A stretch of DNA of 64,000 bases, taken from NCBI GenBank assembly GCA_030390025.1, contig CM059430.1, positions 62,558,001-62,622,000 on the forward strand, written 5' to 3'. A model generated the notes under the pieces. The model saw only the letters and a program-made list of their open reading frames with translations. It was not told the origin of the DNA and made no database searches. Made by a program: the position numbers and the translations under genes. The stretch is from Squalus acanthias. Lineage: Eukaryota. Shown here piece by piece: positions 1-64,000 of this stretch. Numbering within the stretch: position 1 is the stretch's first letter; each line of letters opens with the position of its first letter.

Positions 1-350
1 GTTAATTTATTTAACTTGTAGTTATTTTAAAAATGTGATGATTTTGATTAAATTTATTTGAAGTTTAAGTGTGGTTTTGGGGCCGATCTCTATTCATAGC
101 TTTGACAGGTCATCCTGTCAAATCTATGAATGAAAATGCCCTGCTAGGATTGGCTTTCCATGGCCCACGTGATGCCAGAGGATGCTTCGAACTAACTGCG
201 CCCCTGGGATACACAAGCACTGCGCGCCGGTAGCTGGAGGAGGCCCAGGACCCGAAGTTCTCGTGGTCCCAAAGCACAACTGCAGGCGCGGTCGGCAAGT
301 ACACGCGCGATGCTTGCACCCGCAGGAAGCCGGAAAGCCGAATTTCTAGC
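1..350. mobile_element. End of a Harbinger-type MITE (non-autonomous DNA transposon)
   Basis: Similar to the right half of the TIR element at 52621-53344 (tgtgatg...aaatttatt; cctgtcaaat; catggcccac.tgat); ends aatttctagccc; absent at the equivalent site in copy B. Confidence 0.55.
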
Positions 351-916
351 CCATGATTTAAAAGGTCATTGTGTGGGCGATCTATCAGTTCTGATGAAAT
401 ATAAGCGATTAGCTGGGGTTTTTATCTTCTGGTTTTCGCTACACTGATGTACTGCTAAATATTTACAAGGGCGAATCGCTTATGCGAGCTAAGTAAAGGA
501 AGCGGTTCAGTGGCTCAGCTCGAAGCACCAACACGTCTTGTTCTCAATTTAACTCTGTAATTGCAACATACTGTAAACATATCTAGTGCTGAAGAGCAGC
601 AGTTATTTCACATCGCATGTTTCAGTATAACTATAACAACACTTAATGTTCACATTCAAAAGACATTCTACCTCACATTTGTCATTGTAACTTTCCTAAC
701 CTCACTCTCGGTACCGATGGGAAGGGGTAAGCCCTTCGCCCTAAGGCTTTGGTCTCACTTTTATTGGTTCCATTTTCATATATTTCTCTAAGTGTTTTCC
801 TGTACATTTTCTGCCTTTTATTATTTCATCCATACACAAATTTCAGTAGTTAAATTGTTTAAATCTCTGAAACGCACTACAATTTCTTTATGTCCTACAA
901 TACTGTAACATTGATC

Positions 917-2170
917 ACATGATGCCATTGTTGTAAATGTACTGGAACAGCTTGGCTAGAGGCGCGGCTATTTCTGGAACAGAAGTCCTGAGCACTTCAG
1001 GCGGAATGTTGCAGTGGCCCATAGCGTTTGCTGCATCCTGTTCCCTCAGCCTATACTTGATATCACGTGGAGGTATTGGATTTTGGCTGAAGACTGATAT
1101 CTGTGACGGTGGAACCTCAGGAGGAGGCCGCGGTGGATCATCCACTCGGCACTTCTGGCTGAAGATGGTTGCAAACGCTTCAGCCTTTTCTTTTGCACTT
1201 GCGTGCGTGGCTCCGCCATCGTTGAGGATGTTCATGGAGCCTCCTCCTCCTCCCGTTAGTTGTTGAATTGTCCACCACCATTCAGGACTGGATGCGGCAG
1301 GACTGCAGATCTTTGATCTGATCCATTGGTTGTGGCATTGCTTAGCTCTGTCTGTATCATGCTGCTTCCGCTGTTTAGACAATTATAACTTCATCAGGTT
1401 GTCACCTCATTTTTAAGCACGCCTGGTGCTTCATCCTGGTGCAAGCCTGCACTATCTTTTGAGTCAGGGAGAGTCGTCTGGCTTGATGGTAATATTAGAG
1501 TGAGGGAACTGCCAGACAATGAGGCTGAAGATTGTGGTGGAAACCAATTCTGCTGCTGCTGATGTCCCACCGCACCTTATGGATGCATAGTTTCGAGCTG
1601 GTAAATCTGTTCTGATCTAATCTGATCTGATTTAGCACAACAAGTGCCTCAGTATTAAGGCGGGATTTTGTTTGTCACTCCTACCAATGCCATGGTCATG
1701 TTTTTCAAGTTTTACTTGGTCAGTAGGATTTTACCTCGTGTTTGTTGTATCACCACCTGCCACAATCTCAGTCAGACAGGTCGGTGAGTAGTGGATTCTA
1801 CCCAGCCACCCTTGGTCACTGAATTCCCCCAGCAGTACATTCTGTGCCTTCAGTATTTATTCCAAGTCGTGTTAAACATTCATCCACTGAGGGCGGTAAT
1901 CAGCAAGCGGTTTCCATGCCAAGCAGATTCAATGTTGAGGTCTTCCATGGCCGCTCACTCCCGCTGTTGGGTTTGTCCTGCTAGTGGGATGTTGGCTGAT
2001 CGTTCAGGGTAGTCGGTTAGACAGCTCTCTCAATTTTAGCATGAGTCAGTTGGTAGTGAGGAGGACCTTGCAGGTCGACTCGGCGTTGCCGTTCCGGAAT
2101 CCAATGCCTAGGTCAATTTAGGTTCGTTTCATTCTGCTTCAACCTTATTGTAGCTGTGTTCTAAAACTGA
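917..2170 (-). mobile_element. Degenerate CR1-group LINE, family B (APE/RT-linker fragment)
   Basis: ORF 915..1382 EWWWTIQQL..AKEKAEAFATIFSQKC..APLAKLFQ is LINE ORF2 linker; homologous to 5860-7080. Confidence 0.75.
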
Positions 2171-2199
2171 GAGGCTATATGGCGTCTACGGCGTTATCC

Positions 2200-4542
2200 T
2201 CGTCAGCTCTATCCGTTACCTTTTCATAGATTTCTATCAAGTTAGTTAAGCATGAATTCGCCTTTCAGACTCCATGCTGATTATTTTTTATCATATATCC
2301 TGTGTCTAAGTTTTCTTCTATCACTTCTTTCAGTATGGAATCCAATATCTTTCCTATCACTGACGTTACACTGACTGGCCTATAGTTCCCAGGTTTTGTT
2401 CTGTCTGCCTTTCGTAATATAGGAACAACATTAGCTGTCCGTTAGTCCTCTGGCACCATCCTCTATAGAATTTATATATATATATATATATAAATATAAA
2501 TTAATATTCTTTTTAAGCGCATGCTCTAGAGAATTGTTATTTTGTTACCTTCTTTAGTAAATGCTGAGGCGAAGTAATTATTCAATTCTTCGGCCATTTC
2601 TCTGTCATTGCCTGTCAGTTTGTCTTGCTCATCTTTTATTGGCATTATCCCTACTTTAATTTTCCTTGTTATTTATGTGTCTGTTGAAGACTTTATTATT
2701 TATTGTTATATTTGCTAATACTTTTAATTTGTAATTTCTCTTTGCCTTCCAGATTTTTTTTTACTTTCTCTCCTAAGTTCTTCTAATTCCCCTTTGTCCT
2801 CCTCTCCTTTAGTATCTAATTGCTTCTTATATTTTTTTTCTTTAGATTCAATGTTCCCTTTAGTCCTTTATTCAGTCAAGGTGCCCAATAATTAGTTTGC
2901 TATTTTGGCTTTTAGTGGAATACATTTCTCTTGAACTCTATTGATAACTCTTTTAATAAATTCCCATTGTTGACAATCTCTTTGTTTTTCAAGATTTTCT
3001 CTCAGTTTGCCACCTTCATTTCCTCATAATTTGCTCTTTTCCTTTCTATTGCCTTAATCTTTGACCTACGTATGTCACTCTCGATCCTAATCTTGAACCT
3101 TATTATGTTTTGAGCACTAGTTGTAAGCACTCTTCTACTCTTGATTCTCCTATCTGTTCCGGTTCAATATCCATTACAAGATCGAGCAGCGTTCTTTTCT
3201 TGTTGGACTACTTAAATACTGATTGAGAAAATAATCCGGTATGCACTGTAAAAGCGCGATTCCCTTTTCTCCTTTCGCTACTTCTTGCTGCCAGTTTATT
3301 TATGGGTTGTTGAAACCTCCCATGATTATTATTCGATGCCTGCTACTCACCTCGTAGATTTACCCATATCTTTCTTCCTCCACTTGCATTCCACTATTTG
3401 GTGGTCTTTCGGCAAGTATTTACTTTCCTTATCTGCTTGTCTCTATACCGATTAGCACGTGGCTCCGGTTTCTGAGGTTATTACCGATGAGGTCCTGCTT
3501 TTCATGTTAGCTGCTCACTCATGATACTCCCTTGGAAGGATTTGGACATCGTGAGAGTTAAAAGTTTAACCATCGAACTTCTTCGTATCATCAAGCATAA
3601 ACTTTTCAATATAAACAGGATGACTTTGGAATGTCGTGGAACGAATGCATTGCTTCTCTTCTGATGTGTAAAGTGCTTGTGTAAGGAAATAAGTGCTAAC
3701 AATGATGTCACCTAAAAGTGGGGAATGTTTAGTTTTACGGTAATAAAATGTAACTTTAAGGGCTGGGATAATAAAACATGGGCAGAAAATCCATTAGCTG
3801 CAATTAACAGTTGGTAAAGCTTTTTCTTCAAAGGGTTTAAGGTCTGTTAGGTCAGGAAGCAGCTTTGAAGTAAACTACTACAACTGTTTACATGAATAGT
3901 CTATCTTTTAAGGATCTGGCGATAGATACGTCATGCCATCTTATATATGACGTTTTCCTTTGTAGTAGTCAAAATATGGTGTATAAAGGAGGATGGTTTT
4001 CAACAGTAATTCAGAGGGTTCGACAGTTTAAACTTATCACCCAAGAGCAGTTAGACTGAATATCTTTACTGTGTATCAATAACGTGTGTTCCGTATATTG
4101 TGATACGAAATGTCTTGTGCTTACTCGAAACATGTTGTTAACCAGATCAGGAAAGAGGTTGCCTGCTAATATTGGAACTCTTCCCTAATCTTTCCTAATT
4201 TTTTCGTTTTGAAATGGAGCACAACAAGTGGATCCTATCCTCTCCCCCACCCTTTCCAGCTTTTTTTCTAGCCGTTTCGAAATGCACCTGACCCTAGTAC
4301 TGGGTAGGCAACACATCCTTCGGCATTCTCGATCCTGACTTCAAAGAATACTATCTATCCCCCGAATTATAGATCCTCCAATAACTACAGCATTTCTACT
4401 CTGCACCTCTACTCCTGGACTGCCTCCGGCTCCATAGTACCTTGGTCGGGATTGTGGCTGTCCTTCCCACAGTCTTTCACATTATTCTCAAAGGTATCCA
4501 GTATATTGTACATGTTCGATACCAGCAATATCTGCTGGGCCC
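2200..4542 (-). mobile_element. Degenerate CR1 LINE (APE/RT start 2200-3490; ORF1 esterase-like part 4190-4542)
   Basis: Copy-B translations LDLVMDNEP, LNNYFASVFTKE, VVIGGSIIRG (GDSL-like ORF1). Confidence 0.7.
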
Positions 4543-7081
4543 TTTTTATACCATTCGTTCCTGGGATGTGGGCGTCACTGGAAAGGTCATCATTTATTGC
4601 CAATCCCTAATTGCCTTTGAGAAGCTAATGGCGAGCCGCCTTCTTCAAAAGATTCAGTCCGTGGGGTGAAGGTACTCCCACAGTGCTGTTGGGGAGGGAA
4701 TACCAGGATTTTGACTAAGCGACGAGGAAGGAACGGCGATTTATTTTCAAGTCAGGATGGTGTGTGACTTGGAGAGGAACTTGGAGGTGATGGAGTTCCC
4801 ATGCGTCTGCTGATCCTGTCCTTCTAGGTGGTAGAAAGCTGCTGTCGAAGAAGCCTTGGCGAGTTGCTGCAGTGCATCTTGCAGAAGGTACACACTGCAG
4901 CATGGTGCGCTGGTGTTGCAGGGAGTGAATGTTTAAGGTGATGGATTCGGTGCCAATCAAGCAGGCTGCTTGCTCCTGGATGGCGTCGAGCTGCTTGTGT
5001 GCTGTTGGAGCTGTACTCATCCAGGCAATTGGAGATTATTCAATCACACTCCTGACTTGTGCCTTGTACAGGGTGGAAAGGCTTTGGGGAGTCAAGAGGT
5101 GAGACAGTCGCCGCAGAATACATAGCCTCTGACCTGCTCTTGTAGACACAGTATTTATGTGGTTGGTCCAGGTAAGTTTAATGTCAACGATGGCCCCCAG
5201 GAGGTTGATGGTGTTGGATTCGGCTTTCGTAAATGTAAAGGGGCGTTGTTTAGAATCTCTCTTCTTGGAGATGGTCATTGCCTGGCACTTGTGTGGCGCG
5301 AATATTACTTGCCACTTATCAGCCCAAGCCTTAATATCGTCAAGATCTTGCTTGTTGCGGGCATGGACTGCTTCATTAACTGAGGAGTTGCGAATGGAAC
5401 TGAACACTGTGCAGTCACCAGTGAACATCCCCACTTCTGACCTTATGATGGAGGGAATGTCATCGATGAAGCAGCTGAAGATGGTTGTGCGAAGGACACA
5501 GCCGTGAGGAACTCCTGCAGCGATGTACTGGGGCTGAGATAATTGGCTTCCAACAACTACAACCATCTTCTATTGTGCTAGGTATGATTCCAGCCAATGG
5601 AGGGTATTCCCCCTGATTCCCATTGACTTCAGATTTACTAGGGCTCCTTGATGCCAAACTCGGTCAAATGCTGCCTTGATGTGAAGGGCAGTCAATCTCA
5701 CCTCACCTTTGGAATTCAGCTCTTGTGTCCATATTTGGATCAAGGCTGTAATGAAATCGTGAGCCAGGTGTTCCTGGTGGAACCTAAACTGAGCATCAGT
5801 GAGCAGGTTATTGCTGAGTAGGTTCTGCTTGATAGCAATATAGACGAAATCTTCCGTCACTTTGCTGATGATTGCGAGTAGACTGATGGGGCGTTAATTG
5901 GCCGGATTGGAATTGCCCAGCTTGTTTGGACAGGACATACCTGGGCAGTTTTCCACATTGTCGGGTAGATGCCAGTTTTGTAAGTGTTCTGCAACAGCTT
6001 GGCTAGAGGCGTGGCTATTTCTGAATCAAAAGGCTTCAGCATGACAGCCGGGATGTTGTCGGGGCCCACAGCCTTTGCTGTTTCCATCTGTGAGGGTGTG
6101 GACCGAAGGAGGATGACGAGATGGATCATCCACTCGGCACTTGTATCTGAAAACTGTTGCACTTCATTCCTGCCTTTTGCACCCGACTGCTGTCCTCCAC
6201 CATCATTAAGGATACGAATGATCATGGAGCCTCCTCCTCTCGTTCATTGTTTAATTGTCCAGCGCTATTTACGATTGGATGTGGCAGGACTACAGAACTT
6301 GGATCTGAATCGTTGGTTGTGGCATCACTTAGCTCTGTCTATAGCATGTTGCATTTGATGTTTAGCATGCCAGTATTCGTGTGTTGCTGTTTCCCCAGTT
6401 TGGCGCCTCATTTTTCGTGACGCCTCGTGCTGCTACTGGCATGCTCTTCTACACTCCTCATTGTACCAGGGTTGGTCCCCTCGCTTGATGATAATGTTTG
6501 AGTGAGAAATATGCCGGGCCATGAGGTTGCAGATTGTGGTGGAATACAATTCTGCTGCTGCTGATGGACCACAACGCCTCATGGATGCTCAGTTTTTAGG
6601 TGCTGGATCTGTTTTGAATCTACCCATTTAGTACTGTTATAGTGCCACACAACACGATGGACGGTGTCCTCAGTGTGAAGACGGGACTTCGTCTCCACAA
6701 GGACTGTGCGGCGGTTACAGCCACCAATACTGTCATGGACAGATGCATCTGTGACAGATAGATTGGTGAGTTCGAGGTAAAGTAGGGGTTTCCCTCATGT
6801 TGGTTCTCTCACCACATGCCGCAAACCCAGACTGGCAGCTATGTCCTTCAGGACTCGGCCAGCTCGGTCAGTAGTTGCGCTACCGAGCCACTCTTGCTGA
6901 TGCAATTTGAAGTACATTCTGTGCCCTTGCTACGCTCAGTTCTTCCTCCAAATGGTGTTACAACATGGAGGGGTAATGATTTATCAGCTGAGGGAGGGCG
7001 GTAGGTCGTAATCAGCAGGAGGTTTCCATGCCCTTGCTTGACATGAATTCATGAGAATTCATGGGATCCGGTGTCAATGTG

Positions 7082-9868
7082 TCAGTATTTGCAAGGAAAT
7101 GGTGTTAGGGAAATTGACAGGATTGAAGGCCGGTAAATCCCCAGGGCCGACAAATCCCCAGGGCCTGATAATCTACATCCTAGGGTACTTAAGGAAGTGG
7201 CCCTAGAAATAGTAGATGCATTGCTGATCATCTTCCAACATTCGATGGAATCTGGAACTGTACCCATGGATTGGAGGGTAGCTAATGTTACCCCACTATT
7301 CAAAAAGGGTGGTAGAGAGAAAGCGGGGAATTACAGACATCGGTAATGCGGAAAATGTTAGAGTCCATTATAAAGGATGTAATACCTGAGCACTTGAAAA
7401 ACAGTGACAGGATCGGACAAAGTCAACATGGATTTACACAAGGTAAATCGTGCTTGACTAATCTACTGGAATTTTTTGAGGATGTAACTGGGAAAATAGA
7501 TATGGGAGAACCAGTCGATATGGTGTATTTGGACTTTCAAAAGGCTTTGGATAAGGTCCCGCATAAGAGATTAGCGTGTAAATTTAAGGCACATGGGATT
7601 GGGGGCAAGGTATTGACTTGGATAGAGAACTGGTTGGCGGACAGAAAGCAGAGAGTAGGAATTAATGGGTCTTTTTCCGAGTGGCAGGCAGTGACTAGTG
7701 GGGTACCGCAGGGTTCGGTCCTTGGACCCCAGCTATTCACAATATACATTAATGATCTGGATAAGGGAACTAAATGTAATATCTCCACGTTTGCAGATGA
7801 CACAAAGCTGGGTGGGCGTGTGTGCTCCGAGGATGATACTGAGAAACTCCTGGATGATTTGGACAGTTTGTGTGAGTGGGCAGAAGCGTGGCAGATGCAA
7901 TATATCGTGGATAAATACGAGGTTATCCACTTTGGTTTTAGAAACAGAAAGACAGACTATTATATGAATGGCAATAGATTGGGAGAAGGGGAATGGCAAC
8001 GAGACCTGGGTGTCATTGTGCACCAGTCGCTGAAGGTAACCATGCAGGTGAAGCAGGCGGTGAAGACGGCAAATGGTATGTCGGCCTTCATAGCGAAAGG
8101 GTTTGAGTATAGGAACAGGGATGTCCTGCTGCAGTTGTACCGGGCCTTGGTGAGACCACACCTTGAGTACTGTGTGCTGTTTTGGTCGCCTCGTCTGAGG
8201 AAGGATTTTCTTGCCATGGACGGAGTTCAGCGAAGATTCAAAAGGCTGATACCTGGGATGGCAGGAATGACATATGAGGAGAGATTGGGTCGATTGGGCT
8301 TATACTCGCTGTAGTATAGAAGAATGAGAGGGGATCTCATCGAAACATATAAAATTCTGACAGGTCTGGACAAACTAGATGCAGTAAGAATGTTCTGGCA
8401 ACCAGTAGCCTGTGGTGTTCCGCAGGGGTCGGTGCTGGGTCCCCAACTCTTTACAATCTATATTAACGATTTGGAGGAGGGGACCGAGTGTAACATATCA
8501 AAGTTTTCAGATGATACAAAGATGGGAGGGAAAGTAGAAAGTGAGGAGGACATAAAAAACCTACAAGGGGATGTAGACAGGCTGGGTGAGTGGGCGGAGA
8601 TTTGGCAGATGCAATACAATATTGGAAAATGTGAGGTTATGCACTTTGGCAGGAAAAATCAGAGAGCAAGTTATTACCTTAATGGCGAGAAACTGGAAAG
8701 TACTGCAGTACAAAGGGGTCTGGGGGTCCTTGTGCAAGGAAATCAAAAAGTTAGTATGCAGGTGCAGCAGGTGATCAAGAAGGCCAACGGAGTGTTGGCT
8801 TTTATTGCTAGTGGGATAGATTATAAAAACAGGGAGGTATTGCTGCAGTTATATAAGGTATTGGTGAGACCGCACCTGGAATACTGCAGACAGTTTTGGT
8901 GTCCATACTTAAGAAAAGACATACTTGCTCTCGAGGCAGTACAAAGAAGGTTCACTCGGTTAATCCCGGGGATGAGGGGGTGGACATATGAGGAGAGGTT
9001 GAGTAGATTGGGACTCTACTTATTGGGGTTCAGAAGAATGAGAGGCGATCTTATTGAAACATATAAGATTCTGAAGGGGCTTGATCGGGTGGATGCGGTA
9101 AGGATGTTCCCAAGGATGGGTGAAACTAGAACTAGGGGGCAAAATCTTAGAATAAGGGGCTGCTCTTTCGAAACTGAGATGAGGAGAAACTTCTTCACTC
9201 AGAGGGTAGTAGGTTTGTGGAATTTGCTGCCCCAGGAAGCTGTGGAAGCCACATCATTAAATAAATTTAAAACAGAAATAGACAGTTTCCTCGAAGTAAA
9301 GGGAATTAGGGGTTACGGGGAGCGGGCAGGAAATTGGACATGAGGCTGAGTTCGGATCGGTCAAGGCCCTGTGGGTGGCGGAGCGGGCCCAGGGGCTAAG
9401 TGGCCGGGTCCTGCTCCTACTTCTTGTGTTCTTTAGATTTGAGGTGAGGATCAGATCAGCCATGATCTTATTGAATGGCGGAGCAGGCTCGAGGGGCCGA
9501 TTGGCCTACTCCTGCTCCGATTTCTTATGTTCTTATGTAATGTTCCCGATGGTCGGAGAGTCCAGAACCAGGGGTCATAATCTAAGGATAAGGGGTAAGC
9601 CATTTAGAACAGAAATTAGGAAGAATTTCTTCACCCAGAGAGTGCTGAACCTGTGGAATTCTCTCCCACAGAAGGTAGTTGAGGCCAAGTGATTAAATGT
9701 ATTCAAGAATGAGTTAGATATATTTCTTAAAGCTAAAGGTATCAATGGTTATGGGGAGAAGGCAGGTACAGGGTACTGAGTTTAGATGATCAGCCATGAT
9801 CTCATCGAATGGCCGAGCAGGCTCAAAGGGCCGAATGGCCTTCTCCTGCTCCTATATTCTATGTTTCT
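7082..9868 (+). mobile_element. 5'-truncated CR1 LINE (RT ORF 7346-8314), interrupted by a second CR1
   Basis: QHGFTQGKSCLTNL, YLDFQKA, GVPQGSVLGP, FADDTKLGG, LVRPHLEYC; tail ttctatgtttct. Confidence 0.92.
8396..9538 (+). mobile_element. Younger 5'-truncated CR1 inserted in the previous CR1, TSD AATGTTC
   Basis: AATGTTC at 8389-8395 and 9539-9545; (TTCTTATG)n tail; host CR1 resumes after 9545. Confidence 0.9.
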
Positions 9869-10535
9869 GTACTCCCACAGCCAATCCCTCCCGACGTTAT
9901 ACTAATGCGGTGCCACCTCTGGTGGGTCTGTCCTACCAGTGGAAAAGGACATACCAAGGGATGGTGATGGGAGGTTCTGGGACATTGGCTGAAAGGTCTG
10001 ATTCTGGGAGCATGACCATGTCAGGCTGTTGCTTGACTAATCTGTGGGACAGCACTCCCCATTTTGGCACAGGTCCTCAGATGTTGATGACGACGACTTT
10101 GCAGGGTCAACTGGGCTGGGTGTCACTTAGTCATGTCCAAAGCCGATGCCTCGGTTGATGCCAGGCGGTCCATCCAGTTTTATTCTTATTCTTATTTATC
10201 ATACCAGTGTGGTACAACTGAATAGCTTGCTAGGACATTTCAGAGGGCAGTTAAGAGTCAACCTACATTGCTGTGGGTCTGGAGTTGCATTTAGCTCTGA
10301 CCAGGTAAGAAGAGCTTGTTCCTTCCCTAAAGGACATTCGTGAAGCAAATTGGTTTTTATGACAATCTGGTAGTTTAAAGGTCACCATTACTGATACTAG
10401 CTTTTTATTCCAGATTTATTTAACTGAATTTAAATTCCGCAGCTGCCATGGTGGGATTTGACCTCATGTCTCTGGATTATTGGGACGGGCCTTTGGATTA
10501 CTAGTCCAGTACAATAACCACTATGCTACCATACC

Positions 10536-11100
10536 TTCTTCTCTACCTCTCCCACGTTCCCCTTACCCGGCTTACTGACAGTCTCATTCTCCCTTTGCTG
10601 CACCTGTACTTTCCTCTGGTGTGTCGCTGTCCTCTGGTGTCAATTATTCAGTAAGTTCTCCTCCTCCCTTATATGTCAGAATGGCTCAAACTCTGACTCC
10701 AGCGCAATGAATCTGAGCCAGAGGATCTCGAAACAGAGACATTTCTAGCAGATGTGGCAGTGTTGGACAGCCTCCTTGTCCACAAACTCCTCTTGGACAG
10801 CCTCCTTGTCCACGAACTCCTCTTGGACAGCCTCCTTGTCCACAAACTCCTCTTGGACAGTCTCCTTGTCCACAAATTCCTCTTGGACAGTCTCCTTGGC
10901 CACAAACTCCTCTTGGACAGTCTCCTTGTTCACAAACTCCTCTTGGACAGCCTCCTTGTCCACAAACTCATCTTGGACAGTCTCCTTGTACACAAACTCC
11001 TCTTAGACAGCTTCCTTGTCCACAAACTCCCCTTGGACAATCTCCTTGTCCACAAACGCCCAAACACTGAAATCCCGACACACTGCCTGCACAGGCATTT
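10536..11100 (-). mobile_element. CR1 ORF1 5' part (zinc-finger/coiled-coil), continuation of the 2200-4542 element
   Basis: Minus-strand ATG 11098: MPVQAVCRDFSVW...HIC*KCL..EILWLRFIALESE..IREEE resembles the CR1 ORF1 N-terminus. Confidence 0.65.
10762..11056. repeat. Minisatellite, ~10 x 30 bp (ttggacagcctccttgtccacaaactcctc)
   Basis: Directly visible tandem array. Confidence 0.95.
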
Positions 11101-11289
11101 GATATTTAATTAGTTAGTTTATTTCTGGAACTAATTGATCACTTGAGGCATTGATAAATTAAGTAGGTGGACTCAGCGTGCTGTTAAATAAATTAGTAGT
11201 TGGTTACTGTGATTAATTAGTTAGCTATTTGTCAGGTATTAGCGTCTTTAAATTGCCCAAGTGCAATATGATATCTTTGTGTTCAAATT

Positions 11290-12222
11290 TTTTTCATTTC
11301 TTTTTGTGGGAGGTGCGATGTGGGCGTCGCTTGCAAGGCCATCATTCATTGCCCATCCCTAATTGCCCTTGAGAAGCTGGTGGTGAGCTGCCTTCTTGAA
11401 CCGCTGCAGTTCTTGTGGTGAAGGTACTCCCACAGTGTTGTTAGGAGGGCCTTCCAGGATTTTGACAAGCAACGATGAAGGATCGGCGATAGACTTCTAA
11501 GTCAGGATGGTGTGTGACTTGGAGGGGAACTTGGAGCTGGTGTTCCCATGCGCCTGCTGCCCTTGACCTTCTAGGTGGAAGAGGTCGCGGGATTGGGAGG
11601 CGCTGCTGAAGAAGCCTTGGCGAGTTGCTGCAGTGCATCTTGTAGATGGTGCACACTGCAGCCACGGTACGCCGGTGGTGGAGGGAGTGAATATTTAATG
11701 TGGTGGATGGGTTGCCAATCAAGCTGGCTGCTTTGTCCTGGAGTGTTGTTGGAGCTGCACTCATCCAGGCAGGTGGAGAGCATTCCATCAGACTCCTTAC
11801 TTGTGCCTTGTAGATGGCTTTGTGGATTCAGGAGGTGAGACACTCGGCGCAGAATACCTAGCCTTTAGCCTGCTCTTGTCGCCACAGTATTTTTGTGGCT
11901 GGCCCAGTTACGTTTCTGGTCAATGGTGACGCTCAGGATGTTGATGGTCTGGAATTCGGCGACGGTAATGCCGTTGAAAGTCAAGGGGCAGTGGTTAGGC
12001 TCTCGCTTGTTGGAGATAGTCGTTGCCTGGCTGTTCTGTGACTCGAATGTAAACTTCCAATTATCTGACCAAGCCTGGACGTCGTCCAGATCTGTTGCAT
12101 ACGGGCATGGGCTGCTTCATTATCTGAGGAGTGGATCTGGCACTGAACACTGTGCAGTCATCAGCGAACATCCCCAATTCTGACTTTATGTTGGAAGAAA
12201 GATCATTAATGAAGCAGCTGGG
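11290..12222 (-). mobile_element. 5'-truncated family-B LINE
   Basis: Same 3' end and RT C-terminus as the 4543 element (ORF 11441..11788). Confidence 0.8.
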
Positions 12223-13539
12223 CAAAACCGGTAACTATGTTTTATTTAACTACAGATATTAAATGCACGTATTTACTGGTTTATATAACTGTGTTATGTG
12301 ATTGAAACAAAGTGATTGATTTATATCCCCTGCATTGGGTGAATGAACGTCATTTCATTGGCTAATTAATTTGTCAGTTCAATTAGAAATGTTCAGGAAT
12401 CAATTGAAACAATTGCTTCAAGAACTCTCAGGAATGGCAGCGTGCAACTCTGTGATATTGACATTTAATGGCAGAGGTTACTTTGATCCTGACAGTAAAC
12501 GTGCAAAATATGCTTGGCCAGTTCCTGCTGGCAGTGGCCACAGAACACCATGGGCCAGTTTGGAACCAATTCTCCATCTCACGAACACAACACACGGGAT
12601 AGCAGGCGAGGGAGTGAAAAAAATCTATGGGAAGGATTTGTGACAAGGAAACAGCGAGAACTATGCAACCTCTTCAAAAATAGCTTGGGATCTTTTACTT
12701 CTACCTAAATAGGTAGATTTATCCTTACATAGAATTACATAGAATATACAGCACACAAACAGGCCATTCGACACAACCAGTCCATGCTGGCGTTTATGCA
12801 CCACTCAAGCCTCCTCCCAGCTTTCCTCCAAAAACTCTATCAGCATAATGCTCTATTCCCTTCACCCTCATATGCGTACCTAGCCTCCCTTAAATGCAGC
12901 TATACTCAGTTAATCTTAAATGCGTCAGTTCAATCAAGGCAGAATTCCATCAGTACCATATATTATGTTAGTGCACTTTTCCTGTCAACTTTACCATTCC
13001 TACTGTAAAGTTTGTACGCGGTCCTCGCATTAGAGGCATTGCAGTGCCGCCTCTGGCAGTCGGGTGCAATTGCAGGCTGACGGTTCAGCAGGAAATTTTA
13101 TAGAAATTAATATGGCAATTTACAGGACAGACTGTGTATGAATTTAAATGGTTTAGAGCTACGTCTGCAGGCACTGGTCCAAATATCACCCAGCCTCTAA
13201 CCCTGCTTCACCTGATGATTAAAGTCCATGTTGATTCGCCTTTCCCAGCACTATAGGAGATGGACTGCATTTTATAAAATTTAATTAAACTTTTAATAAA
13301 ATGAGTGTTCGAGTCTTACACAAAAGAAGCAGAGCCAGTGACATATGATAACATGAGCTCCAACAGGATACTAAGCATTTGTGCTGAGGGTTACATCATT
13401 TTGTGGAATATTTCAGCACTTCCTGTTGCTTGTCAGTACTTATCCTACATATAAAACGGACGAGGCCGTCAATTTAAGTTACATTTCTCTTTTGATTTTG
13501 CGATGCCTGTTGGGAAGTTTTCTTCTATGTTATAAAATA

Positions 13540-16500
13540 CAGATTCTTCTTGTTGTTGGATCCTATGAATCCTCGGCCCTTGACCTTGTCCAAGAGGTAC
13601 GAGGTACTTGCTACCTGTATGGATGAGGAAAAGGACTGCACGGAGGATGGACAAACTAACCTGTGCACCGTGGTACAGGGGGCCTTCCAAGTGGGGGGAG
13701 AAGGATGGAATGTGGTAGGGGACAGTTTAGTCAGGGGGATAGACGCTGTTCTCTGCAGCTGTGAAAGAGTGTCCCGAAGGCTGTGTTACCTACCCTGGTG
13801 CCAGAGTTAAGGATATCTCCTCGTGCTGGAGAAGAACTTGGAGTGGGAGGGGGAGGATCGAGTTTGAGGATCTAGGATCTAAAGTAACAAGCAGAACCTC
13901 AAGGGTAATAATCTCTGGATTAATACCTGAGCCTCGCGCAAATTGGCATAGTATCATGCAGATCAGAAAGTTAAATGCATGGCTCAAAGTGTGGTGTGGG
14001 AAGAAGGGTGCTGAATTCATGGGGCAAAGGCACCAGTACTGGGGAAAGGGGGAGGTGTTCCATTGGGACGGGCGATCAGCGTCCGGGTGAATCGAATAAC
14101 TAGGGCTGTAGATAGGGCTTTAAACTAAAAAAAAGTGGGGGGTGGGGTCAGGTGTGGGGAAATTTAGTAAACTAAAGAGAAAGGTCAAGGTAACAGAGCA
14201 GTGTAGCGATTTAGGTAAAATAAGCAGAGTGTAACAGGAAGGGACAGAGAGTTTAACGGTAGCAGTGCAGCAGAGAATCAGGTCAAAGCAGGGAATAATG
14301 GTAAAACATTTAAATTAAAGGCTCTTTATCTGAATGCACGAAGCATTCATAACAAGATAGACGAACTAATGGCACAAATAGCGATAAATTGGTTTGATCT
14401 AATAGCCATTACATGGACGTGGTTGCAAGGTGACCAAGGTTGGGAACTAAATGTTCCAGGGTAATTGACGTTTCGAAAAGACAAGCAGAATTGAAAAGGA
14501 GGGTGGGGGTGTTAACACTGAGAATAAAGGATGACATAAGGACAGTAGAGAGAAAGGATCTCGGCTCGGAAGATCAGGAAGTAGAATCAGTATGGGTGGT
14601 GATAAAGCATAACAAGTAGCAGAAAACACTTGGACATAGTAGCTATACCGTTGGACAGAATATTAATCAAGAAATAGTAGGTGCTTATAACAAAGATATG
14701 CAATAATCGTGGTGGACTTTAATCTTCACATAGACTGGACAAATCAAATTGTCAAAGGTAGTCGGGAGGACGAGTTCATGGAATGCATTCGGCACAGTTT
14801 CCTAGAACAATACATCATGGAACCAACTCGGGAATAGGTTATTTCAGATTTTGTAATGTGTAATGAGACAGGGTTAATAAGCAATCTGATAGTAAAGGAT
14901 CCTCTGTGGCAGAGTGATCATAATATGATAGAATTTCACATTGTCCCGTATTTTCCGATCCCTACGGGTGAGTACTAGCTGTGTACACACCCGTAGGGGC
15001 TTCACAAGTTCCAGTTTCAGGCAGGCGAAGCACATGCGCTGAAGCCTCTTGACAGATCCGCCGCCTGCCCGGGAAAAGGGGCCTCTGCGTGCAGGGAGTT
15101 TTGCTTTCTGCACAAGCTCCGCTCACTGAAAACCTTTAAAAATCTTACGCCTGGTTAATGCAGGTGTAAGTCCTGCTTTTACCAGCATAAGCGTTTAAAA
15201 AAGTAAAAACATATTTTTATCGAATTACGTTTGGGAGTGAATTGCCTAAGTCTGAAACAAGAGTCTTAAACTTAAATGAAGCGAGAAATGTAGGTATGAG
15301 GAGCGAGTTGGCTAAGGTAGATTGGAAAAATAGATTAAAAGGTATGGCAGTAGCTAAGCAGTGGCTAACATTTTAATAAATATTTCATAATTCTGAACAA
15401 AAATACATTACATTGAGAAACACAAACTCCACGAGAAGAGTGTTCCATCCGTGGCTAACTAAAGAAGTTAAGGATAGCATTAGATTGAAAGAAGAAGCTT
15501 GAAACTTGATACTTCTAAAATTCTAACAGGGCTAGACAGACTAAATGCAGGAAGGATGTTCCCGATGGCGGGGAGTCCAGAACCAGTGGGTCACAGTCTA
15601 AGGATAAGAGGTAAGCCATTTAGGACTGAGATGAGGAGGAATTTCTTCACCCAGAGAGTGGTGAATCTGTGGAATTCTCTACCACAGAAGGCAGTTGAGG
15701 CCAATTCATTAAATATATTCATTAAGTAGTTAGATATATTTCTTAAGGCTAAAGGGATCAATGGATATGGGGAGAAAGCAGGGACAGGGTACTGACGTTG
15801 GTTGTTCAGCCATGATCTCATTAAATGGTGGATAAGGCTCGAGCGGCCGAATGGCCTACTCCTGCTCCTGTCTTCTATGTTTCTATGTTTCTATGTAATG
15901 TTCTGAAGAATTCTAGTAAGCCTGAGGATTCGGAGAATTTCAGAAACCAGCATAGGATGAACAAAACATTAATGAAAAGGGAAAACATAGAATATGAGAG
16001 AAAACTAGCAAGAAATAGGAAAACAGATTGTAAGAGCTTCTACAAGTATGTAAAAAGGAAGAGAGTAGCAAAAGTCGAAGTTGGTCCCTTAGAGGCTGAG
16101 ACAGGAGACATTATTATATAAGGACATGGCAGAAACGTGAAACCAATATTTTGTGTCTGTCTTCACAGTAATAGACACAAAAAGCATACCAAATATGGTG
16201 GGGAAGCAAGGGTAGAATGAAGGTGAGGAAATTAACATAATTAATAGAAGTAGAGAAAAAGTACTCGTGAAACTAATGGGAATAAAAGCCGACAAATCCC
16301 CTGACCTGACGGCCGACATTCTAGGGTTCTAAAAGAGTTGGCTGTGAGATAGTGGATGCACTGGTTTTGATCTTCCAAAATTCTCTCGATTCTAGAATGT
16401 TCCCAGCGGATTGGAAGGTAGCTAATGTAACACCGCTGTGCAAGAAAAGAGGGAGAGAGAAAACAGGAAACTTTAGGCCAGTTAGCATGACATTAGTCGT

Positions 16501-17875
16501 CGGGAAAATGCTGGAATTCATTGTTAAGGAAGTGGTATCAGGGCACTCAGAAAATCATAATATGATTAGGCAGTGTCAACGTGGTTTTATGAAAGGAAAA
16601 TCGTGTTTCACAAATGTATTAGAGTTTTTTGAGGATGTAACTAGCAGGGTAGATAAAGGGGAATGAGCGGGTATAGTATATTTGGATTTCCGAAAGGTAT
16701 TCGATAAGGTGACACATAAAAGGTTATTACACAAGATAAGGGCTCATGGGGTTTGGGGTAATATAGTAGCATGAATAGAGGACTGGTTAACGGACAGAAA
16801 GCAGAGAGTAGGGATAAACGATTTAAGGTTGGCAGGCTGTAACTAGCGGGCTGCCTCTAGGATCACTGCTGGGGCCTGAGCCATTTACAATCTATATTAA
16901 TGACCTGGATGAAGGGACCGAGTGTAATGTATCCAAGCTTGCTGATGATCCAAAGCTTGGTTGGACAGAAAGCTGTGAGGAGAACACAAACAGTATGCAA
17001 AGTGATATAGGTAGACTAGGCGAGTGGGCAGCAAGGTGGCAGATGGAGTATAATGCAGGGAAATGTGAGATTATTCACTTTGGTAGGAAGAATAGAAAAA
17101 CATAATATTTTTTAACGTGAGAAACTTTTAAACGTTGGTTTTCAGAGAGATTTGTGTGACCTCGTTCAAAAAATACAAAAAGCTAGCATGCAGGTACAGC
17201 ACGCAATAAGGAAGGCAAATGGCCTGTTGGGCTTCATTGCAAGTGGGTTGGTGTATAAGAGTAAGAATGTCTTGCTACAATTGTATTGGGCCTTGGTGAG
17301 ACCACACCTGGAGTATTGTGCACAGTTTTGGTTTCTTTATCTAAGGAAGGGTATACTTGCCTTGGAGGCGGTTCAACGAAGGTTCACTAGATTGATTCCT
17401 GGGATGAGAGGTCTGTCCTATGATGAGAGATTGTGTAGAATGGGACTATACTCTCTGAAGTTTAGAAGAATGAAAGGTGATCTCATTGAAACATACAGAT
17501 TCTGAAGGGGATAGACAGGGTAGATGCTGAGAGGTTGTTTCCCCTGGCACGTGTGTCTATAACTAGGGGGCATAGTCTCAGGATAAGAGGTAGGCCACTT
17601 AAGACCGAGATGAGGAGACATTTCTTCACTCAAAGTGTTGTGAACCTTTGGAATTTTCTGCCCCAGAGGACTGTGGATGCTGAGTCTTTGACATAGTTAA
17701 AGCTGAGATAGATAGATTTTTGGACTCCATGGGAATCAAGTGATATGGAGATCGTGCGGGAAAGTGGAGTTGAGGTCAATGATCAGCCATGGTCTTATTG
17801 AATGGCGGAGCAGGCTCGAGGGGCCGTATGGCCTACTCCTGCTTCTATTTCTTATGTTCTTGTGTTCTTATGTTC
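13540..17875 (+). mobile_element. Degenerate near full-length CR1 (ORF1 GDS motif, APE, RT) carrying a MITE fragment (14940-15230) and a CR1 3' fragment (~15502-15896)
   Basis: VVGDSLVRG; RGFMKGKSC; LVRPHLEYC; ttcttatgttc tail. Confidence 0.85.
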
Positions 17876-18699
17876 TGGTTTCGATTGGAAACATTCGGTA
17901 CTCTCCACACTTGACCACAAACATCAGATAAACTGAAGGGTGAGTGATTGTATAAATCAATCAAAAATTTGATGTAATAATTTGTGGCGTAATGTATTAC
18001 GCACAAAGCCTTACCTACATTTTCTCAGTGCGGCGTCCGTGGACAACTGCAATATGAGAACGCTTTAGGATACCCTTCAAATAACGGTGAAGCCTCCCAT
18101 ACACTCGAATCAGAAGAATATTACCCTTCACTTTATGGAGCATAGTTTTGGCCATTGAGCTCTTGACCTGGAAGCTCACTAGACGCCCCTTTTAAAAATC
18201 GAGCGAATATATCGGCTATGAAACCAATTTGCACAGTTTCATCGTGGCTACCAACATTTTCCTCCAAACATTTTAGGCAGGACGCGCTGATAGCAAGAAA
18301 TTGCATTTGCAAAGAAGCCCTGACCTCAAACACACATCGGGTGCTCTCTGAACGAATCATCAAAGCTCTATTTCCTAAATATTCAATAAGGTTATTTTAA
18401 GGTGAAAATAAACCCCATCGTTATCATTGACGGTCTGATTCAAGTCACTGTGTTCGGAATAGCTTCGGGTCTCCCGAGATATAACACATCACAATGAATG
18501 CGATCTCCCCAGTATCACGTGAAATGTCCAGCAATGCGTGGAATTATAGAGAACAATCTCTAAACACGCAACTGCTGTGTTAATCAGTCACTTTCTCACT
18601 TTCAGTGTTTATCATAAAATATTGCTACTGTTATTTAAGAACTAATTATTAACAATTTATAAATGTTCCAGTTTGTTCTGCTTTGGCGTCTGTAGTCTA

Positions 18700-19020
18700 T
18701 TGTGTGACGTTAACAGCAGCGTACACCTTAAGGGAAGTGTAGGAATAGTGGCTCAGCGATCAGTGGTAAATTCTCTATTTGGAATTTCGGAAATTATTTT
18801 TCCTAAGCTTTTGTTGACCGTGACAGAGTTGATTCAATGGCTGCCTTAGAGCAGACGGTCATCAAATTTCACTTCACAAACGAACCCTATTTTTAACCAA
18901 CAGACACAGGATGTCAAACGTCATTACGAAGCATTTCGGTTTAAATAATCAGCAAACCCTTCCTCCAGTGGCAAGCAGACAGTCGGTGCAGTCAGTGATC
19001 AGTTGAATCTTTTGCTCGGA
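18700..19020 (+). promoter_or_regulatory. Putative proximal promoter of gene 1
   Basis: Unique sequence 5' of the leader with TGACGT, GGAAGT (18733), TTTCACTTC (18867), TTTCGGTTT (18934) and TTTAAAT; all retained in gene 2. Confidence 0.35.
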
Positions 19021-19081
19021 ATGTTGTCGACTGTGATGTTTCTTTTCCTGTTCCTGTCTCTCCCGGGGATCATTTGCGCAG
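19021..19081 (+). CDS. Gene 1 exon 1, signal peptide MLSTVMFLFLFLSLPGIICA
   Basis: ATG at 19021, hydrophobic core, phase-1 donor G|GTACC at 19082; conserved in paralog at 45553. Confidence 0.85.
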
Positions 19082-22000
19082 GTACCTGTTTATTCTCAAA
19101 TCGAGCTGTCTTAATAAAAAGCATACCTGAAGTAGTTACCACAGAAATTGAAAGAAATATGGTTAGTCGGTCTGTATTCTTTTAACGCATTTTCATTTCC
19201 ATGTAGAAATGCATTTTAAAGTGTTTGGTTCCGCATAGAATACAATTAAGCAAACTTTGAATATCTTTTCCAACAGCTGCTGCGGACTCTTCGATCAGCG
19301 TGCCTCAAAATCCCAGAAAAGTAACTAAATTAAGAGGGTCAAACATCACCTTCCAGTGCGTAGTCCCAGGGTCCCTTCGCAATTCAGGGATAGAAGTGTG
19401 TTGGAGGAAAGAGGGTGAGAATGAATATCTGCAAAGAGGAGCCGATAGCAGAAAAAGATTTACTCTGAAAGATAATGCAGTCAGTGTCTTTGAGTTACTG
19501 AACGTGACTTTTCGGGACTCTGGAATCTATCATTGCGCAGTGATCCATCAGGGAAGAATTATTGGAAATGGAACAGGATCACATCTAACTGTGAGCGGTA
19601 AGTGACCGGAGTGAGCGGGAACATCCAAATGTATCAAATTTAACAAGGATGATGTTTTGTCATTGTTTTATTGCACCGTCTTTGATATTATAAAACAATA
19701 TATTAATACATTTACAGTGAAACTCTGCACACAACTACTAATTATACGCATAATATGACACTTCATTTGCTGAGGTGTGTAAAATTCCAGCAATATTAAT
19801 CAGATTAAGTAACATGTTGCTGGATTCATCTCAAAACGTAATTTTTACATCAGACTTCTGAAGATGGAAGTTGCGGAACAAATTCCAAATATATTGATGA
19901 CTGGCTGAAAATATTTTCTATTAATGCACCACTCCCGCCATAAACACGGCTCTCTTGGGGAGACAGACAGACAGATCCAGAGTGACAAACAAACAGAAAG
20001 CGACTGAGGATACCATTGTTCATCCATATCTTATGATCATTATCTCCCCAGTAACCTGATTTTCTCCATTCTGTCTTCCGCAGCTGCCCCAACTCCATTG
20101 AAGTTTTCCCTGAGGACACCCGAGAGCAATTCATCTGCGTTTCTGACTCTTGTGTGTGAAACGGCTGAGTTTTACCCGGGCGATTTTATCCTCGTTTGGT
20201 ATAAAAATGGCGTCGAAACCGCAACTGGGATAAATGACACTAAACGGCAGAACACTGAGGGACTGTATGAAGTTTCCAGCTCTTTTGAAGAGACGCAGCC
20301 TGTGACGAACGGGGCTGTTTACATCTGTTTGGTATGTCATGCCTCCCTCCGGACTCCCGCCATTGCCATCCACACAGTTATCAATTGCGACCCAGGTACG
20401 AACGCAGGCCAAGAAGTGAGTTCAGCTACTGTTATATTCTGAAAGGGTATTTCATAGAGTTTGTTCATATCGATAAACATAAATTTAGTTTGAAAATACG
20501 CCCAGGAAACAGCAAAGCAAAGAGAAAATCAATGTTTCAATGTAAAATATTATTGACCGAGACCCGTTGTGAAACCGAAGGATTATTATCGCCCTTCACC
20601 CAGTAACTGCCTATTAAACCTCATCAGCTTCCAATTGTTAAAACAAATACGTGCAGGCTGTTTTTCTCTTCTATGCAATTATTTTACATTTCTTGTTTAT
20701 TACTAAACAATCAAACGTTTGCTCTTGTTAAACTGAATTCATTTTTCCCATTATCTGGTTCCTTGCACTAGTTGCAGGACTAGAAGCGACTGTTCGTTTG
20801 TCTGGTCTCGACCGTCTCTGAATCCCGCCTCTGATGGGCGATTCACGGTGGGGTCTTTTACACCGTCATTGTTCCCAAACACCAACTCATTTCCTGTGTT
20901 CCCAGGTCTCGCATTTCAGTTACGCAATGCCCTTCTTACCCCCCGCCCCCCGGTGCTGGATAAGCCGAGCAACCAAGAACACACAGACTAAAATTCCATT
21001 CTCTTCGTAAATCCCAGTACTCTCACACACGACAACATGATTAATCCGAGATCTTACCTTCTCCCATTCTGTTCAAGCTTACATTCCCCTCTAACTTTCA
21101 TGGTCATGATCCATTCCATTGGTACCTCCTGGCCACAACTCTGCCGACCCCACATCCAGCCTCACAAATATTCTGTCAAACATTATTTTCTGTCATATTT
21201 CTTTAATTAATTTATAACAATTATAAACAAGAGCTTATCACTTCTATCCGATTATATTTCCTCACCTGTTTATTATTAATACTTATTCAATTTATTTTGT
21301 TTAAGATCGTTGTATTCTTTACCATTGCCTGCTGTCCTTGTCCCAAGACTGTTACCAGGAGCTGCAGTCACGCTGTTTGCACTTGGGCTTCTTCCAATGC
21401 AGTTCCTGATCCTCATCCCCCTATCGGCTAATTCTACTGTAGAGATCCGAAATTAACCCCTGGCCAGCTTTTACCCCTCACCCGTCCATGTCATAACGGG
21501 TTTAATTGGAATATGTCTCATAAATCTCATTTAACCTGTGCCCGCAACCTGGCGACAGTACAGCCGGTTCGATACGTCATATTGTGAAGAACTCTTTGCC
21601 CCGAAGGGCAACAGTCAATGAACCATTGCCCGTTGATAGCCCTTACTATTCAGTGACCTTCTTACTGTAATAAACAAAGGTCAGGTAATTCAAAGGGTAT
21701 TCTTAACCGATTGCAGCAACCCAGAATTTTGTGCCCGCAACGAAGAAACTCTTGTGACGCATTTTCCTCCAATTTCCTCAAACTATATGTTAATAAATAA
21801 AAAACGTCAAGAACAAGTCTTTTGGTCATGGGAAATTGATCTCTCTCGTATTCTAACTCTCCTAAAACAGTGCTGTGAGATCCCTAACCCGGTAGTGCGT
21901 TGTGCAGATTAATCCCGAATGTCTCCTCCATCCGACGAATAAGTTACTTTAAAGATGATATCTAAAAGAAATAACATTTTGTATTTAATCTTTCTTATTG

Positions 22001-25000
22001 CCGATCTATACCGCGGAGTTACTGAAAGAAACTTCTTAGTTTAACCAATAAACTATCTTGAGGCCTATTCTTAGCTAACGCCCGCCATAACTTAAAGTTC
22101 CTATTAATCTTACAGGTAGTGGCGATAATTCACTTTATATCTTGGCTCCTGGGTGTGCGGTGGGTGGATTGGCGTTTCTGGTGCTAATGATTTTCATTGG
22201 GACGCGATGCCGACTGCAGAAGAATGAAGGTAAGATCAACTGTAAGCCCTTTATGTTCTTACAAAACCTCCGGGTTAGTGACAGTCTCTGGGTTACATTG
22301 GGGAAGGAGAAATCGATTTGGACTTAAAGATGAAAACAGTGTTATCTGTTTCAGGGAGCACGGATTGTTCCAAATACATTTGAAAATGCTGAATTGCTCA
22401 AAGAATCGTAATAAAAATGGAAATAATTGTTTGAATGTTTGCAACAGAAGTGCCCCCTTTGCAGCATAATAAATGACATGTGCCCTGACACACAATCACT
22501 TTCCAACCCATTCTGTTATGGATGCGCAACTAGTTTGATTGAAAGAGTCTGAGTCTCCGGCCGGGGAATGGTTGTACACAAAAGAACATAACAATAAGGA
22601 ACAGGAATAGGCCGGACTGCCCTTGAGCCTGCTCCATCATGCAATAAGATCATGGCTGATCTTCTACCTCAACGCCACTTTCCCGCCCTATCCCCATATC
22701 CCTTGATGTCCTTAATGCCCACAAAGATTGCCTTAGTTTCCGAGAAATAGCCAAAAAATGCACCATTGCTGATCGCTACAAGGGCTGGGATTTCAAACAC
22801 TGTCGGCACAATCCGGAATTGAAAATCATGTCCGGTTTTGTCTGACTCTAGAAATGTTTTTGCAACCACTGACATGGAAACTGAGTAAATGTTGCAATCT
22901 TTCAATATCATTAAATTTCATTCGTTTCCAGGTAAAGAAGAATGTGTAAGGGGAACGAACCGCCTTCAAGAGCTGGTACGTTCATTCATCCATCCCGGTA
23001 GACGGTTGAATTGTCAAGAAAGATTGGTATAATGGAAAGATTATATCATAGTCACGTCAGAACAGTTTAAGTCTACTGACTAAAAGTATTTGTCCGGTCT
23101 TAGTGAGTCATTCAAATCATGTTTAGAAATGTGCTTGGCACCCGGTGCGTTGCTGAAAAAAAAGTAAAATGGTAGAGAAGAAACCGGCTGTTTCGTTGAA
23201 AATGTACCTGGCTAATAATTGTTTATAGAATCATAAGAACATAAGAAATGGGGGCAGGAGTAGTCCATTCGGCCCTTCGAGCCTGCTCCGCCATTGAATA
23301 GAATTATGGCTGATCTTCTACCTCGAATCTACGCTCCTGCACTTTCTCTATTTCCCTTGGTTCCCTCAGTAGCCAAAAGTCTATCCATCTCTTTCTTTAA
23401 TATTCTCACCGACTGAGCATTCACAGCCCTCTGGGATGTAGAATTCCAAAGATTCACAACACTTTGAGTGAAGAAATTTCTCCTCATCTCAGTCCTAAAT
23501 GACCGACCCCTTATTCTGAGATTGTGAACCCTAGCTCTAGACTCCCCAGCCGGGGGAAACAGCCTCCCAGCATCTACCCTGCCAAGCAACTTCAAAATTT
23601 TAGACATTTCAATGAGATCACCTCTCATTCTTCTAAACTGTAGCGAATAAAGGTTTAGTCTACTAAATCTCTTCTCCTAGGATAATCCCCCCATCCCAGG
23701 AATTAGCCTGTTGAACCTTCATTACATTCCCTCTAAGGCAAAGATATCCTGCCTCAGATAAGGATTACTCCAGGTGTGGTCTCACCAAGATCATACATAA
23801 CTACAGTAAGACTTATTTCCTCTTATACACCAATCCTTTTGTAATTAAGGCTAATATACAATTTGTTTTCCTAATTGCTTGCTATACCTGCATGTTGACT
23901 TTCTATGATTCGTGTATAAGGAGACCCTGCTCCCTCCGAATACCAACATTTTCCAATCTCTCACTATTTAAAAAATATCCTGTTTTTCTATTTTTCCTCC
24001 CAAAGTTGATAACTTCACATTCCTGCACGTTATATTCCATCTGCCATGTACTTGCCCATCACTTAACCTGCCTATATACCTTTTCAGCCTCTTTGCGTCC
24101 TCCTCACAACATACTGTCCCATCGAGATTTTTATCTTAAGCAAACTTGAATAACTTACACTTGGTCCCCTCATCTAGGTCATTGATATAGATTGAAAATA
24201 GCTGAGGCCCAAACAATGATCCCTGAGATATCGCACTAGTTATAGCCTGCCACCCGAAAATTACCCATTTATTCCTACTGTCTGTTTTCTGTCCGTTAAC
24301 CAATCCTCAATCCACGCTAATATATTACCTCCAATCCCATGACCCCTAATTTTGTGTAATAACGTCTTGTATGGCACCTTATCGAATGTGTTTTGTAAAT
24401 TCAAATACACTACATTCACTGCTTCCCCCTTATCTACTGTAAGATTTGGATCACAGGTCACACACAGACTACCCAAAGGATCTTAGGTGTTGTAATGCAT
24501 TTTATTAAGGAGTGAAAGTTTAAGTTAAGTACAACACGCAATCAAGATAGACATAGTAGACATACGATCGGACAGACGGCTGGCGTGCGCGAACAGCTCT
24601 TCCCTTCCCTTCACCATCTGTGCTCAAAGCTCTTTAGATATCTCTTTTACTCTCTTTTTAGGGGTGGGCCAAGGGTAGATTATCAAAGATACAATCAACA
24701 ACCTTTCGAGCACACAAAGAGCAGACAACTAGTCTAGAAACAACGTCACTGCCACGGTGTAGAATGTTATAAATTCCACAAGGAACCAGGAACTAAGCAA
24801 ATTCTAAGCGTCTTTCCAGTTATTCTAAAACCAGTCTGAAGAAACTTTTTTGTCTCAAGTTATTTTTTCCAATTCATGATTTCTTACAACTCCCCACCTT
24901 GAGAAGGAAATATCCTATTGACTTCTCACAACCCACTTTGACTAATCTATATCGTTCTAAGTTATCGGCCCGCTGATAACATTCGTGCACAGGGATGCTG

Positions 25001-28000
25001 GCTGCCATTATAAGTTACTTCCCACCAATCGTAGTCCGTAAATTTGCTTATTGCTTTCTCAACTTGGGCGTTAGTTGTTAGGGAGACTCAGTAATGAAGA
25101 TTAACCCCTTCCTTACGGTCCATTCTTTTGAGGGGGAGGAGCAACTTCCGACCCTTCACACAGGTTCAGTTCACTGTTCCGGTGTTCCAATTCTGCCCCG
25201 CCTGGGGTATCCTCTGTTTCTTCTATCTTTTCTGATCTTACCCCGCCTGGGGTCTCCTCTACGTTGCTTCGGATCTTCACTTTCAGTGTGCTCAATTAAT
25301 TTCTTCGTGCTGGTTAGTCATAAGCATGTGTACATAATTGGCTTGTGCATCAAAGTCTTACTACACGTGTTACATATATCAAATACACTATCAATACATG
25401 TTGGAGAACTACCAGCGCGTGTGAAATAATACGAACATAGGGTGTGCTGATATATTAAGCTCAATATCCCACCAGTGCGAATCTTCCCCTATACTGTCAA
25501 TTTCAATATCTATTCTCGAGTTGTCTTGCTCCAAAAGAAAAAGATGCTTTAGGGAGGAGTTCATTCACATCACAAGCTCACTGAAGCCCTTAGACAGAAG
25601 GGGAATGTCATACCTGAATTATGCAGCTCACACTTAAGTGTCTCATTTAATGTCAGTTTCAGTTGAGCATAGGTTTTGATACTGAGTAAAACGTGTTGGT
25701 TGATGGTTGTGGGTAGATGTGGTGTGAAGCAGAAACTGTGTGCTATTAATTGGACGGGTCCTGTTAGACCCATAAAGTATGGTAGTTGTGATAGTAGTGA
25801 CACAGGAGGCATCACCAAAACCACCTCATACTGGATTCGTACTGGCTTTTCCCTCGCTCTGTTACCTACTGAACACAATTATTACAGTCACAGTTAAATT
25901 CAGTCTTACAATCATTATAAGCGACACTACAGTTTCACATCGAATCAACAGGCCATGGATTTAAAAGATTCTCCAGATCTCTTTCACCCGTATCCAGCTT
26001 GTGGATAATTCTTGCTAAGTATGATTTCTCCCTAGCCTCAATTGTCCCAATCAAAATTCCGTGTAATTCTCCGCTTTAACTTCAATTTCAATCCCTCTAA
26101 TAGGTACCATTATGTTTAACTCTATTTTGATTGTTTCATTAATTAGATAGTTTCTCGATGGAGTATGTGTCAGTGCTTTAAAAATTGTCTCACTCTCCTG
26201 AGCCACATTAACCATTTCATGTCATGCTGTTGTCAAGTAACTGAGCATGTCTGAGACCCGTTCTTCAGTGCGGATTCACCATGCATTTCCGGATGATAAT
26301 TGCTTCATACATAACAAATCAATATCATGCCACATGTGCTATCCGATACAAGCCATTCTTGGGCTTTCAGGTGATCTTATCAAAAGATTGTCTGGAGATC
26401 TTTGCTCATCTTCCATCGCATGGTTCCGATGTCTCGGGTAGTGGTCAGACTATCAAATTCAGTTTTCTTAAAAAGTTCATTATAGGCAGGGACACAAATG
26501 TTTCCAAGAGAAAGCTATCAATTTACTATTCTGAACTATACTTTCTTGACTTTCACTAGAAAGTTAGGAAAATTCCCATTTGGTAGTGTAATTTTCCTGT
26601 TTCAAGCTTACATCTTAAGTCGGGCATCCCATTAATAATTATTAATATCTCATTCATGAGCACTGGAGCAACTTTACTGACCAATACAATAATAAAGATA
26701 GAAAACATAGATCAAAGTTGTTTTGTGAACCAATTTAAAAAAATCCAGCTGCCAGCAGAAAGGGTTATCTGCTTTGCAGCTTTTCAGAAGGCGGAGCAAA
26801 TATTGTCAGACACAGACAATTGTGTCACTTCACGTAAATTTAAAAACTTTCCCGATCGAAAAAGACAGTTGGGTTTTGACAATTTAATAGGTTAGTTAAC
26901 TTTAATAATTCCAATTTAATTCAGACCAATATTTTATTAACTAAACACGATACAGAAAAGATAAAATACATCAAATTAAATCGCAGTAAGTTACATAACA
27001 TTTCTCTTTGTTCTTTCTTCAGATGCCTTTTCAAATGACAGTAAAAATATTGACTACAACTGGAGAAAAATCAGTTTTCACACTTAAATTAAACACATCA
27101 AACTGATTTGGAAAATTCACGAAAGCAACCGCAACTCCAAGGTTAAATCTTAGACTGAAACTTAATTATTTGTTAAACAAACTTTTTGTTTTTCTCAGTT
27201 TTTCCACACCAGCTTAACTTAAATTGTAGTTCAAAGTTTTATTTTTCAATTCTGGGTGCACAATCTTATTCGAACATTCTTAAAACTTCCAAAATCCAAG
27301 ACAAGACTACAACGTGTTAAATGGCTTTTAGCACATAGAAGTGGGTGGAGCTAAAACACACATAACAGACACTTTCTTTTAAAGACAGACTTTCAGACAA
27401 AACGAATACTGTTACTTCCAAAACACTCACAGATGCTTTGCAAAAGGACATCAAAATTCACACTGAAAGGAAATAAAAACCAATAGAACAGCAGAAAAGA
27501 GACATGATCTTCCTTTCCTCTTTTATTCCATCCTAATTATTTTATCCTTTCACCCATAAACCAATTTTAGTTTCTAATGTTTTCTACTGAATCTCATTCT
27601 GTACTGATTACTGCCACTGGAAATCTGAGAGATTAGAGTGGGTGTCTCCAGAACCATCGGGGCACATGCGCGGGTGACTGAATTGAGATTGTGATAGTCA
27701 ATAGTCATCCGATAATCACCCGGTTTTCGAACCGGCCAAACTAGGGAGCTGGTCGTGAAAGTGCCTTTGCAAACAACACCCTGCTTTAGCTCCAAGGGAA
27801 GGGATCCTTGTATAGTTGACTGGATTGAACTGTCAAAGTCCAATAAAACTTGGGGCTCACCCTTTGTTGGATCGGGGTGGGGATCGTGAATGATGGTGGT
27901 GGAGGAGCCGGATTTGAATCACATTAATTGTTGACGGGCTCCAGAATCAACAGTTTGGACTACCGGTCTCCCACCACCATTATATCGGAGAGGGGAAATC

Positions 28001-31000
28001 ATCTCTCCCTGAGAGGCCTGCAGGAGTCATAGGGAAGGTGGAAGGTCAGCTGTTTGCTCTGGTTGTTGATGCAACGCGACAACCTGTCGGGCTCCCTGGC
28101 CGATGGTCAAAGCTCCTAATACTGCTTCCATTCTTTCCAGTCATCGTTCTAGTGAGTCGAGGCCTGCCTGTCTAGGGGTGTTGTGACAATTGTTGCATTG
28201 AGAGGCATAGTGGCCTAGACGTTGGCAGAGATGAAGCACGCTGAAGTAATTTCCCCTGAAGTTCTAGATGGCCCTGACTTTTGCTTAGGCAGCAAGCCCT
28301 CAACAGCCGCTAAAGCAACCTTGGCATGTGTCACAGGGATATTGGCACGGGTCTGATCCCAAGCAGTCCTGGCATGGGCGCGTATTTGGTCCCACTCGAT
28401 GTTTTTAGAGACATAAATGTGCAGCGCATTACGGGCCAGCGGTTGGAGGTCGTTCAAAAAGAGGGTTCCTTCCACCCCACCTGGTGCACTGGAAGATGCC
28501 ATGAAGTTTATGCACAAAGGCATTCGGGCTTTCGGTAGGGCCCTGTTTGGTGTTAGCTAGAAGCTGGTGAAAATCAATGCTCTCTTTCCCTAGTGTTTGG
28601 CATAGTTCTAACTCAATCTCATCTATTGTGCTCCACCCCCACCCCACTCAGGATATCCAGGTCCATTTCTTGTTTTAATCCTGAGGAAGATGCTTCCAGG
28701 GGACCTCTTTGAGGCCGTCCCCTTCTAGTTCTGCTTGGTTGATTATAAATATCCTCCACCACTGCCTGACGTCGAGGGGGCTGATGTCCATGTCCACCAC
28801 CCCAGGTTAGCCTTTAGCTCCACCACTTCAACCGCAGTAAGGGACGGATGTGTGCTTGTGGTAATGTTTTCTGCCTATCTACTAATGGTGGTCGAGGAGG
28901 TTGCCTCGCCTTTCAGGTCTCGGTCAGCCTGGCGCCTGGTCTCGCATGGTGCCTTAGCTCGGGTGACCACACATACTGGTATCCTCTCCCCCGCCTCGCC
29001 ATCCTTGTAGGGTGGGGGCGGAGCAAATGGAACAGAGTGAGCAGAGGCAGTAGTGTCCCCAACTACGTTGTCACAGCAAAGGCCAGGATCTTCTGGGTTT
29101 GTCTTGGAGACAGCAGCCATTACTGCCCGTTGTTGGCCAATTTTTGCCTGCAGCTGTTGGATTTTTTCAAAGCACGGGCCATGGTCTGCTTGGGGGGAGG
29201 CAGTGGTTTGGCGCCAGTTTAATTCCCTTAACGCCCCACTTGCATCCTCTAACTCCTCACCCAATCTGGTGTTTTCTGCCTGTAGTTCAATATTCTGCTC
29301 AAGTATTTGAGCTAGTTTCTTTTATGTACATTACATTTTGTCATGAATCTTTTGCTCCCAGCGCGACTGGTTGCGGAGGGCAGAAAGCTTCTCTCGCCAA
29401 TCACTTCTTTCTCTCTGCATTTGGCCGACTTAAACTTTTAACTCTTTAATCTCCCTGTTTAACTTGGCAGCGCACAAGTGTGCCCCGTAGGCTAACCTCT
29501 ATCGGCCTCTCTTTATTTTAAGTTTGTTTTTTTGAACAACCTCAGAGAGTTTATCAAGGATGTAGTCATAGTCCCCGTTACCATCTTCTAAGATTTTTAG
29601 GAGGTCCGCTGCTGTGGACGTGCCGACTTTTTCTGTCAGGCTGTTCTCGATCGTATGCCAACGCCATTGTACCACTGGTTTTAACGTTTCCCAACTCTCT
29701 CCCTTTCCCTTCTTTCAGGGAGTCTTCTACTTAGTCTCAAGTGATGATCACGCGCGGTCGACCAAGTCCCTCTGGTCTCTGCAAGCAGAAACTTACAACT
29801 CTCAAAACTGTGATTCCACTTCTGACACCATTGTAACATTTGGATCACAGGACACGCACAGATTACCCAAACGGTCTTAGGAGTTGTAAGGCATTATTAA
29901 GAAGTGGCAGTTTCAGTTAAGTACAACACGCAATCAAGATAGACATAGTAGACATACGGCCGTGACAAGCAGCTGGTATCGGTCCCGATCAGACAGACGG
30001 CTGGCGTGTGCGAACAGCTCCTCCCTTCCGTTCATCGTCTGTGCTAAACGCTCTTTAAATATCTCTTTTATTCTCGTTTTATGGGTGGGCACAGGGTAGA
30101 TTATCAAAGATACAATCAAAAACCTTTCGAGTACACATACAGCAGACAGCTAGTCTGGAAACAAGGTCACCGCCATGGTGCAGAATTTTATATCGAAGAC
30201 TTTTTTGTGTGTCCTTCTGATGCTTGCATTGAACAGCAGTCCAGAGAACTTGCAAAACTACCAATTAATAATATTTCCAAGCGCCTGCTGCCCTTATCCT
30301 TCTCGGTGGAAGAGGTCGCAGGATTGGGAGGTGCTGTCGAACAAGCCTTGGCGAGTTGCTGCAGTGCATCTTGTAGAAGGTACACACTGCAGCCACGGTA
30401 CGCCGGTGGTGGAGGGAGCGAATGTTTAAGGTGGTGGATAGGGAGCCAATCAATTGGGCTGCTTTCTCCTGGATGGTGTCGAGCTTCTTGAGTCTTGTTG
30501 GAGCTGCACTCATCCAGGCAAGTGAAGAGTATTCCATCACACTCCTTACTTGTGCTTTGTAGATGGTGGAAAGGATTTGGGGAGTCAGGAGGTCAGACAC
30601 TCGCCGCAGAATACCTACACGCTGACCTGCTCTTGTTGCCACAGTATTTATCTGGCTGGTCCAGTTATGTTTCTGGACAATAGTGACCCACAGGATGTTG
30701 ATGGTGGGGGATTTGGCGATGGTAATGCCGTTGAATGTCAAGGGGCGCTGTGCAGACTCTCGCTTGTTGGAGATAGTCATTGCGTGGCACTTATGTGGCG
30801 CGAATGTTACCTGCCACTTATAAGCCCAAGCCTGAACGGCGTCCAGGTCTTGTTGCATGCAGGCATGGACTGCTTCATTATCTGAGGCGTTGTGAATGGC
30901 ACTGAACACCGTGCAGTCATCAGCGAACATCCCCATTTCTGACCTTATGATGGAGGGAAGTTCATTCATGAAGCAGCTGAAGATGGTTTGGCCTAAGGAC

Positions 31001-32478
31001 ACTGCCCTGAGGAACTCCTGCAGTAATGTCCTGGGGTTGGGATGTTTGACCCCAACCACCGCAACCATCTTCCTTTGTGCTAGGTATGACTCCAGCCAGT
31101 GGAGAGGTTTCCCCCCGATTCCCATTGACTTCAGTTTTACTAGGGATCCTTGATGCCACACTCGGTCATAAGCTGCCTTGATATCAAGGGCAGTCACTTG
31201 CACCTCACCTCGGGAATTCAGCTCCTTTGTCCATGTTTGGACCAAGGCTGTAATGAGGTCTGGAGCTGAGTGGTCCTGGCGGAACCCAAACTGAGCATTA
31301 GTGAGCAGGTTATTGTTGAGTAAGTGCCGCTTGATAGCACTGTCGATGACACTTTCCACAACTTTCAGAAGTACGATTTATTTACTAATGCCAGTTTCTT
31401 TAAGATCCTCATTCTAACTAGAACCTTGGTTCCCCACTATTTTGTCATGTTCCGTAAAGACAGATACAAAATATTTGTTTAATATCTGCCATTTCATCTA
31501 TTTTCCTGATTTATACTGTGTCCGACACTAGATCTACTGTTAGGGGACCGATACTCTACTCCCACCAGTGTTTTCTTTTCCTTGTTGTTTCATAGCTCCA
31601 ACAAAGTGAACCTTTCCCTCTACTGTCTTTATCCCATTCTTTATTATCAGGGCTACCGGACCTCCTTTTCCATTTTGCCTATCTCTTCTAAAAGTTAAGT
31701 ACCCTGCCATATTTAGTTCTTGGATTTGAAAAAAAAAGTTAGGTTCTAAAGCTGCCGCTGATTTAAACATTTCTGTAACACTGTGTTGCAGGATGAACAT
31801 TGACAGGTTTGAATATAAGTTACAGGGCCCACAGTGCCTTAACATTCGCTCTTATCTAAATATATATGAACTATGGTTTGTGCACTTGATATCTTGCCTC
31901 GGCCAATCCGTTAAATGTTTGATCAGCGGTACGTAAACTGGTGAAGGCAATGAACTAGCCACATAACCAAACTCTTTCTTTCTGACCCATGCAGGAAGCA
32001 GCGGCTGAGACCGTGCATTATGCTGCATTAGATTTAAACAGAAGCCGGAAAACTCCAAGACGGGAAATTGAAGCGGAGAGAACCGTGTACGCTCAGGTAG
32101 GACTGAGTAACAGATCAGAGAAACAAAGATCATCAGTGTAACATCAACATTCATGCGCTAGCGTGGGGCATATGTTTGCGCTGACTTTGACCGTGTGTTG
32201 TATCGAAGGATATTTGCGTGTCCTTCTAATGCCTGCTTTGAGCAGCAGTCCAGACAACTTGCAAAACGACCAATTAACAATATTTCCAAACATTGGCTTT
32301 ACAGACCGAACAAGGGACAGCCCGTGACAAACTGACGTACGCAGCTATAGCATTGACTGGCTCAGAGAAAACGGGGAAATGCAAAAATAACGAACGAAGC
32401 ACAGAGTATGCCCAGCTGAAGACCAAAAAACAAAGAGGAGTAACAGAGGCTGTCTACACAGAAGCAAGAATCAATTAG
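19021..32478 (+). CDS. Gene 1: spliced VJ-C1-TM receptor with ITIM/ITSM-type tail (NKp30/SIRP-like, predicted inhibitory); exons 19021-19081, 19277-19597, 20084-20395, 22116-22229, 22932-22975, 31995-32096, 32305-32478; 375 aa
   Basis: All introns are GT..AG with compatible phases (1,1,1,1,0,0). The summed exons are 1128 nt, open to TAG at 32476-32478. Domain order is signal peptide, V-set, C1-set, hydrophobic TM, tyrosine motifs. Confidence 0.85.
19277..19597 (+). CDS. Gene 1 exon 2, Ig V-set domain with germline-joined J-like G strand
   Basis: Acceptor ttttccaacag; ITFQC...W...DSGIYHC V-set motifs; GNGTGSHLTV diglycine J-like motif; donor G|GTAAGT. Confidence 0.92.
20084..20395 (+). CDS. 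Gene 1 exon 3, Ig C1-set domain
   Basis: Acceptor ctgtcttccgcag; LTLVC..FYP...W.KNG...EGLY.VSS...YICLVCHASL are C1-set hallmarks; donor CAG|GTACG. Confidence 0.92.
22116..22229 (+). CDS. Gene 1 exon 4, transmembrane (no charged residue)
   Basis: Acceptor atcttacag; SLYILAPGCAVGGLAFLVLMIFIGTRCR; donor AAG|GTAAGA. Confidence 0.88.
22932..22975 (+). CDS. Gene 1 exon 5, short cytoplasmic exon (GKEECVRGTNRLQEL)
   Basis: Acceptor ttcgtttccag, donor CTG|GTACG; homologous exon in gene 2 at 49953. Confidence 0.75.
23231..24437 (-). mobile_element. CR1 3' half in gene 1 intron 5 (5' remnant at ~31360-31730)
   Basis: cataagaacataagaa tail; ORFs 23329..23628 and 24261..24476 are RT-like. Confidence 0.85.
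24438..24888 (-). repeat. 3' LTR (451 bp)
   Basis: TGTAAGA...TCTTACA inverted ends; polypurine tract aaggtggggagt (minus strand) adjacent at 24889-24900. Confidence 0.88.
29813..29830 (-). other. Primer-binding site complementary to the tRNA-Leu 3' end
   Basis: Minus strand TGGTGTCAGAAGTGGAAT vs tRNA-Leu(CAA) 3' ...ATCCCACTTCTGACACCA, one mismatch. Confidence 0.8.
29832..30192 (-). repeat. 5' LTR (truncated)
   Basis: Homologous to 24438-24770; PBS immediately adjacent. Confidence 0.85.
30281..31360 (-). mobile_element. Family-B LINE RT fragment
   Basis: ORF 30265..31359: QFGFR, LDIKAAYDRVWH, MFADDC, YKAQVRSVMEYS. Confidence 0.88.
31995..32096 (+). CDS. Gene 1 exon 6, cytoplasmic, VHYAAL (ITIM) and TVYAQ
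   Basis: Acceptor ccatgcag, phase 0; EAAAETVHYAALDLNRSRKTPRREIEAERTVYAQ; donor CAG|GTAGG. Confidence 0.82.
32305..32478 (+). CDS. Gene 1 exon 7, terminal cytoplasmic exon, LTYAAI / TEYAQL / AVYTEA
   Basis: Acceptor ttggctttacag; same frame as ORF 32293..32478; TAG stop. Confidence 0.82.
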   Translation, partial: TEQGTARDKLTYAAIALTGSEKTGKCKNNERSTEYAQLKTKKQRGVTEAVYTEARIN

Positions 32479-32809
32479 TAATACATTTTAGCTGCAGAAG
32501 TTAGTTTTTTGGTGTTTACTGATCGCATGCCAAGCCATATCAACTGCACGCCGATGTCTACCATGCGATACCATCCTTCCGAGAGGTAACGCATTCTGGT
32601 GATGTATCAGAGAATGCAGTTTATAGTTATTACTTACTGTTCAATAATTTGATGTATTTTATTTCAGCCACTTTTAAGAACAAAGTAACTTTCCTGACAT
32701 ACTTTAATGTTAAATTTGTATTATTTACCTGTTTGCAAATATCTACGCTTTCGATTAAAATAATACGCTAATTGCCTCGCTGTACACAATTATCATCATA
32801 CATGAATTC

Positions 32810-32815
32810 AATAAA
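32810..32815 (+). terminator. Polyadenylation signal AATAAA of gene 1
   Basis: AATAAA ~330 nt after the stop; same context conserved downstream of gene 2 (51241). Confidence 0.6.
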
Positions 32816-34172
32816 AATAGATTATATACGGTCTCTTGCAATTCAACTATTCGTGTTGTATTTAGCGAGTAAAACTAAAAAAAATCCTGTGAGCGGATTT
32901 AGGTGTGGCGTCACTGCACTCTGACTTCAAGTCCAGGTGACGCTCCTGATGTGAAACGGCTGAAGCTCCAGTCGAGGGACACGCCCATCAACCTACAGAA
33001 AGTAGCTACCAGTTGTTTTAGGTCCTGCAAACATCGGTCTATCCATGTGGCAACGTAGAATCATAGAATCTTACAGCACAGAAGGAGGCCATGCTGCCCA
33101 TTGTGCCCATGCCGCCACTTTGAAAGATTAGTCCCAATTAGTCCCACTCTCGCGATCCTTCTGCAAAGTCCTGCAATTTTCTCCTTTTTAAGTAAATATC
33201 AAATTCCGTTTTGAAGGTTACCATGTATTCTGCTTGCAAGACTCATTATTTAAAGGTGTCATTTAAAAAAAATCATGCAAACGACATCTGCTGCATTTCC
33301 TTGATCTATTCTCACTGCTGTTTCCTCAAAGAATTCTAGAAGGGAGGTCAAGGACGAATTACCTTTTCGAAATCCGTGCTGATTTGCCTTAACTAGCTCA
33401 GTTTTCGACACGAACTTCGCAGTTTTATCCCGAATGACAGGGGCGAAAAATTGAATTAATTTTGCAACTGTTTACCTGTCATTATGTTTCAGTTTACGTC
33501 AAATACCATATTCTCACCTAATAACAATCCGTTGCTTCGAAATGAAGACAAAGTGGTGTTGATTATTTTGACAATTAATTACCCAAAACAGTGGTACATC
33601 TATGTACATGATTGAAAAGGTTATTGTGTGGGCGATCTATCAGTTCTGATAAAGTATAAGCGATTTGCTGTGGTTTTTATCTTCTGGTTGTCGCTACACT
33701 GATGTACTGCTAACTATTGACCAGGGCGAATCGCTTTTGCGAGCTAAGTAAAGGACGTGGTTCAGTGGCTCAGCTCGAAGCACCAACACGTCTTGTTCTA
33801 AATTTAACTCCGTTAATTGCAGCATACTGAAAACGTATCTAGTGCTGAAGAGCAGCATTTATTTCACATCGCATGTTTCAGTTTAATTATAACAACACTT
33901 AATGTTCACATTCAAAAGACATTCTACTTCACATTTGTCATTGTAACTTTCCTAACCTCACTCTCGGTACCGATGGGAAGGTGTAAGCCCTTCGCCCTAA
34001 GGCTTTTGTCTCACTTTTATTGGTTCCATTTTCATATATTTCTCTAAGTGTTTTCCTGTACATTTTCTGCCTTTTATTATTTCATCCATACACAAATTTC
34101 AGTAGTTAAATTGTTTAAATCTGTGAAACGCACTACAATTTCTTTATGCCCTACAATACTGTAACATTGATC

Positions 34173-37100
34173 ACATGATGCCAGTGTTGTAACTGTACTG
34201 GAACAGCTTGGCTAGAGGCGCGGCTATTTTTGGAACAGAAGTCCTTAGCACTTTAGGCGGAATGTTGCAGTGGCCCATTGCGTTTGCTGCATCCTGTACC
34301 CTCAGCCTTTACTTGATATCACGTGGAGTTATTGGATTTGGCTGAAGACTGATATCTGTGATGGTGGAACCTCCGGAGGAGGCCGTGGTGGATCATCCAC
34401 TCGGCACTTCTGGCTGAAGATGGGTGCAAACGCTTCAGCCTTTTCTTTTGCACTTGCGTGCTGGGCTCCACCATTGTTGAGCATGTTCATGGAGCCTCCT
34501 CCTCCTCCCGTTAGTTCTTTAATTGTCCACCACCATTCAGGACTGGATGCGGCAGGACTGCAGATCTTTGATCTGATCCATTGGTTGTGTCATCGCTTAG
34601 CTCTGTCTGTATCATGCTGCTTCCGCTGTTTAGACAATTATAACTTCATCAGGTTGTCACCTCATTTTTAGGCACCCCTGGTGCTTCGTCCTGGTGCATG
34701 CCTGCACTACTTTTTGAGTCAGGGAGAGTCGTCTGGCTTGATGGTAATATTAGAGTGAGGGAAATGCCAGTCCATGAGGCTAAAGATTGTGGTGGAAACC
34801 AATTCTGCTGCTGCTGATGGCCCACCGCACCTTATGGATGCATAGTTTCGAGCTGGTAAATCTGTTCTGATCTAATCTGATCTGATTTAGCACAATAGGT
34901 GCCTCAGTATTAAGGCGGGATTTTGTTTGTCACTCCTACCAATGCCATGGTCATGTTTTTCAAGTTTTACTTGTTCAGCAGGATTTTGCCTCGTGTTTGT
35001 TGTATCACCACCTGCCACAATCTCAGTCAGCCAGGTCGGTCAGTAGTGGTTTCTACTGAGTCACTCTTGGTAACTGAAGTCCCCAGCAGTAAATTTTGTG
35101 CCTTCAGTATTTATTCCAAGTCGTGTTAAACATTCATCAGCTGAGGGCGGTAATCAGAAAGTGGTTGCCATGCCATGCAGATTCAATGTTGAGGTCTTCC
35201 ATGGCCGCTCGCTCCCGCTGTTGTGTTTGTCCTGCTGGTGGGATGTTGGCTGATCGGTCAGGGTAGTCGGTTGGACAGCTCTCTCAATTTTGGCATAATC
35301 AGTTGGTAGTGAGGAGGACCTTGCAGGTCGACTCGGCGTTGCCGTGCCCGAATCCAATTCCTAGGTCAATGTAGGTTCGGTTTAATTCTTCTTAAACGTT
35401 CTTGTAGCTGTGTTCTAAAACTGAGTTGGTATATGACGTCTTCTGCATTATCCTCGTCAGCTCTTTCCGTTACCTTTTCATAGATTTCTATCAGGTTAGT
35501 TAAGCATGAATTCGCCTTTCAGAATCCATGCTGATTATTTTTTATTATATATCCTATGTGTACGTTTTCTTTTATCAATTCTTTCAGTATAGAATCCAAT
35601 ATCTTTCCTATCACTGACGTTACACTGACTGGCCTATAGTTCCCAGGTTTTGTTCTATCTACCTTTCGTAATATAGGAACAATATTAACTGTCCGTTAGT
35701 CCTCTGGCAACATCCTCTATACAATTTATATATATATATATATTAATATTCTATTTAAGCGCATGCTCTAGAGAATTGTTTATTTTGTTACCTTCTTTAG
35801 TAAATACTGAGGCGAAGTAATTATTCAATTCTTCGGCCATTTCTCTGTCATTGCCTGTCAGTTTGTCTTGCTCATCTTTTAGTGGCATTATCCCTACTTT
35901 AATTTTCCTTTTGTTATTTATGTGTCTATTGAAGACTTTATTATTGATTGTTATATTTGCTAATAATTTTAAATTGTAATTTCTCTTTGCCTTCCAGATG
36001 TTTTTTTTATTTTCACTCCTAAGTTCTTCTAATTCCACTTTGTCCGCCTTTCTTTTAGTATCTAATTACTTCTTATATTTTTTTTCTTTAGATTCAATGT
36101 TCCCTTTAGACCTTTATTCAGTCAAGGTGCCCAATAATTAGTTTGCTATTTTGGCTTTTAGTGGAATACATTTCTCTTGAACTCTATTGATAACCCTTTT
36201 AATAACTTCCCATTGTTTACAATCTCTTTGTTTTTCAAGATTTTCTCTCAGTTTGCCACCTTCATTTACTCATAATTTGCTCTTTTCCTTTCGATTGCCT
36301 TAATCTTTGACCTACGTATGTCACTCTCGATCCTAATCTTGTACCTTTTTATGTTTTGAGCACAAGTTGTAAGTACTCTTCTACTCTTGGTTCTCCTATC
36401 TGTTCCGGTTCATTATCCATTACAAGATCTAGCAGCGTTCTTTTCTTGTTGGGGTACTTAAATAGTGGTTGAGAAAATAATCCGGTATGCACTGTAAAAA
36501 CGCGATTCCCTTTTCTCCTTTCGCTACTTCTTGCTGCCAATTTTTCTGGGGATTGTTGCAATCTACCATGATTATTATTCGATGCCTGCTACTCACCTCG
36601 TAGAGTTGCCGATATCTTTCTTCCTCCAATTCCATTCCACTATTTGGTGGTCTATAGGCAAGTATTTACTTTCCTTATCTGCTTGTCTCTATGCCGATTT
36701 GCACGCGGCTCGGGATTCTGAGGTTATTGCTGATGAGGTTCTGTTTTTTATGTTAGCTGCTCACTCATGATTCTCCCTTGGAAGGATGTTGGACATCATG
36801 AGAGTTAAAAGTATAACCGTCGAACTTCTTCGTATCATCAAGCATAAACTTTTTAATAAAAACAGGATGAATTTCGAATGTCGTGGAACGAATGCATTGC
36901 TTCTCTTCTGATGTGTAAAGCGCTTGTGTAAGGCAATAAGTGTCAGTAATGATGTCACCCAAAAGTGGGGAATGTTTAGTTTTATGGTAATAAAATGTAA
37001 CTTTAGTGGCTGGGATAATAAAACATGGGCAGAAAATCCATTAGCTGCAATTAACCGTTGGTGAAGCTTTTCCTTCAAAGGGTTTAGGGTCTGTTAGGTC

Positions 37101-38702
37101 AGGAAGTAGCTTTGAAGTAAACTACTACAACTGTTTACATGAAGAGTCTATCTTTAAAGGATCGGCGATAGATACATCATCCCGTCTTGTCTATGACGTT
37201 TTCCTTTGCAGTAGTCAAAATATGGTGTATACAGGAGGATGGTTTTCAACAGTAATTCAGAGGGTTCGAAAGTTAAAACTTGTAACCCAAGAGCAGTTAG
37301 ACTGATCATCTTTACTGTGTATCAATAACGTATGTTCCGTATATTGTGCTACGAAATGTCTTGTGCTTACTCGAAACGTGTTGTTAACCAGATGAGGAAG
37401 GAGGTTGTCTGCTAACATTGGAACTCTTCCCTAATCTTTCCTAATTTTTTCGTTTTGCAATGGAGCACAACAAATGGATCCTACCCTCTCCCCCACCCTT
37501 TCCAGCTTTGGTTCTAGCCGTTTCGAAATGCACCTGACCCTAGTACTGGGTAGGCAACACATCCTTCGGCATACCGATCCTGACTTCAAAGAATACTCTC
37601 TACCCCCCCTAATTATAGAACCTCCAATAACTACAGCGTTTCTACTCTGCACCACTTCGCTTGGACTGCCTCCTGCTCCATAGTACCTTGGTCGGGATTG
37701 TGGCTGTCCTTCCCACAGTCTTTCAAATTATTCTCACAGGTATCCAGTATATTGTACCTGTTTGATACGAGCAATATCTGTTGGACCCTTTTTATAACAT
37801 TCCTTCCTGGGATGTGTTCGTCACTGGAAAGGTCATCATTTATTGCCAATCCCTAATTGCCTTTGAGAAGCTAGTGGCGAGCCGCCTTCTTCAACAGCTT
37901 CAGTCCATGGGGTGAAGGTACTCCCACAGTGCTGTTATGGAGGGGATACCAGGATTTTGACTAAGCGACGAGGAAGGAACGACGATTTATTTCCAAGTCA
38001 GGACGGTGTGTGACTTGGAGAGGAACTTGGAGGTGATGGGGTTCCCATGCGCCTGCTGATCCTGTCCTTCTAGGTGGTAGAAAGCTGCTGTCGAAGAAGC
38101 CTTGGCAAGTTGCTACAGTGCATGTTGTAGAAGGTACACACTGCAGCCATGGTGCGCTGGTGGTGGAGGGAGTGAATGTTTAAGGTGATGGATTCGGTTC
38201 CAATCAAGCGGGCTGCTTTGTCCTGAAGTGTTGTTGGAGCTGCACTCATCTAGGCAGCTGGGGAGCATTCCATCACACTCCTTACTTATGCCTTGTAGAT
38301 GGCTTTGTGTAGATAGGAGGTGAAACACTCGGCGCAGAATACCTAGCATCTTGCCTGCTCTTGTCGCCACAGTAATTTTGTGGCTGGCCCAGTTACGTTT
38401 CTGGTCAATGGTGACGCTCAGGATGTTGATGGTCGGGACTCCGGCGACGGTAATGCCGTTGAAAGTCCAGGGGCAGTGGTTAGGCTCTCGCTTGTTGGAG
38501 ATAGTCATTGCCTGGCTGTTCTGTGACGCGAATGTTAACTGCCACTTATCTGCCCAAGCCTGGATGACGTCCAGATCTTGTTGCATACGGGCATGGACTG
38601 CTTCATTATCTGAGAAGTTGTGAATGACACTGAACACATCAGCGAACATCCCCAATTCTGACTTTATGTTGGAAGAAAGATCATTAATGAAGCAGCTGGG
38701 CA
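34173..38702 (-). mobile_element. Copy-B LINE cluster (family-B fragment, CR1, chimeric family-B LINE 37790-38702)
   Basis: Duplicate of 917-4970 joined to a duplicate of 11725-12222. Confidence 0.8.
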
Positions 38703-40039
38703 AAACCGGTAAATATATTTTATGTAACTACAGATATTAAATGCACGTATTTACTGGTTTATATAACTGTGTTATGTGATTGAAACAAAGTGATTGATTT
38801 ATATCCCCTGCATTGTGTGAATGAACGTCATTTTATTGGCTATTTAATTTGTTAGTTCAATTAGAAATTTTCAGGAATCAATTGAAGCAATTGCTTCAAG
38901 AACTCTCAGGAATGGCAGCGTGCAACTCTGTGATATTGACATTTAATGCCAGAGGTTACTTTGATCCTGATAGTAAACGTACAAAATATGCTTGGCCAGT
39001 TCCTGCTGGCAGTGGCCAGAGAACACCATGGGCCAGTTTGGAACCAATTCTCAATTTCACTGACACAACACACAGGATAGCAGGCGGGGGAGTGAAAAAA
39101 ATCTATGGGAAGGATTTGTGACTAGGAAACAGGGAGAACTATGCAACCTTCTTCAAAAATAGCTTGGGATCTTTTACTTCTACCTAAATAGGTAGATTGA
39201 TCCTTCAATAGAATTACATAGAATATACAGCACACAAACAGGCCATTCGCCCCAACCAGTCCATGCCGGCGTTTATGCACCACTCAAGCCTCCTCCCACC
39301 TTTCCTCCAAAAACTCTATCAGCATAATGCTCTATTCCCTTCTCCCTCATATGCGTATCGAGCCGCCCTAAAATGCAGCTATACTCAGTTAATATTAAAG
39401 GCGGCAGTTCATTCAAGGCAGAATTCCATCAGTACCATATATTATATTAGTGCACTTTTCCTGTCAACTTTACCATTTCTACTGTAAGTTTTGTCCGCGG
39501 TCCTCGCATTAGAGGCATTGCAGTGCCGGCTCTGGCAGTGGGTGCAATTGCAGGCTAACGGTTCAGCAGAAAATTTTATAGAAATTAATATGGGAATTTA
39601 CAGGACAGAATGTATATGAATTTAAATGGATATAGAGCTAAGTCTGCATGCAATGGTCCAAATATCACCCAGCCTCTAACCCTGCTTCACCTGATGATTA
39701 AACTGCAATTTGATTCGCCTTTACCAGCACTATGGGAGATAGACTGCATTTTAAAAAATTTAATTTAACTTTTAATAAAATGAGTGATGCAGTCTTACAC
39801 AATAAAAGCAGAGCCTTTGACATATGATAATATGAGCTCCAACAGGATTTTAAGCATTTGTGCTGAGGGTTACATCATTTTGTGGAATATTTCAGCACTT
39901 CCTGTTGCTGGTCAGTACTTATCCTACACACAAAACGGACGAGGCCGTGAATTTAAGTTACATTTTCCTTTTGATTTTGCGATGCCTGTTTGGAAGTTTT
40001 CTTCTATTTTAAAGGCGTTATAAAATACAGATTTTTGTT

Positions 40040-43000
40040 GTTGTTGGATCCTATTGATCCTCGGCCCTTGACCTTGTCCAACAGGTACGAGGTACTTGCT
40101 AACTGTATGGATGAGGAAAAGGACAGCATGGAGGATGGGCAAACTGACCTCTGCAGCGTGGTAGAGGGGGCCTACCAATTGGGGGGAGAAGGAAGGAATG
40201 TGGTAGTGGTAGGGGACAGTTTAGTAAGGGGGATAGATACTGTTCTCTGCAGCTGTGAAAGAGAGTCCTGAAGGCTGTGTTGCCTGCCAGGGTTAAGGAT
40301 ATCTCCTCGTGGCTGGAGAAGAACTTGGAGTGGGAGGGGGAGGATCGAGTTTGAGGAGCTAGGGTCTAAATGAATAAGCAGAACCTCAAGGGTAATAATC
40401 TCTGGATTAATACCTGAGCCACGCGCAAATTGGCATAGTATCATGCAGATCAGAAAGTTAAATACATAGCTCAAAGTGTGGTGTGGGAGGAAGGGTGTTG
40501 AATTCATGGGGCAAAGGCTCCAGTACTGGGGAAAGAGGGAGGTGTTCCATAGGGACGGGCACCACATAAACCGGACTGCGATCAGCGTCCGGGTGAGTCG
40601 AATAACTAGGGCTGTAGATAGGTCTTCATACTAAAAAAAGGGGGGGGGGGTGGGTTCAGGTGTGGGGAAATTTTGAAATCTAAAGAGAAAGGTCAAGGCA
40701 ACAGAGCAGTGTAGCGATTTAGGTAAAATAAGCAGAGTGTGACAGGAAGGGACAGACAGTTAACGGTAGCAGTGCATCAGAGAATCAGGTGAAAGCAGGG
40801 AATAATGGTAAAACATTTAAATTAAAGTCTCTTTATCTGAATGCACGAAACATTCGTAACAAGATAGATGAACTAGTGGCAAAAATATCGATAAATTGGT
40901 TTGATCTAATAGCCATTACAGGGATGTGGTTGCAAGGTTACCAAGGTTGGGAACTAAATGTTCCAGTGTACTTGACGTTTCGAAAAGACAGGCAGAATTG
41001 AAAAGGAGGGTGGGGGTGTTAACACTGAGAATAAAGGATGACATAAGGACAGTAGAGTGAAAGGATCTCGGCTCGGAAGATCAGGAAGTAGAATCAGTAT
41101 GGGTGGTGATAAAGAACAACAAGTGGCAGAAAACACTGGTGGCTGTAGAAGGTATACCTTTGGACAGAATATTAATCAAGAATAGTAGGCGCTTGTAACA
41201 AAGGTATGCAATAATCGTGGTGGACTTTAATCTTCACATAGACTGGACAAATCAAATTGGCAAAGGTAGTCTGGAGAACGAGTTCATGGAATGCATTCGG
41301 GACAGCTTCCTAGAACAATACATCATGGAACCATCTAGGGAATAGTTTTTTTCAGACTTTGTAATGTGTAATGAGACAGGCTTAATAAGCAATCTGATAG
41401 TAAAGGATCCTGTGGGGCAGAGTGATCATAATATGATAGAATTTCACATTGTCCCGTATTTTCCGATCGCTGCGGATGCGTACGAGCTGTGTACACACCC
41501 GTAGGGGCTTCACAAGTTCCAGTTTCAGGCAGGTGAAGCAGATGCACTGAAGCCACTTGACAGATCCTCCGCCTGCCCGGGAAAAGGGCCTCTGCGGGCA
41601 GGGAGTTTTGCTTTCTGCACAACCTACGCCCGGTTAATGCAGGTGTAAGGCCTGCTTTTACCAGCATAAGCGTTTAAAAAAGTTAAAACCTGTTTTTTTC
41701 GCAATCAGTTTGAGAGTGAATTGCCTAAGTATGGAACAAGAGCCTTAAACTTAAATGATGCCAATTATGTAGGTATGAGGGGCGAGTTGGCTGAGGTAGA
41801 TTGGAAAAATAGATTAAAAGGTTTGGCAGTAGCTAAGCAGTGGCTATCATTTAAAGAGATATTTCATAATTCTGAACAAAAATACATTCCATTGAGAAAC
41901 ACAAACTCCACGAGAAAAGTGTTCCATCCGTGACTAACTGAAGAAGTTAAGGATAGCATTAGATTGAAAGAAGAAGCTTGAAATTGAAACTTATAAAATT
42001 CTAACAGGACCAGACAGACTCGATGCAGGAAGGATGTTCCCGATGGCGGGTGAGTCCATAACCAGGGGTCACAGTCTAAGGATAAGGGGTAAGCCATTTA
42101 GGACTGAGATGAGGAGGAATTTCTTCACCCAGGGAGTGTAGAAACTGTGGAATTCTCTACCACAGAAGGCAGTTGAGGCCAATTCATTAAATATATTCAA
42201 GAAGTAGTTAGATATATTTCTTAAGGCTAAAGGGATCAAGGGATATGGGGAGAAAGCAGGGACAGGATACTGACGTTGGATGATCAGCCATGATCTCATT
42301 AAATTGCGGTTCAGGCTCGAGCGGCCGAATGCCTACTCCTGCTCCTATCTTCTATGTTTCTATGTTTCTATGTAATGTTCTAAAGAATACTAGTAAGCCT
42401 GAGGATTCGGAGAATTTCAGAAACCAGCATAAGATGAACAAAACATTGATGAAAAGGGAAAACATAGAATATGACAGAAAATTAGCAAGAAATAAGAAAA
42501 CAGACTGTAAGAGCTTCTAAAAGTATGTAAAAAGGAAGAGAGTAGCAAAAGCCGACGTTGGTCCCTTAGAGGCTGAGACAGGAGACATTATTATATAAGG
42601 AAATGGCAGCAACGTTAAACAAATATTTTGTGTCTGTCTTCACAGTAGAATACACAAAAAGCATACCAAATATGGTGGGAAAGCAAGGGTAGAATGAAGG
42701 TGACGAACTTTACATAATTAATATAAATAGAGAAAATGTACTCGTGAAACTAATGGGAGTAAAAGCCGACAAATCCCCTGGACCTGACGGCCTACATCCT
42801 TGGGTTCTAAACGTGTTGGCTGTGAGATAGTGGATGCATTGGTTTTGATCTTCCAACATTCTCTAGATTCTAGAATGGTCCCAGCGGAAGGTAGCTAATG
42901 TAACACCGCTGTTCAAGAAAAGAGGGAGAGAGAAAACAGGAAACTATAGGCCAGTTAGCATGTCATTAGTCGGCTGGAATATGCTGGAATCCATTGTTAA

Positions 43001-44340
43001 GGAAGTGGTATCAAGTCACTTAGAAAATCATAATATGATTAGGCAGAGTCAACATGGATGTATGAAAGGAAAATCGTGTTTCACAAATTCATTAGAGTTT
43101 TTTGAGGATGTAACTAGCAGGGTAGATAAAGGGGAACGAGCGGATGTAGTATATTTGGATTTCCAAAAGGTATTCGGTAAGGTGACACATAAAAGGTTAT
43201 TACACAAGATAAGGGCTCATGGGGTTTGGTGTAATAAAGTAGCATGGATAGAGGACTGGTTAATGGACATAAAGCAGAGAGTAGGGATACACGATTTAAG
43301 CTTGGCAGGCTGTAACTAGCGGGGTGCCTCAAGGATCACAGCTGGGGCCTGAGCCATGTACAATCTATATTAATGACCTAGATGATTAGACTGAGTGTAA
43401 TGTATCCAAGCTTGCTGATGATCCAAAGCTAGGTTGGACAGTAAGCTGTGTGGAGAACACAAACAGTACGCAAAGTGATATAGGTAGACTAAGTGAGTGG
43501 GCAGCAAGGTGGCAGATGGAGTATAATGTAGGGAAATGTGAGGTTATTCACTTTGGTAGGAAGAATAGAAAAACATAATATTTTTTAACATGAGAAACAT
43601 TTAAATGTTGGTTTTCAGAGAGATTTGTGTGACCTCGTTCAAAAAATACAGAAAGCTAGCATGCAGGTACAGCAAGCAATAAGGAAGGCAAATGGCCTGT
43701 TGGCCTTTATTGCAAGTGGGTTGGTGTAGATGAGTAAGAATGTCTTGCTACAATTGTATCGGGCCTCGGTGAGACCACACCTGCAGTATTGTGCACAGTT
43801 TTGTTTCTTTATCTAAGGAAGGATATACTTGCCTTGGAGGCAGTTCAACGAAGGTTCACTGGATTGATTCCTGGGATGAGAGGGCTGTCCTATGATGAGA
43901 GATTGTGTAGAATGGGACTATACTCTTTGGAGTTTAGAAGAATGAAAGGTGATCTCATTGAAACATACAGATTGTGAAGGGGATAGACAGGGTAGATGCT
44001 GAGAGGTGGTTTCCCCTGGCACGAGTGTCTAGAACTAGGGGGCATAGTCTCAGGACAAGAGGTAGGCCACTTAAGACCGAGATTTCTTCACTCAAAGGGT
44101 TGTGAATCTTTGGAATTCTCTGCCCCAGAGGACTGTGGATGCTGAGTCTTTGATCATATTTAAGGCTGAGATAGATAGATTATTGGACTCCATGTGAATC
44201 AAGTGATCTGGAGATCGGACGGGAAAGTGGAGTTGAGAACAATAATCAACCATGATCTTGTTGAATGGTGGAGCAGGCTCGAGGGACCGTATGGCCTACT
44301 CCTGCTCCTATTTCTGATGTTCTTGTGTTCTTATGTTCTG
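40040..44340 (+). mobile_element. Copy-B of the degenerate CR1 with the same nested MITE and CR1 fragment
   Basis: Colinear with 13540-17875. Confidence 0.85.
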
Positions 44341-45552
44341 GTTTCGATTGGAAACATTCGGTACTCTCCACACTTGATCACAAACATCAGATAAACTGAA
44401 GGGTGAGTGATTATATAAATCAATCAAAAATTGTTGGTATTAATTTGTGGCGTACTGTACTACGCACGAAGCCTTACCTACACTTTCTAAGTGCGGCGTC
44501 CGTGGACAGCTGCAATGTGAGAACGCTTTAGGAGACCCTTCAAATAACGGCGAAGATTCCCATGCACTCGAATGAGAAGAATATTACCCTTTACTTTACG
44601 GAGCATATTTTTGGCCATTGAGCTCTTGACCTGGAAGCTCACTAGACGCCCTTTTTAAAAATCTAGCGAATATATCCGCTATCAAACCAATTTGCACAGT
44701 TTCATCGTGGCTACCAACATTTTCCTCCAAACATTTTATGCAGGACGCGCTGATAGCAGGAAATTGCAATTGCAAAGAAGCCCTGACCTCAAACACACAT
44801 CGGCAACTCTCTGAAGGAATCATCAAAGCTCTATTTCCTAAATATTCAATAAGGTTATTTTAAGGTGAAAATAAACGCCATCGTTATCATTGACGGTTCT
44901 GATTCAGTTCACTGTGTTCGGAATAGCATCAGGTCTCCCGAGATACAACCCATCACAATGAATGCGATCTCCCCAGTATCACGTGAAATGTGCAGCAATG
45001 CTTGGAATTATAGTAGAACATTCTCTATACACAACTGCTGTGTTAATCAGTCATTTTCTCACCTTCAGTATTTATCATAAAATATTGCTACTGTTATTTA
45101 AGAACTAATTATTAACAATTTATAAATGTTCCCAGTTTGTCCCGCTTTGACGTCTGTAGTCTATTGTGTGACGTTAACAGCAGCGTACAGCCTAAAGGAA
45201 GTGTAAGAGTATTTGCCTCACGAGATTCACTACAAGGAATGTGCACATTCGACATCTTCATTTGGGAGAAACCAACACTGGCTCAGCGATCGGTGGTAAA
45301 TTCTGTATTTGGAATTTTGATATTTTTCTTTCCAAAGCCATTGTTGACCGTGACACAGCTGATCCCAATGGCTGCTTAAGAGCAGAACGGTCATCAAATT
45401 TCACTTCACAAACGAAACCCATTTTTAACCCACAGACACAGGATGTCAAACGTCATTACGAAGCATTTCGGTTTAAATAATCAGCAAACCCTTCTTTCAG
45501 TGTCAAACACACGGTCTGTGCCGTCAGTGATCAGTTGAATCTTTTGCTCGGA

Positions 45553-45613
45553 ATGTTGTCGACTGTGATATTCCTTTTCCTGTTGCTGTCTCTCCCGGGG
45601 ATCATTTACACAG
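45553..45613 (+). CDS. Gene 2 exon 1, signal peptide MLSTVIFLFLLLSLPGIIYT
   Basis: ATG 45553, donor CAG|GTACC; 61 nt like gene 1. Confidence 0.82.
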
Positions 45614-48600
45614 GTACCTGTTTATTCTCAAATCGATCTGTCTTAATTAAAAACATACCTGAAATAGTTACCACACAAATTGAATGAAATATAATTAGTC
45701 GGTCTGTATTCTTCTAACGCTTTTTCATTTCCATGTAGAAATGCATTTTAAAGTGTTTGGTTCCGCATAGAATACAATTAAGCAAACTTTGAATATATTT
45801 TCTAACAGCTGCTGCGGACTCTTCGATCAGCGTGTCTCAAACTCCCAGAAAAGTAATGATATTAAGGGGGACAAACATCACCTTCCAGTGCTTAGTCCCC
45901 GAGTCCCTTCGCAATTCAGGGATAGAAGTGCGTTGGAGGAAAGAGGTTGAGAATGAATATCTGCAAAGACGAGCCGATAGCAGAAAAAGATTTACTCTGA
46001 AAGATAATGCAGTCGGTTTATTTGAGTTACTGAACGCGACTATCCGGGACTCTGGAATGTATCACTGCGCAGTGATCCGTCAGGGAAGAATTATTGGAAA
46101 AGGAACAGGATCACATCTAACTGTGAGCGGTAAGTGACGGGAGAGAGCGGGAATTTCCAAATGTATCAAATGTAACAAGGATGATGTTTTGTCATTGTTT
46201 TATTGCACCGTCTTTGATATTATAAAACATGATATTAATACATTTACAGTGAAACTCTGCACACAACTACTAATTATACGGCATAATATGACGCTTCATT
46301 TGCTGAGTTGTGTAAAATTCCAGCAATATTAACCAGATTAAGTAACATGTTACTCGATTCATCTCAAAACGTAATTTTTACATCAGACTTCTGAAGATGG
46401 AAGTTGCGGAACAAATTCCAAATATATTGATGACTGGCTGAAAATCTTTTCTATTAATGCACCGCTCCCGCCATAAACACGGCTCTCTTGGGGAGTCAGA
46501 CAGACAGACCCAGAGTTAAAAACAAACAGAGAGCGACTGAGGATACCATTGTTCTTCCATATCTTATGTTTAATATCGCCCCAGTAACCTGATTTTCTCC
46601 ATTCTCTGTTCCACAGCTGCCCCAACTCCATTGAAGATTTCCCCCAGGACACCCGAAAGCATTTCATCTGCGTTTCTGACTCTTGTGTGTGACACGGCTG
46701 AGTTTTACCCGGGCGATTTAACCCTCGTTTGGTATAAAAATGGCGTCGAAACCGCAACTGGGATAAATGACACTAAACGGCAGAACACTGAGGGACTGTA
46801 TGAAGTTTCCAGCCCTTTTGAAGAGACGCAGTCTGTGCCTAATGGGGATGTTTACATCTGTTTGGTAGCTCATGTCTCCCTCCGGACTCCCGCCATTGCC
46901 AGCTACACAGTTACCAATTGCGACCCATGTACGAATGGAACAGGTGAGGTCAGCTGCAGTTATATACTGAAAAGTGTACTTCATATAGTTTATTCATATT
47001 GATAATCATAAAGATTGTTTAAAAATAAACTCCCAGGAAATATCAAAGCAAAGAGAAAATTAATGTTTCAATGTTAAATCTTGTTGACACTTAACCATAG
47101 TATAGCCGAATGATTATTATCGTCCTCCACACAGCTCTCTGTTAAACCGCATCAGCTTCCAATTGTTAAAACAAAAATGATCAGGCGATGTACCTCTTTT
47201 ATACAATTATTTTCATTTCTTGCTGATTACTCAAAACTCATTTGTTTCCCTTTATCTGGTTCCTTACAACCAGGACCAAGAGCGGCACTCGTTTTTCTGG
47301 TTTCGAGCGTCTCCTAGTGGGGCTCCTGAGCCCGGCCTCTGATGGGCGATTCACTGTGAGGGGTTTTACACTGTCAATTACTCCCAAACACAAGCTCATG
47401 TCCTGTGTTCCCAGGTCTCACATTTCAGTTACGCAATTGCCTTATACCCCCGCCCCCCCCGCCCCCCCGCCCCCCAGTGCTGGATAAGCCGAGCAACCAA
47501 GAACACACGCTAAAATCCCATCAAGTTTCCAAATCCCAACACTCCCACACAAGACAACATGATTAATGTTAGGTCGTACCTTCTTCCATTCTGTTCAAGA
47601 CTACCTTCCCCTCCAACTTTCGTCCTGGCCACAGCTCTGCCTACACCCCTTCCAGCCAGACAGTCTCCCCATCCCTTTTTCTGTCTCAAATCTCTATCTT
47701 GCATCACCTCTCCAAAAGCCTCTTTCACCTAGTACATGTTGCCTTCCATCTTCCCACATCTCTAAGTACTTAAACAATGGGAAGAGATAGATTTAGAATA
47801 TATTAAAAATGGAACTTGTGTGGGAGCCAATACACAACATTTGGAACTGCATAAGGAGAGAAATAATAGAGATTTAATTCATTAGAAGGGAAACAGACAA
47901 AATGCAAAACATTGCTGTATAGACATTTACATAGACCGTTACAGACAGCAGAATGAATAAAGTGTAAGACAAACATACAAATAGAAAGATTAAGAAAAAA
48001 GAGGTGTAAGACAAAGATAGAGAGGATGGCACAAAAGTAATTCGCAAGTGGGAAAGGAGCAAAGATACAATTTCAAGAAGAGCAACACCACAGGAGACTG
48101 ATGATATTATAACCCCCGGAGTCACCTACTTGTTATTGAATAGCCTATGCTCAAATGTACTGTACCGTTGGAAATCCATATATAATGCTTATTTCTCATG
48201 GCTTTGCGCATGGCGAGTAAGAGGTTGTCCTGCTGCGTAGGAAGGAGTGTGGTTTTCCTGGGGATGTAAGTCGGAGCCGTGGACACCTGAATCGAAAGAA
48301 TTTGGAAATCTTTTCATAAGGGAGTGAAATTAAGGAAGTCTTTTTGAATGGTTGCTGGAGAACACGGACAACTCATGGGAATATAAACGAACACATAAAA
48401 TCCATGTTTGAATGATTAGAGGAACCCAATGTGTTGTAAAACCGGGTATATCGTCTGCCTTACAAACATTCTCAGTAAAACATTATTAAGCCTTCAAGTT
48501 CCTGTATTTGATACATAACACAGGTTCATCTTTGTTATCCGATTATATTTCATATTTTGCTGATTGTTACTCTTTGTTTTGTTTCCATGTTAAAATGTTT

Positions 48601-49987
48601 ATTCCTTACCATTATCTGGTTTTGCTTCACCTGGACGATTACCAGGAGCTACGATCAAGTTGTCTGCTCTTTGGTTTCTCCCAATGCAGTTCCCGATCCT
48701 GATCCGCTTTTTGCCGATTCTGAATGAAGAGTTCTGAAATTAACACTTTGGCCTACTTCTAATCTTGGCGCAGCGGTCTGAAGTGGGATCTGTCTCATAT
48801 ATTTAATTTAAACTGTTCTTACTGTCTGACTGCTTTTCAGCCGGTTACATCATTTTTTAAGAACTGCTAACCTGGGCAGACAATAATTAATAAACCATCT
48901 CCTTCACTATTCAGTGACATTCTTACTTCAATAAAGTATAGACGTGTGAACTGATGTTTTAACCGATTTCTGCAATTCGGCATTTTGTAGAGGGAATGGC
49001 GAAACAATTGTCACCGAATTGCCTGGGATTACATCAGACAGTAAGTAAAGAACATAAGAAAAGTTTACGATAAGAACAAGCCATTCGTTCCAGGGAAACA
49101 TTCCGCTCGTATATTACCTCTCCTACACCAATCTCTCTTCGCAGTTAATGCCATAATTGTCTCATCCATTAGATGCATAAGTCTCTCCCAATATTACATC
49201 TAAAAACGAATAACAGTTTTTTAATTAAAACATCCTTATTGCTGTTGGATACTACGGAGTTACTAAAAACATCAATAGTTCAACCAATGAACTCTGCTGT
49301 GGCCTCGTTTACGAAACACTCGCCACTATGTACAACTTAATATATTTGCTCCTATTATTCTTGCAGATAGCGTCGGTATGTCCCCTTACTACTCGGGTTT
49401 TAGATATGCGGTGGATGGATTAGCGTTCCTGCTCCTCCTGATCATCATTGGGATGCACTGCCAGTTGCAGATTAATAAAGGTAAGATCTATTGTAAGCAT
49501 TTGATTTTCATACAATACTTCAGCGAGCTCCGGGGGACGGGGGAGTGAGTGTTTCCGAGTAGCGCAGAGGAAGGAGAACTAAATTATGACTTAAAGTTGA
49601 AGGCAGGCTGCTATCTGATTCCAAACAGCAACAGATTCAGCTCTTTAAAACGCAGAAATACTCGCAGAATTTAAATTAAAAGGATCTGATTATCTGGATA
49701 TTTGCAACAGAAATTTCCACTTCGCAGCATGATGAATGGAACGTATTTTGAATAGGTGTGAGACTCCAGCCCGGAATGGTTTTACAGCATTCCTGGTCGC
49801 TGCAGTGAGATTTCAAACACTGACAGCACAATCTGAATCTGAAAACCATGTTCGGCATTATAGCGACTCCAGAAAGGTCTTTGCAAGCATTGATATGCAA
49901 ATTCAGTAAATATTTCAATCATGCATTATGATTAAATTGCATTGCTTCACAGGGAAAAATTGCCGTAAAGGGCCCGAACTGGCGTGA
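45553..49987 (+). CDS. Gene 2: paralogous VJ-C1-TM receptor with TM Arg/Asp and short tyrosine-free tail (predicted activating); exons 45553-45613, 45809-46129, 46617-46943 (or 46928), 49367-49480, 49953-49987; ~285 aa
   Basis: Intact GT..AG phase-1 junctions, open frame to TGA 49985-49987; each exon homologous to gene 1. Confidence 0.8.
45809..46129 (+). CDS. Gene 2 exon 2, V(J) domain
   Basis: ITFQC..W..DSGMYHC..GKGTGSHLTV; 321 nt, canonical splice sites. Confidence 0.9.
46617..46943 (+). CDS. Gene 2 exon 3, C1-set domain
   Basis: LTLVC..FYP..W.KNG..YICLVAHVSL; the orthologous donor at 46929 is weak (T|GTACG), while a strong in-frame donor CAG|GTGAGG lies at 46944. Confidence 0.85.
49367..49480 (+). 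CDS. Gene 2 exon 4, transmembrane with Arg and Asp (SGFRYAVDGLAFLLLLIIIGMHC)
   Basis: Acceptor ttcttgcag, donor AAG|GTAAGA, 114 nt like gene 1. Confidence 0.82.
49953..49987 (+). CDS. Gene 2 exon 5, truncated tail GKNCRKGPELA*
   Basis: Acceptor ttgcttcacag; 2 nt shorter than the gene 1 exon (frameshift), TGA stop, donor GT changed to AT. Confidence 0.7.
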
Positions 49988-50639
49988 GGAGCTGATACAT
50001 TTAATCATTCATCCCGCAATAAGTTCAAATATGAAGAAAGATTGATATCATAATCACGTCAGAGTAGTTTGTCTATTTCCTAAAAGTATTTGTTCCGCTT
50101 AATGGGTCATTCAAATCGTATTCAGCAAAATATTTGATGCCGTCGGGAAAGGATTTCACTCAGCGGGCGAAATTGGTTTTCGGAAAAAAATGCGAGCGGG
50201 GTGTAAAACCGGATGCCGAATCGCTATCGCCTGTTTCGCGCTACCGCCGAAGAACAATTTCAGCCGCGCCCCCGGTGCGTTGCTGGTTTAAGTGATTATC
50301 TAGCAGAGAAGAAAACGGTCAGCTTCGTTGAAAATGTACCTAATTAATAACTGTTTATAGATTCAATATTATTTGTAATTGGGCAACTCAGTATTCTGGT
50401 ACTTACGCTCATTTAAACATTTCTGTAACATTGTATTGTAAAACGAATATTGATAGGTTTAATTATTAGTTATAACGACCACAGTACTCACCGGTCTTAA
50501 CATTCGCACTTGTATCACTGCATTAATTGTGCTTCCTTCCCTTTCTATCTAGCCTATGTTGTTCTGTTCAATGTTTAACCAGCAGTCTGTAAACTGGTGA
50601 AGGTAATGAACTAGCCACGTTAGAAAATATTTAATTATT

Positions 50640-51050
50640 TCTGGCCCATGCGGGTAGAAAAGACTTAGATTCTTGATATACTGCAGTAGGTTTGAGCAGA
50701 ATTAAGTTAACTGCAAGATGTAACCTTGAAGAGGAGAGGACTGTGTTCCATCAGCCGGGGCTGGGTAGCGGATCAGAAAGACACAGATCACCAGTGCAGC
50801 ACCAATATTCATGCGATAACTGAGACTACAAGGTTGGGTGACTCGGGTCGTGCAGTGTACCTCAAGTTGTCTGTGTGTTATTCTGATGATTGTTTTCGGC
50901 AGCAGTCCACAAAATTGGCAAAACGAACAAATTACAATATTTCCAAACACGGGTTGACAGATAAAACAAGGCACCGAAGCGACTCTAGATTTGACCGGGT
51001 CGAAAAATCGGAGAATTACAAAAAAAAACAGGGTAACATATTCTAGTGTT
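50640..51050 (+). pseudogene. Decayed homologues of the ITIM-encoding exons 6-7 downstream of gene 2
   Basis: Alignable to 31981-32400 (ctggcccatgcggg vs ctgacccatgcagg; acaatatttccaaaca shared); acceptor AG>GG, donor GT>CC, tyrosine motifs eroded. Confidence 0.7.
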
Positions 51051-51240
51051 ATGTAATTGAATGTGGGTGTAATAGTTTGTTATTGTCTTAAATATTTGAG
51101 GAATTTTCATTTAATTATTTGTAAGAAAATGATCTTGCCTTGCACATTTTTGATCAATCTATAGTATTTCACAGATGACAAATACCTGCAATGATACACT
51201 ATTTGTTTTGCTGCATCTAATTATTATCATACATAAAGTG

Positions 51241-51246
51241 AATAAA
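51241..51246 (+). terminator. Putative polyadenylation signal of gene 2
   Basis: AATAAA in a context homologous to gene 1 poly(A) site (attatcatacat...aataaaaatag). Confidence 0.5.
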
Positions 51247-51855
51247 AATAGGTGTTATACGACCTCTCTTATCAATCAACCATTCCTGATTTATTGCTTT
51301 TTTGCGGGTAAAACTGCAAAGCCTGAGTTTTGTCTTGTGTGTTGCGTTACCGTGTTCTGAAATCGTGTGCAGGCGAATCTAAAGCTACTAAAGCAAATTC
51401 CCCGATTGTTCTCATTAGGCTGTATCTTCAAAAGGATAGTGATTCCAGAGAGTTCTAAGACGACCAACAATAATGAATCCGGGACATACTACTTACTTTG
51501 TGAGACAAGCCCTACAGAGCGTAATGCATTTTTATTGGAGAAAACACCGAACGAAACAGGCCTTTAAAATGCTGACAGTCGTGGATAATATAGATATAAG
51601 CAGGTTGTATCGTTTGGCACGCAACTAGAGAATTAACAAGCCTAAAGAGAGAGAATAGAACTACAACACGCTATCTATAATAGCGTGGCTGCCTCGTCAG
51701 CTATAAGCAACTCGTAGTTTACTTGATGAAGCTGTGAGTATTGAGAAGTAGATCACTTGAATTACCGGGTTAGAACATTGTGTGGCTAGTTACTGGAAGA
51801 AATGCCGCCGAACAGTTCCAGTGACCAAGGGTTTAGCTCCGAATGTAAATATAAT

Positions 51856-52617
51856 GGCCCAGAAATTGGACTTCGATGGTTGCCGCGGGGGTAAGGATCC
51901 CCCGCGATATCGCACTCCGCGCCTGCCTTTATGGTTTTGGCCCACACTAACTTCAATTGCTGGGCCTCTCCCTGGTGCCGGCGCGCAGTGTGTGCGTGTC
52001 CCAGAGGCGCAGTTAGTTCGATGCGAGCTCTGGGACCACGTGGGCCAGTTAGAGCCAATGGCAGCACACCATCTTTCATTCATAGTTTTGACAGGAAGAG
52101 CTGTCAAAGCTATGAATACAACAAGCCCCCAAAAGAACAGCTAAACCTCAATTAAATTAAAAAAAAGCCATCACATTAATAAAATAACTATAGTTAAATA
52201 AATTAACCACTTTAAACAAAAAATTAAATTTTTGAAAATATTTCAATTCTTTTTAAAAGTTATAAAAATAAACTTACCTTTCTTTAAAGTCTCTAAAAAA
52301 GATAAACCTGTTGAAATTTTTTTTAAATAATACTTAATTAACTACTTACCTTGTTAAAAGGGGGTCTTACGCCTGCTTTCTTTATGTGTAAAATCTTCAA
52401 CACTTACCTGCGCGTTCAAACCTGAAAAAAAAACTAAGTGCGCTGCTGCGCACAACCTGTAGCGTGCACGCGGTTCACTTAGGAACCGCCCCTTCGCAAT
52501 ACCCGAAGTGCTGGTTTCCCGCGCATGCACAGTGCATGCAGGAAACCGGCACTTCGGGACCTAATACGCGAGAGTACACAGTGCGTAATCTCCCGTATTA
52601 GGTCTAATTTTCGGGCC
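51856..52617. mobile_element. Harbinger/PIF-type MITE
   Basis: TIRs ggcccagaaattggac / gtctaattttcgggcc; AAT on both flanks (3-bp TSD). Confidence 0.72.
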
Positions 52618-52620
52618 AAT

Positions 52621-53344
52621 GGGCCGGATATTCCGATCCCTACGGGTGGGTACGCCCTGTGCACCCACCCGCAGGGACATCGGAAATGCCGGTTTCAGGC
52701 ATGCACTGCGGATGCGCTGGAAAGCGGCATTTCTGATCTGTCAAGAAAGCTCTTGACAGATCCTCTGGCTGCCCGGGAGATGGGCCTCTGCCGGCGGTGA
52801 GTTCCGCTTTTTGGAGACCCTCCGCCCGCAGAAAACCCTTACAGTTCGTGCGCCTGGTCCCTGCTTTTACCAGGATAAGTGTTGACATTTTTTGTTTCAC
52901 TGATTTATCATTTAAAAATATTTCTAAAAAAGCTAAGTTTATTTTTACCACCGTAAAAAACTTTAATTATTTAAAAAAAAATTAAAGCTTTGTTTAAAAT
53001 AATTAATTTTTTTGCACTTTCAAATCATTTTAAAAATGTGATGTTTCTTAAAATTTATTTAAAGTTTTACTATGTTTTGGGTGTGATCTCCATTCATATC
53101 AGGTCTTCCTGTCAAATGTATGAAGGGAGATTCCCTTCTTTGATTGGCTCCCCATGGCCCACCTGATCCCAGGGACGCTGCCAACTACCTGCGCCTCTGG
53201 GTTACGTGGGCCCTGCGCACCGGCAGTTTGGAGAGGCCCAGGAGCGGAACTGTGCGCCTCCCGGGAGCCCTCAGGTAAGAGCGCAGATTTTTCCAGATCG
53301 TAGTCCTCCGCCCGCGGGAGGCCAGCGATCGGAATATCTGGGCC
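52621..53344. mobile_element. Second Harbinger/PIF-type MITE
   Basis: TIRs gggccggatattccgatc / gatcggaatatctgggcc; same family as the fragments at 14940 and 41450. Confidence 0.75.
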
Positions 53345-53719
53345 ATTATCTCCTTGCTTCTATATTCGATGCCACCAAAATCTAAAGCAAGAAACTCCCT
53401 TTGTATTTTTATTTCGTAATAAACTTCTGTTTCAATCATTCATTGAGGTCTCTCTGCTCCTCTGCAGCATTTAAAATCGTACCATTCAAGAAGCATTTCC
53501 TGTTCCTAAATGTACCTGCAAAAATATACTATTTCACATTTCCCTGCATTCTACAGCAAACATCGATCTGCCCTTCAAACTAGCTGTCGATGTCGTCTGC
53601 AGCATTTCACGATCTGAATCATAATTTCTTTCCCGACTCCCCATAAAGTGTCATTTGCACGTTTTAATGTTGCACCCTCAATTTCCCAGTCAAGATAATT
53701 GATGCATATAATATATAGA

Positions 53720-54680
53720 AGTAGCCCAACATACCATTTCCTTTCCTAATTGCTTGCTGTACCTGCATGTTAACTTTCAGTGATTCGTGTACAAGGACTC
53801 CTGGTCCCTCTGAACACCAACATTTCCCAATCTCGCACCATTAAAAACAAACTCTGCTTTTCTATTTTTTCTACCAAAGTGGATAACTTCACATTTCACC
53901 ACATTATATTCCATTTGCCATGTTCTTGCCCACTAACTTAGTCTGTCTATATCCCCTTGAAGCCTCCTTCCATTCTCCTCGCAACTTACATTCCCAGCCA
54001 GCTCTGTATCATCAGCAAACTTGGATATATTACATTTGGTCTCCTCATCCAAATCATTGATGCAGATTGTGAATAGCTGAGGCCCAAGCATTGATGCTTC
54101 GGTACCATACTAGTTACAGCCTGCCAATCTGAAAATGAGCCGTTTATTCCTACTCTCTGTTTTCTGTCCGTTAACCAATCCTTAATCCATGCTCGTATAT
54201 TACCCCAAATCCCATGAGCCCTAATTTTTTTTAACAACCTCTCCTGTGGCACTTTATCGAATGCCTTCTGAAAATCCAAATGCACCACATCCACTGGTCC
54301 CCCCTTATCTATTCTGCTAGTTAGAACCTCAAAAAACTAAAACAGATTTGTCAAAAACGATTTCCCCTCTCATAAAGCCATGCGGACACTGCCCAATCCT
54401 ATTATTATTTTTTAAGTGCCCTGTTACCAGGTCCTAAATAATAGATTCTAGCAGTTTCCCTACTACTGATGTTAGGCTAACCGGTATGTAGTTTCCCGTT
54501 TTCTCTCTCCCTCCTTTCTTACATAGTGTGGTTACACTTGCCACCTTCCAATTCGCGGGAACCATTCTAGAATCTATGGAATTTTGGAAAGTTACAATCA
54601 CTATCTCTATAGCCATCACTCTTAAAACCCTAGGATGCAGGCCATTAGGTCCACGAGATTTATCGGCTTTTAATAATTTT
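53720..54680 (-). mobile_element. CR1 RT fragment
   Basis: ORFs 53986..54294 (LDFQKAFDKVP) and 54434..54619. Confidence 0.85.
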
Positions 54681-54711
54681 TTTCAGTTCCTTAAGTGTCA
54701 GCTGTGGCTCA

Positions 54712-55690
54712 TAGAGTCATAGAGTTATAGAGCACAGAAAGAGGCCCTTCGGCCCATCGTGTCTGCGCCGGCCATCAAGCCCTGTCTATTCTAATCCCAT
54801 TTTCCAGCACTTGGTCCGTAGCATTGTATGCTATGGCGTTTCAAGTGCTCATCTAAATGCTTCTTGAATATTGTGGGTGTTCCTGCCGCTACCACCCTTT
54901 CAGGCATTAAGTTCCAGGTTCCAACCACCATCTCGGTGAAAAGTTTTTCCTCAAATCCCTTCTAAATCTCCGGCCCCTTACCTTGAAACTATGCGCCCTG
55001 GTTATTGACCCCTCTACTAAGGGGAAATGTTCCTTTCTATCTATCCTATCTATGCCCCTCATAATTTTGGACACCTCAATCAGGTCCCCCCACAGCCAAG
55101 GTAAACAACCCCAGCCTGTCCAGTCTCTCTTCATAGCTGAAGCGCTCCAGCCCAGGTAACATCCTGGTGAATCTCCTCTGCACCCTCTCCAATGCAATCA
55201 CAGCCTTCCTACAGTGTGGCGACCAGAACTGCACACAGTATTCCAGCTGTGGCCTAACTATCGTTTTGTACAGCTCCATCATAACCTCCTTGCTCTTATA
55301 TTCCATGCCTCGGCTAATGAAGGCAAGTATCACATATGCCTTTTTAACCACCTTATCTACCTGTCTTGCTACATTCAGGGATCTATGTAGATGCACACCA
55401 AGGTCCCTCTGATCCTCTGTCATTCCTAGGGTCCTACCATTCATTGTGTATTCCCTTGCCTTGTTAGTCTTCCCGAAATGCATCACCTCACACTTTTCAG
55501 TGTTAAATTCCATTTGCCACTGTTCTGCCCATCTGACCAAACCGTCTAAATCGTCCTGTAGCCTGAGGCTTCCCTCCTCGCTATTTACCACTCCACCAAT
55601 TTTCGTGTCACCTGCGAACTTACTGATCATACCTCCTACATTCATATCTAAATCATTAATGTACACTACAAACAGCAAGGGACCCAGCGC
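54712..55690 (-). mobile_element. 5'-truncated CR1 inserted into a SINE head
   Basis: ORF 55076..55714 (YINDLD, KFAGDTKIGG, VRPQLEYC); catagagt tail. Confidence 0.85.
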
Positions 55691-56142
55691 CCACTCAGTG
55701 AGTAGCACTCTCACCTCTGAGTCAGAAGTATTGTGCCTTCACAATTCCACTCCAGGGACTTGAGCACAAACATCTATGTATCACTCCAGTGCAGTGCAAA
55801 GGGACTGCTGTACTGATGGAGGTGCCGTCTTTTGAATGAGACCGAGACCCCGTCTGAATTCTCAGCTGGACGGGAAAGATCCCATGGCACTATTTCGAAG
55901 ACGGTAGGGGAGTTATCCCGGTGTCCTGGCCAATATTTATCCCTCAATCAACATAACAAAAACAGATTCTCCAGTCATTATCACATTGCTGTTTATAGTA
56001 GCCTGCCGTGCGCCAATTGGCTGTCGCGTTCCCCACATTGCAACAGTGGCTACACTGCAAAAAGTACTTAATTTGCTTTAAATCGTGTTGAGACGTCCGG
56101 CGGTCATGAAAGGCCTGATATAAATGCAAGTCATTCTTTTTT
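55691..56142 (+). mobile_element. tRNA-derived Deu-domain SINE (SacSINE1/AmnSINE1-like); first nucleotides at 54695-54711
   Basis: gtgccgtcttt...aagatcccatggcactatttcgaaga...gtgtcctggccaatatttatccctca recalled as the Deu core; tail tataaatgcaagt. Confidence 0.7.
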
Positions 56143-58479
56143 AAGACGCCTGCATGTGTCCCATTTTTTCTTTTCTCATATATTATATTAAGTATAAGGC
56201 AAACCGCAGAAATGTTTCCTTCATGCATTTTCTGGCGTTACATTTATTGCTGCACACAAATGTTTCAGTACAGTGAAATTGGTTAAATCCGGGACATTCG
56301 ATGCAATTTCCTTATGTACAGCATTATTGTCATATGGATCACATGGGCTCCCAAATTTCAGCTCTGGATAATGTCCAAAATATCAACAGAGTTCGGCTAA
56401 AATGAAGCGCATTTTTTTTAATCGCCGCATAATTGTAACCATTTTTAGAGGAATGTTGCTCATTCAGTTGCAACGAATTACTAATGTGGCATCTGTGAGA
56501 CTAACTCCCCCAGGTTAGGCCATGAATTGGATTCATGCTGCACACTTTATTTATTCGTACCGTACGGTAACGTTGGTTAATTTCCTAGCACTTGATGTCA
56601 TTTCTTCATGTACTACTGAAGGGATAATTACAAGTCCTAGCCCTTTCGGACTACCACAGATCAGGTGTATTCACCAGACGTTTACCTTCAACTAAAGTTT
56701 GCGGTAGCAGGATCCTATAAGACGCTTAATTGGGTTTAAAGGTCAGACTACCTCTCCCTAAAGGAAAGAAACGGTCTAAATATGTTACCGTCCTCCAGAT
56801 AGTACATTTAATAAGTTTAACTAGAGTGTAACCTTCCGGATATTATAAGGGTCCGGAATACCCCCCCGAATTCTGCAACTCCTTTGAGTGCACAGACTTT
56901 GAGTTTGCAAGATGATGCAGAAATACTCTTTGAGACTATTCTAAAAATATATAGATTTCTTACAGAACCGATATTTAGTTAACATTTATTATGGCAATCG
57001 CAACTTTAATCGTTCAAAATACAAATAGCTTACATTATCTTATTCTCAGATCTTTATTCTCAAATCTTAACTACGTTAAATTTCCACACTTCTACTTATT
57101 TCTTAATCCAGAATATCCACCAAAATCAAATAACTTTAGTAGCCGAGACTCCAAAGTTGTAAACTTACAGAGAATGTCTGTAAAGTTGAGAACCGCTTGT
57201 CTTGCCAGCTGCTTCTGACTTTCTCTTTGAAAAGGTCTATTTTTGTATCTTTTTTGGGTGGTTGATCCTTTGAAGTTTTCCTGATGATGTAAGCTTAATT
57301 GTATCAAGTCATTCATTGCTGACTTTGTTCTATTCTTTATTGATATCTCTGTTGAATGCTTTCTGTCTTTACTGTCAATTTAGCCATTGCATGCATAATT
57401 ATGTTTCTAACTTAGATGTTTCAAAAACCATCATAAACACAATGACAGCAATGGTTTCTGTTTCATGCAATTCTTAGGAAGTCTTTCTATTGAATTTCTA
57501 ATACTACTTTAACTGGTCTTTATCGGGCGTTGTGACTCCGTGGTATTCCAAGTTCAATACAAGAACAATGTACTTTTTTGGTGCATCCATTGATGTCATT
57601 TTCAAAGTCTTTCTGTAGGTATCATATTTACAATATGTAAATTGAAAACACTTCTCTAGTATCTTCATGCATTTCTAATTTACTTCAATTGGTTTGTATC
57701 AGACCTTGGGACCCCATCTTTCAAGCTTAATATTAAAACTGATTGTTCAGCATGCGTTTCTTTTACTTGATGTCATTTCTTCAAAGCCTTCTGTTTACAA
57801 TATGTAAATTGAAAACACTTTAACTCAGTGTTTACTTGTTTTCTAGCTCTCTCAATTGATTGCATATTTAATCTTGTTTCCTGTCTTTAAGTTTAACATA
57901 AAACTATTTTACGACAGGTATTTCTTACTTGATGTCATTTTTTCAAAGGCACTTGGTTTTTTTAATGTTCTGTGCACCCGTTCGACGTGTTAGAGTATAA
58001 CACTTTACTTGGGTCATTCCATTGTTTTTCACCCAAACTCTAGACATAGAAGAACCTCCCAATGGTTTGCTTTAATAGGGCATTGTCTTTGTTAATATCC
58101 CATTTCCATATCAAAGCTTGTGTTCACAGCTTTGTGTTAACAAACCATCTTATCTCATAAGCCTGTATTCTGTTTGCAGCCTGTGTCTGCTAAGGCTTAT
58201 GTCTTTTAAACCCAGTATGTCATTTATTAATAATTTCAGAAATTTGTTTTTAGTATCGTGTATTTTTCTGAATCCTGGCTATTACTTCACACTACGATAA
58301 TGTGATATTGATTACATGGTGTCAGAAATTGTATCATCTGGACAAATGTCTAAAATACCAACAGAGTTCGGCCAGTAACGTACAAATTTCTCCATAATTG
58401 TTACTATTTTAAGAGGATTTACTAATTCAAGTTGTTCCTGTCACAGTATTTTACACCTTAGAAATAGAATTTGGAAGTG

Positions 58480-58940
58480 ATAGAATCATAGAATCGTAGA
58501 ATGATACCGCACAGAATGACGCCATTCGTCCCGTCGTGCTTGTGCCAGCTCTTTGGTAGAGCTATCCAATAGTCCCACACCACTGCACTCTTCCCATAGC
58601 CCTGTATTATTTTCCTTCAATTATTTATCAAATTCCCTTTTGAAAGTTACTATTGAAATTGCTTCCGCCACCCTTTCAGGCAGTGCATTCCAGATCACAA
58701 CAACTCACTGCGTAAAAAATGTTTCCTCATGTCGCCTGTGGTTTAACTTAAAATCACTTTACATCGGTGTCCTCTAGTTAGCGATCCTTCTGCCACTGGA
58801 AACAGTTTCTCCAAATTTACTCCAGCAAAAACCGTTCATGATTTTGAACACTTCTAGCAAATCTCCTCTTATGCTTCTCTACACGAAAGAGAACAATCCC
58901 CGCTTCTCCAGTCTTTACGCATAACTGAAGTACCTCAGCA
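58480..58940 (-). mobile_element. CR1 3' fragment
   Basis: tagaatcatagaatc tail and CR1 3' ORF2/UTR similarity. Confidence 0.65.
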
Positions 58941-59129
58941 CTTATATTTGAATTGGTGTCGCCCATGACATACATTCTGATCGCGGATGTTGTGTACAAA
59001 TAAATCTATTAACGCTTACATTTTCATCATTAGCAGCGCTGAACAACTGCAAAAATCACAAACTGATCAGTTCGCAATTGTCTTCTGTTTCTGTAGTTGC
59101 ATTATTAAGTGCCACTAAGGGTATAGCGC

Positions 59130-61320
59130 TCTCCCTGTTCCTTCTGCCAAAATGCACACCTCACACATCTTTGTATTAAATTCCATCTGCCACTTGTCTG
59201 CCCATTTTGCTAGCCTTTCTATGTCCTGTTGCAGTCGATTGGTATCATCCTCACTGTTTGCCACACCCCAAATTTGGTGTCACCGGCAAATTTAGAAATT
59301 CTACTCTGTATTCCAATATCCAGGTCATTTATGTATATCAAAAATAGCAGTGGCCCCAGCACTGACACTTGGGGAGCACCAATGTCTACAATCCTCCAGT
59401 TTGAAGATTTTTGGGTCCCATTTTATGTTACCCGCCATTCCACTCTCATATTCTCTCTTTGCAAATTTATTTTCAGCTTCACTTCCCCTTTTAACTTATT
59501 GTATTTGGCCTGGTTCTCCCATGAAGAATTCACCTGACATTCATCATACACACTCTTTTTTTGTTTCGTCATCTTCTCTATCTCCCTCGTCATCCAAGGA
59601 GCCCTTGCTTTGGTTCCCTTACCCTTCCCTCTTGTTGGAATGTACCTTGCCTGTACTTGGAACATCTCCTCCTTAAAGATCACCCATTGTTCCATTACAG
59701 TTCTTCCTGTCAGTCTTTGTTTCCATTTTACCCTGGCTAGATCCTTTCACATTCCATTGAAGTTAGGCCTATTCCAGTTTATAAGTTCCACTCTAGATTG
59801 TTCCTTGCTACTCTCCATTGCTAATCTAAATCTTATGATACGATGATCACTCATACCCAAGTGTTCTCCCACAGACACTTGGTCGACCTGGCCCACCTCA
59901 TTCCCCAGCGCCAGATCCAGCAATGCCTCCTTCCTAGTTGGGCCAAGAACATACTGGTCAAAGAAATTCTCCTGAACACTTTTCAGAAATTCCTTCTCCT
60001 CCTTTCCCTTTACCCGAGCATTATCCCAATCGATATTTAGGTAATTAAATTCCCCGAATATCACCACTCTATAGCTCTTGCATATCGCTGCGATTTCCCT
60101 GCAGATTTGCTCCTCTAACTCGTTCTCAGTAGTTGGAGGCCTGTAGATTACTCCCAATGGAGTGATCATACCCTTTTTGTTCCTCAACTCTAAACAAATG
60201 GATGCTGTCCTTGTCCCCTCAAGAACATCCTCCCTTTCCAACACTACAATGTCTTCCTTAATCAGCACTGCCACCCCACCTCCCTTTTTTCCCTCCCTAT
60301 CATTTCTGAACACCTTGTACCCTTGAATATTATGTGCCCAGTCCTCACCGTTGTTAAGCCACGTTTCGGTTATTGCCACAACATCTAATTGCCAGACGGT
60401 TAATTGTGCTTGTAGCTCACCAACCTTACGCACCACACTTTGTGCGTTTAAGTACATGCTTTCTAAACCCATTTTTGAATTTTTCGTAGTCTTTCTTAGT
60501 CTGCTCCAATCTAATATGGTACTACTTCTGCCTCTAGTAATACTTTCTTCTCTAGTACTATTCAAAACACTCACTCTTTTCAGCGCCTTATTCCTCTTTC
60601 TATTCCTATATGCTGGCACCCATTCACTTGCCATGCCAGTTTAAACCCTCCTCAACAGCACTACCTAACCTCCCCATGGGAATATTGGTCCCCGCTCTGT
60701 TGAGGTTTAATCCATCCGGTTTGTACAGGGCCCACCTTCCCCAGAAATGGTCCCAATGCCTCACGAATCTACAGACCTCCCTCCTGCACCATCTCTCCAG
60801 CTACGCATTCATCTGTTCTATCCTCCTTATCCTGTACTCACTAGCACATGGGACCTGGAGATTACTACCTTTGTGTTCCTGCTTTTTAATCTCCCTCCGA
60901 GCTCCCTAAAATCTGCCTCCAGGACCTCATCCCTCCTTCTGCCTTTGTCGTTGAGACCGATATGGACAACGACCTCTGGCTTTTCACCCGCAGAGTGTCC
61001 TGCAGCCGCTCAGTGACATCCTTGACCCTGGCACCAGGGAGGCAAAATGCCATCCTGGAGTCACGTCAGCGTCCACCGAAACGCCTATCTCTTCCCCGAA
61101 CCAATGAATCCCCTATCACTATTGCTGTTCCAATCTTCTTCCTCCCCCCCCACCCCGCCCCGTGCAGCTGAGCCACCGGTGGAACCGTGGCCTTGGCTCT
61201 GGCTGATCTCCCCAGACGAGCCATCAGCCATACAAGTTTCCAGAACTGTGAACCGGTTAGCAAGGGAGATGCACTCCAGGGATTCTTGCCCTACCTGCCT
61301 GATCGTCCTTCTCTGTTGTT
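59130..61320 (-). mobile_element. Internally deleted CR1 (ORF1 GDS motif, APE ORF 59747-60634, RT bits)
   Basis: YLNAQSV, AITETW, GGGVAV, IYRPP, LDL..N, SDH APE motifs; IVIGDSLVRG. Confidence 0.85.
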
Positions 61321-61599
61321 AATTTTAAATTGGAGATTGATTGCCTTTTTGTTAAATAAAAGTAATAAGACGTATGGGCCAAAGATGAATACATGGAGTT
61401 AGGGCACAGATCAGTCATGAACTCATTGAATGGCGGAACAGGCTCGAGGGACTCAATGGCCTATTCCTGTTTCTATGTTCCTATGAACCTATGAAGGGGC
61501 CATAGGGATAGGGCAGGAAATATGACAGGACAATGGAGAGAGACACGGCAGTCATGAATGGCGAGTGTTCGGTTAAACAATCTTAGAGTGTTAGGGTTA

Positions 61600-63075
61600 A
61601 AAAGTATTCCAGTACATCTATAACACTGGCATCTATCCGACAATGAGGAAAACTGGCCAGGTATGTCCTGTTCACATCAAGCAGGACAAATCCAACCTGG
61701 CAATTACTGCCCCATCAGTCCACTCTCAATCATCAGCAAAGTGATGGAAGATGTCGTCGACAGTGCTATCAAGCAGCACTTACTCACCAATCACCTGCTC
61801 ACTGATGTCCAGTTTGGGATCCGCCAGGACCACTCGGCTCCAGTCCTCATTACAGCCTTGGTACAATCATAGACAAAGGAGCTGAATACAAGAGGTGAGG
61901 TGAGAGTGACTGCCATTGACATCAAGGCAGCACTTGACCGAGTGTGTCATCAAGGAGCCCTAGCAAAACTGAAGTCAATAGGAATCTGGAGGAAAGCTTT
62001 CCGCTGGCTGGAGTCATACGTAGCACAAAGGAAGATGATTGTAGTGTATGGAGGTCAATCATCACAGCTTCAGAATATCGCTGCAGGAGTTCCTTAGGGC
62101 AGTATCCGAGGCATTCAGCTGCTTCATCAACGACCTTCGCACCAGCGAAAGGTCAGCAATGGTGATGTTCGCAGCCGACTGCACAGTGTGCAGTGCCATT
62201 CATAACTACTCAGATAATAAAGCAGTATATATCCGCAAGCAACAAGAACTGAACGATATTCAGGCGTGGGCAGATAACTGGCAGGTAACAATCACGCCAC
62301 ACAAGTGCCAGGCAATCACTATCGCCAACAAGCGAGCGTCTAACTACCTCCCCTTGACGTTGAACGGCATTACCATCGCCGAATACCCCACCATCAACAT
62401 CCTGTGAATCACCAATGACCAGAAACATAACTGGACCTGCCACATAAATACTGTGGCAACAAGAGCAGGTCAGAGGCTGGGTATTCTGCAGCGAGTGTCT
62501 CAACGCCTCCTGACTCCCCAAAGTCTTTGCACCATTTAAAGGCACAAGTAAGAAGTGTGATTGAATACTCTCCATTTATCCAGATGAGTGTAGCTCCAAC
62601 AACACTCACGAAGCTCGACACCATCCAGAACAAAGCAGCCCGCTTGATTAGCACCCCATCCACCACCTTAAACATTCACTCCCTCCACCACCTGCATACT
62701 TTGGCTGCAGTGTTTACCATCTACAAGATTCACTGGAGCAACTCGGCAAGGCTTCTTCAGCACCACCTCCCAAATCTGCGACCTCTACCACCTAGAAGGC
62801 CAAGTGCAGCAGGCGGAAGGGAACACCACCAACTCCAAGTTCCCCTTCAAGTCATACATCATTCTGACTTGGACGTACATCGCCGTTGCTTGATCGTCGC
62901 TAGGTCAAAATCCTGGAACTCCATCCCCAACGGCAGTGTGGATGTGCCTTCAGCACACGGACTGCAGTGGTTCAAGAAGGCGGCTCACTACCACCTTCTC
63001 AAGGGCAACTAGGTATGGGCAATAAATGCTGGCCTTGCCAGCGACGCCCACATCCGATGAACGAATAACAAAAAA
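61600..63075 (+). mobile_element. 5'-truncated family-B LINE
   Basis: NYCPISPLS, QFGIR, FAADC, KAQVRSV; 3' end aataaatgctggccttgccagcgacgcccacatcc + A-tail. Confidence 0.85.
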
Positions 63076-63505
63076 GGAAAGATTGGATAGGCTGGGGTTG
63101 TTTTCTTTGGAACAGAGGAGGCTGAAGTGGAGACTTAATTGAGGTGTTTTTAATTATAAGGGGTCTTCATAGAGTCGGTAGGAAGCACCTATATGACTTA
63201 GCAGAGAGCCAATTATCAAAGGGCACATATTTAATTAATTGGTAGAAGGATTAGACGGGAGTTGAGGAGAAGTTGTTTCACTCAGAGGGCGTTGGGGGTC
63301 TGGATTGCACTGCCTGAAAGGGTGGTAGAGGCAGAAACCCTCATCACATTTAAAAGGTACTTGGATATGCATTGAAGTGCCGTAACCTGCAAGGCTATGG
63401 ATCAACAGCTGGAAAGTGGGATTAGGCTGGATGGTTCTTTTTCGACCGGCGCAGACACGATGGACCGAAAAGCCTCCTTCTGTGCCATAAATTTCTATGG
63501 TTCTA
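63076..63505 (+). mobile_element. CR1 3' fragment
   Basis: CR1 ORF2 C-terminus/3'UTR ending ttctatggttctat. Confidence 0.7.
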
Positions 63506-64000
63506 TCACTCTTTTCAAATTTTATGGAGAGTTGCTCCATGGCCCCTTGGCCCTTCTGTCCTGATGTGACAACACCCGTTCATCCACATTCTCAATATTT
63601 AGACCAAGTGGACAATCACGGACCGAAGCACGAAAGAGTTGTTCAATTTCCTGAATCTAACCCTGTCGATTTGCAGGACTCTGGGAATTTAAAACCACAC
63701 CATTCTGGGAGGAGAATGCCAACAAGATATCTCGAAGATTGTGTCGTTGTATAACACTTACATCTGATGTGCTTAAATTAGGTTACCGTCATTAAAAAGC
63801 AATAAATGATAACTGATATGTGAACGCCCAAAACAAATGTGCAGAAGGAGGGCAGAAACAGCACCAAAGATGAATTACTAAGAAGGTATTAGAACAATAA
63901 TGCATGTTCAGTCAGTAAACTATAGCCATTAAATAAAGAGGAACTAAATTACTCTACTTGTTTGAAAATCCTTTGTTTTTCGTTTCGCCATTAAGATGAG

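What the first reader, a model, noticed from the sequence alone, without database searches (positions are those of the whole stretch)
19021..49987. Paired inhibitory/activating, non-rearranging antigen-receptor-like (VJ-C1) immune receptors
Seen: two tandem genes each encode leader-V(J)-C1-TM. Gene 1 has an uncharged TM and five cytoplasmic tyrosine motifs. Gene 2 has an Arg at the outer TM edge, a ~20-residue tyrosine-free tail and decayed ITIM exons. Known: this logic defines paired receptor families (SIRP-alpha/beta, KIR, LILR, teleost NITR), and a single V+C1 ectodomain is the architecture of a TCR or Ig light chain. Inference: a chondrichthyan innate paired-receptor family built on an antigen-receptor-like scaffold, possibly undescribed as a paired system. 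The ORF track misses it because it is split across exons.
Basis: partly seen in the sequence, partly recalled or inferred. Interest (0 to 1): 0.9.

Follow-up and report, generated by a model that had tools for sequence, protein, structure and literature searches.

The report
Paired shark VJ-C1 receptor genes
Two neighbouring shark genes encode near-identical antibody-like surface receptors, one with an "off-switch" tail and one that lost that tail and carries a charged membrane anchor; they belong to a large gene family that is machine-annotated but apparently unstudied.

Summary
Gene 1 (19021-32478, seven coding exons, all AG/GT) encodes leader, a one-exon V with J-like motif, one C1-set domain, an uncharged TM and a five-tyrosine tail. 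Gene 2 (45553-49987, five exons) has the same ectodomain (84-85% aa). Its TM exon carries Arg and Asp, a stop leaves a 19-residue tyrosine-free tail, and relics of two ITIM exons lie downstream.

The genes are about 93% identical from 20 kb upstream to the end of the C1 exon, and 65-80% beyond it. Gene 2's TM type recurs in a Scyliorhinus canicula protein (23/27 aa; clade support 100/98), so it is an older, trans-species lineage.

Both genes belong to a multigene family seen only in Chondrichthyes. NCBI names it inconsistently (SIRP-alpha-like, SIRP-beta-1-like, tapasin-related-like, Ig-lambda-like). SIRP membership fails on domain number and V similarity. PRARP could not be tested.

RNA-like contigs confirm the leader-V and V-C1 junctions, but only for a close paralogue. 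Gene 2's own expression is not shown, and ectodomain dN/dS is about 1. "Paired receptor" is therefore well supported as sequence logic and unproven as function.

This scan had already noted similar genes on other pieces of the same genome. I found no paper describing the family.

The parts
19021..19081 (+). Gene 1 leader exon (ATG; ends in phase 1: split leader)
   Evidence: The homologous junction of gene 2 is seen spliced in RNA-like contigs.
19277..19597 (+). Gene 1 V exon with an in-exon J-like motif (..GNGTGSHLTVS), germline-joined
   Evidence: Pfam V-set 5.5e-10. phmmer best hit 1.7e-32. No CACAGTG/CACTGTG heptamer.
20084..20395 (+). Gene 1 C1-set exon (YICLVCH hallmark; stalk Cys in ..NCDP)
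   Evidence: Pfam C1-set 1.4e-9. PDB hits: Ig lambda C, UrIg2, TAPBPR, MHC II beta, SIRP-gamma.
22116..22229 (+). Gene 1 stalk/TM exon; TM uncharged
   Evidence: 28/35 aa identical to Heptranchias P0165.
22932..22975 (+). Gene 1 cytoplasmic exon 1 (44 nt; brings phase 1 to phase 0)
   Evidence: Same peptide type in P0160 and P0165.
31995..32096 (+). Gene 1 cytoplasmic exon 2 (VHYAAL ITIM; TVYAQ)
   Evidence: 20/33 identical to P0165.
32305..32478 (+). Gene 1 cytoplasmic exon 3 (LTYAAI ITIM, TEYAQL, AVYTEA; stop TAG)
   Evidence: 44/53 identical to P0165. Poly(A) signals at 32754 and 32810.
45553..45613 (+). Gene 2 leader exon
   Evidence: The joint 45613|45809 (printed as 45609>45805, cut +4) is in contigs of runs X1 and X3.
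45809..46129 (+). Gene 2 V(J) exon (92.8% nt, 89/106 aa identical to gene 1)
46617..46928 (+). Gene 2 C1 exon (93.3% nt identical to gene 1; donor weakened CAG|gt > CAT|gt)
   Evidence: The V-C1 joint 46129|46617-8 is in contigs of X1, X2 and X3.
49367..49480 (+). Gene 2 stalk/TM exon of a different lineage (..GFRYAVDGLAFLLLLIIIG..: Arg, and Asp four residues later)
   Evidence: 68.4% nt identical to gene 1. 23/27 aa identical to S. canicula P0005. Clade support 100/98.
49953..49987 (+). Gene 2 last coding piece: frameshifted homologue of gene 1's 44-nt exon, stop TGA, old donor GT>AT
50654..50754 (+). Relic of ITIM exon 2 in gene 2 (acceptor AG>GG, stop, Y>F, donor lost)
50961..51056 (+). Relic of ITIM exon 3 in gene 2 (18-nt and further deletions; approximate ends)
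   Evidence: AATAAA at 51241.
352..20395 (.). Homogenised tract, copy 1 (copy 2 is 33607-46928): 91-94% identical, falling to 76-79% just after the C1 exon
30268..31359 (-). LINE-type reverse-transcriptase fragment inside gene 1's 9-kb intron (not part of the gene)
   Evidence: Pfam RVT_1 1.2e-22. Gene 2 lacks this ~8.5-kb insert.

Best explanation
The window holds two adjacent members of a large, chondrichthyan-wide family of non-rearranging type I receptors. The family design is split leader, one-exon VJ-type V domain, one C1-set domain, stalk/TM and tail.

Gene 1 is an inhibitory member. Its tail carries two ITIMs, each followed by a TxYAQ-type tyrosine. Once phosphorylated, these would recruit SH2 phosphatases of the SHP-1/2 type (inferred).

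Gene 2 belongs to an older short-tailed lineage that arose from an inhibitory gene:
- its TM exon acquired an Arg near the outer leaflet;
- a frameshift and stop in the first cytoplasmic exon cut the tail to 19 residues;
- the ITIM exons behind it decayed.

Later the whole 5' half (20 kb of upstream DNA, leader, V, C1) was homogenised between the two genes, by unequal crossing-over or long-tract conversion. Both now display nearly the same ligand-binding face with opposite signalling ends.

The most likely working mode of gene 2 is pairing of its TM Arg with an Asp-bearing ITAM adaptor of the FcR-gamma / CD3-zeta / DAP12 type (inferred, not shown). This particular copy may be losing function.
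For: Shown:
- Exon models with canonical splice sites and CDS lengths that are multiples of 3.
- V-set and C1-set Pfam matches above threshold.
- Leader-V and V-C1 junctions seen spliced in contigs of three runs.
- Homologues with the same design in Callorhinchus, Heptranchias, Heterodontus, Mustelus, Scyliorhinus, Pristis, Mobula, Amblyraja and others.
- The tail is better conserved than the ectodomain against Heptranchias P0165: 44/53 in the last exon versus 57-64% in V and C1.
- The identity step sits at the end of the C1 exon: at least 92% before it, 76-79% after it, 68% in the TM exon.
- TM exon identities: gene 2 to S. canicula P0005 23/27; gene 1 to gene 2 18/37. Gene 2 and P0005 form a clade with support 100/98, nested in the inhibitory TM clade (97/93).
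- P0005 also has a very short tail.
- The frameshift, stop, dead donor and decayed ITIM exons of gene 2.
- Amino-acid differences between the genes are split 15:15 as to which copy keeps the family-majority residue. Gene 2's ectodomain is therefore not decaying faster than gene 1's.
- Other family members also combine a short tail with an Arg in the TM.
Against: - No contig covered gene 2's TM exon in any of the 4 runs laid. No long contig reached 99% identity, so gene 2's transcription is not shown.
- The spliced contigs come from a third sequence. Of the 31 listed differences from gene 2 that lie in exons, 16 are gene-1-like and 15 are neither. That transcript continues after C1 into sequence absent from the window.
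- dN/dS between the genes is 1.10 (V) and 1.30 (C1), and exons are no better conserved than introns. This fits neutrality as well as diversifying selection.
- Gene 2 lost a Gly present in 22 of 22 relatives, and the Asn of GNGTG present in 19 of 24.
- Its C1 donor is weakened at -1.
- The Asp four residues after the Arg is unique to gene 2; P0005 has Gly there. It could neutralise the Arg.
- No adaptor, phosphatase or ligand was tested.
Confidence: 0.65

Rival explanations
1. Gene 2 is a dying copy, not an activating partner. An inhibitory gene was broken by a frameshift. Its 5' half looks intact only because recombination with gene 1 refreshed it recently.
For: - dN/dS is about 1 in V and C1.
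- An invariant Gly and the J-motif Asn are lost.
- The C1 donor is weakened, the cytoplasmic exon donor is dead, and the ITIM exons are decayed.
- An Asp was introduced next to the Arg.
- No gene-2-specific RNA was seen.
Against: - The TM exon lies outside the homogenised tract, yet it keeps its ORF and splice sites and is 23/27 identical to a S. canicula protein of the same design.
- Derived changes are split 15:15 between the two genes, not skewed to gene 2.
- There are no stops or indels in 633 nt of ectodomain exons.
Confidence: 0.35
2. Gene 2 is a signalling-silent decoy or adhesion form, comparable to SIRP-gamma. It would bind or sequester the same ligand without an adaptor.
For: The tail is short and motif-free. 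The Arg-Asp pair at i and i+4 could form an internal salt bridge and need no partner.
Against: In the S. canicula relative the Arg stands alone, with Gly at the Asp position. A lone basic TM residue usually demands an acidic partner. That last statement is established knowledge of DAP12/FcR-gamma-coupled receptors and was not tested here.
Confidence: 0.12
3. The two genes encode the two chains of one disulphide-linked, TCR-like heterodimer rather than two alternative receptors.
For: Both carry a membrane-proximal Cys (..NCDP) just after the C1 domain. The architecture is V-C1-stalk-TM. The profile of the family matches Ig chains and UrIg2 as well as SIRP-alpha.
Against: - The chains are 84-85% identical, so a homodimer would be equally possible.
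- The stalk Cys is rare in the family: 3 clear cases (P0163, P0167, P0171) among 85 proteins scanned.
Confidence: 0.07
4. These are germline-joined shark Ig light-chain clusters misread as receptors.
For: Shark Ig lambda is entirely VJ-joined in the germline (PMC12227049, section 15). The best PDB match of the C1 exon is a lambda constant domain. NCBI names some relatives 'Ig lambda-1 light chain-like'.
Against: - The C1 exon ends in a phase-1 donor, not a stop.
- TM and ITIM exons follow, and they are conserved in 22 aligned homologues.
- The V exon's best hits are this family, not light chains.
Confidence: 0.01

Closest known systems
SIRP family (SIRP-alpha / beta / gamma)
   Same: - VJ-type V plus C1-set domains on a type I receptor.
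- An inhibitory member with a four-tyrosine tail. The alternation ITIM...TxYA...ITIM...TEYA and its spacing resemble my recollection of SIRP-alpha; no call tested this.
- A short-tailed member with a basic TM residue.
- NCBI's automatic names point to this family.
- SIRP-alpha (2wng) ranks 4th of 10653 PDB matches to the family profile.
   Different: - One C1 domain instead of two (SIRP definition from PMC12975943 passages).
- The V exon alone finds no SIRP chain among its 61 PDB hits.
- It is 31% identical to a bovid SIRP-beta-1-like V, which ranks 115th.
- Synteny and CD47 binding were not tested.
PRARP (Fu et al. 2019, J Immunol; non-rearranging IgSF genes of chicken)
   Same: As I recall the paper: non-rearranging V(J)-C1-TM genes in tandem, proposed as relics of an antigen-receptor precursor. 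It is listed with SIRP, NKp30, NITR, CD79 and CD8 as joined-VJ IgSF genes (PMC11599192 passage; PMC10751288 passage).
   Different: This could not be compared. The paper is not held and no PRARP sequence was available from any tool. Orthology stays open and is the main threat to novelty.
UrIg / UrIg2 (elasmobranch non-rearranging VJ genes)
   Same: Split leader, one-exon VJ and C1-type domains, in cartilaginous fish. UrIg2 (9dmx) is the 2nd best PDB match both for the C1 exon and for the family profile.
   Different: Nurse-shark UrIg2 has nine C domains. UrIg is described as an antibody-like molecule, and no ITIM is mentioned (PMC12227049, section 7 read in full; search for 'ITIM' gave 0 occurrences). 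Here there is one C1, a TM and an ITIM tail.
Teleost NITR
   Same: A multigene family with a V domain bearing a J-like motif, and both inhibitory (ITIM) and activating (charged TM) members. NITR-like teleost proteins appear among weaker V hits (P0098 from Colossoma).
   Different: The membrane-proximal domain here is a true C1-set domain. The hits are weak (E about 1e-9).
TCR / Ig light chains
   Same: V(J)+C1 ectodomain, split leader and membrane-proximal Cys. TCR chains also have basic residues in the TM.
   Different: No RSS and no separate J segment. There is an ITIM tail, and the genes are germline-encoded only.

Membership tests
SIRP family | Ectodomain of one V-set and two C1-set domains | tested here: not met
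   There is one C1 exon between V and TM in each gene, and only two C1 matches in the whole window. The 22 aligned homologues also have V plus one C1. Definition taken from PMC12975943 passages.
SIRP family | V domain specifically related to SIRP V (D1) | tested here: not met
   0 SIRP chains among 61 PDB hits at E<=0.01. 31% identity to a Bos mutus SIRP-beta-1-like V, which ranks 115th of the 150 listed.
SIRP family | Inhibitory member with cytoplasmic ITIM tyrosines that recruit SHP-1/2 | tested here: inconclusive
   The motifs are present (VHYAAL, LTYAAI, TEYAQL). Binding cannot be tested. No SIRP-alpha tail sequence was available from a tool, and the tail exon has no PDB match.
SIRP family | Activating member: basic TM residue, very short tail, DAP12 coupling | tested here: inconclusive
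   Arg in the TM and a 19-residue tail, but an Asp lies four residues on. Adaptor coupling cannot be tested.
SIRP family | CD47 binding; conserved synteny with the SIRP locus | not tested
The window holds only the two genes and repeats.
PRARP | Non-rearranging V(J)-C1-TM architecture (definition recalled) | tested here: met
   This shows likeness of design only.
PRARP | Sequence orthology to chicken PRARP genes | not testable with these tools
   The paper is not held and no sequence was obtainable. Searches found only citations.
Paired inhibitory/activating receptor family (generic) | Closely similar ectodomains encoded by neighbouring genes | tested here: met
   89/106 (V) and 88/103 (C1) aa identical. 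The genes lie 26.5 kb apart in tandem.
Paired inhibitory/activating receptor family (generic) | One partner has ITIMs; the other has a charged TM residue and a short tail | tested here: met
   This is at sequence level only.
Paired inhibitory/activating receptor family (generic) | Both partners are expressed and signal in opposite directions | tested here: inconclusive
   Spliced contigs exist only for a 92-97% identical relative. Gene 2's TM exon is uncovered.
Rearranging antigen receptors (Ig/TCR) | V and J segments separated and flanked by RSS | tested here: not met
   V and the J-like motif lie in one open exon, with no heptamer in or just after it.
UrIg / UrIg2 | VJ exon followed by several C domains | tested here: not met
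   There is a single C1 exon. UrIg2 has nine C domains (PMC12227049, section 7).
NITR | V domain (plus I-type domain) without a C1-set domain | tested here: not met
   The second domain is C1-set, above Pfam's threshold, in both genes.

The most novel reading that the evidence does not exclude
The family is a surviving membrane-bound branch of the pre-RAG antigen-receptor lineage. These would be TCR-chain-like molecules (VJ, one C1, stalk Cys, TM) that pair as disulphide-linked dimers. Its Arg-TM forms would couple to CD3-zeta / FcR-gamma-type adaptors as TCRs do. On that reading the TCR's signalling architecture, and an inhibitory mirror of it, existed on a germline-encoded receptor. Unchecked notes of this scan place relatives inside Ig light-chain arrays of the same genome, which would fit a common origin.
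Probability: 0.1. Interest if true: 0.9.

Novelty: new member of a known kind. Interest (0 to 1): 0.5.

Why it matters
Cartilaginous fish are the oldest living lineage with Ig, TCR and MHC.

- A large family of germline-joined VJ-C1 receptors with both inhibitory and Arg-TM forms shows that paired-receptor logic on an antigen-receptor-like scaffold was in place at the base of jawed vertebrates.
- The window offers an unusually legible record of how an inhibitory gene turns into a short-tailed one: frameshift, dead donor, fossil ITIM exons. It also shows ectodomains later being kept alike by recombination.
- It gives concrete genes for testing whether SIRP, PRARP and this family share one origin, and how they relate to UrIg/UrIg2 and the rearranging receptors.

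The value is limited. The gene models are already public under automatic names, the logic is well known from SIRP, KIR, LILR and NITR, and function is untested.

Tried and rejected
1. Reaching non-chondrichthyan relatives.
- All three homologous-protein searches returned only chondrichthyan family members, plus weak multi-V reptile proteins in the first. The queries were P0007, the 22-sequence alignment and the tail of P0165.
- The protein atlas gave one unnamed cluster at 0.82, below its own lead threshold.
- The tail exon has no PDB match.

2. Literature. Searches found no paper describing this family.
- One search ('PRARP') returned mostly unrelated acronyms.
- Fu 2019 is not held: one search found only a citation and no fetch was tried. 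Two fetches failed: Flajnik 2023 (PMC10530332) and Ohta 2019 (PMC6761025). What I say of their content is recalled.
- Supplements were not opened. Those of PMC12227049 and PMC10751288 list gene models and could name this family.

3. RNA evidence.
- The look-up of sequencing runs gave 6 runs, none on record as RNA, each holding 0.08-0.11 of the sampled words.
- The one read-laying run (gene 2, 45500-51499, min_likeness 90) showed spliced joints for a close relative only.
- X5's contigs run unspliced through intron 1 and may be DNA.

4. I looked in the window for the next exon of the paralogue transcript and for the upstream piece of an X2 contig. Both gave 0 matches.

5. Rejected readings:
- Ig light-chain cluster: TM and ITIM exons follow the C1 exon.
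- A direct TM-to-ITIM-exon splice: the phases do not fit (1 against 0). This led to the 44-nt exon at 22932-22975.

6. No V or C1 phylogeny against SIRP, PRARP, NKp30, TCR and IgL was built, because the tools gave me no sequences of most of these.

7. The spliced model was never joined. Exons were translated, searched and aligned one by one, and only exon lengths were summed.

Full report
WHAT IS THERE.

The window contains a tandem segmental repeat. Positions 352-21099 match 33607-47621 at about 91-93%. Each copy ends in the 5' half of a gene.

Reading the open frames and splice sites gives two gene models.
- Gene 1 has seven coding exons: 19021-19081, 19277-19597, 20084-20395, 22116-22229, 22932-22975, 31995-32096 and 32305-32478. 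The CDS is 1128 nt.
- Gene 2 has five: 45553-45613, 45809-46129, 46617-46928, 49367-49480 and 49953-49987. The CDS is 843 nt.

Every acceptor is AG and every donor is GT. The leader, V, C1 and TM exons all end in phase 1.

Pfam calls exon 2 V-set (5.5e-10 and 3.2e-8) and exon 3 C1-set (1.4e-9 and 1.1e-11), above the curated cut-offs. tblastn finds just these two V and two C1 copies in 64 kb.

The V exon runs straight through a J-like G-x-G-S-x-L-T-V motif. It holds no RSS heptamer, so the V is germline-joined.

Each exon was handled on its own.

THE TWO SIGNALLING ENDS.

Gene 1's TM is uncharged. A direct splice from its TM exon (phase 1) to the ITIM exon at 31995 (phase 0) is impossible. A 44-nt exon at 22932-22975 restores the frame. 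It encodes the same short peptide type as in Heterodontus P0160 and Heptranchias P0165.

The last two exons carry VHYAAL, TVYAQ, LTYAAI, TEYAQL and AVYTEA. That is five tyrosines. Two fit the ITIM consensus and one is ITSM-like. The 9-kb intron in front of them holds LINE debris (RVT_1, 1.2e-22) that gene 2 lacks.

Gene 2's TM exon reads ..GFRYAVDGLAFLLLLIIIG... It has an Arg, and an Asp where gene 1 has Gly.

Its copy of the 44-nt exon has a net 2-nt loss. It runs into TGA at 49985-49987, and its donor is now AT. This leaves a 19-residue tail without tyrosine.

Downstream lie recognisable relics of both ITIM exons.
- Relic A (50654-50754) has acceptor AG>GG, a stop, Tyr>Phe and a lost donor.
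- Relic B (~50961-51056) has an 18-nt deletion that removes the LTY motif, and further deletions.

MOSAIC HISTORY.

| Segment | Identity, gene 1 vs gene 2 |
|---|---|
| Leader exon | 91.8% |
| V exon | 92.8% |
| C1 exon | 93.3% |
| Introns 1 and 2 | 93.8-94.4% |
| 1 kb of 5' flank | 92.9% |
| 100-nt windows right after the C1 exon | 76-79% |
| TM exon | 68.4% |

Further on, identity is 64-75%.

At protein level the two TM exons share 18/37 residues. Gene 2's TM exon shares 23/27 with P0005, a 287-aa Scyliorhinus canicula protein that also ends a few residues after the TM. Gene 1's TM exon shares 28/35 with Heptranchias P0165. The ectodomains behave the opposite way: they are 84-85% alike within the window and only 50-64% alike to those proteins.

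An ML tree of 33 TM segments puts gene 2 with P0005 at 100/98 support. That pair sits inside a 97/93 clade that holds gene 1 and inhibitory TMs of three other sharks. The alignment has only 37 columns, so other forks are weak.

So the Arg-type TM is a derived, trans-species lineage, and the ectodomains were homogenised recently. This is the pattern known from paired receptor families.

THE FAMILY.

The V exon finds 275 proteins at E<=1e-3 and 70 at E<=1e-10 among 1.84 billion representatives.

Source names were seen as follows.
- Looked up: 10 of 10 and 10 of 10 family-like hits are chondrichthyan.
- Of 33 hits to P0007, 22 are chondrichthyan, 1 is an unnamed Logan protein and 10 are weak multi-V reptile proteins.
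- All 30 hits to the family profile are chondrichthyan.
- Of the 10 looked up, the three family members are chondrichthyan. The seven weaker non-family hits are from reptiles, teleosts and a bovid.

NCBI's automatic names disagree with each other: PTPNS1 (SIRP-alpha)-like, SIRP-beta-1-like, tapasin-related-like, CD276 homolog, H-2 class II beta-like, Ig lambda-1-like and NCR3LG1-like. That argues against a clear orthologue.

In a rough motif screen of 51 family-like models:
- 25 have ITIM/ITSM tails;
- 13 have no TM in the model;
- 8 have short or motif-free tails with an uncharged TM;
- 5 have short tails with an Arg in the TM.

That screen missed P0005 and several '..R....IIVDH' TMs that can be seen. 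So a second Arg-TM design exists, in Callorhinchus and Heptranchias among others (names).

The tail is under constraint. Gene 1's last exon is 44/53 identical to P0165, against 57-64% for V and C1.

WHAT IT IS NOT.

The family profile hits 10653 PDB chains at E<=1e-6. The order is a lambda-bearing Ig entry, UrIg2 (3.9e-35), a construct called CT3, and then SIRP-alpha 2wng (5e-31).

The C1 exon alone ranks Ig lambda C, UrIg2, TAPBPR and MHC II beta ahead of SIRP-gamma. The V exon alone finds no SIRP chain among 61 hits and is 31% identical to a bovid SIRP-beta-like V.

With one C1 instead of two, the SIRP membership test fails on two features, although the tail design is SIRP-alpha-like. That comparison rests on my recollection of SIRP-alpha's four tyrosines.

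UrIg2 has many C domains and no ITIM is mentioned (PMC12227049: section 7 read; 'ITIM' 0 occurrences). NITRs lack a C1 domain. PRARP could not be tested.

IS GENE 2 ALIVE?

For:
- an intact ORF in all five exons, including the TM exon that lies outside the homogenised tract;
- a TM type conserved across species;
- the 32 amino-acid differences in V and C1 are split 15:15 (2 ties) as to which gene keeps the residue commoner in 20-24 relatives, so gene 2 is not drifting faster than gene 1.

Against:
- dN/dS of 1.10 (V) and 1.30 (C1), from 34 non-synonymous and 9 synonymous changes, with exons no better kept than introns;
- loss of a Gly found in 22 of 22 relatives, and of the Asn in GNGTG (19 of 24);
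- a C1 donor weakened from CAG|gt to CAT|gt;
- a new Asp four residues after the Arg.

RNA.

Six runs hold 0.08-0.11 of the sampled words, and none is on record as RNA. Four were laid on 45500-51499 at 90% likeness.
- Contigs of X1 and X3 skip 45613|45809. The tool prints this as 45609>45805, GT..AG, cut +4.
- Contigs of X1, X2 and X3 skip 46129|46617-8.
- These are exactly the predicted junctions. Illumina adapter at contig ends fits cDNA libraries.

These contigs are only 92-97% identical to gene 2. Of the 31 listed differences that lie in exons, 16 match gene 1 and 15 match neither gene. The 1219-nt X2 contig continues after C1 into sequence that is not in the window. They therefore come from a third family member, or from a related species.

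Gene 2's TM exon has no cover in any run. X2 has two contigs collinear with 50551-50683 and 50696-51026, at 91% and 96%, with no joint between the two relics. This fits the fossil exons now being unspliced 3'UTR of a gene-2-like transcript, but it does not prove it. X5's contigs run unspliced through intron 1 and may be DNA.

VERDICT.

The finding is real and well read. It is a neighbouring inhibitory / short-tailed Arg-TM pair from a chondrichthyan-wide VJ-C1 receptor family, with a clear fossil record of the conversion and later homogenisation of the ectodomain.

It works like SIRP-alpha/beta or other paired receptors, but it fails the SIRP membership test. Its relation to PRARP is untested.

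I found no paper on it in eight searches of the held library. Against that, the models are public under automatic names, and this scan's own unchecked notes list many similar genes on other pieces of the genome, some reportedly inside Ig light-chain arrays.

Synteny, the catshark locus and a fold comparison are therefore missing.

Noticed in passing
window 20384-20395 and 46917-46928: Both genes have a membrane-proximal Cys (..NCDP) right after the C1 domain. A stalk Cys is clear in only 3 (P0163, P0167, P0171) of 85 family-like proteins scanned. It could make disulphide-linked dimers.
   Followed up: partly
proteins P0169, P0176, P0150, P0029, P0031, P0057: The family has a second short-tailed design, with an Arg early in the TM and a D/E-H pair at its inner end ('..R....IIVDH'). 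It is present in Callorhinchus and Heptranchias. NCBI names these 'class II beta-like'.
   Followed up: partly
window 20396-20443 and 46929-47002: If the C1 donor is not used, the frame stays open for 15 (gene 1) or 24 (gene 2) more codons before a stop. Intron retention could give secreted V-C1 forms, especially from gene 2's weakened donor.
   Followed up: no
window 50551-51226: RNA-like contigs of run X2 lie collinear over the fossil ITIM exons at 91-96% identity without a splice. One contig has 20 foreign letters just before a pyrimidine-tract-AG at about 50552. This may be an unrecognised acceptor.
   Followed up: partly
window 23233-31756: An insert of about 8.5 kb in gene 1's intron, absent from gene 2. 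It holds a LINE-type RT fragment (30268-31359, minus strand, RVT_1 1.2e-22) and a GC-rich stretch at 28-30 kb.
   Followed up: partly
window 47446-47476: Many 31-letter contigs at very high summed depth (about 100-1800) in all four runs. This is a common repeat, in a proline-codon-rich stretch between C1 and TM of gene 2.
   Followed up: no
proteins P0004, P0047, P0048, P0101, P0107, P0111, P0118, P0148: Some family models go from V straight to the TM or ITIM tail without a C1 hallmark. These could be exon-skipped isoforms, V-only genes or poor gene models.
   Followed up: no
window 19399 region (V..EVCWRK) and 20334 region (C1..LVCH): Gene 1 has two extra cysteines at positions where 0 of 22 and 0 of 23 relatives have Cys.
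   Followed up: no

Follow-up and report, generated by a model that had tools for sequence, protein, structure and literature searches.

Non-rearranging VJ genes named so far include those for NKp30, PRARP and UrIg (PMC10751288). UrIg2 of elasmobranchs has been put forward as the candidate target of RAG (PMC12227049), and the NITR of ray-finned fish have been proposed to be relics of the pre-RAG gene in a source that reports holostean linkage to runx1/donson and points to a lack of evidence for NITR in cartilaginous fish (bioRxiv 2021.06.11.448072). In the CHIR, LILR and KIR families, inhibitory and activating classes are defined by an ITIM-bearing tail versus a charged transmembrane (TM) segment, according to PMC1458963.

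This paper describes a VJ-C1 gene, hereafter gene 1, in the window, i.e., the whole stretch of 64,000 nucleotides of Squalus acanthias DNA that was analyzed. Gene 1 is probably an inhibitory member of a large family of paired innate receptors in cartilaginous fish, with its tail-less, Arg-TM neighbor as activating partner, and the family as a whole is likely an inhibitory/activating innate receptor system rather than an antibody ancestor. To our knowledge, innate receptors that inhibit or activate shark leukocytes are, with the exception of NKp30, largely uncharacterized.

Gene 1 (19021-32479, forward strand) comprises seven open exons with canonical splice sites, which upon joining and checking of the reading frame encode a product of 375 residues with leader, V, C1 and TM segments and a tail with five ITIM/ITSM-like tyrosines; an AATAAA motif is located at approximately 32811, 3' of exon 7 (Table 1). 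The V exon (321 nt) and the C1 exon (312 nt) are open, in phase 1-1 and bordered by AG and GT. The first-pass annotation, which had reported a joined V-J exon followed by a C1-set exon at 19277..20395, is confirmed in this observation and exact in both exon borders, although its span covers only two of the seven exons. The V exon ends in the peptide that this annotation quoted, and thus carries its own diglycine J-type G strand, and a single C1 exon lies between V and TM, rather than the two C1 domains of SIRP. Leader and V are joined in contigs of the same-species runs X1 and X3, and V and C1 in contigs of X3, with net gaps of 195 nt (leader-V) and 486 nt (V-C1) that equal the predicted intron lengths exactly. 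These contigs, which stem from one study and of which the RNA status is a guess, are 91-96% identical to gene 1, and therefore derive from paralogues or alleles. The three same-species runs yielded paralogue-level contigs only, LINE repeats swamping the long intron; no contig in these runs was identical to gene 1 or covered the C1-TM and tail joints.

Table 1. Exons and exon remnants of the two V-C1 genes, in positions of the window.
Feature	Position	Strand	Remarks
Gene 1 exon 1, leader (signal peptide)	19021..19081	+	ATG, hydrophobic run, GT donor, phase 1; joined to V in X1/X3 contigs
Gene 1 exon 2, unsplit short V with J-like G strand	19277..19597	+	Pfam V-set; model pLDDT 91
Gene 1 exon 3, C1-set domain	20084..20395	+	Pfam C1-set E 1e-9; PDB matches
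Gene 1 exon 4, TM without charged residue	22116..22229	+	
Gene 1 exon 5, first cytoplasmic exon	22932..22975	+	Splice sites, frame; match to relatives P0003, P0006
Gene 1 exon 6, tail: VHYAAL (ITIM) and TVYAQT	31995..32096	+	tblastn with P0002 tail; frame
Gene 1 exon 7, tail: LTYAAI, TEYAQL, AVYTEA, stop	32305..32479	+	39 genome matches
Gene 2 leader exon	45553..45613	+	
Gene 2 V exon	45809..46129	+	84% protein identity to gene 1
Gene 2 C1 exon	46617..46928	+	85% identity to gene 1; donor weaker, in-frame alternative 15 nt further on
Gene 2 TM exon, Arg (and Asp) near outer end	49367..49480	+	
Gene 2 last coding exon, 11 residues and stop, no tyrosine	49953..49988	+	
Decayed tyrosine-tail exon remnants behind gene 2	50563..50974	+	72-77% DNA identity, stops

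A second V-C1 gene (gene 2, 45553-49988, forward strand) is present in the window, and the decayed tail exons behind it resemble the decayed ITIM exons of activating CHIR genes in chicken (PMC1458963). The window contains a segmental duplication (11314-23129 versus 37808-50128, and 352-5477 versus 33607-38698; 87-91% identity), the units of which carry LINE fragments as well as the gene and the region upstream of it. Broken reverse-transcriptase fragments of CR1/L2-type LINEs, which are ordinary repeats, were found at 7146-9433, 16283-17873, 23227-24437, 30274-31377, 42760-44336, 53723-55738 and 61607-63066.

The domain assignments made earlier were upheld by Pfam. The V domain scored best as V-set among six families (E 6.2e-10) and the next exon is truly C1-set (E 1e-9, 39 bits against a cut-off of 21); the first-pass annotation had named a C2- or I-set score as the outcome that would count against it, and for the gene 1 C1 domain C2-set_3 reached E 0.078 and I-set gave no match. 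In the PDB, the C1 domain is related to Ig constant domains, UrIg2, TAPBPR, MHC II beta and SIRP-gamma. A separate sequence-profile search of the PDB was dominated by multi-Ig proteins. The reported lack of recombination signal sequences (RSS) at the V exon was reproduced, as no RSS-like site was detected in 19000-20500 under the thresholds used, with 11 such sites in the whole window on both strands; as a control, the same scan placed a site at the end of V in each of the 10 rearranging V loci scanned in this genome. RSS-like matches in 12 of 80 paralogues (anywhere in 650 nt) occur at about the chance rate and were dismissed.

Searching the genome with the V exon revealed at least 128 matches (150 of 183 candidates scored), 123 of them in blocks at 57.5, 61-63, 67-68 and 72-77 Mb of contig C6; the C1 exon gave at least 146 matches, and the last tail exon 39. 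After merging of fragments, 112 of 115 V positions on C6 have a C1 match at most 25 kb downstream, and 98 of these V are stop-free, both numbers being lower bounds. In the 10 kb fetched around each of 80 V matches the V was unsplit in all cases, C1 lay within the stretch in 77, and most had a single C1 match. Three loci (L107, L109 and L108) retain open frames although their V is without the F-strand cysteine or without both canonical residues.

Relatives with 42-66% identity were found in horn shark, sevengill shark, smooth-hound, catshark, zebra shark, bamboo shark, sawfish, skates and rays, and elephant shark, and carry automatic names as diverse as SIRP-alpha-like, tapasin-related-like, B7H6-like, CD276 and MHC II beta-like; the tail type of gene 1 recurs in relatives from Heptranchias, Pristis, Mobula and Callorhinchus. 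Since both holocephalans and elasmobranchs have the family, it is as old as the chondrichthyans. The best matches outside this group, among the 20 of 150 that were named, have much lower significance (E about 1e-17 to 1e-23), and include pig SIRP-beta, a lungfish SIRP-like protein, skink and tortoise proteins, and a coelacanth V-C1-TM protein. No paper with a title or abstract opening on this family was found in the literature searched, which mostly excludes subscription immunology journals, and an earlier description is possible.

The family shows the feature by which paired IgSF receptors are recognized, namely similar ectodomains attached either to an ITIM tail or to a charged TM with a short tail, and the top feature matches in the Atlas were SIRP-alpha clusters (0.97). 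A TM profile matched 43 genes (41 of the 80 fetched and the two in the window; the other 39 fetched genes gave no TM match), and a single TM column contains Arg in 16 and Gly or Ala in 27 of these. The last tail exon is absent in 15 of the 16 Arg genes and present in 22 of the 27 others (Fisher p 2e-6), and the single Arg gene that has it carries a stop inside the tail. Mapping of TM class on the V tree gave 18 changes over 58 genes, with the classes interleaved, and seven independent pairs on this tree showed the same direction about 6.9 times and the opposite direction never (sign test median p 0.016; 42 genes). In one instance (L049 and L050), the V of an Arg gene is identical to that of a tailed gene. 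Among 75 database proteins of several species, a set that includes partial gene models, two or more ITIM-like motifs occurred in none of 16 with Arg or Lys at this place in the TM versus 31 of 59 others (p 8e-5). A TM Arg without tyrosine tail thus recurs across subfamilies and species, with V exons common to both types. Taken together, these sequence patterns likely represent paired IgSF receptors whose ectodomain is of the VJ-C1 type and which occur in sharks, rays and chimaera alike. No tail was detected for 5 of the 27 non-Arg genes, nor a TM match for 39 of the 80 fetched genes, so that some members may be neutral, secreted or adhesive. One conserved subgroup (loci L102 and L084; proteins P0019, P0023 and P0024) has a TM led by PWW and a basic tail rich in Cys and Lys that is devoid of ITIMs and, in the three proteins, of tyrosines; it is automatically named B7H6-like and its role may differ.

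Variation in the V domain is larger in the A', B-C and D-E regions than in the F-G loop. Pooled pairwise comparisons, of which the pairs are non-independent, gave a V dN/dS of 1.80 (1.12-3.26) versus 1.04 for C1 in the subfamily of gene 1. V dN/dS exceeds that of C1 in three subfamilies, and is above 1 in that of gene 1 alone (0.69 and 0.68 in the two others). The assignment of gene 1 to a paired system builds on its exon structure and tail motifs, the TM classes and their link to the tail, the size and clustering of the family, the sharing of V exons, and this V dN/dS above 1.

Established paired-receptor biology suggests which adaptor, phosphatase, ligand and cell type such a system may employ. 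The proteins would be monomeric V-C1 rods on leukocytes, in which the V domain, held out on the C1 stalk, may bind a self cell-surface ligand as a monomer. Upon engagement, the ITIM/ITSM tyrosines would be phosphorylated by Src kinases, and recruitment of SHP-1/SHP-2 to the tail would dampen the leukocyte. Arg-TM members may pair with an ITAM adaptor of the FcR-gamma/CD3-zeta type, an assignment that rests on the position of the TM Arg in FcR-gamma-coupled receptors, and could be triggered by pathogen mimics or by altered self. An arms race may then have driven duplication and gene conversion, and may repeatedly have turned inhibitory genes into activating ones. Our best guess for the ligand is a surface protein that is either polymorphic or mimicked by pathogens and is recognized by NK-like or myeloid cells.

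The V domains of the family have a shape of their own. The G-x-G strand is present in 76 of 82, and the J Phe/Trp in none of these 76; its position is taken by Asn in 56, of which 53 have it within an N-glycosylation sequon (N-G-T in gene 1), where a glycan is predicted to hinder Fv-type pairing. Cys-Cys spacing is 53-58 versus 63-74 in the IgL, IgH, TCR and NCR3-like V of the same genome. The gene 1 V model (pLDDT 91) lacks the C' and C'' strands, and this shortening also accounts for its resemblance to IgNAR and I-set folds: IgNAR V was nearest by Foldseek, and VIA-align Z values for V only were tied (VNAR 13.7, NCAM 13.6, CD79b 13.4), so that structure does not rank ancestry. The V-C1 model of relative P0006 aligned best with B7-H6 (VIA-align Z 16.8, rmsd 2.5, 193 aligned), followed by PD-L2, B7-H3 and butyrophilins; Foldseek returned Fab chains only, at rmsd of about 9-10, because Fab chains crowd the library. 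SIRP and NKp30 are absent from these structure-match tables, which excludes nothing. The family V profile scored 51 bits with the coelacanth V-C1 gene, 39 with NCR3-like V, the best named V type in the genome, and 11-23 with IgL, TCR and IgH V, IgL being lowest, in support of the NKp30-like G strand noted earlier.

Phylogenetic trees, in which long branches and near-duplicates were left out and outgroup labels (own-genome loci; P0119, P0147, P0161 and P0163) are motif-based assignments rather than database names, placed the V of the family in a clade of its own (99/98). Its C1 groups with the coelacanth gene (91/81), outside the Ig/UrIg C1 group (90/92, not starred). Approximately unbiased (AU) tests rejected union of the family with IgL-lambda (p 0.012 for V, 0.005 for C1) and none of the unions with SIRP, NCR3 plus coelacanth, B7H6-like, IgNAR or all antigen receptors (p 0.27-0.42), so that with about 100 columns the sister group is not separable. 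The coelacanth protein (XP_064425669, P0157) matches the NCR3-like cluster best with its V and the family best with its C1, which hints at an ancestor with an NKp30-like V and a C1; in this V-C1-TM protein the TM contains a Lys and the tail is nearly absent, and a word search for its relatives found only the protein itself.

Contig C6 carries TCF25 (28.2 Mb), FTO (42.9 Mb) and NUP93 (52.6 Mb), which are human 16q genes; these markers flank the clusters on one side, the closest being 5 Mb away from the first family member. NCR3-like genes are located elsewhere, on C26, as are TCR/IgH on C29, IgL on C13, UrIg2-like on C3, B7H6-like on C10 and SEP-domain genes on C11 and C8; genome searches for CD47 and COQ9 families gave no match and were uninformative. 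Several of these loci are of interest in themselves. Dozens of matches at 13.5-17.1 Mb of C26 (L142, L199-L206) form a large cluster of NCR3/NKp30-like single-exon V, and this contig, which has a UrIg-like C1 at 11.5 Mb, is probably the MHC chromosome. An unsplit V with C-x-C in the G strand and several C1 exons at 132.09-132.12 Mb of C3 (L156) fits the description of UrIg2, with further copies of similar C1 on C1615. Other unsplit, full-length VJ exons (L114, L140 and L149 on C3676, C262 and C3224; L148 on C284) cluster loosely with IgL/TCR and, as antigen-receptor relics, may be better candidates than the family; several lack the J Phe, and L148 retains it, with C1 2 kb downstream. Finally, a small cluster of divergent C1-set exons lies at 145.2-145.4 Mb of C5 (L155), and C29 contains germline-joined IgH VDJ exons (L120, L127), a known shark feature.

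Four other explanations were weighed against the reading as a paired innate family. Orthology with SIRP, in a cartilaginous-fish form that has a single C1 where SIRP has two and whose inhibitory members would bind CD47, would account for a J-like V without J Phe, a C1 stalk and a tail of four or more tyrosines, and is in line with the automatic name of many relatives, the Atlas matches and an AU p of 0.31 for both V and C1 (three SIRP-type V sampled); moreover, pig SIRP-beta has no closer locus in this genome, 27 of its 42 weak matches being C1 exons of the C6 family. It is nonetheless unlikely, since family and SIRP V were not joined in free trees, the C1 count differs, and pig SIRP V has no match among family V at E 0.001. 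Synteny points the same way: NSFL1C flanks SIRP in tetrapods, but neither this linkage nor that to PDYN was found on C6, the SEP-domain genes lying on other contigs and a search for opioid peptides (PDYN-type marker) giving one weak match, on C9. B7-like ligands or adhesion molecules of B7-H6/tapasin-like V-C1 type, with incidental tails, would fit the structural alignments of V-C1, the B7H6-like, CD276-like and TAPBPR-like names of some relatives, and the AU p of 0.31 for union with B7H6-like V; however, the diglycine G strand is absent from B7 V domains, this genome has a B7H6-like locus of its own (by the motif assignment of this analysis) on C10 near an RPS13 match, and the Arg/ITIM dichotomy is a receptor feature, which makes this very improbable.

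Closer to the interpretation of the first-pass annotation, which had seen in the gene the likeness of a pre-RAG VJ-C1 ancestor, the family might be a surviving sister of the VJ-C1 gene split by the RAG transposon, a PRARP/VJC1-type relic near the ancestor of antigen receptors. The non-rearranging architecture stands, with an unsplit VJ exon, a true C1 and phase-1 introns as in Ig/TCR, and the chondrichthyan-wide age, the AU p of 0.28 with all antigen-receptor V, the Foldseek proximity of V to IgNAR V and the Fab chains listed for V-C1 are compatible with it. The ancestral framing is weak, however, for a recent duplicate among more than 100 fast-evolving paired receptors, with a shortened V that has neither the J Phe/Trp on which V-V pairing relies nor the Cys-Cys spacing of antigen receptors, a C1 outside the Ig/UrIg group and a V-C1 that aligns first with B7-H6. 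The chromosome bears human 16q markers instead of MHC, NCR3-like, UrIg2-like or antigen-receptor loci, and the published candidate is UrIg2 (PMC12227049); a sister of the RAG target is thus quite unlikely. As for a germline-joined IgL or otherwise secondarily joined antigen-receptor gene, which the annotation had itself raised as a refutation, single-exon V-J IgL and IgH genes do exist in this genome, and the AU tests did not reject union with the second L type that is germline-joined at the 0.05 level (p 0.08 for V, 0.09 for C1). The separate clade, the TM and ITIM tail, the lack of FGxG and the lowest profile scores with IgL V nevertheless render this reading hardly credible, and identity with IgL-lambda is refuted by the AU tests.

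As a paired receptor family, these genes could further be the main polymorphic NK/myeloid complex of cartilaginous fish and, at the same time, a living branch of early gnathostome VJ-C1 signaling receptors with an NKp30-like V on a C1 stalk, one gene of which persists in coelacanth; SIRP, through duplication of the C1, and perhaps the single-domain V of IgNAR type may have arisen from this branch. This wider proposal is tentative and rather improbable. More than 100 paired receptors, present from chimaera to sharks and rays and automatically misnamed, are direct candidates for the recognition of missing self or of pathogen mimics in the most ancient lineage that has MHC and antibodies. VJ-C1 architecture can serve as a germline-diversified innate system, and therefore does not by itself identify a pre-RAG ancestor.

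Nor is this architecture new in itself, since UrIg/UrIg2, PRARP and VJC1 have been published. UrIg and UrIg2 share the non-rearranging VJ exon followed by C1 domains, but are described in PMC12227049 as single genes of the MHC/antigen-receptor complex with liver and gill expression, encoding disulfide-linked Fc-like dimers with three to eleven C1, whereas the family has one C1 and the UrIg2-like gene lies on C3. CHIR, LILR and KIR likewise form about 100 clustered loci in which inhibitory ancestors repeatedly turned activating and left decayed ITIM exons (PMC1458963); their C2-type ectodomain is unrelated. PRARP (of chicken and others) and VJC1, compared by description only, are non-rearranging VJ(-C1) membrane receptors, and gene 1 has each element of their usual definition (unsplit VJ plus one C1, TM, ITIM/ITSM). 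The PRARP tail carries ITIM/ITSM motifs; these genes are, however, described as few, and PRARP as MHC-associated, whereas the family lies off the NCR3-bearing C26, on C6 with its 16q markers. NITR are clustered paired receptors with V-J in one exon, in which the second domain is of the I (intermediate) type with its own J instead of C1-set. NKp30/NCR3, a single-V-domain protein encoded with the MHC, has the same G-strand pattern, no J Phe and, as in the putative activating members here, a TM Arg, but no C1, and its cluster lies apart. SIRP-alpha and SIRP-beta1 have an unsplit J-like V without J Phe, a C1 stalk, a multi-tyrosine inhibitory tail, charged-TM short-tailed partners and clustered genes. 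SIRP partners have a mid-TM Lys for DAP12, and the family differs in its TM Arg near the outer end, its one C1, its V Cys-Cys spacing of 53-58 versus 59-65 (three SIRP-type V measured), its more than 100 genes and its other linked markers. The family probably works like SIRP, NITR and CHIR, but fails the defining features of SIRP, NITR, UrIg, NCR3 and IgL.
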